Source: Antedon mediterranea
Taxonomy: Eukaryota; Animalia; Echinodermata
Length of the DNA stretch: 64,000 bases
Direction of reading: 5' to 3'
NCBI RefSeq assembly: GCF_964355755.1
Contig: NC_092671.1
Span: 22,828,070-22,892,069 of the forward strand
The notes beneath the pieces are model-generated. The model ran no database searches. It was not told the DNA's origin and saw only the letters and a program-made list of their open reading frames with translations. A program made the translations under genes and the position numbers. This document shows positions 1 through 64,000 of this stretch, in pieces. Positions within the stretch are counted from its first letter, which is position 1, and each line of letters begins with the position of its first letter.

Positions 1-260
1 ATAGAAACATTGATATTTTGAACAATATGAGACCAACATTAAATTCCTACAGACATAGAAAGAATAAAAAGGTCAAAATGTCAAATATGATATTTCCAGC
101 CATATTTAAAGACTAAGTTTCATTAGAGGTAATAATCCAGATGATCCCATTTTCGGGACTTTTTTTTTTATACCAAGTGCGAAAAGTATTTTAACAATCA
201 AAATGATACTGACTTAAAAACAAAGTATAAAAAGGTATGTTGAAGGCTACTAACTACTAG

Positions 261-2168
261 GGGGCTTGGGGGTAATTTTCAGGGGGTTATTGTTCCTAGG
301 GGGTAATTGTCCGGGGGTTAGTTGTCCAGTGGTTAGTTGTCCTACGGAGGTAGTTGTCCTAAAAGATTATTTGCCCTCGTAGTATTGTCCAGGTCAAGGA
401 GGTAGTTGTCCTACGGGGAGTAGTATTGTGTCAGAGGTAGTTGTCCGGGGGGTTATTTACCCGGGGGGGGGGGGCGGGTAAATTGTCTGGTTGTCGAATG
501 GTCCGTCCGCGGGGGGTAGTTGTTCTAAAGGGATAGTTGCCTGGGTGATAGTTGTCCAGGGGTTAGTTGTCCTACGGAGGTCGTTGTCCTGAAACATTAT
601 TTGCCCTCGGAGTATTGTCCAGGTCCAGAGGTAGTTGTCCGCTGGGTAATTACCAGGGGGCGGGGGGCTAATTGTCCGGTTGTCGAATGGTCTGGGTGGT
701 AGTTGTCCGTCCGGGGGGTAGTTGTTCTAAAGGGATAGTTGCCTGGGTGGTAGTTGTCCATCCAGGGGTTAGTTGTTCTACGGAGGTAGTTGTCCTGAAA
801 CATTATTTTCCCTCGGAGTATTGTCCAGGTCCAGAGGTAGTTGTCCGCGGGGTAATTACCAGGGGGGGGGGGGGGTAATTGTCCGGAGAGCTGGGTAATT
901 TTCAGGGGGTAATTGTCCGGGGGAAATTGTCCGGGGGGAATTGTCCGGGGGGGTAGTTGTCCAGGGGTTAGTTGTCCTACGGAGGTAGTTGTCTTAAAAG
1001 ATTATTTGCCCTCGTAGTATTGTCCAGGTCCAGGAGGTACCGTATTTTCCGGAGTATAGGTCGACCCCAAGTATAAGTCGACCCCCAACTTTGGCCTAGA
1101 ATATCGTTGATTTTGGTATGACCTGAATATAAGTCGACCCCCAAAATCGGCTAATAACACAACTTACTTTAAAGTTCAAAGAGGGCTAGAAATGTATGAA
1201 ATGTGGTTATTTGTTTATATTATTAAAGTGTAGGCCTAATCAATATCGGACAGACGTAATGACGACGACTTCGCCGCCGTCTTCACCAGCCTATAATAAA
1301 TGACAGCGATGTAGCGTTACTTGCCATCAGCGATGTTTTTCGCGTCATTCGAATAAATTAAAACGAGTTTTCCGTTAGGAGGCTTATTAATTGTACAGGC
1401 GAGTAGTTGTAAATCGCGTTATCTGTAAATGTACACGCGCCCGACTAAGGAGAATTTATTTTATGAATAGACATGCGCAGTAATTGTAATTACGAACAAA
1501 CAAACAAACTGCGCATGTGTATAGATGAAAATATCGCGCAATAACAAACATGCTGCATGGACATTCCGACGTCTGTGGTGTGTGTTACGATGTTTTCGCG
1601 AGAGTGAATAAGAAGCATAAATAAAACTATTTATTCTTAATTATCTTAAAAGCGTAATATTAACATCAAAATGAGTCATTGTGATATATTAATATTTTAT
1701 TGACCAGTACTTGTTGGAGTTGTATTATTTTGTACAATGTAGGTATTAAATTGAAAACTTCTGTGAGTGATTGATGATAGGCCACTGACCTTGCTGGGCC
1801 TTGCTTGACAGCTGACGGCTTTTGAACATATTTTTTCGGCCTGATTTTTTTCAAAAATCGCATGGTCGGAGTATAAGTCGACCCCTCGATTTTGCAATTA
1901 AAATTTTCCCGCAAAATCTCGACCTATACTCCGGAAAATACGGTAGTTGTCCTACGGGGAGTATTGTGTCAGAGGTAGTTGTCCGCGGGGTAATTACAGG
2001 GGGGTGGGGGTAATTGTCCGGGGGTAATTGTTTCTAGGGGGTAATTGTCCGGAGGTAGTTATCCAGGGGGTAGTTGTCCTAAGGGGGTAGTTGTCCAGGT
2101 GGTGGTTGTCCGGGGGTAGTTTTCCGGGGGGGGGGGGGGAATGTCCAGAGGGTTAATATCCGGATACG
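261..2168 (+). repeat. G-rich degenerate tandem repeat (GGGG(G)TA(G/A)TTGTCC-type units), interrupted by a MITE
   Basis: Dozens of variants of ggggtagttgtcc/ggggtaattgtcc with repeating higher-order blocks. Ends in ...atccggatacg. Split by the insertion at 1040-1943. Confidence 0.9.
1040..1943. mobile_element. Tc1/mariner-pogo-like MITE
   Basis: Perfect 25-bp TIRs (CCGTATTTTCCGGAGTATAGGTCGA). TA duplicated at 1038-1039 and 1944-1945. Removing it restores the repeat unit ggaggTAgttgtcctacgggg seen at ~399-418. Internal gtataagtcgacccc repeats; no coding capacity. Confidence 0.92.
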
Positions 2169-2744
2169 ACTAGAGAATATACTAGTCGAATACTGTGTAC
2201 ACAATGTGGTTGCCAAGCTTGAAGGGCTCGCTCGCGCTGGGGGTACGACGGTCGTGCGTATAACTATAATACTATTCCAATCGTAAACGTTTACAAATGA
2301 AATTTTATCGGAGCGCCTAAAACAGCTCCATAATGAACAAATCTTTTCATCATATTTAGTACAAAATCACGCTAAAATGCCTTGAAAACTAGCAGGTTGC
2401 TGTTACGCTGGTACACTGTAGCTAGGCTACGCCTACTCTTTCAACTTTAGTAATACTAATAGGCCTAGGCCTTACCTTAAAAAGCCCAGGCCTAGCCAAC
2501 GAGGTGGCGATATCTGTGTGTTGAGGCATTTATGTTCGGTGTATAAGACGCACCCTTAATTTAGAGGTTAAATTTGCGTGTCAAAAGTGCGATTATACAC
2601 CGAAATATACGCTACGTTATTTTTTTTTTTTTTTAAGCGCCCTCAACGAAAAAAAAAACTTTTTCTTATCTCCGCCCCAAATTTTTTGCGAAATTAGGGG
2701 CGGCGGATGACAGCAAACAGACTATTTTTTTTTTTTGGCCTGAT

Positions 2745-2890
2745 GATGATGATGATGATGATTTTGTACAATTACAAGAGGTTATCCGCCAAGTGCGGAT
2801 AACCAATAATAATAATAATATAGATTTAATACAATAACAACAGGTGATCATTTTATTCTAAATGATCACCTAATAAATGATCACCTAATT
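2745..2890 (-). mobile_element. Stacked 5' heads of HINE/Helentron-like elements (reverse orientation)
   Basis: ggttatccgccaagtgcggataacc and aggtgatcattttattctaaatgatcacct hairpins are reverse complements of the heads at 27738-27830. Confidence 0.7.
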
Positions 2891-4410
2891 ACTCTAAAAC
2901 TAGTTATTACAGAAATTATTTTAAAAATGCAAAAACATGAAATCTGCTGATTATGTTAATTTCTAAATAGTCATCAGATCACGTAACATTTTCTACTTCA
3001 ATTAAAATTTCTTACATTAAAGTAACGACCTAGATTTCCTTCTTTTTTGGCATCCATCACATAGCAGTGTTCTTCTCTAAACAAACTTCGGGTTCTTGAA
3101 AAACTTTGTTTTTCATCAACTTCATAGTCTAAAGTATAAAAAATAGTATATATATTACAGAGATTACATTACATTACACGTAAACAACAGCTACTGTTTA
3201 ATTTAATAATCTGTCATCATATTCAGCTTTTTTTACACAGACTAATATTATGTTCAATTAACATTAACATTTAATTGAAAGTTAAAATGGACCTGAAATG
3301 GACTTTCGATTTTCAAGAAATTCACACATGTTATTTAAACCTATATATAAATTTACGTAAGGGCAAAATACGGTAAATCGCCCCTTACTTTTAGAATTTT
3401 TACTCGATGGTATATAAAGTTGGTTCGTACTTTCGGTACTGATTTTAACCACCTGATTTAACCCTGTTTACTAATTAAATTAAGTTAGATAATTAGTTAT
3501 TGAGTCGACGATTAAAACGAATTTAGGTTCAACGATTTGCCCCAAAGAGGGGTGTTTTCCGATCGTGGTATACACTGTCTAATGGATGTCCATCTTGAAA
3601 AATACCCGCCACAAAAATGCTAGGAGGCTTCGCATTTTCCTATCTCCTCCTACGATAATTGTTTTTAATAGCTGAAAACCGGTTGAACAGCTAGAGTACA
3701 CCATCATAATGTTGAAGACAGGCCGATTTTCTTTAAAAAATACTATTTTGATAGATTTAATATACGATTATACAAATGTAATGATTTGCGATGAATGGAA
3801 CATCCCAATCTCTCAGTCTGCCAGAGTTTAACACAAGTAGGTAAATTTATGAGCCCTTGGTTTAACACATACGGTAGGTAAATATATGGGCCCTTTGAGA
3901 ATAAACTTGCAATACTTCGACAATACTGTAAATACCTATTAACTATTGTTGGTCCTCATTTGAATCGAACATTTCTTACTGTGAATGTTCGTACTGTTAG
4001 ATGTAATATAAAAATATATACAAATAAACTTTATTACTGAGATTGTGGATAGGCTCTACTGTTAGATATATAAACACATTATTATATACAAATAAACTTT
4101 ATACTGACAGTTCCTTCTCAACGTTTGTATTACTTAATAATTACCAAAAATATAAACGTCGTAGTGGTGTATCGTGTACTTTAATATTTCAATCGATTAT
4201 GACAGTGACAGTTTTAACAAAGTATTAAATCGCAAATGTTTTACTGTATTTAGATGTAGGCCTATATTATTTATAGGCCTATAAAACATGAAAGAAATAT
4301 TTCGTTACTGAGTGGATAAAGAATATATTTAAAAATTGTTCTTCTTTGTACCTATCCACTTTCCCATCCCTCAACCCTAATGTTACATACAAAACACAAA
4401 TTGGGTTTCT

Positions 4411-4553
4411 TTAAATGAGTCCAAATGAAAAATTTGGACTCATATTGTGATAAGTTTCTCCTTCGGAAGTAATTCCCAGGGTTCTGTCTTTTAGAATAAA
4501 AGTGACACTGTCACAGGCTCCATTTAACGAATCCTCTCCAGGTGCCAGTATAA
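4411..4553 (-). CDS. Possible terminal coding exon of a host gene (xILAPGEDSLNGACDSVTFILKDRTLGITSEGETYHNMSPNFSFGLI*)
   Basis: Non-repetitive sequence. AG at 4555-4554, then a phase-1 frame of 47 codons ending in TAA. Polypyrimidine tract is weak and no homology is recognised. Confidence 0.22.
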
Positions 4554-4717
4554 CTATAATGACACATCATTATCCTGAGACACTATGTGAGACACGATTA
4601 CACAATTACGCATTTAGTACTTACTTAAAAAGTAAAAATAAACCTTAGTTTCTAGTAATATTGATAATAAATCTCCAGAAATATATATTGTTTATTATGT
4701 ACACTGGGAACAGACGT

Positions 4718-5125
4718 TGTAACGCTCGTAGCGTCGTACGTTAATCGGTATACAAAAAAAAAAACTTCCAACCAGGTTTTGCACTTCACAATTTATTTAT
4801 TGTGGTTCAAACTGAAAATGCAACAAAATAATACAATAAAGAACTACAATGTATCCAGGTTAAATTAGCAAAATGTAGAAATGGTATTAAGCCTAAACTA
4901 AACTAAAGAGAGTAATCAAAGGAAGCAAATAACGAACTTACATCACTGGCCTGTCTGGTGTAAGGTAATACAAAGGTATGCAAAGGATTACCGCTCACGA
5001 AATGAAAAAGAACGACAACGACAAGCGCAGCACAGTAAAAGGGAATAATAGAAACAAAAGGACGGGAAATTTACATATTATGTCAGGTGCAGTTTAACAT
5101 AGCAGAAATAAAGCGTTGCGTTACT
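4718..5125. mobile_element. 408-bp insertion with LTR-like termini and a 9-bp TSD
   Basis: Termini TGTAACGC...GCGTTACT. Exact AACAGACGT repeats at 4709-4717 and 5126-5134. Confidence 0.7.
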
Positions 5126-5699
5126 AACAGACGTGTATATGTATAATTTGTCGGTGACATTCAAAGATATTATACAACAGTGTCTTACAGAATGATGACA
5201 ATGAATTGGTCTATTATAGTTGTCTCCGATACCTTTTCAATCATGATTGTACTTGCACCCAGATGAAGGAGGTTTAATCCAGTTATTGTTATTACGATAT
5301 TAATTGTGTTGTATTTTTTTTTATATCTAGGGTGTATTTATTTGATTATAGAAAAAAAAAACGTCTCCACTAAATAAACACCAATCCCCCTAAACACCCC
5401 TCTGAACAATAAATGCCCGGGGCGTTTATTCGGATAAATACGGTAAGTTACTTCTAGCATTCTGAAAAGAACTGTTGAGTTTGACGTTTCTATCAATGTT
5501 TGATCATCCTCAGGGGTCAACAATATTTTCTAGCATTATTATAAGCAAAAGTAAAATTACAAACCATTTAAAGCATCAGTTATTGCATAACATTTATATA
5601 AGAATAAGTTGTGTAGAGGTATGTTTTTTGTTTGAAACATTAGTAATATTAATAGTATTTCTGATCATCTTTTCAACAAATTTTATGTTAGAATGAATG

Positions 5700-6397
5700 T
5701 ATATATATTGTATGTATATTTACAACAATTTGATACCAATTTTAAGTTTCTACGACTAGTACTAGTAGTACTATAGATATAAAGATGCCCTGGAATGTGG
5801 GTCAAAGGTCAGAAATTGCATTTATGATCATTTTCCACTAAAATGTCCCATTAGACTGAATATGAATGCATGCCTTCTCAACATTTTGAGACTAAAATTG
5901 ACTTGCTGCGACCAGTGGTTGCCAAGATACAAGTACCTATTTGTGTTTGTTCATATAACCCTTGACCCTGACCCTTTGACCTTCTGTAACATTTTTTAAT
6001 GTGCAACAAATAATAAAATGTATATTGCGAACAATGTAAGACCTAATTTAAGTGTCTACGACCAGTAGTTACGGAGATAGATACATGCCCTGGGTAGTGG
6101 GTCAAAAGTCAGAAATGGCATTTCCGGTCATTTTTGACTAAAATGTCCCATTAGACTGAATATAAATGTATACCCTCTGATCAATTTGAGATCAAAATTA
6201 CCTTGCTTTGACCAGTGGTTGTCGAAATTTATGGACCTATTGGTTTATAACCTTTCACCTGACCTTTTGACCTTTCGCCCCATTTTCAAAATGTGTAACC
6301 AGGCCAAAAATGATTGTTTGACCATTCTAAACCAATTTCGGAAGTCAAATTCTCTGGACCTCAAAGTGCATACGAAAGTAAGTTGATATAGCTACTA
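5700..6397 (+). mobile_element. Truncated right end of an Academ-like element
   Basis: ~240-bp subterminal repeats (gggtcaaaggtcagaaatggcattt...aaatgtcccattagact) resembling 12540-12700. Ends in ...gctaCTA directly against a HINE body. Left end not found. Confidence 0.5.
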
Positions 6398-7649
6398 GAG
6401 TAAATAGGTGAAATTACGGACCCGCCATTTATTCCAATTTTTAACATGGTGACCATATCAAAAAGAAACACTAAGATAGCAATATCGGAAGAAAATTATC
6501 TCACCAACAACATATTAACATGTAGAAGAAATTTGAATACATAAAATATAGATGTGTGCTCTTTTAAATGTGATGAACTATGACGCAAAATATGAAAATT
6601 TGACTTTTTTTATTCAACTGACCATATGATGACTTCACAACATCTGATTGGCAAAATGTTCACATGAATTCGTATCTACAATCCAATAACTTCCAGAAAA
6701 CGTTTTAATCATGATTATCACTTTTTATTCAGACGAGCTATAACAGATTGAAATTTACAGTAAATATGAAAATAAGAGGCCCACGTTATTTACATTTTCA
6801 AACAGTATGATGTCATAAAAATTTAAATATTTTTAACTTGTGTGAAAGACAATTGATTGACCTAGACAATATCAAAATCTGGGTGAAAATAGAAAACAGA
6901 TAAGTGGAGATGCGCTCTATTAAAATGTGCTATGACAAAAGATACAAAAATCCTAAAAAAAAAATGTTATATTCGGGTGGCCATACGATGACGTCACAAT
7001 GTCCGATTAGCCATATTAATGCATGATCCGACATCTACAACTAATCAACTTCCAGAATATGTAATAAAAATAACTTTCAACGTTTAGTTTAGAAACTATG
7101 ACTGTTTAAAAAATGCATAATTTTTATGAATTTTTGAACTTTTTCATAAAAAACACGCGCAAATTGTCCAATTCGACGTGATTGTATGATGTAATTTTTT
7201 AAAAATTGGTAAAATTACTAGAAAAGGCTGAAAAAACATAAATCACAGGGAAAAATATGTCTTTAACGCTACGTGCGCACTGTGCTCGTAAAAATATGCA
7301 CGCACGTGGGCATTTAGACATGCTCAAAATGACAAGAAACACGTAGAAAGTTGATAAGAAATTGTTTTTTCGCATTTTGAAATTTTAAATGCTCGTGTGG
7401 GCGTAACTTTCTGTGAAACATGCAATTTTTTTTACACAGAAAGTTAGCACAAGATGTAAATTAAAATTCTAAGTTTCAATTTAAATTGTTGTATGGTTTT
7501 CGATCTATATTAAATACGGGAAATTCAAAAAGTCACATTGTCACATTGCGCAATTCTGACGTCATTCAAAACAGGAGAAGCACAACTTCACATAAATGCC
7601 CACATGTTGACAAAGTTATAAAATGTTATGTTTTCACATTTTTGAGATA
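6398..7649 (-). mobile_element. HINE/Helentron-like body, interrupted by the Academ dimer and resuming at 18104
   Basis: Reverse complement of the ~1.5-kb bodies at 29150-30470. Continues after 18103 (atacgc...cacaaaaatgacagaaagaaagaagaa). Confidence 0.85.
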
Positions 7650-8526
7650 TAGTCAGGCAGCATTTGTCACTATATTAACTTTACTTCATATATTTAGCCA
7701 AGTTTGATTTTTCACTTTTAAATGATCAAGGACATCACAAGAAACAACTTCCAACTTGTTGTCCAAATTCTAAACGCGTTTTTCATTCGCTGGGGGCGCT
7801 TTTTCAAAATGGCCGCCTATGCTATCAAGTACTTATATCTCGGCAACCACTAATCGTAGAGACTTGGTTTTAGTCTTAAAATGTTCGTAAGGTACATAAT
7901 TCTATTCACTATAATGGAACATTTTGCCCTAAAATGACCGGAAATACTATTTCTGACCATTTAACCTTTGACCTGATCTTATCATATCTCAATAACTATT
8001 GGTCAGAAAGAGTTGATATTTATCCCAAATTTTTCAGAAAATACATGTTTTTATTTGCTTTAATGCAAAGGTTTGTTTCAAGATGGCCGGAAAAACCATA
8101 TCTGACCTTTGACCATAACCTGTGTGATATCCACAACATGTTGGTTATAGATAACATTTTTCGACAGATTGCTCAGAACATCCATATTTGTAACACATTA
8201 TTGATTTTTCAATTATTGATGCTTTAAAACATTCACTTAAGCTTGGAAATTAAAGTTTTAAAATAAATAAAAGCTACTCATTATCTCCATACATAATCCT
8301 AGCCTGTGATTGGCTGAAAGTTCAAGCAGATTAGATTTCATGAGTTTAAATGGTAAGTGTTTTTTAAACCGATTTAAACAGTGTTTGCTGGGAAATCATA
8401 CTTATTATTAGTACATATACATTTACTTGTATAATAATGTACCTATGCTGATATAAATGTTGTACAGAGAGGCCTTAGTTAAATAGTTATAAACTATAGT
8501 TCCAGTCTAGGCCTTGTCGCTAACAC

Positions 8527-10461
8527 CAGTGGTGGCGCCAGCGGGGGGGCTACGGGGGCTGTAGCCCCCTCGTCGGGGAGCCTAGCCCCCCACGTCGGGG
8601 AACGCGAGTACTTTTCGTCGGGGAATATAATATAAAGTAAAAATCATTCGCGTTCACTTCGTAGCTTCAGCGACTAGAAAACCACGAAGTTCCATTTTTG
8701 TTAAGTACGTCGGAGGGCTATTACACTTAATATTATGCATGCATTATTGCCAGCGATCTAATAAACAATAGGTATGCACTTGTCTGGCGGTGTCCCTTTG
8801 TACGAATCGTTTAACATTGGGCCCGGCCCATTGCGGTTTACGCGTGATATCATGTTCCACCCAGGGACCAGAATGTGTACTGTAGTTACTTTCCAGGCGA
8901 AGTTTACTGACGCGTTACGTCGTGTACTGTGTATCGACAGCAAAAGGGTACGAATTATCTTCGTGATCTACGGTATTTTATTGTTCGTATGTTCAATTTT
9001 TTTAATTTACGATTACCGTGGGGTACTGTAGGCTCGGCCTACATTACTAAACAAAAAACATGCCATTTTCGTTTAGCCAACATCTTATTACATTTCCAAT
9101 GTCCTGTATGTCATGAACTGCTCGTACATCGAAATTCGAGATTCACATTTGGGAAATAAACTGATTTCCCCGACGGAAAATGGTCTACGCTTGTGGATGC
9201 ATTCCCCTCCAAATAAAAGGTAAAAAGGGTAACTTGTTTAGGCCTCTATGTCTGAATTTTTTTAAAGTATAGGTGTAATTTTTGAAGACCTGCATCTCTA
9301 GTTTCCAAAATTGTCTTAGCTCAACCGTCCCCAATTATTGAGCTGGTCATGTATACTTACCGTACATTTTGTTTCATATTTCGATGTACAATATACAGTC
9401 AGTGCATTGAACCTAGAGCTCTATTTTTTCAATTTGTTTATATATCCATGGTAGGGCTGGTTCTGGAGACGTACCGGTATATATCTTGTTTATGCTTCGA
9501 AGTATAATAAGTAAAATTTCCGGGACCTAGCAACTCTATTTTTCAGAATGTTCTTAGCTCCACCCCAACCATGGTGGGCTGGACCTATAATTTCGTTTCA
9601 TATTTCAATGTTTTGCAGGGACCTAGCAGCTCTATTTTTGACAATTTTCTTAGCTCTGGTTCTGTAGACTTATAATTTCGTTTCATTTATCAATATGGGC
9701 CTATATAAGTGCAATTTCCAGGTACCTAGCAGGTCTATTTTTCACAATTTTCTTAGCAGCTCAACCATAATGGTAGGGCTGGTCCTGGAGCCTTATATAT
9801 TTTGTTTCTTTTTTTCGAAATACTATAATCCAATATCCGGGGACCAAACAACTCTAGTTGTTTAAATGTCCTTAGCTCCATCTCAACCTCGGTGGGCTTG
9901 TTCTCTGATAGACTTGTAATTTCGTTTTATATATCAATGTATAATTGCAATTTCCGGGGACCTAGCAGCTCTATTTTACAAAATTTTCTTACAGATCAGG
10001 CCATGGATATCTCGCGCATTTACAATTTTCGCACCCCCAGACAGCAACCTGCCTACGTCTCTGCGATTATAACGATATACCTCTTGGCCCGTGGGTAGGT
10101 TTTACGTTCACGTATATTTTCTATGATAGGCATATTGAACTTTAAAAACTTCATTTTTAAATTTGAAAGAATGGATTTACACAGTCATCGTACCGGACCT
10201 CTTGCAATGTGTTTTTCACACAGTATTTTATTTATGTACCATACAAAATTGAAAAAATTGGCTACCCTAAATCTGATTAAAACGGCCTCAAATTACGCTA
10301 TAACGTGTTGCTTCCGGGGGCTCCCCCTCCCCCCACCAGGGGCCCTTGGCGGCCCCCTGGCCCCCAGCCAAGTGATGCTCGCTTCACTCGCATAGCCCCC
10401 CTCCCCCACCCCCGTCGGAGAATTTAGCCCCCGCGTCGAAAAGATCCTGGCGCCACCCCTG
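8527..10461. mobile_element. Non-autonomous hAT-like element nested in Academ copy 1
   Basis: 15-bp TIRs CAG(T/G)GGTGGCGCCAG with 14/15 match. 8-bp TSD GCTAACAC at 8519-8526 and 10462-10469. Internal ~120-bp tandem repeats at ~9270-9990. Confidence 0.9.
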
Positions 10462-10548
10462 GCTAACACCTAGCAAACAATGCTAGCCTGGTGAGATCCC
10501 CGTAGAACTCAGTGACAAGCCAACTCAGTGCCTGGCATGGTAACCTCC

Positions 10549-12231
10549 GATGATGTCAGTCAAACGATTGAAAAGCGAGACCAATTAGGAAAAGAAGCAT
10601 TGGATAAAATTGTGACTTAACGAGTGGTTGAAAAAACCGTAAAATTTTGGGACCCTCAAAAGAAAAACAACTTCTCTTATTTCAAGGATGTAGGAGCAGT
10701 GGTGAAAACCAAAATTAAAGGTCAACTAATATAGTTTCAATTAAGCAAGAGAGAAAGATGCTGTCTAGATTGTTAGTTGTGGCAAAGAGCAGGCCAGAGT
10801 TCGCTCTAAAGGATGTCATAGGCAACTATGAGTTCAATAGCACTCCACCATCAAATTTCCATCCAGATGGAAGAATGGTATTGCAGTCAATAACAGAACT
10901 CCCTCTACCAGATAATGTCAGCAGGCCTGTACAGAAAGATGTTAAAAAGCAGCATCAATCCTAATTATTGATGGAATGTGTGTCGTCAATATGGTAAAGA
11001 AGGTGTCTGAAAAGTTCAATGCTTCTGACTTTGCATCTGAATTTGTTAACCTGATTGTTGGTATGAGCAAACCATATGATGAAGTTCGTCTTTTATTTGA
11101 TCAATATCTATCAGGATCTTTAAAAGAATCTACACGAGATAAAAGAAAACAGAAAACAACTACCATTCACTACCATGTCAATGACAACACTGAGATTAAG
11201 AACATTAAGACATTTTTATCGCACAAAGAGACCAAAGCTGAACTTACAAAATATCTGTCAGAGAAGATACCTAATCACTTCAAGAACAACACGAAGAAGG
11301 TCCTAGCAACACATCACACGTCCATGATGGCAAACTGCAATCTCTCAGAAGTTATCATGATGCCAGAGATGACACACGGACAAACACACATTGGAAGAAG
11401 GGGACCAACTGGTCTTATTGTATGCCTTTGATTGTATGAACAAAGACCCAGGTGCCAATGTTGACCTATTTTCTGTAGATACTGATGTCTTTATCCTTTT
11501 AACAGGAAGCTATCCTCTACTTCCTCCAATGACCACATTTTGTAGGAAAAGAGGGGAAAAAATACCTATATGGCAATGCTATTACCGACTTTGAAAACAA
11601 ATATCAGCAGCACTGATTGGATGGTACGCATTAGGTACAGATAACATAGGTACATTTGCTGGAAAAGGAGTGTCCACCCATTTCAAAGCACTTATGAAAT
11701 GTGACGATGAAATACTAGATGCATTTGCTGTATATGGACTGACCTCTGAAATACCAAATTGGATTTTCAGGCAAATGGAAAGATATGTTTGCATATTATA
11801 CAGTACTTCTAAGATCATGGCAGATTATGTCACAGACTTGAGATGGATGTTATTTGCACCGAAAGGCAAGGAAGGACAACAATTACCTCCAACCATGGGA
11901 ACTCTTAGACCACACGTGGAAAGAGCATACTACATGTCTATTGTATGTAATTCATCATGCAAGCCAACTCCATCTATTCCACCAGCAACTGACTACTCCC
12001 TGGCAACTAGAAGATGGTCACTTGAAGCCGGTATTTTTCAACAATCCACCAGCACCAGAAGCTCTTCTAGAAATTCGTCGATGTACCAGCAATGGTTCAT
12101 GTTCAACAAATCGCTGTAGTTGTAAGAAAAACAACTTGCTCTGTACTGATGCATGTGAGTGTGGTGATGGATGTGAGAATACAAAGGACTGGAATGTAGA
12201 GCTAGTAGACGATATCGATGAACTTTATTGA
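10549..12231 (+). pseudogene. C-terminal part of Academ protein (XPG/FEN1-like PIN nuclease plus Cys8/CXC finger), frameshifted
   Basis: Motifs across frames: LSRLLVVAKSRPE, IDGM, FDQY...SLK..TRDKR, EEGD, VDTDVFILL, GTD...FAGKG, LPPT...LRPHVERAYY, CTSNGSCSTNRCSCKKNNLLCTDACECGDGCEN. Several stops and frameshifts. Confidence 0.82.
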
Positions 12232-13752
12232 CTGGAGAGGGTAATCTGACTATATTCAATATTTATGGTATGTATTTATTTATTATAACAGTTCCATTGG
12301 TGATTTGAAATATTGATTTTGGAACAAGGGATATCATCAACAAAACCACAAGTACTGGTACAAGTTATAAACAATACCAGACAAATCTATAGACTCTCAG
12401 TTGTGGATATTACATGCATTAGGGCAAGAGGTCAGATATGGCATTTCTGTTTGCTTTAAAACAAAACATTTAATTACAGTAAATATAAAAAGGCATACTG
12501 TGAACAATTTGAAACAAATTTCAAGTCTGTGTGACCATTAGTTACCGAGATATGATGATAGAAGGTCAAAGGTCAAACGGTCAGAAATGGCATTTTCAGT
12601 CATTTCTGGTCAAAATATTCCATTAGAGTAAATAGAAATATGTACCTTACAAACATTTTAAGATTAAAACCAAGTCTCTACGATTAGTGGTTGCCGAGAT
12701 ACAAGTACTTGATAGCATAAGTGGCCATTTTGAAAAAGCGCCCCCAGCGAATGAAAAACGCGTTTAGAATTTGGACAACAAGTTGGAAGTTGTTCGTTGT
12801 GATGTCCTTGATCACTTAAAAGTGAAAAATCAAACTTGGCTAAATATATGAAGTAAAATACAAATGCTGCCTGACTAGTCAGGCAGCATTTGTCACTATA
12901 TTAACTTTACTTCATATATTTAGCCAAGTTTGATTTTTCACTTTTAAATGATCAAGGACATCACAAGAAACAACTTCCAACTTGTTGTCCAAATTCTAAA
13001 CGCGTTTTTCATTCGCTGGGGGCGCTTTTTCAAAATGGCCGCCTATGCTATCAAGTACTTATATCTCGGCAACCACTAATCGTAGAGACTTGGTTTTAGT
13101 CTTAAAATGTTCGTAAGGTACATAATTCTATTCACTATAATGGAACATTTTGCCCTAAAATGACCGGAAATACTATTTCTGACCATTTAACCTTTGACCT
13201 GATCTTATCATATCTCAATAACTATTGGTCAGAAAGAGTTGATATTTATCCCAAATTTTTCAGAAAATACATGTTTTTATTTGCTTTAATGCAAAGGTTT
13301 GTTTCAAGATGGCCGGAAAAACCATATCTGACCTTTGACCATAACCTGTGTGATATCCACAACATGTTGGTTATAGATAACATTTTTCGACAGATTGCTC
13401 AGAACATCCATATTTGTAACACATTATTGATTTTTCAATTATTGATGCTTTAAAACATTCACTTAAGCTTGGAAATTAAAGTTTTAAAATAAATAAAAGC
13501 TACTCATTATCTCCATACATAATCCTAGCCTGTGATTGGCTGAAAGTTCAAGCAGATTAGATTTCATGAGTTTAAATGGTAAGTGTTTTTTAAACCGATT
13601 TAAACAGTGTTTGCTGGGAAATCATACTTATTATTAGTACATATACATTTACTTGTATAATAATGTACCTATGCTGATATAAATGTTGTACAGAGAGGCC
13701 TTAGTTAAATAGTTATAAACTATAGTTCCAGTCTAGGCCTTGTCGCTAACAC

Positions 13753-15687
13753 CAGTGGTGGCGCCAGCGGGGGGGCTACGGGGGCTGTAGCCCCCTCGTC
13801 GGGGAGCCTAGCCCCCCACGTCGGGGAACGCGAGTACTTTTCGTCGGGGAATATAATATAAAGTAAAAATCATTCGCGTTCACTTCGTAGCTTCAGCGAC
13901 TAGAAAACCACGAAGTTCCATTTTTGTTAAGTACGTCGGAGGGCTATTACACTTAATATTATGCATGCATTATTGCCAGCGATCTAATAAACAATAGGTA
14001 TGCACTTGTCTGGCGGTGTCCCTTTGTACGAATCGTTTAACATTGGGCCCGGCCCATTGCGGTTTACGCGTGATATCATGTTCCACCCAGGGACCAGAAT
14101 GTGTACTGTAGTTACTTTCCAGGCGAAGTTTACTGACGCGTTACGTCGTGTACTGTGTATCGACAGCAAAAGGGTACGAATTATCTTCGTGATCTACGGT
14201 ATTTTATTGTTCGTATGTTCAATTTTTTTAATTTACGATTACCGTGGGGTACTGTAGGCTCGGCCTACATTACTAAACAAAAAACATGCCATTTTCGTTT
14301 AGCCAACATCTTATTACATTTCCAATGTCCTGTATGTCATGAACTGCTCGTACATCGAAATTCGAGATTCACATTTGGGAAATAAACTGATTTCCCCGAC
14401 GGAAAATGGTCTACGCTTGTGGATGCATTCCCCTCCAAATAAAAGGTAAAAAGGGTAACTTGTTTAGGCCTCTATGTCTGAATTTTTTTAAAGTATAGGT
14501 GTAATTTTTGAAGACCTGCATCTCTAGTTTCCAAAATTGTCTTAGCTCAACCGTCCCCAATTATTGAGCTGGTCATGTATACTTACCGTACATTTTGTTT
14601 CATATTTCGATGTACAATATACAGTCAGTGCATTGAACCTAGAGCTCTATTTTTTCAATTTGTTTATATATCCATGGTAGGGCTGGTTCTGGAGACGTAC
14701 CGGTATATATCTTGTTTATGCTTCGAAGTATAATAAGTAAAATTTCCGGGACCTAGCAACTCTATTTTTCAGAATGTTCTTAGCTCCACCCCAACCATGG
14801 TGGGCTGGACCTATAATTTCGTTTCATATTTCAATGTTTTGCAGGGACCTAGCAGCTCTATTTTTGACAATTTTCTTAGCTCTGGTTCTGTAGACTTATA
14901 ATTTCGTTTCATTTATCAATATGGGCCTATATAAGTGCAATTTCCAGGTACCTAGCAGGTCTATTTTTCACAATTTTCTTAGCAGCTCAACCATAATGGT
15001 AGGGCTGGTCCTGGAGCCTTATATATTTTGTTTCTTTTTTTCGAAATACTATAATCCAATATCCGGGGACCAAACAACTCTAGTTGTTTAAATGTCCTTA
15101 GCTCCATCTCAACCTCGGTGGGCTTGTTCTCTGATAGACTTGTAATTTCGTTTTATATATCAATGTATAATTGCAATTTCCGGGGACCTAGCAGCTCTAT
15201 TTTACAAAATTTTCTTACAGATCAGGCCATGGATATCTCGCGCATTTACAATTTTCGCACCCCCAGACAGCAACCTGCCTACGTCTCTGCGATTATAACG
15301 ATATACCTCTTGGCCCGTGGGTAGGTTTTACGTTCACGTATATTTTCTATGATAGGCATATTGAACTTTAAAAACTTCATTTTTAAATTTGAAAGAATGG
15401 ATTTACACAGTCATCGTACCGGACCTCTTGCAATGTGTTTTTCACACAGTATTTTATTTATGTACCATACAAAATTGAAAAAATTGGCTACCCTAAATCT
15501 GATTAAAACGGCCTCAAATTACGCTATAACGTGTTGCTTCCGGGGGCTCCCCCTCCCCCCACCAGGGGCCCTTGGCGGCCCCCTGGCCCCCAGCCAAGTG
15601 ATGCTCGCTTCACTCGCATAGCCCCCCTCCCCCACCCCCGTCGGAGAATTTAGCCCCCGCGTCGAAAAGATCCTGGCGCCACCCCTG
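13753..15687. mobile_element. Non-autonomous hAT-like element nested in Academ copy 2
   Basis: Duplicate of 8527-10461 with the same GCTAACAC TSD. Confidence 0.9.
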
Positions 15688-15774
15688 GCTAACACCTAGC
15701 AAACAATGCTAGCCTGGTGAGATCCCCGTAGAACTCAGTGACAAGCCAACTCAGTGCCTGGCATGGTAACCTCC

Positions 15775-17457
15775 GATGATGTCAGTCAAACGATTGAAAA
15801 GCGAGACCAATTAGGAAAAGAAGCATTGGATAAAATTGTGACTTAACGAGTGGTTGAAAAAACCGTAAAATTTTGGGACCCTCAAAAGAAAAACAACTTC
15901 TCTTATTTCAAGGATGTAGGAGCAGTGGTGAAAACCAAAATTAAAGGTCAACTAATATAGTTTCAATTAAGCAAGAGAGAAAGATGCTGTCTAGATTGTT
16001 AGTTGTGGCAAAGAGCAGGCCAGAGTTCGCTCTAAAGGATGTCATAGGCAACTATGAGTTCAATAGCACTCCACCATCAAATTTCCATCCAGATGGAAGA
16101 ATGGTATTGCAGTCAATAACAGAACTCCCTCTACCAGATAATGTCAGCAGGCCTGTACAGAAAGATGATAAAAAGCAGCATCAATCCTAATTATTGATGG
16201 AATGTGTGTCGTCAATATGGTAAAGAAGGTGTCTGAAAAGTTCAATGCTTCTGACTTTGCATCTGAATTTGTTAACCTGATTGTTGGTATGAGCAAACCA
16301 TATGATGAAGTTCGTCTTTTATTTGATCAATATCTATCAGGATCTTTAAAAGAATCTACACGAGATAAAAGAAAACAGAAAACAACTACCATTCACTACC
16401 ATGTCAATGACAACACTGAGATTAAGAACATTAAGACATTTTTATCGCACAAAGAGACCAAAGCTGAACTTACAAAATATCTGTCAGAGAAGATACCTAA
16501 TCACTTCAAGAACAACACGAAGAAGGTCCTAGCAACACATCACACGTCCATGATGGCAAACTGCAATCTCTCAGAAGTTATCATGATGCCAGAGATGACA
16601 CACGGACAAACACACATTGGAAGAAGGGGACCAACTGGTCTTATTGTATGCCTTTGATTGTATGAACAAAGACCCAGGTGCCAATGTTGACCTATTTTCT
16701 GTAGATACTGATGTCTTTATCCTTTTAACAGGAAGCTATCCTCTACTTCCTCCAATGACCACATTTTGTAGGAAAAGAGGGGAAAAAATACCTATATGGC
16801 AATGCTATTACCGACTTTGAAAACAAATATCAGCAGCACTGATTGGATGGTACGCATTAGGTACAGATAACATAGGTACATTTGCTGGAAAAGGAGTGTC
16901 CACCCATTTCAAAGCACTTATGAAATGTGACGATGAAATACTAGATGCATTTGCTGTATATGGACTGACCTCTGAAATACCAAATTGGATTTTCAGGCAA
17001 ATGGAAAGATATGTTTGCATATTATACAGTACTTCTAAGATCATGGCAGATTATGTCACAGACTTGAGATGGATGTTATTTGCACCGAAAGGCAAGGAAG
17101 GACAACAATTACCTCCAACCATGGGAACTCTTAGACCACACGTGGAAAGAGCATACTACATGTCTATTGTATGTAATTCATCATGCAAGCCAACTCCATC
17201 TATTCCACCAGCAACTGACTACTCCCTGGCAACTAGAAGATGGTCACTTGAAGCCGGTATTTTTCAACAATCCACCAGCACCAGAAGCTCTTCTAGAAAT
17301 TCGTCGATGTACCAGCAATGGTTCATGTTCAACAAATCGCTGTAGTTGTAAGAAAAACAACTTGCTCTGTACTGATGCATGTGAGTGTGGTGATGGATGT
17401 GAGAATACAAAGGACTGGAATGTAGAGCTAGTAGACGATATCGATGAACTTTATTGA
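15775..17457 (+). pseudogene. Academ XPG-like/Cys8 pseudogene, copy 2
   Basis: Same disrupted frames as 10549-12231. Confidence 0.82.
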
Positions 17458-18140
17458 CTGGAGAGGGTAATCTGACTATATTCAATATTTATGGTATGTA
17501 TTTATTTATTATAACAGTTCCATTGGTGATTTGAAATATTGATTTTGGAACAAGGGATATCATCAACAAAACCACAAGTACTGGTACAAGTTATAAACAA
17601 TACCAGACAAATCTATAGACTCTCAGTTGTGGATATTACATGCATTAGGGCAAGAGGTCAGATATGGCATTTCTGTTTGCTTTAAAACAAAACATTTAAT
17701 TACAGTAAATATAAAAAGGCATACTGTGAACAATTTGAAACAAATTTCAAGTCTGTGTGACCATTAGTTACCGAGATATGATGATAGAAGGTCAAAGGTC
17801 AAACGGTCAGAAATGGCATTTTCAGTCATTTCTGGTCAAAATATTCCATTAGAGTAAATAGAAATATGTACCTTACAAACATTTTAAGATTAAAACCAAG
17901 TCTCTACGATTAGTGGTTGCCGAGATACAAGTACTTGATAGCATAAGTGGCCATTTTGAAAAAGCGCCCCCAGCGAATGAAAAACGCGTTTAGAATTTGG
18001 ACAACAAGTTGGAAGTTGTTCGTTGTGATGTCCTTGATCACTTAAAAGTGAAAAATCAAACTTGGCTAAATATATGAAGTAAAATACAAATGCTGCCTGA
18101 CTAATACGCAAGCCACAAAAATGACAGAAAGAAAGAAGAA

Positions 18141-18336
18141 CTAGACATGAAACTCGTCACTTTGATGCACGTTTTTGTTGAAAAAGTTTCAAAATATTGC
18201 CAAAATTATGCCTATTTTTAATCTATTATAGCTCCTCAGGATCAATGGTTACTGTCGTGTTCTGTATGCTGACGTTAATACAAGAACCATCAATAAACAA
18301 TGTTTCAGTTATAAAGCGCCTATGTATTTTAATATG
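18141..18336 (-). mobile_element. 3' end of a HINE/Helentron-like element
   Basis: ctagacatgaaactcgtcactttga is the reverse complement of the hairpin+CTAG terminus seen at 29048-29077. Confidence 0.65.
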
Positions 18337-18486
18337 TTGGAAGAATTTTATCTGGTTGTGGAATAGGTATTACATAAAATTTCTTTTTGAACAACCAAAA
18401 ATAGTATAAGCAAACTTACAGTACGTTTCGAAACCTATCAGGTTTCATTCTCAACTGGCGTTTCATCGTCTAGCGTTGTTAATCCC

Positions 18487-19728
18487 ATGACGACGATGAG
18501 TTGGTATAGCGCCACCAACAGGTCCAAAAGGACTGAAAATGTACCACGCCTCTATTGCTTACCCAAAGTACACAAACCAAATTGGCCCATCCGACCAATT
18601 GTTGACAGTATTAACACCATTTTCTACGGAGTGTCACGCTACATTAAGGAAATCCTCAAACCCCTAGTAGGCAACTCAAAACATCATGTTGAGAACTCCA
18701 AACAGCTAGCGAAGGAAATTAGGAACATAAACATCCCTCCTAATGAAACACTAATATCATTTGATGTTGTTTCTTTGTACACAAAAACACCAGTAAAAGA
18801 AGCAGTAAAAACCGTAGAACATTGCCTAAAACAGGACAAGCAACTTAACACAAGACCAAAATTAGAAGTGGTTGACATCATTGAGCTATCACTGATTCTC
18901 AACGCCACTTATTTCAGTTTCAAAGGCAAAATATACAAACAAAAGGAAGGTTTAGCGATGGGCAGTCCCATCAGCCCCATCATAGCAAATTTGTTTATGG
19001 AATGGTTAGAGTCGGAGGCGATTGCTACAGCACCAATGGAATTCAAACCCTCCATACGGTATCGCTATGTCGATGACATTCTTGCCAGCATTCCCTTGCA
19101 TGCAGCTACTGATCTAAACACTCACTTAAACAACATTGACACTACCCAAAACATTAAATTCACCACCGAATGCATGTCTAACAACACCATTCCTTTTTTG
19201 GACATTCTTATAACACTACAAAGCAACCGATCATTAACAACTTCAGTCTACAGAAAACCGACACACACAGATCAGTATTTAAATTTCAAGTCAAATCACC
19301 CATTACAACACAAACTCAGTGTTATTAATACGCTTGTGGACAGATGTGAAAACATAGTTTCAACACCTGAAGGACAGAAACAGGAAATGGACCACATCAG
19401 ACCGGCTTTGAAGAAATGCGACTACCCAGATTGGACATTCAAGAAGGTAGAAAAACAACGACTCCAAAAACAGCAACGACAGCTTGATCAAAATCGCAGC
19501 AAAGGTACAACATCTACTAAAGAAAAGTCACGTTGTAATATCGGGATCCCATACACAAAAGGTCTGTCTGAACGCATAAAAAGAGTATTCAACCAACATC
19601 AAATTGACACCTTTTTCATCCCATCTAATAAGATCAGGCAAAACCTCGTTCATCCGAAAGACCGCATCGAAAAAGATCAAGTATGCGGTTGCATCTACAA
19701 ACTACAATGTTTGAACTGTCCACAGTAG
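18487..19728 (+). CDS. Penelope-type reverse transcriptase with start of GIY-YIG domain (truncated)
   Basis: LYCLPKVHK..PIRPIV, SFDVVSLYT, GLAMGSPISP, RYVDD, PFLD, VYRKPTHTDQYL, GIPY, GCIYKLQCLNC. The stop codon is the TAG terminus of the inserted Academ. Confidence 0.9.
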   Translation: MTTMSWYSATNRSKRTENVPRLYCLPKVHKPNWPIRPIVDSINTIFYGVSRYIKEILKPLVGNSKHHVENSKQLAKEIRNINIPPNETLISFDVVSLYTKTPVKEAVKTVEHCLKQDKQLNTRPKLEVVDIIELSLILNATYFSFKGKIYKQKEGLAMGSPISPIIANLFMEWLESEAIATAPMEFKPSIRYRYVDDILASIPLHAATDLNTHLNNIDTTQNIKFTTECMSNNTIPFLDILITLQSNRSLTTSVYRKPTHTDQYLNFKSNHPLQHKLSVINTLVDRCENIVSTPEGQKQEMDHIRPALKKCDYPDWTFKKVEKQRLQKQQRQLDQNRSKGTTSTKEKSRCNIGIPYTKGLSERIKRVFNQHQIDTFFIPSNKIRQNLVHPKDRIEKDQVCGCIYKLQCLNCPQ

Positions 19729-20684
19729 TAGGCCTGTTAAGTGACCCAATCCTTCAAATTGTGATAACATTCTGAAACTTTGCACAGTTATTCATTAGGG
19801 TGTCAAAAATATGAAATGGAAGGGTTGCACAAAATTTGGTCAGGGGAAAGCCGCCATTTTGGATTTCAAAATGGCGGACCCAAATTTTTCACTTTTCAGG
19901 TATATCTCTGCTAAATAGGCACCTAGAGTTCTGAATTTAGGTGCAAATTATATGGTAATGGGGTCACCCAACATATTGGTATAACTAACATTTTAATTGC
20001 ATGGCGGCCATTTTGGATTTCAAAATGGCGGACTTCAAATTTTTCACTTTTCAGGTATATCTCTGCTAAATAGGCACCTAGAGTTCTGAATTTAGGTGCA
20101 AATTATATGGTAATGGGGTCACCCAACATATTGGAATAACTAACATTTTAATTCCATGGCGGCCATGTTGGATTTCAAAATGGCGGATTTCAAATTTCCT
20201 TTTTTCAGGTATATCTCTGCTAAAAAGGCACCTAGAGTTCTGATTTTAGGTGCAAATTATATGTTAATGGGGTCACCAAACATATTGGTATAACTAACAT
20301 TTTGATTGCACGGCGGCCATTTTGGATTTCAAAATGGCGGACTTCAAATTTTCACTTTTCAGGTATCTCTGCTAAAAAGGTACAGAGTTCTGATTTTAGG
20401 TGCCAATTATATGGTAATGGGTAACCAAACATATTGGTATTTAACTGACATTTTTATTGCATGGCGGTCATTTTGAATTTCAAAATGGCGAACTCAAAAT
20501 GTTTCAGTGCGGTACCTACAGTTATAATTTTAGGTAGGCCTACAAAGTATAATATAATATTGAGGTCAACAAACATATTAGTATAACGTCATTGATTGCA
20601 TGGCGGCCATTTTTAATGTAGCTCAACCCGTACTGGCTTTACACTATTTGTTTATGTTCATAATTACATGCATTTAACACGGAC

Positions 20685-21733
20685 ACTTATTGTAGGTCAC
20701 ATTTTCCCTGGCAACCACACAGCTCTGTACATCGTAAATCACTCTTTCTGCATTTACAGCATCCAAGATCACAGTCGGTGTGTCCAAAGCGAATTAAAAC
20801 CTTTGTGACATCTGAAAGTTCTCCAAGCAATGAACTCCAAGCTGGACTAAATTTGTTGCCTTCCTTCCTCTATCCCCAGTTCGCTGGGTCCTGTCCAACC
20901 CTGAATGCATCTAGACAGTCGTACCACTTCCTGGCTTCCGTTTCACATGTTCTCTTAATGCCGCAGATGTTGGGGGATATTTTCAATAGTCTTTCTCTTG
21001 TTGTAAAAAGATATCGTATTGCATCATTAAATGTTCTGCAGTAGACATACTTACAACAAACTGTTCTAGATAATCTGTGTCTGTTTCACTAACAAGCCCT
21101 ACAGACAATGACATCCTCTCAAAAACTGGAGTAATACATGGCATCTTTTTCGAAGTCTCGTTAAATGTAGCTTTACCTTTTCCTTAAACAGATGAAGTTC
21201 TATCACAACCGCTAATGGTATGAAAGAACAAGTAAGCGGCTGATGCTTGTGATCCAAGAAAAGAAGCAATCTCGTGTATTGGGATGTACTTCAAGTGCTT
21301 CCCCACTCCAAACTCGATCAGAAGCTTGTGAATGCCAGGTATTCTGTGGAAAGCTGACAACAACATCACTGTGTACAGTCTTGACAATGCGTGGAAAATT
21401 TCAGCGGCAAGTTTAACGTGAACAAACATACGTTCACCTGCCTCTTCTATGTTACATGGCATAGGCGATTGTATATTTACTGGTTTGTTACAGCTCTGTC
21501 TCCCAAAGACCCTACAAACATTCCGTGATTTGTGCCAATGTTCTCTACTACTTCAGTTACAATAAATGAAAACAACTCTGATTTGTTGTCATCAAATCTA
21601 AAAAATGTGGTCCAATTGTTGGGCATGCTCCCGCTGGCTTTAACGACCCTCTTTACACCAGAAACGCGGTTTGAACGCGTACCAGACTTTAAACTGTCAT
21701 TTATCTATCGAAAAACAAATCTAGTCGTGTCAC
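20685..21733 (-). pseudogene. Academ XPG-like/Cys8 C-terminal remnant, left arm
   Basis: LKSGTR, NWTTF...NKSELF, CNIEEAGERMFVHV, FGVGKHLKYIPIHEI, FHTISGCD, then a terminal Cys cluster. Disrupted. Confidence 0.8.
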
Positions 21734-21744
21734 TGATCGAAGTT

Positions 21745-22614
21745 GACACAAATCACGGAATGTTTGTAGGATCTCTAGGAGACAGAGCTGCAACAAACCA
21801 GTCTGTAAATATACAACTGCTGATGCCATGTAACATAGAGGCAGATGAATGTATGTTTGTTCATGTTAAACATGCCGCTGAAATTTTTCCGCGCATTCTT
21901 GTCAAGACTGTAGACAGTGATGTTATTGTTATTGCATTGTCAGCTTTCCACAGAATACCTAGGATCCACGAGCTTTGGATCGAGTTTGGAGTGGGGAAGC
22001 ACATCCCAATACACGAGATTGTTTCTTCTCTTGGACCACAAGCATCAGCCGCTTACTTGTTCTTTCATTCCTTTAGCGGTTGTGATACAACTTCATCCTT
22101 TCAAGGAAAAGGTAAAGCTACATTTAACCCGACTTGGAAAAAGATGCCATGAATGACTTCAGTTTTCGATAGGATGTCATTGTCTGTAAGGTAAAGTGTC
22201 GAGACCTAAGCTAATGATAATGGCCGTGGTGCCATCTCCATTTCTTTAGCGTTTGAGCCAGACTCCACTAAGTGTGTATGTTTGTGGGGGTACGCCACTC
22301 CTCCTGCACAAACGAGTCTGATTTACGTTCCCAGTACCTTTTTCTATCATCCGGGTGAGGAGGAACAATGTGGATAAAGAATCTTGCTTAAGGACTCAAC
22401 ACTGCAGTGACCGACCGGGCTTGAACCAGCAACCTCTTGATTGCAAGTCCAATGCTCTAACCACTGCGCCACAGTGCTCCACATCTCAGATGTCACAAAG
22501 GTTTTAATTCGCTGTGGACACACCGACTGTGATCTTGGACGCTGTAAATGCAGAAAGAGTGATTTACGATATACAGAGCTGTGTGGTTGCCAGGGAAAAT
22601 GTGACCTACAATAA
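21745..22614 (+). pseudogene. Academ XPG-like/Cys8 C-terminal remnant, right arm, disrupted by a SINE
   Basis: CNIEADECMFVHVKHA, VKTVDSDV, HSFSGCDTTSSFQGKGK. Inverted copy of 20685-21535. Confidence 0.8.
22188..22482 (-). mobile_element. tRNA-derived SINE (possible CORE-like domain)
   Basis: Minus strand has A box TGGCGCAGTGGTTAG, B box GGTTCAAGCCC, then gagtccttaagcaag and a ctttacctta tail. Confidence 0.8.
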
Positions 22615-23436
22615 GTGTCCATGTTAAATGCATGTAACTATAAACATAAACAAATAGTGTAAAGCCAGTACAGTTTGAGCTACGTTCAAAATGGCCGGCG
22701 GCGGCAATGCAATCAAAGAAGTTACCCATTACCATATCATTTGCACCTAAAATCAGAACTCTAGGTGCCTCTTTAGCAGAGATATACCTGAAAAGTGAAA
22801 ATTTGAAGTCCGCCATTTTAAAATCCAACATGGCCGCCATGCAATCAAAATGTTAGTTATACCAATATGTTTGGTGACCCCACTACCATTATAATTTGCA
22901 CCTAAAATCAGAACTCTAGGTGCCTTTTTAGCAGAGATATACCTGAAAAGTGAAAATTTGGGGTCCGCCATTTTGAAATCAAACATGGCCGCCATGCAAT
23001 CAAAATGTTAGTTATACCAATATGTTTGGTGACCCCACTACCATATAATTTGCACCTAAAATCAGAACTCTAGGTGCCTTTTTAGCAGAGATATACCTGA
23101 AAAGTGAAAATTTGGGGTCCGCCATTTTGAAATCAAACATGGCCGCCATGCAATCAAAATGTTAGTTATACCAATATGTTTGGTGACCCCACTACCATAT
23201 AATTTGCACCTAAAATCAGAACTCTAGGTGCCTTTTTAGCAGAGATATACCTGAAAAGTGAAAATTTGGGGTCCGCCATTTTGAAATCCAAAATGGCGGC
23301 TTTCCCCTGACCAAATTTTGTGCAACCCTTCCATTTCATGTTTTTGACACCCTAATGAATAACTGTGCAAAGTTTCAAAATATTATCACAATTTGAAGGA
23401 TTTGCCTAAAATATGCATCTTAACATGCCTACTACA

Positions 23437-23826
23437 GGGGAAACAGGGAGGGCTTTAAAAACACGCATAAAAGAACATCGCACAGACACAGAAAACAACA
23501 CGGGAGGGATTTTAACCAGGGCTCAAAGATCGTCTACATCATCAATCATACATAAATCTGCAATAACAGATCATGCACTACAACACAATCACCTCATTGA
23601 TTGGAACGCTGCTATCCTTGAGAAAGAATGCAACACTCAAAAAAGGCAAATAAAAGAGTCGATCAACATCAGAAAATATGGAAAAATCATGAACAGAGAT
23701 GAAGGAGCCCACGAATTGTCACACATTTATGATCAACTATTGGAGAAGGGGGCACGTCCTTTTGGACCTATTGGTGGCGCTATACCAACTCATCGTCGTC
23801 ATGGGATTAACAACGCTAGACGATGA
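23437..23826 (+). pseudogene. GIY-YIG endonuclease C-terminal part of the Penelope ORF
   Basis: GETGRALKTRIKEH, SAITDH, HLIDW, RQIKESINI, MNRDEG. Confidence 0.85.
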
Positions 23827-23831
23827 AACGC

Positions 23832-23870
23832 CAGTTGAGAATGAAACCTGATAGGTTTCGAAACGTACTG
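23832..23870 (+). ncRNA. Minimal hammerhead-ribozyme-like motif in the Penelope pseudo-LTR (antisense copy at 18419-18457)
   Basis: cagt-TGAGAAT-[gaaacc tgata ggtttc]-GAAACGT-actg. Stems and GAAA box sit where Penelope-type hammerheads occur, but the core deviates from CUGANGA. Confidence 0.55.
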
Positions 23871-24039
23871 TAAGTTCGCTTATACTATTTTTGGTTGTTC
23901 AAAAAGAAATTTTATGTAATATTTTAATATGATTCCTAAAATCATTCGACAATCTGAAAATGTTATTTCCTTTAAACGTGAACTTTAACTCCAGTTAATA
24001 TTGTTCGTACTATGTATATATATATATATATATTTTTTT

Positions 24040-24252
24040 TATCTGTCAACGATTTTAACTTTTATATGAATTTTATATAATCATTGTAAATTTTTAAGCC
24101 TTTAATATATTTTATGTCATTTGAATATTTAATATTTTATGTGTTGTACTGTATGTTTGTTCTATCGAGGGCCCTGAATGATCAGTTCTATTTGGAACTG
24201 GATAGGCTACCCTCAGTAAATATTGTAATAAATAAATAAAAATAAATAAACA
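24040..24252 (+). mobile_element. 3' tail fragment of a LINE/SINE
   Basis: gagggccc...ctaccctc stem followed by an (aaat)n tail. Confidence 0.4.
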
Positions 24253-24569
24253 AACACGAAACAACATTAGTTAATACTCTGTGTCTTTATTCTTATTTTG
24301 TCTCAATATCCATTGTAATATTGTATCCCCTGTCCTCTACATCTACTGCCCTCTAGCGTTTACTATAATTATGGTTTGTCACAATACTACAGTTGATCCC
24401 CATAATTTTTTTAACTTATTATGTAAGCAGGTATGTTGTAGATATGAATTCATGCAGAATTTTAACCTCACGGATGTTGTGAATCAATGATGGTTTCTTC
24501 ATCATTTACTCCATATCAACATTTTAAAACTTCATTACCGCCACATTGTGTTGCGTTTTGCTAGTTCAC

Positions 24570-25000
24570 AAAATATAAACTTTCCGATGTTTATTCAACA
24601 ACAAACCGTTGTATGGAATGATAAACCCGAGAAGAAGAATCCGAATCAGTGCCGACAAACATCTCAATCTTTTGCCACCAAAGTGAACAAGCCCTGTACG
24701 TATTGCAAGGACCATTATATAGATGACTGTGAAGACATGACTGAAAGCAGTATTTGTCTGAACATAATTTGTTTTGGGTGTGGTATGACTATGAACATTG
24801 AGCATACCAATGTCCTGAGACTATAACATGTAAACATTGTTTGTATATTTTCAAATGAAAAAGGTGCTGCTAATAAGTCTTTATGCATTTCAGTTTCAAG
24901 TAAATCAACAAATACTTCCATGATAGTTCCTGTGTGGTTTTGAAGTTCTCGATGCCCGCATAATGAAATGCTATTTTTGATAGATTTTGATTGATTATCC
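24570..25000 (+). pseudogene. Highly degenerate BEL/Pao gag zinc-knuckle to protease-start fragment
   Basis: CTYCKDHYIDDC, ICFGC, further Cys/His residues, then SMIVPVW. Confidence 0.45.
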
Positions 25001-25399
25001 GCAAAGAATATGCAGGATAACCCTTGTGATTGTCAAAGACCATCATCTTTTTTTTTTTTCGTTTTCTGTAATTTTTGTGTCTTGTGTATCTCTAAAACTT
25101 GCAAACATAACATTTCTTTAACTTTCTCAACATATCGTAATTCATGTGTAGTTGAGCAGCAACATTTTCATGATGTTTACAATTGCGCAACATGACTTAT
25201 TCACGATTTTATGAATTTCAAGTTTTTAACATAGGTAAAAAACGAAATAACAATTTAACACTGAACACTGAAAGTTACGCGTGTTTGAAAATTGAAAGTC
25301 AATTGCTAATCAACTTTCTACGCGTTATTTAGCATATACAAATTTAACGCTATGTGCGCATGTTGCGTTAAAACATATTTTTTCCGTGTGATTTATTTT

Positions 25400-26659
25400 T
25401 TTCAGTAGTTAGGTTGTTAACATAATGTAATAACATGTCTGATGACTCTCCCTAGCAAGTGAATAAAGATGGTGGATATACGGTGGATAATTTTTGCTAT
25501 AGCATGAAAATAAAAATTTGAAGTTGAATAAAAATACCAGAAATGTAAAATTCAAGTTATATTACCTATCATCTGATAACATTTTTTACCACACTGTTTA
25601 TTATTCATAGCTTTTTAAAATGCCTCTCTATTTACAAAATGTGTGTACAAAAGAATAGAGATTTTACTGTGTAATCTACTGTATCAATAAGCACTGATAA
25701 GTGCTTATTTTCAACAAGCTCCTGTAACACAAATAAAATCCCAAAAATTATGAAACATAAGCCCCTTTCTCACAGAGTTGTGTGCCAGGAATATTGCGGG
25801 AATATACCATTACCATGCCGGTATGGTTTTCTGTGAGAACGGGTCGTCTTGGCATCATGCCGGCACCATGCCGGCATCGACATGACCTGCTTCAGACCTA
25901 GTAATATTCTAGGGATATTCCCCGCAATGCCAGACGGGCATTCTGTGAGAACGTATCGCCGTTATATTCCGGGGTTCCCCGTCGAGGCTTTGACACCTTG
26001 CGCGGTCAAGTGTATCACTTTGGCGCCTATTCAATTCAATTAACAATAATAATGTCGAACTGGAGGGATAATGAGATAAGAGAGCTGCTTAAAATAAGGG
26101 GACAAGAAGAAATTTGTAGCATAATCTATAGGCCGCTAGGCTAGGCCATTAGCTCTTTGTTTGTTGGTGCCTGACCTTTCGTCGCCTTCTTGTAAATTGT
26201 AGGCCTACAGCCTTCTAAGGTGTTTTACAGATTGCAGATGACGGCAAATTAATTGCTTTACCTGTATAATATATGCACAATATACTGTACATAGCATGTA
26301 TTGCATAAATATGCTATATAAAGGAAGATAATAATCTGTAACTTGACATTCGCCGCCATATCATCGCTAGACAAAAATAATAACAATAAAGGACGCCCTC
26401 AATAATTATTTTGTCAGAGACTTTTTATTGGCCGAATATGCCCGACTCCTTTCTCACAGAAAGCCGGTATATACCGGTTATATTTCCGGCACGATAGTCC
26501 GATGAGAATGGGTATATGCCGGTAACGATACCGGCACGACGCCAGCACTGTACCGGTATATTGCAGGCACATCTGTGAGAAAGGGGATATAGGGGAAACT
26601 ATAGATCAATAATTATTGGAATGTATGCTCAATAGAAATTTTTTGCCCGCACCTGACCT
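25400..26659 (-). mobile_element. Truncated Kolobok-like MITE (copy of 59748-60341) carrying a Harbinger-like insertion
   Basis: Reverse complement of 59748-60185. TTAA at 26660-26663. Other end lost at a tttttttcag microhomology. Confidence 0.75.
25760..26588. mobile_element. PIF/Harbinger-like non-autonomous element
   Basis: 17-bp TIRs A(G/T)CCCCTTTCTCACAGA. 3-bp TSD ATA confirmed by the empty site at ~59808-59828. Myb/SANT-like N-terminal remnant MSNWRDNEIRELLKIRG at 26052. Confidence 0.82.
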
Positions 26660-29600
26660 TTAAAATCACATCGAATTGGACAATTTTCGCACGTTTTTTA
26701 TGAAAATGTTCAAAAATTCGTCAAAATTATACTAACAGTCATCGTTTCTAAACTAAATGGTGAACGTATTCGGGAAGATGATGAGTAGTAATTATCGGAT
26801 CATGTATCAATATGGCTAACCAGACATTGTGGTGTCATCGTATGGCCACCCGAATATAAAATATAGGATTTTTGTCTCTTTCATCATAGAGCGCATCTCC
26901 ACTTATTCATTTACCCCAAGATTTTGATATTATCTAGGTCAATCAATTATCTTTCCCATGATTTACCATTTTTAAAATGTTGAAAACGTCATGTTCAAAA
27001 GCATGAATAACTTGGGTCACTTATTTTCATCATTACAGTAAATTTCAATATGTTATAGCTCCTTTAGAATAAAAAATGATACTCATGACTAAAACATTTT
27101 CTGGAAGCTGTTAGATACGAATTCATGTGCAAAATATGCGCATCGGATGTTGCGACGTCATCATATGGCCAGTCGTATTTTCATATTTTGCGTCATAGTT
27201 CATTACATTTAAAATAGAGCGCATCATATTCTACATACACAAATTTCCTCGATACATTCATATGCTGTTGCTCAGAAAATTTCCTTCCAAAATTTCTATC
27301 TACATACGTGTTTCATTTTGATGACGTCATCATGTTAATTTGGAATAAAAAGAGGGTCCCGTTATTTTCACCTATTCTGCACTGTATGTAGTATGTATAC
27401 ATTAGTGTATACTGTATATATACTTAGACACAAAATAGAGAGGGCACACTAACATTTAATTTTCTTCAGGCATAATCGTTTTTCTGTGAACAATATTCTA
27501 TCGTATGATGTGCACGTGTCGTTTGCACAGCGGATAACCTAACTCGTCCATAGTGACAAGTTCAAATCTAGTACTTGATTTATTTCCGACAGCATTGCTA
27601 AAAACTGAAGATGGAAATAGAACCAATCTACTCTTGTCAACTATGCATAGCAAATCATCCGTGTCTGTTGTGTCACAAGTTTTGCCATATGGAAGTTGTC
27701 AGCTTTGACTGAAAGAATGTGAGATTGTTATCTTTAATTAGGTGATCATTTAGAATAAAATAATCACCTATTGTTATTGTATGAAATCTTTATTGGTTAT
27801 CCGCACTTGGCGGATAACCCCTTGTTATTGTCAGGATCTTTTTTTTTTTTGGTTATCCGCAACTTTCCTTTTGTGATTGTACGAAATCATCATCAACATA
27901 AACTTTTTATTAGTTATCCGCATTCAGCGGATAACTCCTTGTAACTGTCCTGTTTCATCATCTTTTTAGTTATCCGCATTGAGCGGATAACTCCTTGTAA
28001 CTGTCCTGTTACTTTTTTTTTTCTTTCCTTCTCCCCCATTTTTGTGTCTCACGTATCTCAAAAACTTGTAAACATAACATGTTATAACTTTGTCAGCATG
28101 AGGGCATTCACGTGAAGTTGTGCACCTCCTATTTTTGAATGATGTCAGAGTTGCGCAACATGACTTACGCGCGATTTTATGAATTTCACATATTTAACAT
28201 AGGTCAAAAACCAAATAACATTTTAAATTGAAACTTTGCAAAAGTTTAATTTATATCATGAGCTAACTTTTTGTTGAAAAAAAAATGCGTGTTTCACAAA
28301 AAGTTACGCGCGTACGCGCATTTAAAATTTCAAAATGCGCAAAATTAATTTCTAATCAACTTTCTACGTGTTTCATGTCATTTTGAGCATGTCAAAAATT
28401 CCCAGGCGCGCGCAAATTTTTACGCGCACGGAGCACACGTACCGTTAAAAACAGATTATTTTCGCGTGATTTATGTTTTTTCAGCCTTTTCTAGTAATTT
28501 TACCAACTTTTAAACAATTTCGACTTCAAATTACGTCATACGGGCACGTCGAATTGGATAATTTATGTGCGTTTTTTATGAAAAAGTTCTAAAATTTATC
28601 AAAATTTTTATCAAAATTTTTTTGACGTCATCATGCCTAAAAATTTTGCAAATCGGATGCTGTGACGTCATCATATGGCCAGTTAAATAAAAAAAGTCGT
28701 ATTTCCATATTTTGCGTCATAGTTCATTACATTTAAAAGAGCGCGCATTAATATTTTACGTATTAAAATTTCTTCTACACGTTAATATGTTGTTGCTGAG
28801 ATAATTTCCTTCCGAAATTGCTATATTAGTGTTTCATTTTGATACCGTCACCATGTTAAAAATTGGAATAAATGACGGGACCCGTAATTTCGCCTATCCT
28901 ACACTGTATTAATATGTATACAGATTATACTATGTATACTGTAAATAGTATATGACACAAAATATACAGCATTTAGCACTAACAACATATGTGTTTGTTT
29001 GTGTCCAATGTATGACGTGCACGTGGCGTTTATCGTGCGGATAACTAACTCGTCAAAGTGACGAGTTTCATGTCTAGTTAGTTATCCGCATTCAGCGGAT
29101 AACTCCTTGTAACTGTCCTGTTTCATCTTCTTTTTTTTCTGTATTCTTCTTTCTTTCTGTCATTTTTGTGCAGAGCGTATCTCTAAAACATGTAAACATA
29201 ACATTTCATAACTTTGTCAACATATGGGGATTCGCGTGAAGTTGTGCACCTCTTATTGTGAATGACGTCAGAGTTACGCAACGTGACTTACGCGCGTTTT
29301 TACGTTTTTCGCGTATTTAACATAGATTGAAAACCATATAACAATTTAAATTGAAACTTAACAAAAGTTTTAGTTATATCTTGCGCTAACTGACTGTGTA
29401 AAAAAAATGGCATGTTTTACACGAAGTTACGCGCGCACGCGCGTTTAAAATTTCAAAACGCGAAAAATCAATTTCTAATCCACTTTCTACGCGTTTCATG
29501 TCATTTTGAGCAGGTAAAAAATTCCCACGCGCGCGCATTTTTTTACGCGCGCCGTGCGCACGTAGCGTTGAAAACAATTTTTTTCACGTGATTTATGTTT

Positions 29601-32219
29601 TTCCAGCCTTTTGTAGTAATTTTACCAACTTTTACACGATTTTGACTTAAAATTACGTCATACGGGCACGTCGAATTGGATAATTTACGTGGGTTTTTGA
29701 TGAAAAAGTTAAAAAAATTGTTAAAATTTGTCAAAATTATACTTTTTTTTAAACAGTCGTAGTTTCTAAACTAAATGGTGAAATTTATTTTTATTACATA
29801 TTCTGGAAGTTGATGAGTTGTAGATATCGGAACATGCATTAATATGGCTAACCGGACATTGTAACGTCATCGTATGGCCACCCGAATATAAAATATAGAA
29901 TTTTTGTATTTTTCGTCATAGCGCATCACATTTAATAGAGCGCATCTCTACTTATCCGTTTTCAATTTTCACCCCGATTTTGACATTGTCTAGGTCAATC
30001 ACTTATATTTCGCATGAGTTAAAAATATTTTAATTTTTATGACGCCATCATGTCTAAAAATGTAAATAACGTGGGTCACTTATTTTCATCTTTACAGTAA
30101 ATTTCAATCTGTTATAGCTCGTCAGAATAAAACGTGATAATCATGATTAAAACGTTTTCTGGAAGCTATTAGATTGTAGATACAAATTCATGTGAACATT
30201 TTGCTTATCAAATGTTGTGACGTCATCATATGGCCAGTTGAATAAAAAAAGTCGTATTTTCATATTTTGCGTAATAGTTCATCACATTTAAAAGAGCGCG
30301 CATCTATATTTTACGTATCCAAATTTCTTCTACACGTTAATATGTTGTCTCTGAGATAATTTCCTTCCGAAATTGCTATCTTAGTCTTTCATTTTGATAC
30401 CGTCGCCATGTTAAAAATTTGAATAAACGGAGGGTCCCGTAATTTCACCTATTTACACTGTATGTAACATGTATACAGATTATACTGTTTGCACTGTATA
30501 TACTATACGACACAAAATTGACATATTTCAGCACTTACGGCATATCATATTCTTCAGTTCAGGCTATAATGCCATATCTTTTTCCGTGTGCAAAACTCCA
30601 ACGTATGACGCGCACGCGGCGTTTGTGTGGTGCGGATAACTAACTCGTCAAAGTGACGAGTTCAAGTCTAGTCTTTATCTTCTTTCTTTCTGTAATTTTT
30701 TGTGTCACGCGTATCTGTAAAACTTCCAAACATAACATTTCGTAACTTTCCCAACATATCGTCACTCATATGAAGTTGTGCAGCGAAGCTTTTCAGCATA
30801 TTTACAATTGCGCAACGTGACTACGCTCGATTTTATGAATTTAGCGTTTTAAACATAGGTAAAAAACCGAAAAACGTTTGTAATTGAAACTTTGCAAAAG
30901 TTTAATTTATATCATGCGCTAAATTTCTGTTGAACAAAAATTTCGTGTTTTAAACAAATTTACGCGCGCACGCGCATTTAAAATTTTTAAAATGCGCAAA
31001 ATTGATTTCTAATCAACTTTCTACGTGTTTCATGTCATTTTAAGTATGTCAAAAATTCCCACGCGTGCGCAAATTTTTACGTGTGCGGTGCGCACGTAGC
31101 ATTAAAAACATATATTTTTCGCTTGATTTATGTTTTTCCAGCCTTTTTCTAGTAATTTTACCAACTTTTAAACAATTTCGACTTAAAGTTACGTCATACG
31201 AGCATGTCGAATTGTACAATTTGCGCGCGTTTTGATGAAAAAGTTCAAAAATCCGTCAAAATTATGCCTTTTTTTAAACAGTCGTAATTTCTAAACTACA
31301 CGGTCAACTTTTTGTGGATGACATATTCTGGAAGTTGATTAGTTGTAGATATCGGATCATGTATTAATATGGCTAACCGGACATTATGACGTCATCGTAT
31401 GGCCACGCAAATATAAAATAAAGGATTTTTGTTTCTTTCGTTATAGGTCATCACATTTAATAGAGCGCATCTCCACTTAGCCGTTTTCCATTTTCACCCC
31501 GATTTTGATATTGTCTAGGTCAATCAACTATCTTTCACATGAGTTAAAAATATTTTAATTTTTATGAAGTCATCATGCCTAAAAATTTAAATTACGTGTG
31601 GCATTAATTTCATCTTTACAGTAAATTTTAATCTGTTATAGCTCGTAAGAATAAAATGTGATAATTACGATTAAAACGTTTTCTAGTAGCTATTGGATTG
31701 TAGATAGGAAATCATGTGAAAATTTTGCCAATCGGATGTTGTGACGTCATCATATGACCAGTTAAATAAAAAAAGTTGTAGTTTCATCTTTTGCGTCATA
31801 ATTTATTACATTTAAAAGAGCGTGCATCAATATTTTACGTATTTAAATTTCTTTTACACATTAATATGTTGTTGCCGAGATAATTTCCTTCCAAAATTGC
31901 TATCTAAATGTTTCATTTTGATACCGTCGCCATGTTAAAAATTGGAATAAATGGCGGGTCCAGTCATTTCACCTATTCTACACTGTATGTAATATGTATA
32001 CAGATTATATTGTATACTATATGACACAAAATAACAGAATTCAGCAATAACAACATATCATATTCTTCAGTTCAGGTCATATTGCCATAATCTTTTTCTG
32101 TGTGCAATATTCTAACGTATGTCGTGCACGTGGCCTTTGTCGTGCGGATAACTAACTCGTCAAAGTGACGAGTTACATGTCTAGTTAGGTGATCATTTAG
32201 AATAAAATGATCACCTATT

Positions 32220-32470
32220 TTTTTTTTTTTTTATTCATACTCATCCAACAGCGAGTAACTCGCCAATTACAGGATGGATAAACTATTTAATAATTTATCG
32301 TGCTTATAAACTAAGTCTCATTTGAGGCTTAGGGAGTGGAGTTGAAAGAGTCATGAGTTACAACCCTGCACTAGGTCAGGATTGAACCCGGGACCTTGGG
32401 ATTGGAAGGCAAGCACGTTAACCACCAAGCTACAGCTCCACTCCTTTAACCACCAAGCTACAGCTCCACT
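32220..32470 (-). mobile_element. tRNA-derived SINE
   Basis: Minus strand has A box TAGCTTGGTGGTTAA (5' part tandemly duplicated), B box GGTTCAATCC and a poly(A) tail. TSD CCTATT at 32214-32219 and 32471-32476. Confidence 0.85.
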
Positions 32471-34196
32471 CCTATTGTTATTGTATGAAATCTTTATTTG
32501 GTTATCCGCAACGAAGTTGCAGGATAACCTCTTGTGATTGTACGAAATCATCAACATCAACTTTTTATTAGTTATCCGCACTCAGCGGATAACTCCTTGT
32601 AACTGTCCTGTTTCATCATCTTTTTTTTTTTTTTTCTGTATTATTCTTTCTTTCTGTCATTTTTGTGCAGAGCATATCTCAAAAACGTGTAAAGTTAACA
32701 TTTCATAACTTTGTCAACATATGGGTATTCACCTGAAGTTGTGCTTTGCTATTTTTGAATGACGTCAGAATTGCACAACATGAATTACGCGCGTTTTAAC
32801 GAATTTCGCGTATTTAACATACATCGAAAACCATATAACAATTTAAATTGAAACTTAACAAAAGTTTTAGTTATATCTTGCGCTAACTGACTTTGTAAAA
32901 AAAATGGCATGTTTTACACGAAGTTACGCGCGCACGCGCGTTTAAAATTTCAAAACGCGAAAAATCAATTTTTAATCCACTTTCTACGCGTTTCATGTCA
33001 TTTTGAGCAGGTAAAAAATTCCCACGCGTGCGCATTTTTTTACGCGCGCCGTGCGCACGTAGCGTTGAAAACAATTTTTTTCACGTGATTTATGTTTTTC
33101 CAGCCTTTTGTAGTAATTTTACCAACTTTTAAACGATTTAGACTTAAAATTACGTCATACGGGCACGTCGAATTGGATAATTTACGTGGGTTTTTGATGA
33201 AAAAGGTAAAAAATTCGTAAAAATTTGTCAAAATTATGCCTTTTTTTAAACAGTCGTAATTTCTAAACTAGACGGTCAACTTTTTGTGGATGACATATTC
33301 TTGAAGTTGATGAGGTGTAGATATCGGATCATGTAATAATATGGCTAACCGGACATTGTGACGTCATCGTATGGCCACGCGAATATAAAATATAGGATTT
33401 TTGTATCTTTCATCATAGCGCATGACATTTAATAGAGCGCATCTCCAATTATCTGTTTTCTATTTTTACCCCGATTTTTATATTATCTAGGTCAATCAAC
33501 TATCTTTCGTATGAGTTAAAAATATCTTAATTTTTATGACGTCATCATGTCTAAAAATGTAAATAACGTGGGTAACTTATTTTCGTCTTTACAGTAAATT
33601 TCAATCTGTTATAGCTCGTCAGAATAAAACGTGATAATCATGATTAAAACGTTTTCTGGAAGCTATTGGATTGTAGATACGAATTTATGTAAACATTTTG
33701 CCAATCGGATGTTGTGACGTCATCATATGACCAGTTAAATAAAAAAAGTCGTATTTTCATCTTTTGCGTCATAATTCATCACATTTAAATGAGCGCGCAT
33801 CAATATTTTACATATTTAAATTTCTTCTACACATTAATATGTTGTTGCCGAGATAATTTCCTTCCGAAATTGCTATCTTAGTGTTTCATTTTGATACCGT
33901 CGCTATGTTAAAAATTTTGGAATAAATGGCGGGTCCAGTCATTTCACCTATTCTACACAGTATGTAATATGTATACAGATTATATTGTATATATGATATG
34001 ACACAAAATAACAGAATTCAGCAATAACAACATATCATATTCTTCAGTTCAGGTCATATTGCCACAATCTTTTTCTGTGTGCAATATTCTAACGTATGTC
34101 GTGCACGTGGCCTTTGTCGTGCGGATAACTAACTCGTCAAAGTGACGAGTTACATGTCTAGTTAGGTGATCATTTAGAATAAAATGATCACCTATT

Positions 34197-34447
34197 TTTT
34201 TTTTTTTTTATTCATACTCATCCAACAGCGAGTAACTCGCCAATTACAGGATGGATAAACTATTTAATAATTTATCGTGCTTATAAACTAAGTCTCATTT
34301 GAGGCTTAGGGAGTGGAGTTGAAAGAGTCATGAGTTACAACCCTGCACTAGGTCAGGATTGAACCCGGGACCTTGGGATTGGAAGGCAAGCACGTTAACC
34401 ACCAAGCTACAGCTCCACTCCTTTAACCACCAAGCTACAGCTCCACT
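34197..34447 (-). mobile_element. tRNA-derived SINE (duplicated copy)
   Basis: Identical to 32220-32470, inside the tandem duplication. Confidence 0.85.
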
Positions 34448-37400
34448 CCTATTGTTATTGTATGAAATCTTTATTTGGTTATCCGCAACGAAGTTGCAGG
34501 ATAACCTCTTGTGATTGTACGAAATCATCAACATCAACTTTTTATTAGTTATCCGCACTCAGCGGATAACTCCTTGTAACTGTCCTGTTTCATCATCTTT
34601 TTTTTTTTTTTTCTGTATTATTCTTTCTTTCTGTCATTTTTGTGCAGAGCATATCTCAAAAACGTGTAAAGTTAACATTTCATAACTTTGTCAACATATG
34701 GGTATTCACCTGAAGTTGTGCTTTGCTATTTTTGAATGACGTCAGAATTGCACAACATGAATTACGCGCGTTTTAACGAATTTCGCGTATTTAACATACA
34801 TCGAAAACCATATAACAATTTAAATTGAAACTTAACAAAAGTTTTAGTTATATCTTGCGCTAACTGACTTTGTAAAAAAAATGGCATGTTTTACACGAAG
34901 TTACGCGCGCACGCGCGTTTAAAATTTCAAAACGCGAAAAATCAATTTTTAATCCACTTTCTACGCGTTTCATGTCATTTTGAGCAGGTAAAAAATTCCC
35001 ACGCGTGCGCATTTTTTTACGCGCGCCGTGCGCACGTAGCGTTGAAAACAATTTTTTTCACGTGATTTATGTTTTTCCAGCCTTTTGTAGTAATTTTACC
35101 AACTTTTAAACGATTTAGACTTAAAATTACGTCATACGGGCACGTCGAATTGGATAATTTACGTGGGTTTTTGATGAAAAAGGTAAAAAATTCGTAAAAA
35201 TTTGTCAAAATTATGCCTTTTTTTAAACAGTCGTAATTTCTAAACTAGACGGTCAACTTTTTGTGGATGACATATTCTTGAAGTTGATGAGGTGTAGATA
35301 TCGGATCATGTAATAATATGGCTAACCGGACATTGTGACGTCATCGTATGGCCACGCGAATATAAAATATAGGATTTTTGTATCTTTCATCATAGCGCAT
35401 GACATTTAATAGAGCGCATCTCCAATTATCTGTTTTCTATTTTTACCCCGATTTTTATATTATCTAGGTCAATCAACTATCTTTCGTATGAGTTAAAAAT
35501 ATCTTAATTTTTATGACGTCATCATGTCTAAAAATGTAAATAACGTGGGTAACTTATTTTCGTCTTTACAGTAAATTTCAATCTGTTATAGCTCGTCAGA
35601 ATAAAACGTGATAATCATGATTAAAACGTTTTCTGGAAGCTATTGGATTGTAGATACGAATTTATGTAAACATTTTGCCAATCGGATGTTGTGACGTCAT
35701 CATATGACCAGTTAAATAAAAAAAGTCGTATTTTCATCTTTTGCGTCATAATTCATCACATTTAAATGAGCGCGCATCAATATTTTACATATTTAAATTT
35801 CTTCTACACATTAATATGTTGTTGCCGAGATAATTTCCTTCCGAAATTGCTATCTTAGTGTTTCATTTTGATACCGTCGCTATGTTAAAAATTTTGGAAT
35901 AAATGGCGGGTCCAGTCATTTCACCTATTCTACACAGTATGTAATATGTATACAGATTATATTGTATATATGATATGACACAAAATAACAGAATTCAGCA
36001 ATAACAACATATCATATTCTTCAGTTCAGGTCATATTGCCACAATCTTTTTCTGTGTGCAATATTCTAACGTATGACGTCTACGTGGCCTTTGTCGTGCG
36101 GATAACTAACTCGTCAAAGTGACGAGTTACATGTCTAGTTAGTTATCCGCATTCAGCGGATAACTCCTTGTAACTGTCCTGTGTCTTTTTTTTTTTTTTC
36201 ATTATTCTTCAGTCTTTCTCCCTCACTTTTTGTGCAGAGCGTATCTCTAAAATGGGTAAACATAACATTTCATAACTTTGTCAACATATGGAAATTTACG
36301 TGAAGTTGTGCACCTCCTATTTTTGAATGACGTCAGTGTTGCGCAACATGACTTACGCGCGTTTTTATGAATTTACAGATAATAACATAGATCGAAAACC
36401 ATATAACAATTTAAATTGAAACTTTGCAAAATTTTAATTTATATCAGGCGCTAACTTTCTGTTGAAAAAAAGTTGCGTGTTTTACACAAAGTTACGCGCG
36501 CACGCGCATTTAAAATTTCAAAATGCGCAAAATTAATTTCTAATCAACTTTCTACGCGTTTCATGTCATTTTAAGCATGTAAAAAATTCCCACGCATGCG
36601 CAAATTTGTACGTGTGCGGTGCGCACGTAGCATTAAAAACATATATTTTTCGCGTGATTTATGTTTTTCCAGCCTTTTCTAGTAATTTTACCAACTTTTA
36701 AACAATTTCGACTTAAAGTTACGTCATACGAGCATGTCGAATTGGACAATTTGCGCACGTTTTTGATGAAAAAGTACAAAAATTTGTCAAAATTATGCCT
36801 TTTTTTAAACAATCGTAATTTCTAAACTACACGGTCAACTTTTTGTGGATGACATATTCTGGAAGTTGATGAGTTGTAGATATCAGATCATGTATTAATA
36901 TGGCTAACCGGACATTGTGACGTCATTGTTTCTGTACACTATTTTGTGTAACAATTATCTCAAAAAGTTTAATGTCAATGATTACCAAAATTTCAGAGTA
37001 TCTTTCAAATAATATAACTTAATCCTAATAAGCTTTTCAGCGTGATCACTCATCCGTGACGTCACGTATACGCCATTTTGTGAAATCACATTATCAATCA
37101 TATCTCCATAATTCATTATCACATATTAATGAAAATCACTAGACATAAACTTAAGGGCAAGGTAAAAAATATTAGCAAATAAAAACTCGGGCGTTTCAAG
37201 GTCATGCTCGTGAAATCGCGCGTTGAAATTTTAAAAAGCTCAAAATTTAGTTTTTATCATTTTAGAGCATGAAATAGGCCATTTGCGTGTTTAAAAAAAT
37301 TACTGCGCAAAAACACATTTTTGCGCACGCGATTTTTAAAAAGGGTAAAAAATAAAATTTGATGTATACATCATATTCTACTCACAATCCTTAGTACATT

Positions 37401-40400
37401 CTCCGACTTTGAGTCCATTCCGACTTAAAATAACGCTATACGAGCACGTTAAAAATGACAAAATGCGCACATTAATTGTACAAAAGTGCTAAAAATGGTA
37501 AAAAAATAAGGCCTTTTTAAAATGAATATTACTCTTCAGAATGGCAGGTGACCCCCAATTTTTTTAACTTATTATGGAAGCCAATAAGTTGTAGATATAA
37601 ATATATATACATATTAGACGTACAAAATGGTATGACGTCATCAAATGGCCACTTGAATTTAAAAATTAGTAATTATTATCTTTTTGTGTGGGTTATCACA
37701 TTCAATAGAGCGCATCTCCGTTATTTTAGCCCAATTTTTGCACACATTTTAGTACAGTATGTGCTTGCTCAATTAATTATCTTTCTCATAAGTTGTCAAC
37801 ATTTTTATTTTGATGACGTCATCATGCGTAAAAACTTGAATAACCTAGGTCGTGTAATTTCAGCTACACCATACATTTGAATATCTTATAGCTCCTCAGA
37901 ATTAAAGGTGACCTTGAAGATTATAATTTATTATGAAAGCTGATGAAATGTAGATATGAATTCATATAAAAATTAAGCCTATCGGATGTTGTGATGTTAT
38001 CATATGGCCAGTTGAAGTTAAAAAGTAGTTTTTAAATTTCTTTAGTCGAAGTTATACAAATTTCAAAGACCGCGCATTGCGCTTCTACGTGTCAAATTCT
38101 CTTCCAATCCTTATATTTATTTGCTCAATTCATTATCTTTCGAAATTGTCATCTTCGAGTTTATTTTGATAATTACATCATACCAAAAAAGTTGAACTTG
38201 ATGTGTGTCCCATAATTTCACCTATGCTACACTGTATATAGATATACAGTATATACTGTACATTGTATATGGCATATAATAGGCATAACTCAGCAATATA
38301 AGCGTATAATAGGATGGCATACATCAACATTTTCCTATCGTATGTTAACGTACGTACATGTTTAACAAAAATTAATTTCATTAAAATGATAAAAATGATC
38401 ACCTATAATTCGTCAAAGTGACGAATTAAATTCTAGTCTTTTTATTGTTTCTGTACACTATTTTGTGTAACAATTATCTCAAAAAGTTTAATGTCAATGA
38501 TTACCAAAATTTCAGAGTATCTTTCAAATAATATAACTTAATCCTAATTAGGTTTCCAGCGTGATCACTCATCCGTGACGTCATTTATACGCCATTTTGT
38601 GAAATCACATTATCAATCATATCTCCATAATTCATTATGACATATTAATGAAATTCACTACAGGTAAACTTCAGGTGAGGGTAAAAATATTAGCAAATAA
38701 AAAGTTGCGCCTTTCAAGGTCATGCACGTGAAATCGCGCCTTAAAAATTTAAAACGCGCAAAATTAGGTTTTGATCAATTTAGAGCATGAATTAGGCCAT
38801 TTGCGCGTTTCAAAAAATTAGTGCGCAAAAATGCGTTTTTGTGCGCACGATTCTTAAAATGCGTAAAAAATAAAATTTGATGTATAAATCACATTCTACT
38901 CACAATCCTTAGTACATTCACCAATTTTGAGTCCATTCCGACTTAAAATAACGCTATACGAGCACGTTAAAAATGACAAAATGCGCACACTAATTGTACA
39001 AAAGTGCTAAAAATGGGAAAAAATAAGGACTTTTTAAAATGAATATAACTCTTCAGAATGGCAGGTGACCCCCAATTTTTTTAACTTATTATGGAAGCCA
39101 ATAAGTTGTAGATACAAATGTATATACATATTAGACGTACAAAATGGTATGACGTCATCAAATGGCCACTTGAATTTAAAAATTAGGAATTTTTATCTTT
39201 TTGTGTGGGTTATAACATTCAATAGAGCGCATCTCCGTTATTTGAGCCCGATTTTCGCACAACTTTTAGTATGTACTTGCTCAATTAATTATTCTTCTAA
39301 TGAGTTGTCAACATTTTTATTTTGATGACGTCATCACGCGTAAATAACCTAGGTCGTGTAATTTCAGCTACACAATACATTTGAATATCTTATAGCTCTT
39401 CTGAATTAAAGGTGACCTTGAAGATTATAACTTATTATGAAAGCTGATGAAATGTAGATATGAATTCATATTAAAATTAAGCCTATCGGATGTTGTGATG
39501 TTATCATATGGCCAGTTGAAGTTAAAAAGTAGTTTTTAAATTTCTTTAGTCAAAGTTATACAAATTTCAAAGACTGCGCATTGCTCTTCTACGTGTCAAA
39601 TTTTCTTCCAATCCTTATATTTATTTGCTCAATTCATTATCTTTCGAAATTGTCATCTTCGAGTTTATTTTGAAAATTCCATCATACCAAAAAATTAGAA
39701 CACGATATGAGTCCCGTAATTTCACCTATGCTACACTGTATATAGATATACAGTATATACTGTACATATTGTATGACACATAATAGGTAGAACTCAGCAC
39801 TATAAGTGTATATGGATCATGTCATAGGATGGCGTACATCAACTTTTAAAGATTGTATGTTAACGTACATGCATGTTTAAAAAATGTTAATTTTATTAAA
39901 ATGATAAAAATGATCATTAAAGTGACGAATTAAATTCTAGTTTGTTTTTGATGTCATCATACCCAAAAATTACAACATGCTTAACTGTATATAAATATAC
40001 AGTATAAACAGTACTGTATATATTCTATATGACAGATGATTAAGCCTATAGACATATGTGACAAGTTTAAATTCTAGTTTTTCGTTATTGGCAGAATCCA
40101 TTAATACAAATTGGGAAAAACTTGGAATTTTCAAATGCAGCTTGAACTGCAAAATTAAATACATTAAATTAAATCGAAAAAAAAATATAGGGAACGTGTA
40201 TTTACTAATAGGATAGGAATAATAAATGTTGTTTTATAAATTATATAATATATATTTTTTTAAGTGCCAATTATGAGTTTGTTTTCATAGGCCTATAAGA
40301 AATAAACCTAATCAAAAATCACCACAACTGATTTATTTACATCAAATACAAAAAGAATGACCAAAACCTAACTATTGCAATGTGGAATTTGTAGGGTCAT

Positions 40401-40824
40401 TTCACCCTAAGGTCCCCAATTACTTTTGGACGATCCCCGTCTCAAAAAAAAAATCTTACCGTTCGTTAGGTTACTAGTTGCTGTTTCTTTAGATAAGTAA
40501 CTTGGACTCTTTGTCAGAGACAATCTTGTGTGTGTTGATTTTTTGGCAGTTTTTAGTTTACCTAAAAAAAAAGATTTTCTGTTTAAGTGTATTGTAAGCC
40601 ACAGGTGACAAGCAGTTCAGAAACAATGTGTTACTAAGGAAAAACTGCAACAAATATATTGTTATTGATTTGATATCCAATTTCAGAAATCCTGAAACTC
40701 CTCAGTTACAATTTTGTGTGAATAGTATCTCTGTGATTATTTTATTTGTTATTTATTATGAATTTGATCCAAGTCAACCCTAAAACGTCTCGGCCAAAGT
40801 AAAGTCGGCCCCACGTCAATGAAT

Positions 40825-43800
40825 GAAAATGAAAAAGTTCGTCAAAATTATTTTAAAAAATGTTTAAACAGTCATAGATTCTAAACTACGAGGTGAACTT
40901 TTTTTAAATTACACATTCTAGAAGTTGATGAGTTGTAGATATCGGATCATGCATTAATATGGCTAACCGGACATTGTGACGTCATCGTATGGCCACGCGA
41001 ATATAAAATATAGAATTTTTGTATCTTTTGTCATAGCTCATCACATTCAATAAGGCGCATCACGCTTATCCGTATTCCATTTTCTCCAAGATTTTAATAT
41101 TGTCTCGGTCAATCCACTATCTTTTGCACGAGTTAAAATATTTAAATTTTTGATGACGTAAATTAAATTACGTGGGTCATTAATTTCATCTTTACAGTAA
41201 ATTTAATCTGTTATAGTTCGTAAGAATAAAAAGAGATAATCACAATTAAAACGTTTTCTGGAAGTTATTGGATTGTAGATTCGAAATCATGCAAACATTT
41301 TGCCAATCGGGTGTTGTGACGTAATCATATGGCCAGTTGAATAAAAAAAGTTGCATTTTCATCCTTTGCGTCATAGTTTATTACATTTAAAATAGGCTAG
41401 TCAATCTAGCATTTTGAGTGAAACAAATTGCAAACAGAGATTTTTTTTTTTTAAATGGTTACATATGATAAGGTGATTATTTTTTGAGCATCACACCTCT
41501 GACACTCATCCCGAAGGTATGCAAATTAGCTTAAATATGCAAATTAGGGTGAAATTACAGGGTTACCATATCTTAAAAACTACTAATCGTAGAGAGTTCA
41601 TTTTTGCACAGTCTGGTTCAGAATATATATATTTATATTTGCTCTAATGAGACATTTTACCTAAAAATGTCCGGAAGTACCAAATTTTGACCCTTGACCC
41701 CATTTCTCAATATTTACATAAATATGTGATTAAAATGTCTGTAGAGACTTTATTTTGGACTCAATGACTTGGATATTGTTTTTCAATACCCACCATAGAA
41801 CTGTATTATAATTCCTAAAATCACAACTTCGTCACGCACCTCGAAAGTATGCAAATTAGTAGTACAAGTAATATTAAATATGCAAATTAGGGAGTGAAAT
41901 TACAGCGTTGCCATATCTCGAAAACCGCTAATGCTAGAGTGTTGATTTTTTCACTAAAATATTTAAAATGTATATATTTATATTTGCTGTAATGAGACAT
42001 TTTACAAAAAAATTCCCGGAACTATGACATTTGACCCTCGACCCCATTTCTCAATATTGCATATATAATGAAAACTAAAATGTCTGTAGAGACTTTATTT
42101 TGCCCTCAAATGACTCGGATACAGGTTTCTAATAGCCAACATAGGAATGTTTAGTAAATCTCAAAATCACACCTGTATCACTCACCTTCAAAGTATGAAA
42201 ATTATTAGTACAAGTTACATGAAATATGCAAATTAGGGGATGAAATTACAGGTTCCTATATGTATCGAAAACCGCTAAGGTAGAGAGTTGATTTTTTCAA
42301 AAACTTGTTCAGAATGTACATATTTATATTTGCTCTAATGAAACATTTTACGAAAAAATGACCGGAAATACAACAATTGACCCTTGACCCTATTTATCAA
42401 TGTTTGCATACATAATGCGACTAAAATGTCTGTAGATAATTTTTTTGGACTCAAATGACTCGGATACAGTTTTCCTATTGTCAGCATAGGACCTCTTTGT
42501 AATTCCCAAAATCACATCTTTGTCACATACCTTGAAAGTATGCAAATTATTAGTACAAGTTACATGAAATATGCAAATTAGGGGTGAAATTACAGTCTTC
42601 CCATATCTCGAAAACCATTAATGCTAGAGAGTTGATTTGAATTCAGAGTTGATTCAGAATGTACATATTTATATTCGCTGTAATGAAACATTTTATGCAA
42701 AAATTGTCTTGATTGAATTATGACATTTGACCCTTGACCCTATTTCTCAATATTTTCATATAATTCAACTAAAATATCTGTACAGACTGTTTTGGCCTCA
42801 AATGACTCAGATACAGGTTTTCTATAGCCAGCATAGAACTGTAGTAATTCTCAAAATCACACCTTTGTTACTTCCCTAGAAAATATGCAAATTAGTAGTA
42901 CAAGAGGTGAAAGTTGCCATATCTCTATCGGTCATTAGCGTTTTTCGAGATACATAAGGCTGTAATTTGCATATTTCATATAACTTGTACTAATAATTTG
43001 CATACTTTCGAGTTGCTTGACTTTTGGAATTACTAAACGATCCTATACTGGCTATATAAAACCTGTATCCAAGTCATTTGAGACCAAAACAAAGTATGTA
43101 CATACATTTTAGTTGCATTATATGCAAATATTGAGAAATAATAATAATAATATCCTGGATTTATATAGCGCCTAATGTTGTGTAACCTCTAAGCGCTGTA
43201 CATAAACTAATACGAAAAAAGGGAATTCCAACCATGCCAAAACGAAGGCGTGATTTTGGGAATTACAAAGCGGTCCTATGCTGACTATAGCAAACATATA
43301 TCCGAGTTATTTGAGTCCAAAACAAAGTCTCTACAGACATTTTAGTCGCATTATGTATGCAAACATTAATAAATGGGGTCGAGGGTCAATTGTTGTATTT
43401 CCGGTCATTTTTTCGTAAAATGTTTCATTAGAGTAAATATAAATATGTACATTCTGAACAAGTTATTGAAAAAAATCAACTCTCTAGCCTTAGTGGTTTT
43501 CGATATATAGGAACCTTTAATTTCACCTTCTAATTTGCATATTTCATGTAACTTGTACTAATTTGTATACTTTGGAGGTGAGTGATACAGGTGTGATTTT
43601 GAGATCTACTAAACAGTCCTATGTTGGCTATTAGAAACCTGTATCGGAGTCATTTGACGGCAAAACAAAGTCTCTACAGACATTTTAGTTTCATTTATAT
43701 ATGCAATATTGAGAAATGGGGTCGAGGGTCAAATGTCATACTTCCGGTCAATTTTTTGTAAAATGTTTCATTGGAGCAAATAGAAATATGTACATTTTGA

Positions 43801-44429
43801 ATACGGCTGTGAAAAAATCAGCTCTCTAGCATTAGTGGTTTTCGAGATATAGGACAACTGTAATTTTTTCCCCTTATTTGCTTATTTTATTTAAATTGTA
43901 CTACTAATTTGCATACTTTCGAGGTGTGTGACAAAGGTGTGATTTTGGGAATTACAAAGTGATCCTATGCTGGCTATTAGGAACCTATGTCTGGGTCATT
44001 TGAGGGCAAAATAAAGTCTCTACAGACATTTTAGTCACATTGTATATGCAAACATTGAGAAATGGGGTCGAAGGTCAAATGTTGTACTTCCGGTCATTTT
44101 TTCGTAAAATGTTTTATTAGAGTAAATATAAATATATACATTTTGAATAGATCAGTGAAAAAATCAACTCTCTCGGACTAGTAGTTTTTGAGATATGGTA
44201 ACCTTGTAATTTCACCCTAATTTGCATATTTAAGCTAATTTGCATATCATCGGGATGAGTGACAGAGGTGTGATGCTCAAATTTTGATCTCCTCATCATA
44301 TATGACCATTTAAAAAAGAAAAATCTCTGTTTGCAATTTGTTTCACTTTGGGCTGTTTTTTTTGCTAGATTGACTAGCCTAAAAGAGCACGCATCAATAT
44401 TTCAAATATTTAAATTTCCTACACGTTAA
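40825..44429 (+). mobile_element. HINE-like body fragment hosting an Academ fold-back insertion
   Basis: 40825-41392 and 44382-44429 align contiguously to the family A body (acatttaaaa|gagc). Confidence 0.75.
41393..44381. mobile_element. Non-autonomous fold-back Academ-like element
   Basis: Termini TAGGCTAGTCAATCTAGCA...TGCTAGATTGACTAGCCTA. 3-bp TSD AAA. Both arms are built of ~350-bp tandem repeats in opposite orientation, with the switch near 42925. No coding sequence. Confidence 0.85.
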
Positions 44430-47400
44430 GACTGCTTGTCACCAAAAATCAGACAAGTAATTTAGTGGCAAGGGTCAAAATTTCGAATTGGCTCATATTT
44501 TGCACATTGGTAGACCTTGATGTAAGTAAACCTGATGTGTAGTTTGTTTGGTAAAATATCGCTTAGTTTTCGAGAAAATCGAAAATTAACGATTTTCGGC
44601 CAATTTTGTAAATTTTTGGTGTATAATTTACATTAAGTTTAACAGCCTCTGGAAGCCAAATGTAGCAACCTAGCGTTTTAATATTTTACACTTACGTTAA
44701 CTAGCATCTTGACAATAATTTAGTAAAGTTTCAAAAAATTTAATGAAATTCTAATATTTTTACGAATTAATTACTAATTAGCATATATAAAACTCTTAAA
44801 AAGTAGGGTAAAAACAAACGCATTTTTTTTCATGTGCAACAAATTTTTTTTTAATAAAAAAATCGTCAATCTACTGTTTAGATACTAATATTTATGAATC
44901 AAGTAAAACAAATTTGGGGAAACTATTTTCCGCTCTGCGCCAGAGCCACAAAATTGTATGAAATTCAAAGATTTTATCTGTCGGCAAGATCAATCAGATG
45001 TACCTATTGTTCTCTATTTACAGATTTAAGGTAAATTTTACTACGAGAAACAAACTTTAAAGGTAAACTGAAAGGTCCTGAATAATTTGGAATTACGTTT
45101 TAATATAAAAACATCTAAAAATAACGACTAACCCATGAAATTAAGCAATTACTGTCTGAGCTCAACATTATAACTCGCTTAGCTTCATCACCTGTTATGT
45201 TTTCCACTAGGTGAATTTATTCTTATTGTTATAATAATTATAATAATAATGATATTATTATTTTTTGCACTATACGCGCGCATGCACAGTTTATTTTTAT
45301 CAACAAAGTGTTCCATTTGACATGAGCATATACACGAATAATTTCGCCTAGTTGAAAACAGGCTATATAACATAATGTTCTTATCTTCTAATATAGGGAG
45401 TATTCACACGAGCACGTTAACGCTATTTTCCAAGGTCCCCCCACTTTGTAAACAACTTTCTGTGCGTGCGCAAGCATTACGAAAAACTTTAGTTACGTGC
45501 GTCGAGAACCTTATTTCTGAAAAATAGCGTAAATGAAAACGTTAACCAAAACATGATTAAACATGCCTGGCTAGGCTTAGTCTCTATAAACCCAAGGTAT
45601 TCCATGATTTGTTTTAATACGTGTGGCGTATGTTGCGTGCGCTACACATGCGTTGCGTTCTACACTTCCCGTCGAAGCGCGAATTCAAAAGAAGCAAGTA
45701 CGTTAACGCAAATGTTCACTGAACTCTGTTGTTATGCAAATGAGTAGAATGGTGACATCCGATAACGTTCATGTGCTCGTGCAAAATTTCCTAATAATTC
45801 TTAGCCTAAACAATAAATTATTGTTTGTAAACTTGTAAACCATTGTTTCATCCCTTCGCTTTATTAAAAATTTACAGAACGCGACTTTAAATACTAACAA
45901 TTTAGACAACAGAATCGTCCCACATATTAAATTGTTATTTTAAAGAATTCTTCCAGACATAGTTTTACCTTCATTGCTACCTTAATCAATCGAGTAACTG
46001 TACACATTTCTTGCAACATTGGCAAAGAGAATCTGGAGAGTTTTTCTTGAGCTTTCAGTTCACAAATATTATGCATTTCAAACATTATTGGATGCTGCAA
46101 GCCTATTGTGTCAAGTACGGTTTGCAACAAAAGTTGAATTTCTCTTTAATTTTCCGTTTTTGAATCGTCTCCATTTTCTTCGACTTCGTCACCATCTTCA
46201 TTACTATCGTAATCATCATCTTCGTCATCATCATCATCATGAACGGCTGCATCTGTCCTTTTTTTAGCCAAGTGTGAGAAAAAACTTGCAATCTGCTGTG
46301 CTGTTAAAAATTGAGTCTTGCTAAATAGATGTGAACCATCGCTGTGCCTGGCCGATCTCATCTCTCGTGAGACATCACATTGATCAGCTTTCTGCTCCGT
46401 CTGCTCTCCAGCGTCAGAAACACCAAAAAGGTAGGTTTTCTGTACAGAAAATCGGGTTTTTTTTGCAGAGGACTTTAACGCCCAGCCCATTTGCAGTTTG
46501 GGGCCAATGTCAAACCGTGGCAAATCGTTGGTTCTTGTTGGTTCTGGATTTTTAGAAGTACCATCTTCTAGTTGTGTTGCCTATAATTTCATTGCCCTGT
46601 CATAAAGTGTTTCATGTTCTAGTGCGTTCTTGTGATTTTCATAATCTAAGTGTTTCTCTAGGGAAGAGTACCTCTGATATGACCTAATGCAACCTTGTTC
46701 GCGACAAAAGAACAGTTTGCTGGGGGTGCCAGGACTTTCTTCACTTTCTATTTGGTCGTCGTCATTTATATCAGCTTGTTCTTCATGAGATGTCTTGGCT
46801 TGTATTCTTGCTTTTACTGCAATAAATGATACTTGATTTATTTTGATCAGACGTTGTATCTTAATGGTTATGAATTAAATTGGGTAGCTTCAAGGGCACA
46901 CAGAATTTACTCAAAAGTAGATTTTGTCCTGCACCAATACCATACGCCATCCACACTTTCATGGACCTGCTTCCATACTCTATGTTGTTGATGTGACTCG
47001 CGCCTTTCCATTTCCCTGCTGCACAAATAGTACCACTCACTATCGATGCCCGTAAACCTAAACATGTATCTGTGTGCAGCGATTTCCTTCTGGCATGCTT
47101 GTAAAGGTAGGACTTCAGTGCTCTGTTTGCGATCTTTTCTATCGAATCCACAAGCTCCGCCGACAACCGATTTAAAAGAACATGAAATCTCCATTTTGTT
47201 TGAACTTAAAGCCATCAGACAATAATTATATATAAGAATTATTTTCAACACGTCTTTACATTGTAAGAGATAAACTAAAATGGATAACAAATCAGTTCCA
47301 TTGTCAACGTTAATGAAGATATCGTTATCTATCGAATATACGCAGTAAAGTTTTTTGTCTAGTGTGGTTAATGTTTTGAAACATTCTCGTTGAGTAAGTT

Positions 47401-47888
47401 CGACCAGGTTCGACAAACAGGAAAACGATAAAAAGTTAAAACAAATTTGTTTTTCAGTTTTATCCTATAAACTATGAGAGGATGGAATAATTTATAATAA
47501 TGTGGTTTGACAAAGAATAAGCGAGTGATTTTTACTTAATTGCTTAATTTCGTATATTGGTTATTAATTGAAATTTTACTAGAAACGTATTTTTTATTTA
47601 TTTTTTTTTGTTTAAATTGCAACTTAATTCAAAATTTATCTTTCAAGTTTGTTTCTCGTAATAAAAGTTTGGCTAAATAGAGAACAATAGGTACATCTGA
47701 TTGATAAAGCAGATAAAACCTTTGAATTTCTTACAACTTTGTGGCTCTGGCGCGGAGCTAGTTAACGTAAGTGTAAAAGATTAAAACGCTAGGTTGCTAC
47801 GTTTGGCTTCCAGAGGCTGTTAAACTTAATGTAAATTATACACCAAAAATTAACAAAATTGGCCGAAAATCGTTATTTTTCGATTTTT
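44430..47888 (-). mobile_element. TTAA-inserted DNA transposon with long TIRs (tentatively Sola3-like), internally deleted, right tip lost
   Basis: Begins after TTAA (44426-44429) in a HINE body. ~44575-45160 is inverted at ~47530-47888. Disrupted minus-strand gene inside. Superfamily is inferred from the TTAA target and long TIRs only. Confidence 0.6.
45927..47198 (-). pseudogene. Transposon protein remnant: short N-terminus fused to C-terminal part with a C2H2-like finger
   Basis: MEISCSFKS..., INNIEY..MKVWMAYGIGAG, FCREQGCIRSYQRYSSLEKHLDYENH, GWALKSSAKKTRFS, FLTAQQIASFFS and an acidic tract. Frameshifted; central region absent. Confidence 0.6.
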
Positions 47889-49120
47889 GTTCAACAACTC
47901 TCCTGTTTTGTGTTGCTTCATTAATTTCATTTGCTTTACATTTGTAGTAATCGTTTCTTAGCATGTGGAGTCTGCTTTTAATTCTCTTTTGTAGGTTCCT
48001 TGTGTGTTCTCGAGTATCATTTTCATATTATTTCTTATCTCTTTCGTAGATTCTATTACTGTTGAAGTTCTTGATCATCATCCCATGGGTAGCTTTCTTT
48101 GTGTCTTTTCAATTTTGGTATAAGATCTGTCGCTTTCTTTAGAGACGATGTCAAAAAGTCATGTTTCTCATCTTGGGTGTTCCTTTGTGTTGGGTTGTTC
48201 ACGTCATCGTCCATAGATTGTATTACGGCTTTCCTTACAATGATGTCCTTTAACATGTTCATGTCTGGTTTTCTACTTTTTGTACCGAGTATCCGTTTTC
48301 TTGGTTTCCATCTTGCAGCTTTATTTGCTGATGTTTCAAGTACGGTAATTATTAGACGATGATCTGATTGGAAATATGAATTTTATACCCTAACATCTTT
48401 GACAAAATTTCTAATCCAGGAATCACTTATACTGTATTCAATGACTTTTTTTGTTCATCCGTCATTGCTGTGCCATGTTATTCTGTGTTTTAGTGGATGC
48501 TCAAACCAAGTATTTAGGATGGATAATCTGTGTATGGAACAGAAGTCCAGGAGCATCTGTCCGTTTTCATTGTACCAGTCATTTCTTTTATCTGGATAAG
48601 AAAAACCTTCAAAGCATGTTTTGCTGGTTGTCATTGTTGACGTAGCATTGAAATCGCCTAGAATCAATAACTTTCTTCCTTTTTCCACTTTACTAATTTC
48701 TTGGAGTTTCTGATAAAATGATTCCTTTTTTGATAGTGGACTGTATTCCGTGGGTGCATATGCACTAATGACTCTAAGTTTACAGTTCTTTACAGCAAGA
48801 TCAGCAGCCATCGTTCTTTCTGATGTATGTTTTATTTCTGTTAAAGTTATTTAGACTTTAGATTGTCTAATGGCTATTCCTACACAAAACATTTTCTTTG
48901 TTTTGTTTCCTGTCCAATACACATTATATCCCTTATGACATATGGACCCACTACCCATTCTTCTCATCTCCTGCATACATGCTATGTCTAATTAGCATCT
49001 GTACAGTCATCAATGATTTCATTTAGGACAAAGTCATCTGATGCTGTTCTTACATTAATTTGACCTGCTTTCCATTTATAGAACTTCCTTCGAGTGCTGA
49101 CCTCGACCAGTGAAGCGTGG
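47889..49120 (-). pseudogene. RTE-type LINE fragment, APE endonuclease domain
   Basis: INVRT, ACMQE, VISAYAPT, LILGDFNA, NENGQMLLDFC, NTWFEH, SDHRL. No RT part. Confidence 0.85.
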
Positions 49121-50682
49121 ACGTTTTACAACAACAATTGAAATCCATCATACGTACATAATCTGAGTCCTTTTTATCTTAGATTACTGACCTTGTTTAT
49201 CTTCAACAAATAATACAAATATAATTAACATAATAAAAAACAGTAAAATATATGTTTAAAATTCACATGAACAGCTTCAAAGTCATGGTAAAATTAATAT
49301 CTTCAAATTCCGAGTCAACAACACAGAGTTGATAGCGAAACTACTATATCACTTGCTTGCTAGCCGCATAGACGCACATATACGATCTTTGTTATGTTGG
49401 TGGTCATCAACCCTAGATTTACAAAACTTTGGGTGATATGACGTCACGCAGCAAGCACATGGTTTTCTCATCAACTCTCACTGCGAATTTGACAAAAATG
49501 TTTCTGACTTTTTCAAGGGCATACAAAAACGATCGTTTTCATGCAGTTTATTTATTTTTTTTAAAAAGTTTATACTGTTCATTAGATACACATAATAATT
49601 ATCGGTGATAATACAGTACATAGGTTATGCTACGGTAATTAATTGAAAATAAATGCAATTTATTAACGCATGATTTTATTGTTCTTTCTGCACAATGTTC
49701 AAACTAACTCGGAGAGCCTGGCTGTGTCCTGGCTGTGTGAGTCGCGGCACCACGGCAGACCATGTGTTTACTGACTAAAAAGCAAACAATGCACTGTGGC
49801 CGACCGCATCATAATGCAACTCAAAGCATGAATTTGTTTTATAATTCAATACAAATTCAATTCAAAATTCTTTAATCATCCCACACAGGGTAATTCAAAT
49901 AAAAAGGTCAGGATTAAAATGATCGTGCAAAAAATACAAATAAATAACTTTGTATTGAATGTGCTTTTATCAACTAAAATGAGATGTGAAAAATATGAAT
50001 AAAAAAGCTTTAGCTAAATCATTTTAGCATCATTTAATTTCGGACACTTTTTGTGTCCGTAAGCAGCTGTAGTTTTATTATTCTATAATATTCATATTCA
50101 TCAGTCTGCCGACTGATTTGCATGTTGTCACTTTCATATCCCATATCCAGTGTATTTGCGCTTGTACACTATTTAATAATCATTATTATGGTAGACAACA
50201 CCCTTCTAGATAGACCACAATTTAATTACAGAATGGTTTTATATATTGTTGAACATGAAAACAACTATTCTTGTTTCCGCAGAAATGTATTTTTTATCCA
50301 TTTATGCTAAACTTTTTTATTTTATCTATATTTATAAAATAATTAATACACCACGAAAAATACCCAAAATAATATACTGTAGTTTGAAACTATATACTTT
50401 CGTTGGTGTTTGTGCGCATCATCTAATTCACACAGTACAAGTTTTCTTTAGCGTCTTTTATTTTAGCAAAGTCTGAACAGTCAAAAGTAAAGTATAAAGT
50501 TCCATATCCAGTATTGCTTTCCATTTTTTAGTCTACATATATTTCAAAGTAAATCGATAGTGTATAACAAAATCAATGGCGGTAAATACATAGTTCCGGA
50601 TTTTATTCTTGATACAAAACAAAGTACTTTTATACTTTCCTATGCAAAGTATATAACCACCCATAAGGCAGAGAATGAGAAA

Positions 50683-50750
50683 AGTCGCTCAAACCTAGAC
50701 TTAAACCCGGAACCTTCCGCTTTATATGCAGATGTCCTAACCATTAGTTA
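50683..50750 (-). pseudogene. Degenerate copy of the tRNA-like gene at 51405-51477
   Basis: Minus strand aatggttaggacatctgcatataaagcggaaggttccgggtttaagtc with a decayed acceptor stem. Confidence 0.6.
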
Positions 50751-50787
50751 TTATAAATAAATATTTAAGTTTTTTCAATATACCTAC

Positions 50788-51153
50788 TTTTTTTTAACAA
50801 ATCAGCAGATTCCACACTTTCTTTATCATCCTCACTATCGCTAGATGATAGTTCACTATCAACAACTGAACAAGTTTCTTTAAATTCTGCCAAATGGTGA
50901 TTGTTAAATGAATCATCCGATGTTTCTTTTTTTCTTAGCAACAAAGCTTCTCCAGTAGAATCAATTGAACTTCTAGTAAACTGTGAATTAGAGTCAAGGT
51001 TTTCCGTATTTGGTGAAAGATCTTCTATACTGGTAAGTGATGTTGATGGTGGAGTATTTGTACAAGAAGCTTTAAAATCGGCTACATTGATAATTGGCTT
51101 ATTCAAATCTCTTTCAGTGGTTTGTAATTTTGTTAAAACTTCAGTATTAGTAT
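50788..51153 (-). CDS. Probable internal exon of a host gene (Ser/Thr/acidic low-complexity, ~122 aa)
   Basis: Polypyrimidine tract and AG at 51155-51154. Donor GTAGGT at 50787. 366 nt, open throughout, phase 1 at both ends. Confidence 0.6.
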
Positions 51154-51404
51154 CTTGAAAAAAATAAAAACAGTTGAGGTAAAGTTATTATGATAATAAT
51201 TAAATGAAATCTACTTAATTTGTGAAATTTTAGTGATATAAGATGATATAATATATATAATAAGTATAGTAATTTTGAGCAATTTTATGTCAACATAAAT
51301 TTCCTTTTGGATAAATAAAATGAACTATGAACTATATATACTGAAAATGTATTAATTAATTTGCCAACGATAAGATGAGGAAATCTGTGAGAATAAAAAA
51401 AAGC

Positions 51405-51477
51405 CACCCCAACCGAGACTCGAACCCGGAACCTTCTGCTTGATATGCAGATATTCTAACCATTAAACCACTGGGGC
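51405..51477 (-). tRNA. tRNA-like gene, anticodon ATC (Asp), possibly a SINE-related pseudo-tRNA
   Basis: GCCCCAG TG GTTT AATGGTTA GAAT A TCTGC ATATCAA GCAGA AGGTT CCGGG TTCGAGT CTCGG TTGGGGT G. All four stems pair (with G-U). A T-run Pol III-type terminator follows. Confidence 0.6.
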
Positions 51478-51699
51478 TTTCATGATATTGTTCGAATTAG
51501 ATTGGATAGCGACGCTTTAACATTCTCGGCGTGGAACAGTAGAACAGCACTGGTTGTCTCTCACTCTATTGTACGTACGCGCACCAGAGATCTAATTGAT
51601 CCTTATCTTTTCAGTACTTTTATTCACGAAGTGGGATTTCTGAAGAGATACTTTTATATATATATAAACACAACAGGCAAAGAACATTAATTCTAAACC

Positions 51700-54110
51700 A
51701 CCTGGAGATTTTATTTCTTACCTAAATTCCACAAAGCAGCCAATCCTAATAGACCCATTATTTCGGGCAATGGCACTGTGGATGATTTACTTAGACCATG
51801 TGACTGATCTCTCTTCATACATTCAGGACTCCAAAGCACAAAAATGGTGCCATCTTTTGCAAATTGTTAATATGGTACAATTTGAGGCCAATTTTCTGTC
51901 TTTTTGGACACTATAGTGACCATAGAAAATGGTACACTCAAAACTGACCTATTCTGTAAACCCACGGATAAAAATATGTACCTGCTCCCTAGAAGTTTTC
52001 ATCCCCGACACTGTACTAAAAATATACCGTACAGTCAAGCTGACCAGACCAGAGTGCCATTGGTCACAACCTATCACCCCAGGTTGCCTCCATTACGGGC
52101 TATTAAAAACTATTGAACAAAATATGCCCATTCTACAGTCCACAGAACGTCTCAGGACTGTTTTTCCGGAACCACCCATTATTGCATTTCGTAGACTTCC
52201 CAACCTCTGATATATTAGTCAGATCGAAAGAGTGAAATTAATTCTCATGACAGCCAAAATTTGGGCAGTCACCTTTGCGGCAAAACTTGTTCATTGGTCG
52301 ACTATACTTAAAAATTTATAGTAACCAAACTGGCCGCATTTTTCGGATAAGACAATCAATTAATTGTCTAACCAAAAACATCATTTATCTCATTTTTTTG
52401 TGGTAAACAGTACGTCGGGGAAACAAAAAACACTCTCCGTATGAGAATGACACAGATCAGTTATCAAAACATTTGATTTATTCAATATCGGCTCATTACA
52501 ATTACAACAGAATACATAAAAATATATAATGAAACAAAAAGCCAGGATTGTCACAAGCGAACCCAATCACTGTTTAAAGACTTTCCTTTAACATAAATAA
52601 AATATAAATATAAAATAATGACGAGAAAAAATTAATTAATAAAAATCTAAGACATTAAGTAAAAAAATACAGCAGGGACCAGGTAAAATCAAAAGAAATA
52701 GTGTTGGCGAAGACTAGTCTCGAATTCTCGAAACCTGCCAAGGAGAGCAAGCTCACTTAATTCATAGGGAAGACCATTCCAAAGTTTACAAAATCTAGGA
52801 AAGGGTGAAGATTGAAAACAGACAGTTCGAGCAAAGGGTGGCCTGAATAGAAGATCAAATTTGTGACGAGAAATAGGAGAAAAAAAAGAAGAAACATCAA
52901 GATCAATAATAGTGTATAAACATTTGACAACAAAGATAATAGTTTGGAAATCAATCCGAGAAGTCAAAGAAGGAAGATGAAGGAGAGCTAATCTTTAGGC
53001 GTAAGTAGGACGTTCAAAGTGTTTACCTGGAAAAAAGTATCTTGTAAGAATGCGTTGAGGTTTTTCAAGGAGATTAAGATGGGAAGCCAAATGTGGAAAC
53101 CACACAGGAGCACCATATTCCAGAATCGGACGACATAAGGATTTGTAAAGCAGAAGAAGAGAATGAGAGTCATTGGTACCAACAGTACGACGGATAAATC
53201 CTAAAGTCCTGGAGGCAGAAGAGTGAACAGCTAAAATGTGGTCGTGCCAGGAAAGGGTACTATTAAGGGTAATGCCAAGGTATTTATGGCTGTTAGTTAG
53301 AGATAGAGGGATATCATTAAGAGTATAAGGGTAGAGAGTGGGATTTCGAGAGCGAGAAACGTGCATAACTTTACATTTATTGATGTTAAGTGACATTTTA
53401 TTTACGTTGGACCAAGAAAGAATATTGTCAAGATCAGATTGTAGGATAAGGGAATCAGAGTTAGATTGAATATTCCTGAAGACTACAGTATCATTGGAGA
53501 TTATTAGATTGAAGAGTAGAGGGAAGACCCGAAACAAAAATATTAAATAACAGAGGGCCTAGTAGAGATCCCTGTGGAAGCCAAGATGTTACTTGGGCCC
53601 AATTGGAGGAGGTACCATTAAAAAGCACTCTCTGTGACCGACCAATTAGGTAAGAGGAAATCCAATTAAGTGTAGAGCCACAGAAACCATAGTTGTGAAG
53701 TTTTTGAAGAAGAAGAGTATGAGAAATCTTATCAAAGGCCTTGGACCAATCCAGAAATATAACATCGGTTTTAGGAGAATTACGTTTATCAAGATTAGAA
53801 GCAAGGTGATGGTAAAGTTGGGAGACTTGAGTAATAGTTGATCGTCTTGGCACGAAACCATGTTGGGCTTTAGGAATAAGACATAGATTAGTTAAGTGAG
53901 TGTTAAAACATTCAAGCCTGATCAACCTGTAACTGAACATTTTAATTCAGGTGGTCACTCAATTGCAAATTTCGGAATGATTGCAATAGACCACAATGGC
54001 AAATGGAGCGACAAAACTCACAAAGACAAAGAAAACCACTGGGAGTTACTACTTAAAACCACAAAACCTTTTGGACTTAACATTAGGAACATTCTCCCAG
54101 ATCGGTAAAA
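51700..54110 (+). mobile_element. Degenerate Penelope-like element (RT and GIY-YIG fragments) with a nested LINE
   Basis: LPKFHK..RPIISG, FLDTIV, TDLFCKPTD, NIPYSQ, LVTTYHP, YVGETK, PVTEHFN, KENHW, PFGLN. Many internal deletions. Confidence 0.8.
52474..53904 (-). mobile_element. 5'-truncated CR1/Jockey-group LINE (RT C-terminal half)
   Basis: QHGF..RST, FLDWSKAFD, PQGSLLGPLLF, LQSDLD, KCKVM, KYLG, RPILEY. The FADD region is lost in a frameshifting deletion. TSD AAAACATT at 52466-52473 and 53905-53912. Confidence 0.88.
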
Positions 54111-54730
54111 TTATTCCATTGACTACCTAAATTTAAGTTTCAATATTAACCACCATTTGAGCTGTTTTTAAAGTTCTATTCCAAGATTGTTTATATTTAC
54201 CAAGGTATCTTCTTTGTTTTCTACACTTCTCTCCAACCTCTATTCACTAGCCTCCTTTGTTTTCATTTCTTTTATTTCAGTTCACTCAGGAAGTGCTACT
54301 TTAAGTTGTAATTCCCAGTGGTTTTCTTTGACTTTGTCAGTTTTGTCGCTCCATTTGACATTGTGGTCTATTGCAATAACTCTGAAATTTGCAATCGAGT
54401 GACCAGCTAAATTAAAATGTTCGGCTACAGGTTGATCAAGCTTTAATGTTTTGATAGCTGATCTGTGTTGTGTCATTCTCATACGGAGAGTGTTTTTTGT
54501 TTCCCCGACGTACTGTTTGCCACGAATATTACAGTATGAGATAAATGACGTTTTTGGTTAAACAATTAATTAATTGTCTTAACCAAAAAATGCGGCCAGT
54601 TTGGTACTCTTAAATTTTTCAGTAGAATCAACCAATGATTTTGATTTGATTTTATTCAGGTTTCAACATAAAAGTACAAGACAAAATTAAAAATACAAAT
54701 GGAAACATGCAATGTATTGCACAGTACACA

Positions 54731-54775
54731 AAAAAAAACCTAGGATACCCCAATGGGGTATCCTAGGTTTTTTTT
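54731..54775. repeat. Perfect 45-bp palindrome (22-bp arms)
   Basis: aaaaaaaacctaggatacccca-a-tggggtatcctaggtttttttt. Confidence 0.9.
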
Positions 54776-55145
54776 GCATAAAGTAGGGAAAAAAACCAAC
54801 TTTTGTAAGATTTGCCGCAAAGGTGACTGCCCAAATTTTGGCTGTCATGAAAGTTAATTTCACTCTTAAATTCAGATCTGACTAAAATATCACGAATGTT
54901 GGGAGGTCTACGAAATGCAATAATGGGTGGTTCCGGAAAAACAGTCCTGAGACGTTCTGTGGACTGTAGAATGGGCATATGTATCTGAATAATAGGGTGA
55001 TTGGTTGTGACCAATGGCACATTTGGCTGACATGGTTTGTACGTCAGTGTTTGACTTCGAGGAATATCTTTTGCCTCTTTATAGCAGTTTCGATGTATTT
55101 CTACTTGTAATTTCTATTCCGGAGATGTCCGGTTAGTTCTATGGA

Positions 55146-57083
55146 AACTACCTAATCATTTAACAATTCAATCCGATAATGGTACGACACACGAAGCAAC
55201 TAGTCAATCATCGATTGTAAATGGGTTTAATGAGTATTTTGTTTCAATTGGGCAGAACATTGCACGTGAGTGTAATGACGGTCATATTAACAACCCGATA
55301 AATGTACCAACCCCTCCCAATTCTCTATTTCTCAATGGTACAACTGAAAATGAAGTATACAATATTTTAATTGGATTAGATAAAATAAGGCTGTGGGAAT
55401 AGACCAGATTAGCCCCAATATTTTAGCAGCAAATTACATTAGTCAATCCCTATCGTTCTCTAAGAGGACTTTCCCCGATGCGTTAAAAAAGGCGAAAGTG
55501 ATACCCATTTTTAAAAAAGGTTTACCGTCTGATCCAGCTATAGGCCGGTATCTATACTTCCGCAGTTTAGTAAAGTTTTTGAAATTTTTTTTTATAAACA
55601 ACTTACATCTTATTTATCCCGCTTTGATTTATTGTATTCTCATCAATATGGTTTCAGAGAGAATTATAGTACAAAACTAGCTATCACAGACCTGACACAG
55701 AAACTGTCAGATGAAATTGACAAGGGAAATTTAGTTTTGGGGATATTCTTGGATCTGAAAAAAGCTTTCGATACAGTGAACCATAACATTCTAATAAATA
55801 AATTATATTCATACAGGATTCGGGGGTTACCATTGGCTTTTTAAAACAATTACCTATATAACAGAAAACAATATATGAGTGTAAATGGTATCGATTCAAA
55901 TGAACTTTCCATAAGTTGCGGTGTACCCCAAGGGTCAGTATTGGGGCCTACATTGTTCCTTATGTATGTCAATGACATTGCACATGTGACCGACTACTTT
56001 GATATTTGTCTATTTGCAGACGATACCAGTTTGTTCCATACTTTTAATCCACATGATGATATTGACATGCAGTATATAGATAGCAAATTTAAAAATATTG
56101 TGGACTGGTGTGATTTAAATAAATTAACCATTAATACAAAAAAGACAGAGTATATAATTTTCCGTGGTAAACACACGGCCATTAAAACCAAAGGAGCAAT
56201 ACATGTTAAAGGAACAGAAATTTACGAAGTAGAATCAACCGTGTATATATACACTTGACAATAAACTCACATGGAAAAATCAAATTAAATAAGATCCAAG
56301 GCAGATGTGCTCTATAAACTGAGAAATTTTGTTCCTTAGTCAATTTTATTACTCTGTTTTATTCTACCCCATATATCATATGCTCTAGAGGCATGGGGGA
56401 ACACATATACAACAAATTTAAAACCTATACACCTCAACCAAAAACGAATTGTACGCACTATAAAACACTCTGATAGATTAGCACATACGTCATCAGTATT
56501 TACAGAACTGGGGATACTAAATATTTATAAGCAACATACATTTCAGTTAGTTTTATTTGTTCATGACAGTATTAATGGCAGGTTTCCCGTGGGAATTCCA
56601 GAATATTTTTTAAATGCCCAGCATCATCACTCAACGAGATTTCAAGCATTCCAAAATACAAAAGTAATGTTGGTCAATTTTCTGTCCGATATTTTGGTGC
56701 TAATTCATGGAATGAGATACCAGAAAATATTAAACATGACTCTAAAATTATATTTAAACGGAAATTAAAGCAATTCTTACTTTAGTTATATAATTATTTA
56801 TTTATCTTATTTATGAAAAAGTGTAGTAATATTTAAATTTTATATATATAAATGGGATTGTTTTAATTTATTAAGTTTTTATTTTTAGCCATGTGTTAAT
56901 GAAATGATTGCCCATAGTTGTAAAAATTTAGTTAAATATAATTTATGTAAATTGGGCTGGACTTGATTATATTATTAGTGTTTACACTATTTTCTAGCTC
57001 CTTCCTTATGTTTTAAAATGTAATATTATTTATCATTGTAAAACAAAATATTATTTGGAAAATAAAGTTGAAGTTGAAGTTGA
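55146..57083 (+). mobile_element. 5'-truncated L2/CR1-group LINE (degenerate RT)
   Basis: FNEYFVSIG, AKVIPIFKKG, QYGFR, FLDLKKAFDTVNH, GVPQGSVLGPTLF, LFADDT. 3' aataaa plus (gttgaa)n tail. Confidence 0.88.
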
Positions 57084-58664
57084 CTATAGTGTCCAAAAAT
57101 CAACGCTACTAATGGATTTGATTGCTGTAAATTTGATAGTTGGGTGGGCTGAATTAATATTGAGAAGAAAAGATTCCAAATTATCTTCACCATGGGTCCA
57201 GATCATAAAGATGTCGTCAATGTATCTAAACCAAACAAGTGGTTTATTACGAAAATTGGCCTCAAATTGTCACATAAATAAATTTTCAAAAGATGGCGCT
57301 ATTTTTGTGCCCATCGCTGTGCCATGAATTTGAAGGTAATGGTCATTTCTAAAAATAAAATTGTTGTTGGTTAAAATCAACATAACCAGTTCTCGTAAAT
57401 AAGCTTTAGTAGGCGTTTTGCCTGGAATTTGCTTGTAATTTAAAATACATGCGTCGGCTCCTTCTTCGTGAGAGATATTAGTATACAACGATGAAACATC
57501 TAATGTAGCCAGAACAGAATTATTAGGTAAATTTTGAATTTAGTTAATTTTGCGGATAAAGTCTGTGGAGTCCTGAATGTATGAAGGGAGATCAATCACA
57601 TATGGTCTGAGTAAATCATCCACATATTCAGAAATGTTCTCTGTAGCAGTGCCATTGCCCAAAATAATGGGTCTACCAGGATTGCCTGCTTTGTGGATTT
57701 TAGGTAGGAAATAAAATCTGCGTGGAACTGGATTAACCTGTGCCAAATGAGGTCAAATCTTAGGATCGATGGAGTGTTTTTTTACCATCACAGAAACAGA
57801 TTTGGCCACCTTATCCGCAATTCCCGGGGTGGGATTCGTTGTTAGATAATGAATTAGGACTCCTCTTCATAAAATTTGATGTCCATAGCAACAAAAGTTT
57901 TTTCTCTCCTTTGGAAAGTCGACAATTTCAACAACTGAATCAGAGGTGTTGCTCCGATTCTTCTTATAAGCTTCAAATTCCTCGGTAAATAGAGGATGCA
58001 TTATTTTGACAAATGCTTATGATTAGAAATAGTGTCGGGTGTTGTACAGAACACTAAACCTAATCAACACTAAGAGTGGCTTTCGGATATTTTAGATCCA
58101 TGACCGATAAGATTCATCAAACTGGGAGTGTAGTTAGTTAGGCTTATAAGAACTAAACTAGGTCATTTTGTTGCAACTATAGCTTACGTTTTCGGTCACC
58201 ATCCAACCAGAAAATTAGGCCTACTGATGTGTACATGATTACATAAACAAGAATACAAAATAAACTTTATTAGGCCTACTCATACAACATCAAATAAAAA
58301 GTTATAATAGTTTAACCAATAAAAACAAATCAAAGTAACCATAATATGACTATATATTATGTTATAAAGAATCTTATTTATTTACTCGTCCTCCTTTTTG
58401 TTGGAATCACTAACTTATACAAATTTATAACTAATACTAATTAAGAAACTTACCATGTTTATTATGATATTGCACAGTAAACCTTAAACATCATACTACT
58501 CAGTATATGTGATTTTAATTATAACTAAAAATTAATAATTTAATTCTAAAGAACAAAGGTTTATTTTGTTCAGACGTTCCAATGTTTCCCTCTATTACAA
58601 TAAGCTGTTTGCAACATACTTAGTTATAAATCTGGGAAAAACGCTGAACGTTAAAAAATGTAAA

Positions 58665-58880
58665 CTAGATTTAAACTCGTCACTATTGACGCAAACGGCA
58701 CAAGCATGTCATACGTTAGAATAGTGCGCACAGAAAAACGGTTATGCCATTGTGATCTGAACAAAATAAAATTTTTGTATACCTTCTCTCTTTTGTGTCT
58801 AAGTATATATACAGTATACACTACTGTATACATACGGTACTACATACAGTGCAGAATAGGTGAAAATAACGGGACAAATT
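58665..58880 (-). mobile_element. 3' fragment of a HINE-like element
   Basis: ctagatttaaactcgtcactattgacg terminus plus body sequence matching 27360-27530 in reverse. Confidence 0.65.
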
Positions 58881-58885
58881 TTAAC

Positions 58886-61434
58886 CAGTGGGAAAGCCAC
58901 TTCGTTAAATCGTGTAAAATCGACTTACTTCGCATTGACGATTTTGAAGTGCCACCTATCATTGAAAACTGAAACCACAATTTTGCATCACCTTGCAAAT
59001 AATTGTTGATTTATTTTAAGCTCTCATGAATATTCAAGACCCTGCCCAACACTTCCTATTATGGTAAAAGCATTTCCTAATAAGTATAATTGGATAAACA
59101 ATCGGTTTCCTTCCAAGAAACCGAAGCTCATACAATACATTCGGCGACTCAAGTCAGGACTCGTGAAATTTATAAATGTGGTACGATTTGACTACTATTT
59201 TGTTGTCTATTTTCTGAATAGTCGGAGGTGCATCCCACAGAATTAAAAAAATTATAATCAATTGTTTTATTTAGAATAATATTAGTTTAATCGAGTATGA
59301 TATATTTATATCCTGTTCAAAATTTGTTGGTGTATTCTCAGGCCTCGAAAAGTAGGTACATTTTCTAGCTGTGAGCGTGGTTTCGGCGACGCGAGACACG
59401 TGTGTCAGTATAGGCGATAGCGAGAAGTGTGTTGTACTGTGGTGATGCTGATCCGATAGTCGTTAAGTTGTACTAATTACAAGTATCATTGGTCCTGGCC
59501 GGCCTAGCCTGGTGATCTGATCCCCACAAAAAATACTTTTTTTCAATCAGTATTAATATTATTATTTTATTTTTCATTTATTATTTTATTTATTAGGCTG
59601 AATAGATGCCTAGCTAGGCTAGTAGTAGGCCTAGATTATATAAATAGTAATAGTAAATACTGTAATTTAAATAATAAAATACAGCCCCCATTTTACTTTT
59701 TAGGCCATCATATAATATTATAATTATATAATACAACCAGACATTAAAGGCCAGGTGCGGGCAAAAAATTTCTATTGATCATACATTCCAATAATTATCG
59801 ATCTATAGTTTCCCCTATGTTTCATAATTTTTGAGATTTTATTTGTGTCACAGGAGCTTTTTGAAAATTAGCACTTTCTTATCAGTGGGGGGATAGTTCA
59901 AATTACACAGTAAAATCTCTATTCTTTTGTACACAAATTTTGAAAATAGAGAGGCATTTTAAAAAGCTATGAAAAATAAACGGTGTGGTAAAAAATGTTA
60001 TCAGATGACTAAATATAGGTAATATAACTTGAATTTTACATTTCTGGTATTTTTATTCAACTTCAGAATTTAATTTTCATGCTATAGCAAAAATTATCCA
60101 CCGTATATCCACCATCTTTTTTCACCTTCTAGGGAGTCACCAGACATGCTGTTACATTAGGTTAACTACCTAACTACTGAAAAAAAGTCTTCCTGGTTTT
60201 TTTGGCAGAATTTTACCAAATTTTGTATTTGACCATATTAGGGGAAATTCATGGTTTTTCATCTTGATTTCTGTTACAAATATTTGATTTATGTACAATT
60301 AACCAGATATTATATTTAAAATTCATGCCTGTACCTGAGCTTTAAAATTTTTTTTAAATAATTATTATTATTTTTTCAGGAATCATTGGTCCGTTGATGA
60401 TGCAGAATTCTTCGTCTTTGTAACTTCAAATTGAGAGTGAAGTGGATAAAAAGATGGATTCATAGGCGAATTAATACAATACAAATGTTTTATGTTGAAT
60501 GCAAACCTACTACACTATACTTTGTAAATTATGTTATTGTCATGTGGTAGACCTTAAAAATTGAATATTTATTGTATGTTATGTTGTATTATACAGTACT
60601 AGGCCTAGTTTTTACCAAAAAAATGAATAAATAATTTGTTATTCAAATTAATTGCTTGTTTGTTCATCAATAACAAAACAATTGTAAGCAAGTATATTAA
60701 AACAGTTCTGGTTAGCTGCTTATTTCAGGTCATATTATTAATATTAGCTAGGCCTGACGCGCCCGATCACAACGTCACTAAGTGACTTTCCGCCCCTAGA
60801 ACAATCGCTCGCTAAATAGGGCTAGGCCTCGGACTCGTATAAAAGCTATTATAACAGTTATGATAAATATTCCTCAACTAAAATGTATATTGTCATAAAT
60901 AAACAAGTAATAATATACGTTGTATTGGAATGTATTTATTTATATGAATTCTTATACGCGGACAATTATAAAAATCGCATATCGATCGGTATAAATAAAT
61001 TGATAAACACGATGACGTTTAGTTTGAATAGTCGGAGCTGCATCCCAAGCACCGAATTTTGTATCTTAATATCGTATTCTGTAGATTATTAATTTTTCTA
61101 ACAGGGATTTTAAATTCAGGACTGTTCAATTTTTCTAAATATTTTATTATAACTATTTTCTAGGGTACAATTTCGGAAAAAAGACATTGGTTGATTTTGC
61201 CATTAAATTACAGATTATTGTTTTGTTCAAATACATTTAATTTTACATGACAAGATATTAAAAACCATTTATGAATTTATTTCACTAACAATATTTTTCC
61301 GATAATCAGCTAAATTTACAAATATTGTGTTTTTCCAACACCCTAAAATTGAGCAATTTTGAACTAAATTAGAAAAGTAGGGCACCCTCTCCGAGTCGAA
61401 ATTTGACACGATTTGTCGACTGGCTTTCCTACTG
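58886..61434. mobile_element. Old TIR element of uncertain superfamily
   Basis: Imperfect ~40-bp TIRs CAGT(G/A)GGAAAGCCA...AAATCGTGT..AAT..CGACT. No clear TSD. Contains a Kolobok-like MITE. Confidence 0.45.
59748..60341 (+). mobile_element. Kolobok-like MITE
   Basis: TTAA on both sides (59744-59747, 60342-60345). Imperfect TIRs AGGCCAGGTGCGGGC / AGCTCAGGTACAGGC. A second copy lies at 25400-26659. Confidence 0.7.
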
Positions 61435-62419
61435 TACAGCATAGTGTGTTTAGAGACCCACTACATCATCTGGGATTTGGTGACAACTTTTAAAGATGAT
61501 GTATGATACATATCGAAATTCATGCCAAAAATCAGCTGAAAAATCAATTTCTAGGATTAAAGCGCCTACATTAATTAGCAAATAAATCTAGTTGAAAATA
61601 TCCTACCTCCACTAGACTTGAAAATCTTCTTTCGTTTTCGTTCACGGTAAGCAAAAATTGCTTTACTATCCAACACTCTTCGTGGACTTATATTATAGCC
61701 ATAATTTATACCGCCAAATGTACTTATATCTGGTGAACAAAATTCCAATGTTGAAATGATGTGATTTCACAACAGTATCATAGTACTATATAACAAATAT
61801 TGATCTTAATTTCGGCCATTGTTACATTTATTCAGCAATATAAAAATTTACATTGTTACAGGAATCTTAGAGACAAGTAATTGTCTGTAGTTGTAAGAAG
61901 ACTCTTTGAAAAAAACAAAAATTATCACAAAGAAAAAACATGGAATAAAGGTGGAAAAAAAAATACAAATACATATAATATAAAACAAACTAAATACATG
62001 TCGTATATATTAGAATTTGTAATCTTAGGTGTTGGGTCTTAGGTTTCATGATCTTAGGTCTTAGGGGGTCTTAGTTTTCGTGACACCCTAGGCTGGACCC
62101 ACCATTTGAAATTTTTGTTTTTTCTATGTAGGCCTACAGTATGTCCATATATCTGCTCACATCACTCTCTTTAAAGCAAAGACAATAAAAGTTTTATATC
62201 AAATATTAATTTTTTTTTCCATAATAAAGCTAAAAGTGTAAACTTACTAAGAAAGAATCTCAGGTCTATACAAATGTTAAAATCAATTCATGATTAATAT
62301 TTTAAACCCATCACAATCTGACTTTAGAAAGAAACATTCCACAAATACAACACGTTTAGATGTATCTGACTATATTCTAAATAATTATAATGATGGTAAT
62401 GTAACTGCTGCAATATATA

Positions 62420-64000
62420 TATTAATTATTATGTGTTAATTGTTTCAAACCTGGGCACACAGGAAAGGAGTGCTTGCGTCAAATTACTTGCGACATAGAT
62501 GACTGTGGTAAGAAACACAGCAAATATCTGCATATTCCACGTTACGTAACCAATTCTCCACTAATCCACCTAACTCTTCAGTGACTACAGCACCAACCAC
62601 CAGCACCACTCCTCTGATGCAAGTGGAGTTAGTTCAAGGAAACAGCAAGTTTATTCAAGCAAATCCTGGCCGATTGTTGCTGTCCGTGTACATACAGGTG
62701 GAACATCTAGTTAAGCAACCTATGAACAGTCTGGTAGCTGTTGAAAGCTGAATACAAGTAGTCCCAGCACCAAAACTACCTTATCCATCAATGATCAGAG
62801 GCTCCATTAGTCTAAAAGATGGCCACTATTCCATGAATATTTCATTCAAGCACAGACCACCAAACCTACCTGATAATCGTCAGATGGTAGACCGTAGATT
62901 GTAGCTGTTGGGTAAACAATTGACACAAGACCCAGTTCTGAAGAAAAAATATGTAACTGAAATTCATAAACTACTTGCTGATCGACATGCAGAACTTGTC
63001 CCGAAAGACGACCTCTAAAGAGCTGACGGTTGCGTACGGTACCTCCCGCATCACCCGGTGTTTAACCCAAAGAAGCCAGACAAATGCCGAATCGTTAAAT
63101 GATCAGGTACACCAAGGACCAAATTTGACCAATAAACTAATTGGCGTCCTTCTTCGTTTCCGACAAGAAGCTGTTGCGTTCACAGCCGATATCCAGGGCA
63201 TGTTTCACCAAGTTGTTGTAAATCCTGCCGATCGTGACGCACTGCAGTTCTTATGGTGGAAAAATGATGACTCATACAACATGCCTCTAGCGTATAGAAT
63301 GACTATTCATTTATTTGGAGGAGTTTGGAACCCAAGTTGCGCCAATTATGCTGTTCATCGAACTGTCGAGGATAACGCAAGTGAATACAGCAATGCTGCA
63401 AGGCTGAGAATTAAGCATAACTTTTACGTAGATGATTGTTTAAAATCTGTAGCGTCTGTTGACAAAGCCATATATCTTGTACATGAAGTTAAAAGACTAT
63501 TGCAGTGTGGACCCTATGTACTGCGAGCAAAGATGAAATTTCAGCAACTATGCTGCTGCAAATACGACTGGGATGATCCCATACCAACTGAGAGTGCTGA
63601 TCAGTGGAATCGATGGCTCATTGACCTCCCTACTGTAAGGGATCTGAAGGTACTACGTTGTTTTAAGCCCATTGGGCTTCACATCAAATCCAGCCAACTA
63701 CATCATTTTGTCGACGCATCCGAAGCTGGATACGGAGTAGTAACGTACCTTAGAATGATAGATTCCTGTGATAAAACCATTGTAGTATTCTGATGTCCAA
63801 ATCGAGATTTGCGCCTTTGAAGACCACAACCATCCCAATGTTGGAGCTGACCGCAGCCGTCGAAGCAATCGAATTAGACAAGTTATTGCTGCGTGAGCTA
63901 GAAATTTTGCTGTTGGAATCCACCTTTTGGTCGGACAGCATGATCGTCTTATGGTATATTCAAAATGATGAGTGTCGCTTCCAGACTTACGTAGCAAACC
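62420..64000 (+). pseudogene. BEL/Pao LTR retrotransposon gag-pol, degenerate, running off the window
   Basis: CFKPGH...C...CGKKH..LH knuckles, YLPHHPVFNPKKP, SLND...GPNL, LLRFR, ADIQGMFHQV, FLWW, FYVDD, LHHFVDASE, SKSR.APLK, LEL.AA, FWSDS. Internal deletions and frameshifts. Confidence 0.9.

Follow-up and report, generated by a model that had tools for sequence, protein, structure and literature searches.

Transposable elements of the AcademX lineage have two kinds of ends, short and long, and this asymmetry is real and widespread in the lineage. In each element, a terminal box lies about one helical turn farther from an inner box at one end than at the other. Based on the distribution of the ends, a predicted protein model and analogy with better known transposases, the transposase probably needs a pair of unlike ends, one short and one long, to be efficient.

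The window analysed here, a stretch of 64,000 nt from Antedon mediterranea, harbors three such elements, named E1, E2 and E3 (Table 1). All have TAG…CTA tips and a 3-bp target duplication (ATA in E1, CAG in E2, AAA in E3). When TAG…CTA pairs were scanned across the whole window, only these three had such a duplication. The initial annotation had noted a 10-bp difference between the left and right spacers, which proved exact in E1 (12 vs 2 bp), E2 (6 vs 16 bp) and E3 (5 vs 15 bp). Global alignment of the ends gave offsets of +10, −10 and −10, respectively; the boundary between box and spacer is uncertain by a few bases, which leaves the 10-bp offset unaffected. In a Helitron-like repeat, paralogous sites that lack the insertion had a single ATA (E1) or AAA (E3), and an ORF for reverse transcriptase is split by E2. 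E1 consists of two tandem units (7650–18103), which share a “TA” at 12876–12877, and the ATA duplication surrounds the dimer as a whole, not the single units. Other E1 copies, from public sequencing runs, had the same short (X1) and long (X2) ends with different flanks.

Table 1 Academ features in the window (positions from its first nucleotide).
Feature	Position	Strand	Description
E1 unit A	7650..12877	+	Element of Academ-1/AcademX type, defective; arms of the TIR ~490 bp; left end long and right end short
E1 unit B	12876..18103	+	In tandem with unit A, from which it differs at 1 of 5228 nt; its long tip is fused to the short tip of unit A
E1 target duplication ATA	7647..7649	+	Partner at 18104–18106; flanks the dimer; empty paralogous sites
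E1 long end	7650..7679	+	18-bp tip box, 12-bp spacer; identity again from 7680
E1 short end	12858..12877	-	18-bp tip box, 2-bp spacer; identity again from 12857
E1 broken coding remnant	10540..12180	+	C-terminal nuclease-like region and Cys-rich tail of Academ protein
E2	19726..23434	.	Defective Academ; CAG at 19723–19725 and 23435–23437; 154-bp repeats in both arms
E2 short end	19726..19747	+	16-bp box, 6-bp spacer; identity again from 19748
E2 long end	23403..23434	-	16-bp box, 16-bp spacer; identity again from 23402
E2 minus-strand remnant	20699..21710	-	3' part of gene, Cys-rich tail at its end
E2 plus-strand second copy of 3' part of gene	21743..22602	+	Internally deleted; 85–95% identical to minus-strand copy
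E3	41393..44381	.	Gene-less, near-palindromic; AAA at 41390–41392 and 44382–44384; arms ~1.1 kb, 345-bp repeats
E3 short end	41393..41416	+	19-bp box, 5-bp spacer; identity again from 41417
E3 long end	44348..44381	-	19-bp box, 15-bp spacer; identity again from 44347

The AcademX lineage, class DNA/Academ-1 in Dfam, was reportedly described by Kapitonov and Jurka in 2010 and by Kojima in 2020. The window elements resemble AcademX/Academ-1 in their TAG tips, 3-bp duplication and single large protein, whose DDE-type core is accompanied by a C-terminal region resembling nucleases and by a Cys-rich tail; the window copies are defective. Remnants of the Academ-type DDE transposase gene were found in E1 and E2, and match proteins of ~1,500 amino acids encoded in TAG-ended elements with 3-bp duplications. 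E3 had no coding remnant and was placed by its ends only. AcademX is defined by a 3–4-bp target duplication plus a nuclease (PMC10045372), and E1–E3 have the 3-bp duplication and TAG…CTA termini expected for this lineage. They differ from AcademH, which has 9–10-bp duplications and a helicase gene: their duplications are of 3 bp, and no helicase family turned up in the 31 window ORFs and 12 full-length relatives scanned. Pfam gave no name to any Academ remnant in the window. DUF6589 was weakly matched in six of the 12 full-length relatives, one of them reaching the curated cut-off. The nuclease-like C-terminal region carried the invariant acidic motifs EAD, DxD and GCD. Its weak matches to YacP (E 0.013), exonuclease 1 (E 0.83) and Pox_G5 (score 0.77) hint at a putative XPG/FEN1-like nuclease domain.

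A curated bivalve library (supplement 31 of PMC10294476) holds 100 Academ-1 entries, for 42 of which the first bases of one end were inspected by eye: 39 start with TAG and 21 have a scorable inner word. The E3-type word TTGCAA was found at nt 35–37 (n = 5) and nt 46–47 (n = 6) of these entries, and at nt 36 and 46 in E3 itself. This recurrence at E3’s own distances ties the gene-less E3 to Academ-1. The word of the main clade was found at nt 21–22 (n = 3) and nt 32 (n = 4). Three near-copy entries had the E1-type word at nt 50, the position that it has in the long end of E1. Inner words of all three window types, E1, E2 and E3, were thereby seen in curated entries at matching distances from the tip.

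Relatives were collected by protein alignment from the best 80 of 522 metagenome loci, 62 loci from genome bins, which appear to include eukaryotic host DNA, and 32 further stretches. Their tips were searched with any offset from −40 to +40 permitted, 0 included, and the calls were then inspected. Both tips were recognisable in 36 elements, most of the remaining loci being truncated. The offset was 8–11 bp in 36/36, exactly 10 bp in 22 and symmetric in none, with 13 of the 36 coming from one assembly and two (L001 and L100) being weak calls. Given as 5' minus 3' end, the offsets were +10 (16 elements), +11 (8), +9 (2), +8 (2), −10 (6), −9 (1) and −8 (1). A 3-bp duplication was present in 20 of these relatives and absent in 16, many of the latter probably being collapsed contigs. 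Together with the three window elements, they make 39 elements in 33–37 end families. The asymmetry was found in both deep clades, whose proteins are ~22–28% identical.

Single ends gave the same picture. With the inner box allowed anywhere at nt 15–72, the positions in 62 ends were bimodal, at nt 21–24 (31 ends) and nt 31–33 (30 ends), with one end at nt 28. Ends from untrained loci, three of them near-copies of training ends, fell inside the two peaks in 23 of 24 cases. A scan starting from the inner box recognized 35 short, 27 long and four other ends. The 10–11-bp peak that the initial annotation had predicted across Academ families was thus recovered both in the paired tips of the relatives and in their single ends.

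Several candidates were dropped ahead of the count of 36. L038 had an offset of 0 at an internal TAG, its true tips being off the contig; L059 (offset 21) had lost its left tip, and L089 (offset −36) was truncated at its left end. The pairs in L173, L175 and L182 were microsatellite. Symmetric TAG-starting pairs without a 3-bp duplication were removed in L194 (8112–9389), L200 (5598–10640) and L201, as were other internal arm points. The locus L002 had two short right ends (10251 and 10809), 558 bp apart, with a target duplication at the outer one only. Several prokaryotic bins (L081–L142) contained many Academ transposases, one of them dozens with long intact ORFs; these genes are most likely eukaryotic host DNA that was misbinned. 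Among 133 pattern matches in the viral collection, there were no Academ relatives.

As a control, the same procedure was applied in one run to Academ-tip pairs and to 38 inverted-repeat pairs of other kinds: none of the 38 had an offset of 8–12 bp, compared with 7/7 Academ-tip pairs, and most of the 38 were internal arm points, making this a control of the method and no survey of other superfamilies. The control speaks against a neutral relic or chance, be it coincidental indels in three copies or one ancient indel inherited passively, which the relatedness of all the elements would allow for. Moreover, the spacer sequence was randomised and both lengths were kept within ~1 bp across proteins of 22–28% identity. 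We therefore regard a neutral relic or chance as extremely improbable.

The tip box spans about nt 1–15 (TAGT, with G at positions 8 and 11). The inner box starts at about nt 22 on the short end and nt 32 on the long end; identity between the arms is regained at about nt 23 and nt 33, respectively. Identity in the tip and inner boxes was 0.85 and 0.88 within elements vs 0.49 and 0.47 between elements. The spacers were near background, with 0.61 within vs 0.55 between elements, and 0.33–0.35 between families. The spacer thus keeps its length while its sequence is free, as in recombination signals. The inner box was wholly different between clades, yet matching within each element. An origin of the long spacer by tandem duplication of neighbouring sequence was considered and rejected (best 10-mer self-identity 0.4–0.8).

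The long spacer had also been expected to lie always at the 5' end of the gene. This expectation failed, with 28 long-5' against eight long-3' elements among the 36. E2 had been read in the same way, and its polarity is unassignable because the 3' end of the gene sits in both arms. A tree of 49 proteins, built by a quick method with E2 set to long-5' by assumption and L200 excluded, had eight polarity changes, at least seven of them forced by well-supported branches. Polarity was unclustered on this tree, all 500 shuffles being equally low. Either end type may occupy the 5' side of the gene. We infer that the flips arise by crossover in the long arms, by which the interior would be inverted and the pair kept. 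Because such a crossover keeps the pair, the flips show that orientation is irrelevant, and not that pairing is obligatory. They would need no selection, which counts against our explanation.

Both the two sharp end classes and the free polarity could also be accounted for by phase only. Inner boxes at nt 22 and nt 32 would both be in phase, any combination of ends would be active, and like-ended elements would be rare as the spacer heterology resists conversion. Indeed, a 10-bp heterology could by itself block conversion between the arms, which weakens the case for a pairing preference. Nevertheless, no like-ended element was found among the 36 relatives and the three window elements, including E2 and E3, which have fold-back or conversion-like arms. 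In these two, the arms were extended or homogenised over ~1 kb, and one end of each kind was retained. Furthermore, the scan of 62 single ends showed no third in-phase class near nt 42 in the main clade. For these reasons we consider phase alone unlikely. Two degraded elements left outside the 36 fall off the band, which counts against our explanation: L068 (offset about 5–6, one tip mutated) and L016 (offset about 12, degenerate tip).

An AlphaFold2 model of residues 1–1008 of the L024 protein had a pLDDT of 86 and a pTM of 0.70. With both the catalytic and the N-terminal model, no Foldseek match reached E ≤ 0.001. When its top ~1000 (997) chains were realigned, a ranking which differs from Foldseek significance, the best fold match to the L024 core was the Drosophila P transposase (6p5a/6pe2; Z 11.3, rmsd 4.9, 349 residues aligned; Z 11 for the Academ core), followed by Hermes (Z 7.3) and RAG1 (Z 7.0). 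The N-terminal model had confident modules, an overall pTM of 0.41 and a disordered linker at residues 123–142. Two conserved Cys/His clusters were recognized in this region, and a winged helix, a common fold, was predicted at residues 221–310 (Z 6–6.6). Structure searches with the N-terminal region found winged helices and hardly covered the Cys/His modules. In PDB, the HMMER matches were all weak, to lin-54 and to nucleases, the C-terminus being weakly similar to the DNA-binding CXC domain of lin-54 (E 0.004–0.012). The predicted Academ protein has a catalytic core like that of the P element and RAG1, to which Cys/His modules and a winged helix are tethered N-terminally on flexible linkers. 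Fold likeness to P or RAG1 by itself shows no function.

In the arrangement that we favor, the core would engage both tip boxes. The tethered DNA-binding unit would tilt toward the short end and so hold the inner boxes of both ends on one face of the helix; the nonamer-binding dimer of RAG tilts in this way, and the same has been proposed for the THAP/zipper unit of P. Two like ends would then be at a disadvantage against the pair that belongs to a single element. Alternatively, a host factor or a different domain of the element's protein, such as the C-terminal Cys-rich CXC, may recognize the inner box, and the asymmetry may order the cleavage or tune a promoter instead of enforcing pairing via an N-terminal DNA-binding dimer. 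The lin-54 likeness is in line with this, as are YY1-like words in both arms of E2. They lie at fixed distances within the 154-bp repeats, 143, 297, 452 and 606 nt from the short tip and 153, 307, 461 and 616 nt from the long tip. Against it, the inner box is clade-specific yet matched within each element, which fits a reader encoded by the element, and a promoter role is disfavored because it predicts the fixed polarity refuted above. Altogether, a different reader appears quite improbable, even less expected than phase alone.

The initial annotation had compared the Academ ends with the 12/23 rule of RAG. The existence of two end classes one turn apart bore out this comparison; the closest analogue by predicted fold is the P element, which that annotation had left unmentioned, with RAG1 after it. 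According to PMC7776569, P ends have 9- and 21-bp spacers, called reminiscent of 12/23, and flexible THAP/zipper domains are proposed to accommodate the unequal spacers. Academ shares with P the terminal repeat, followed by a spacer that is about one turn longer at one end, a putative internal transposase site and, by prediction, a flexible N-terminal DNA-binding unit. Academ departs from the P superfamily in its 3-bp rather than 8-bp duplication and in its ~15-bp tip box instead of a 31-bp TIR. The P transposase carries a THAP domain and requires GTP. In Academ, the offset is 10 bp, the arms are long, and the protein has a predicted winged helix and an added nuclease-like domain. The same source draws P-like elements of zebrafish with different spacings.

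In RAG, a nonamer-binding dimer enforces the 12/23 rule, and the ends of PflRAGL-A differ by 10 bp (10.1101/2023.08.20.553239). Academ shares with RAG, RAGL and Transib a bipartite end, a one-turn difference, a spacer conserved in length without sequence and the likeness to the RAG1 core. In contrast to RAG/Transib, it has no CAC heptamer or nonamer and a 3-bp instead of a 5-bp duplication, and no RAG2-like gene was seen. Among Transib and RAGL elements, asymmetric ends occur alongside symmetric ones (PMC8355894 and PMC7204232). The asymmetry is patchy there; here, it was found in every scorable Academ. A pairing rule is proven for RAG only. The Academ ends are built like those of P and RAG/Transib, yet Academ belongs in neither family. 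One could speculate, and we hold this to be rather doubtful, that the one-turn asymmetry is ancestral to P, Academ and Transib/RAG, that AcademX would be a strict, lineage-wide and orientation-free 12/23-type system, and that the geometry underlying V(D)J pairing would be far older than RAG.

No account of short and long ends for Academ was found in the literature searched, including the accessible parts of PMC10294476, PMC4455052, PMC5751038 and PMC10045372; the main Academ papers and Repbase Reports lay outside this scope and may mention bipartite ends. The known transposon precedents of the 12/23 rule are patchy: P, a few Transib and one RAGL-A family. With its many intact ORFs, AcademX makes it testable whether spacer asymmetry steers end pairing outside RAG, and whether it had one origin or several. 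In repeat curation, the short/long signature is diagnostic for Academ ends, and vectors derived from Academ should retain both end types.

At the E1 joint (12876–12877), a short and a long tip are fused directly, overlapping by the 2 nt TA, so that no spacer separates them and the joint resembles a signal joint or circle junction. It is the only such joint across the window and the relatives’ loci. Such a joint would be expected if 3' overhangs with CTA at their ends annealed and the resulting circle then recombined with a resident copy. The dimer could also be an assembly artefact, and its joint was not bridged by any of the 18 contig pieces, out of 67, among the matches listed.

In E2, the inverted repeat was extended into the gene (20604–22697), with identities of 95% in the outer and 85% in the inner part. 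The doubled 3' coding ends suggest template switching or a fusion of two 3' halves. The 154-bp repeats of E2 lie at 19853–20506 and 22725–23297, and the 345-bp repeats of E3 at 41533–42904 and 43245–44231, in both arms. The latter had no match to RFX and YY1 patterns. E2 interrupts a reverse-transcriptase element at 18368–23921, with 166-bp inverted repeats (99% identity), presumably Penelope-like from its architecture.

E1 and E3 are hosted by a tandem array of non-coding units of 1.5–2 kb (6397–7649 and 25015–41392). This family (25–41 kb) was considered as a source of extra Academ ends and rejected, as it terminates in a hairpin plus CTAG. We take such an end to be Helitron-like, and the units are then likely non-autonomous Helitrons. 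Two diverged copies of a segment at 5712–6299, 68–69% similar to the E1 arms, are possibly an old Academ arm without tips. Just past E3, at ~44570–47890, lies a further element, whose long inverted repeats are symmetric (offset 0). A Pao/BEL-type retroelement fragment (Peptidase_A17 and reverse transcriptase) was found at 62957–63793, and more reverse-transcriptase fragments at 48–57 kb.

What the first reader, a model, noticed from the sequence alone, without database searches (positions are those of the whole stretch)
12540..13210. Precise head-to-tail Academ dimer joined through a single shared TA
The junction reads ...GCTGCCTGAC-TA-GTCAGGCAGC...: the final TA of copy 1 is the first TA of copy 2. 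There is no target DNA or TSD between them, and one ATA TSD flanks the whole 10.45-kb dimer. Ordinary insertion next to an existing copy would leave a 3-bp duplication, and a random duplication is unlikely to hit both termini exactly. Inference: ends cut in a staggered way across the terminal TA are ligated end to end (circle junction or sister-chromatid end joining). That would reveal cleavage chemistry for a poorly studied superfamily.
Basis: partly seen in the sequence, partly recalled or inferred. Interest (0 to 1): 0.8.

Follow-up and report, generated by a model that had tools for sequence, protein, structure and literature searches.

The report
Tip-to-tip transposon dimer sharing TA
Two almost identical copies of a dead, Academ-like jumping-DNA element lie head to tail, overlapping by a single TA inside one 3-base target duplication; this layout was likely made by joining two cut element ends, not by a second insertion, and it gives a first but unproven hint of how this little-studied family cuts its ends.

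Summary
Window 7650-12877 and 12876-18103 are two 5,228-bp copies that differ at 1 base and overlap by exactly one TA. A single ATA duplication flanks the pair. Seven of 7 uninterrupted paralogs of the host repeat in the window read GAG-ATA-CGC, and contigs from two public samples agree. So ATA is a true 3-bp target duplication and the terminal TAs belong to the element. That rules out a simple second insertion, including a Tc1-like insertion into a flanking TA.

The element is a deleted, frameshifted, non-autonomous copy. Its full-length relatives fold as a DDE transposase (best match P element transposase, Z 10.3) followed by an XPG/EXO1-type nuclease (Z 16.0). Together with the 3-bp duplication, this fits the AcademX lineage.

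The junction is best read as a cut right end ligated to a cut left end through the shared TA. The route remains open: sister-chromatid joining, a circle plus recombination, or re-cutting after a double insertion. The junction cannot separate a 2-nt staggered cut from microhomology repair.

No read support for the dimer could be obtained, because the public contigs were too short, so an assembly artefact remains possible. Interest is moderate.

The parts
7647..7649 (.). Left copy of the 3-bp target site duplication (ATA)
   Evidence: single ATA in 7 of 7 paralogous empty sites and in contigs from runs X4 and X1
7650..12877 (+). Copy 1 of the 5,228-bp non-autonomous Academ-like element (TAGTCAGGCAGC...GCTGCCTGACTA)
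7650..8137 (+). Left terminal inverted repeat of copy 1 (about 488 nt, 83.8% identical to the right one)
9278..9993 (+). Internal array of about 100-120-bp units sharing a 43-nt core (6 units); repeated at 14504-15219 in copy 2
   Evidence: family D1
10522..12225 (+). Decayed coding remnant covering the C-terminal ~570 residues (XPG/EXO1-like nuclease plus CXC domain) of a ~1,600-aa transposase, with at least 4 frame changes; same remnant at 15748-17451 in copy 2
   Evidence: five P0004 segments starting at 10540, 10731, 10955, 11385 and 12001, in frames 1, 0, 2, 0, 1; for the fold of relatives
10942..10942 (+). The only difference between the copies (T here, A at 16168)
12400..12877 (-). Right terminal inverted repeat of copy 1
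12876..12877 (.). Shared TA: last two bases of copy 1 and first two bases of copy 2
12860..12893. 34-nt perfect palindrome formed by the two abutted ends, inside a quasi-palindrome with ~488-nt arms (84% complementary over the 473 nt scored)
   Evidence: (I4)
12876..18103 (+). Copy 2 of the element (99.98% identical to copy 1)
18104..18106 (.). Right copy of the 3-bp target site duplication (ATA)

Best explanation
Two 5,228-bp copies of a deleted, frameshifted, non-autonomous AcademX-like DNA transposon lie head to tail, overlapping by one TA inside a single 3-bp ATA target duplication. The junction was likely made when a transposase-cut right end and a cut left end were ligated through their identical terminal TA, not by a second insertion.

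Shown directly: the structure; the 3-bp duplication; that the TAs belong to the element; that the coding part is dead, so any mobilisation must be in trans; and that full-length relatives combine a DDE transposase fold with an XPG/EXO1-type nuclease fold.

Inferred: that the ends were cut by a family transposase. The two ends may have come from sister chromatids, which would give a dimer on one chromatid and an empty site on the other. Alternatively an excised element closed into a circle through the TA and then recombined with a resident copy. A third route is that the inner ends of a double insertion were cut and re-joined. All three routes give the same product.

Not decided: whether the 2-nt overlap reflects self-complementary TA overhangs from a 2-nt staggered cut, or 2-nt microhomology used by end joining.
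For: Exact geometry: period 5226, one TA shared, 1 mismatch in 5,228. ATA is a genuine 3-bp duplication of a site that reads GAG-ATA-CGC when empty: 7 of 7 in-window paralogs, plus 2 contigs in X4 and 1 in X1. Two other TA-ended long-TIR elements in the window also have identical 3-mers beside their ends: E2 with AAA, confirmed by 4 of 4 paralogous empty sites, and E3 with CAG. The chance of identical 3-mers is 0.021-0.023 per element. The junction holds no target copy, so double insertion alone fails; by enumeration from the sequence, no 3-bp target overlapping an end gives this junction. All four frame changes are shared by both copies, so the duplication is far younger than the decay. Other insertions of the family exist at other flanks: one search shows loose ends at 12876 (1 contig in X1, 2 each in X3, X4 and X6, which are one sample), so the family has moved. 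Family assignment: the AF2 model of relative P0031 (pLDDT 85.7), residues 559-938, matches human EXO1 at Z 16.0, rmsd 3.6 A, 258-261 residues aligned, and FEN1 at Z 14.6. The model of P0001 residues 2-644 matches P element transposase at Z 10.3 (295 aligned, rmsd 4.5 A) and Hermes and Tn5 at Z 8.1. Nearly all of the first 37 rows are DDE transposases, integrases or other RNase H-like folds. D351 and E605 are invariant and D33 is near-invariant. Ligation of excised transposon ends into circles is documented for Sleeping Beauty (PMC6943129, passages read), and TA-guided pairing of cut ends for Paramecium IESs (PMC3077386, passages read).
Against: This is one locus in one assembly. No read or contig spanning the junction, or either copy, could be shown. 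The public runs are held only as short contigs, and none of the 28 pieces listed (216 more were not shown) bridges 12876/12877. The flanks are a very high-copy repeat, a setting where assemblies err more often. A relative in a metagenome contig (L003, ends TAGTCAGGCGGC.../TAGTCAGGCAGC...) has flanks TAT and ATG, so no 3-bp duplication, although such a contig may be chimeric or the copy old. Nothing here shows that a transposase made the breaks. The shared TA cannot tell overhang ligation from microhomology repair. The second example in another genome (e1-9720304) is an unchecked note whose sequence I could not see.
Confidence: 0.55

Rival explanations
1. Double insertion followed by a small deletion. 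A second copy landed in the same ATA target, as described for P element and hobo dimers, giving ...GACTA-ATA-TAGTC.... Five bases (TAATA) were later lost between the two TA repeats by slippage, without any transposase cut.
For: Double insertion is the documented main route to DNA-transposon tandem dimers in Drosophila, and 24 of 36 hobo dimers carried small deletions at the junction (PMC5932611, passages read). The predicted intermediate contains TA-ATA-TA, so a 5-bp loss through TA microhomology gives exactly the observed junction (from the sequence).
Against: It needs two rare events: a hit on one particular 3-bp site, then a deletion that removes exactly the spacer plus one TA and leaves both 488-nt TIRs otherwise intact. 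Meanwhile the copies differ at only 1 of 5,228 bases. No intermediate with a retained ATA is seen in the window (one search finds only the four ends). If the deletion followed cutting of the inner ends, this rival merges with the best explanation.
Confidence: 0.13
2. Assembly artefact. The genome carries one copy at this site, and the assembler chained two copies, for example two haplotypes differing at 10942, or reads from circular or concatemeric molecules.
For: The region is embedded in very high-copy repeats. The two copies are nearly identical. No independent read or contig support for the junction was obtained.
Against: A spurious join would still need reads that carry a right end abutting a left end. 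The two TIR arms are inverted and only 84% alike, so they offer no direct-repeat overlap to mislead an assembler. The breakpoints fall to the base on both termini. The copies differ by a substitution that is not in a homopolymer. A similar structure is noted in another genome (unchecked).
Confidence: 0.17
3. Transposase-independent tandem duplication, through replication template switching or microhomology-mediated break-induced replication, that used the TA at each end of a single copy as microhomology.
For: The junction has 2-nt microhomology, and the flanking duplication is preserved, as expected for an in-place duplication. The long TIRs could form a hairpin that stalls replication near the ends.
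Against: Random breakpoints would have to hit both termini of a 5.2-kb element to the base. TA occurs many hundreds of times in and around the element, so nothing but end recognition singles out these two.
Confidence: 0.08
4. The element is GTCAGG...CCTGAC with a Tc1/mariner-like TA target duplication, and the dimer is an ordinary second insertion into the flanking TA.
For: TA-E-TA-E-TA is exactly what such an insertion would give. L003 has TA but no matching 3-mers beside its ends.
Against: The empty site would then read GAGATA-TA-ATACGC. Instead, 7 of 7 paralogs and contigs from two samples read GAG-ATA-CGC. E2's 4 of 4 paralogs likewise show a 3-bp duplication with TA inside the element. 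Three of 3 window elements have identical flanking 3-mers, with a combined chance of about 1e-5.
Confidence: 0.01

Closest known systems
AcademX lineage of the Academ superfamily of eukaryotic DNA transposons (Kapitonov & Jurka 2010; Kojima 2020; neither paper held here; known through passages of PMC10045372, and from recall)
   Same: 3-bp target duplication (AcademX: 3 or 4 bp), TIRs, and full-length relatives of about 1,500-1,650 aa that combine a DDE transposase fold with a Rad2/XPG/EXO1-type nuclease fold. That the X in AcademX stands for XPG is recalled; one search says only 'nuclease'.
   Different: This copy is a 5.2-kb deletion derivative with a frameshifted remnant of the nuclease/CXC part only. 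Sequence-level membership against curated Academ transposases could not be tested because no library is held. No tandem dimer or end-to-end junction is reported for Academ in the papers searched (0 papers).
Tandem dimers of P element and hobo in Drosophila made by double insertion (McGurk & Barbash 2018, PMC5932611, passages read)
   Same: Head-to-tail pairs of young DNA transposons with intact TIRs.
   Different: Those junctions keep a copy of the target duplication (8 bp). Here the 3-bp target is absent and the ends overlap by 2 nt.
Bari1 tandem arrays of Drosophila (Caizzi 1993 and Marsano 2003, as discussed in PMC5932611)
   Same: Head-to-tail junctions without a target duplication. Circle formation or deletion after double insertion have been proposed.
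   Different: Bari1 junctions lack several terminal nucleotides and the arrays end in partial elements. Here both ends are complete apart from sharing one TA, and there are exactly two copies.
Circles of excised cut-and-paste elements, such as Sleeping Beauty transposon circles (PMC6943129, passages read)
   Same: Right and left ends of one excised element ligated to each other by host repair; some junctions are simple religations of the cut ends.
   Different: Those are extrachromosomal dead-end products, whereas this is a chromosomal dimer. A circle here would also have needed recombination with a resident copy.
TA-bounded IES excision in Paramecium by PiggyMac (PMC3077386, passages read)
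   Same: Ends defined by TA. The cuts are staggered across the TA, and both chromosome and circle junctions are made by pairing the TAs, leaving a single TA.
   Different: That system uses a domesticated piggyBac transposase with 4-base 5' overhangs, and its TA is shared with the flank. Here the TA lies inside the element next to a 3-bp duplication, and the cut geometry is unknown.
Bacterial (IS)2 dimers and minicircles, such as IS30 (PMC9333248, search listing and abstract only)
   Same: Two element copies with abutted inverted repeats formed by the transposase itself.
   Different: The IS junctions carry a short spacer and are intermediates of copy-out-paste-in transposition (spacer length recalled). 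Here the ends overlap, and nothing shows that the junction is reactive.

Membership tests
Academ superfamily, AcademX lineage | Target site duplication of 3 or 4 bp | tested here: met
   ATA is duplicated and the empty site reads GAG-ATA-CGC in 7 of 7 paralogs and in contigs of X4 and X1. The related E2 has AAA, confirmed by 4 of 4 paralogs, and E3 has CAG. The criterion comes from PMC10045372.
Academ superfamily, AcademX lineage | Terminal inverted repeats | tested here: met
   TIRs of about 488 nt at 83.8% identity, with ends TAGTCAGGCAGCATTTGT.
Academ superfamily, AcademX lineage | Element-encoded nuclease of the XPG/Rad2 family | tested here: met
   Model of relative P0031, residues 559-938, against human EXO1: Z 16.0, rmsd 3.6 A, 258-261 residues aligned; FEN1 Z 14.6; GEN1 Z 12.4. 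Foldseek gave 16 hits with E<=1e-3, all those listed being FEN/EXO1/XRN-type. The profile hit EXO1 at E 0.015. In the window only a frameshifted remnant of this domain remains.
Academ superfamily, AcademX lineage | DDE transposase with an RNase H-like core | tested here: met
   Model of relative P0001, residues 2-644, against P element transposase: Z 10.3, 295 aligned, rmsd 4.5 A; Hermes and Tn5 Z 8.1; integrases Z 7-8. The strand-helix order places D33 on strand 1, D351 after strand 4 and E605 on a helix. Foldseek on the whole model found nothing at E<=1e-3. This domain is absent from the window's copies.
Academ superfamily, AcademX lineage | Sequence similarity of the transposase core to curated Academ transposases (Repbase; Yuan & Wessler 2011 alignment) | not testable with these tools
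   No Academ profile is in Pfam: 0 families matched in 6 of 6 relatives, and PMC5751038 states that the Academ RNase H domain has no Pfam match. The defining papers are not held.
Tandem dimer by double insertion at one target | A copy of the target duplication between the two elements | tested here: not met
   The junction is GAC-TA-GTC with no ATA. The criterion comes from PMC5932611.
Tc1/mariner-type insertion (TA target duplication) | TA is target-derived and present once at the empty site | tested here: not met
   Empty sites read GAG-ATA-CGC, not GAGATA-TA-ATACGC.
IS-type (IS)2 reactive dimer | Abutted inverted repeats separated by a short spacer, active as a transposition intermediate | tested here: inconclusive
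   The ends are abutted but overlap by 2 nt, with no spacer. Activity of the junction cannot be tested here.

The most novel reading that the evidence does not exclude
AcademX elements are released by cuts staggered 2 nt across their conserved terminal TA, perhaps with the element's own XPG-type nuclease cutting the non-transferred strand. Every excised end, and every donor flank, would then carry a self-complementary TA overhang. Ends would ligate readily to each other, giving circles and, between sister chromatids, exact tip-to-tip dimers as a recurrent by-product; a second such dimer is noted in another genome. Donor sites would be resealed as TSD-TA-TSD footprints.
Probability: 0.22. Interest if true: 0.65.

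Novelty: new variant of a known kind. Interest (0 to 1): 0.45.

Why it matters
Nothing is known experimentally about how Academ transposons are cut and pasted, or why one lineage carries an XPG-type nuclease next to its transposase. A junction where two complete ends meet through one shared TA, with no target copy, is a natural record of two cut ends being joined. If it recurs, it limits the possible end structures and predicts a specific excision footprint (TSD-TA-TSD) that can be looked for. It is also an example of a tandem transposon dimer that the usual double-insertion route does not explain, which bears on how tandem arrays and satellites start from mobile elements. As it stands it is a single, unvalidated locus, so its value is as a pointer to cheap decisive tests.

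Tried and rejected
1. Whole genome: none is held, so no genome-wide census of junctions or copies was possible.

2. Read support for the junction. The runs found are all stored as short contigs. In one search, none of the 28 listed pieces bridges 12876/12877 (216 further pieces were not shown) and no joints were listed. X1 has no cover at 12729-12845. This neither supports nor refutes the dimer.

3. X7 laid nothing on the left flank. This is no evidence of absence.

4. Earlier-findings index. Neither the sequence look-ups nor the place look-ups (genome; relatives) found any look-alike. Only a word search gave the lead e1-9720304.

5. Pfam on the window ORFs gave only sub-threshold hits: TCR at E 0.45 and SNaCT11 at E 0.013. 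Pfam on 6 relatives gave nothing.

6. phmmer of P0004 against the PDB gave only a chance hit (HEXIM1, E 1).

7. Foldseek on the whole P0001 model gave no hit at E<=1e-3. The DDE fold appeared only with VIA-align wide.

8. Metagenome loci (11 loci). L003 is a relative with both ends but no 3-bp duplication. L004 has a left end only. L002's left end coincides with the contig start. None has a right-end/left-end junction.

9. The terminal motif in viral contigs gave 2 hits. Both have only the 18-mer in common with the element, so they are taken as chance. The junction motif in viral contigs gave 0 hits.

10. The Penelope-like element interrupted by E3 was tried as an empty-site test. Its reading frame does not close under either duplication model, and there is no second copy in the window, so this was dropped.

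11. The inverted pair 18368-18533/23756-23921 looked like a TA-ended transposon without a 3-bp duplication. It is in fact the Penelope-like element's inverted ends.

12. A naive scan for TA-starting inverted repeats gave 731 mostly chance pairs and was abandoned.

13. Supplements of PMC10294476: 12 of 33 files were searched and 'Academ' and 'TSD' did not occur. The unsearched files may hold the curated Academ consensus ends.

14. Kojima 2020 and Yuan & Wessler 2011 are not held.

Full report
**What is there.** The junction at 12860-12893 reads ACAAATGCTGCCTGAC-TA-GTCAGGCAGCATTTGT, a 34-nt perfect palindrome centred on TA 12876-12877. A shift of 5226 bases brings 7650-12877 onto 12876-18103. 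The two 5,228-nt copies differ at one base (10942 T, 16168 A), and the last TA of copy 1 is the first TA of copy 2. Each copy has TIRs of about 488 nt at 83.8% identity. The 18-nt end motif occurs only at the four ends in the window, 4 matches against 0.06 expected. The outer flanks read GAG ATA|TAGTC and GACTA|ATA CGC.

**Which bases are target and which are element.** The sequence allows two readings. In one, the element is TAGTC...GACTA with a 3-bp ATA duplication. In the other, it is GTCAGG...CCTGAC with a TA duplication, and the dimer would then be an ordinary second insertion into the flanking TA. The flanks turned out to belong to a repeat that has uninterrupted paralogs in the same window. 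All 7 of 7 read ...AGATA|CGC...CACAAAAA..., with one ATA and no extra TA. Contigs from public runs agree. Two contigs of X4 match the left flank up to 7649 and continue with CGCGAGACACAAAAATGACAG, which is the window's right flank from 18107. One contig of X1 (another organism label) reads GAG-TTA-CGCG.... So ATA is a true 3-bp duplication and the TAs are element ends.

Two further TA-ended long-TIR elements in the window behave the same way:
- E2 (41393-44381, ends TAGGCTAGTC...) has AAA on both sides, confirmed by 4 of 4 paralogous empty sites.
- E3 (19726-23434, ends TAGTAGGC...) has CAG on both sides.

The chance of identical 3-mers is 0.021-0.023 per element. One counter-example is L003, a relative on a metagenome contig with almost the same ends, whose flanks are TAT and ATG. 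Such a contig may be chimeric, or the copy may be old.

**What the element is.** The only coding similarity in each copy is at 10522-12225 (15748-17451 in copy 2). It matches residues 1036-1605 of a 1,606-aa protein (P0004) in five abutting segments in frames 1, 0, 2, 0, 1, so there are at least four frameshifts and no room for introns. The remaining 2.9 kb on the left has no protein match. The element is therefore a deleted, dead, non-autonomous copy. Both copies share every defect, so the duplication is much younger than the decay.

The closest protein is an uncharacterised 1,002-aa protein of a feather star, at 77% identity. The family is large: 5,696 representative proteins at E<=1e-3, with full length about 1,500-1,650 aa. 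It has no Pfam match in 6 of 6 proteins tested.

Two AlphaFold models were made.
- P0031 (pLDDT 85.7), residues 559-938: human EXO1 at Z 16.0 (rmsd 3.6 A, 258-261 aligned), FEN1 at Z 14.6 and GEN1 at Z 12.4. All Foldseek hits listed are 5'-nuclease folds. The sequence profile gives weak support: EXO1 at E 0.015 and the LIN54 CXC domain at E 0.0015.
- P0001 (pLDDT 74.4), residues 2-644: best match P element transposase (Z 10.3, 295 aligned), then Hermes and Tn5 (Z 8.1) and retroviral integrases. D33 lies on strand 1, invariant D351 follows strand 4, and invariant E605 lies on a helix. Foldseek on this whole model found nothing at E<=1e-3.

A DDE transposase plus an XPG/Rad2-type nuclease plus a 3-bp duplication fits the AcademX lineage. 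PMC10045372 states that AcademX makes 3-4-bp duplications and encodes a nuclease; that X stands for XPG is my recollection. Direct comparison with curated Academ transposases was not possible.

**How the junction could arise.** With a 3-bp duplication and TA inside the element, a second insertion cannot give GAC-TA-GTC. I tried every 3-bp target around the ends on paper, and each leaves extra bases at the junction or at the outer flank. Double insertion into the same ATA, the common route in Drosophila where the junction keeps the target copy (PMC5932611), would give GACTA-ATA-TAGTC, which is not what is seen.

The simplest single event is ligation of a cut right end to a cut left end. There are three possible routes:
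- The ends came from sister chromatids, giving a dimer on one chromatid and an empty site on the other.
- An excised copy closed into a circle and then recombined with a resident copy.
- The inner ends of a double insertion were cut, the 3-bp spacer was lost, and the ends were re-joined.

All three routes keep the original ATA on the outside, as observed. Ligated ends of excised elements are known for Sleeping Beauty circles (PMC6943129). Pairing of cut ends through a TA is known for Paramecium IES excision (PMC3077386).

The junction does not show the cut geometry. A 2-nt stagger would leave self-complementary TA overhangs that ligate directly. Any ends that finish in TA can equally be joined through 2-nt microhomology.

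**Is it real?** I could not test the assembly. No whole genome is held. The public runs are stored as short contigs, and none of the pieces listed bridges the junction. The locus lies in very high-copy repeats.

Three points argue against an artefact. An assembler would still need reads that carry a right end against a left end. The TIR arms are inverted and only 84% alike. The copies differ by a clean substitution. The contigs do show other insertions of the family at other flanks, so the family has been mobile. Sequence look-ups found no similarity to this window, so it may be an independent case, but I could not inspect it.

**Verdict.** The ordinary explanations, a second insertion and a TA target, are excluded by empty sites. 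The Academ assignment is supported at the level of folds and duplication length. End-to-end joining through the terminal TA is the best reading (about 0.55). The rivals are an assembly artefact (0.17), double insertion plus slippage (0.13) and a transposase-independent duplication (0.08).

Tandem transposon dimers and ligated ends are both known. A target-free, exactly overlapping junction in Academ was not found in the papers searched. I rate it a new variant of a known kind, of moderate interest, with cheap decisive tests available.

Noticed in passing
window 41393-44381 (flanks AAA at 41390-41392 and 44382-44384): E2, a 2,989-bp long-TIR element with ends TAGGCTAGTCAATCTAGCA, no ORF of 90 aa or more lying within it, and a 3-bp AAA duplication confirmed by 4 paralogous empty sites. 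From base 6 its end resembles E1's end (TAGTCAATCTAGCATTTTG versus TAGTCAGGCAGCATTTGT).
   Followed up: partly
window 19726-23434 (flanks CAG at 19723-19725 and 23435-23437): E3, a 3,709-bp element with ends TAGTAGGC. It is almost a complete foldback: it carries two inverted, diverged copies of the XPG-like nuclease/CXC remnant (about 20696-21510 on the minus strand and 21706-22605 on the plus strand). It belongs to the same superfamily but a different family. How the foldback arose was not studied.
   Followed up: partly
window 18368-23921: A Penelope-like retroelement (RT ORF 18391-19728, GIY-YIG part 23410-23826, inverted ends 18368-18533/23756-23921 at 99%) is split by E3. Its reading frame is off by one base across the insertion site under either duplication model; this is unexplained.
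   Followed up: partly
window 6800-7649 and 18104 onwards; paralogs at about 25.0-37.0 kb and 40.8-41.4 kb: The host sequence of both E1 and E2 is a roughly 850-bp-plus repeat ending in an A-rich tail. At least 7 further copies lie on the minus strand of the window at spacings of about 1.1-3.0 kb. Very large summed contig depths appear in runs X3 and X4 (up to about 3e6), so it is probably a very abundant SINE- or LINE-tail-like family. It was not classified.
   Followed up: no
window 9278-9993 (and 14504-15219): An internal array inside E1 of six units of about 100-120 bp sharing a 43-nt core, function unknown. Subterminal repeats of 121 nt (12431-12551, 12580-12700) also resemble 6108-6228 outside the element.
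   Followed up: no
L003 126-3156; L004 108 onwards; L002 1 to about 6886: Metagenome contigs carry relatives. L003 and L004 have ends nearly identical to E1's (TAGTCAGGCGGCATTTGT). L003, like E1, is a deletion derivative keeping the 3' coding part. L002 has ends TAGTTACAC. All ends examined start with TAG.
   Followed up: partly
window 5800-6231 and 41578-44196: Fragments 69-77% similar to E1's subterminal regions lie outside the dimer. Those at 41.6-44.2 kb are parts of E2's long TIRs. The ones at 5.8-6.2 kb were not assigned to an element.
   Followed up: no
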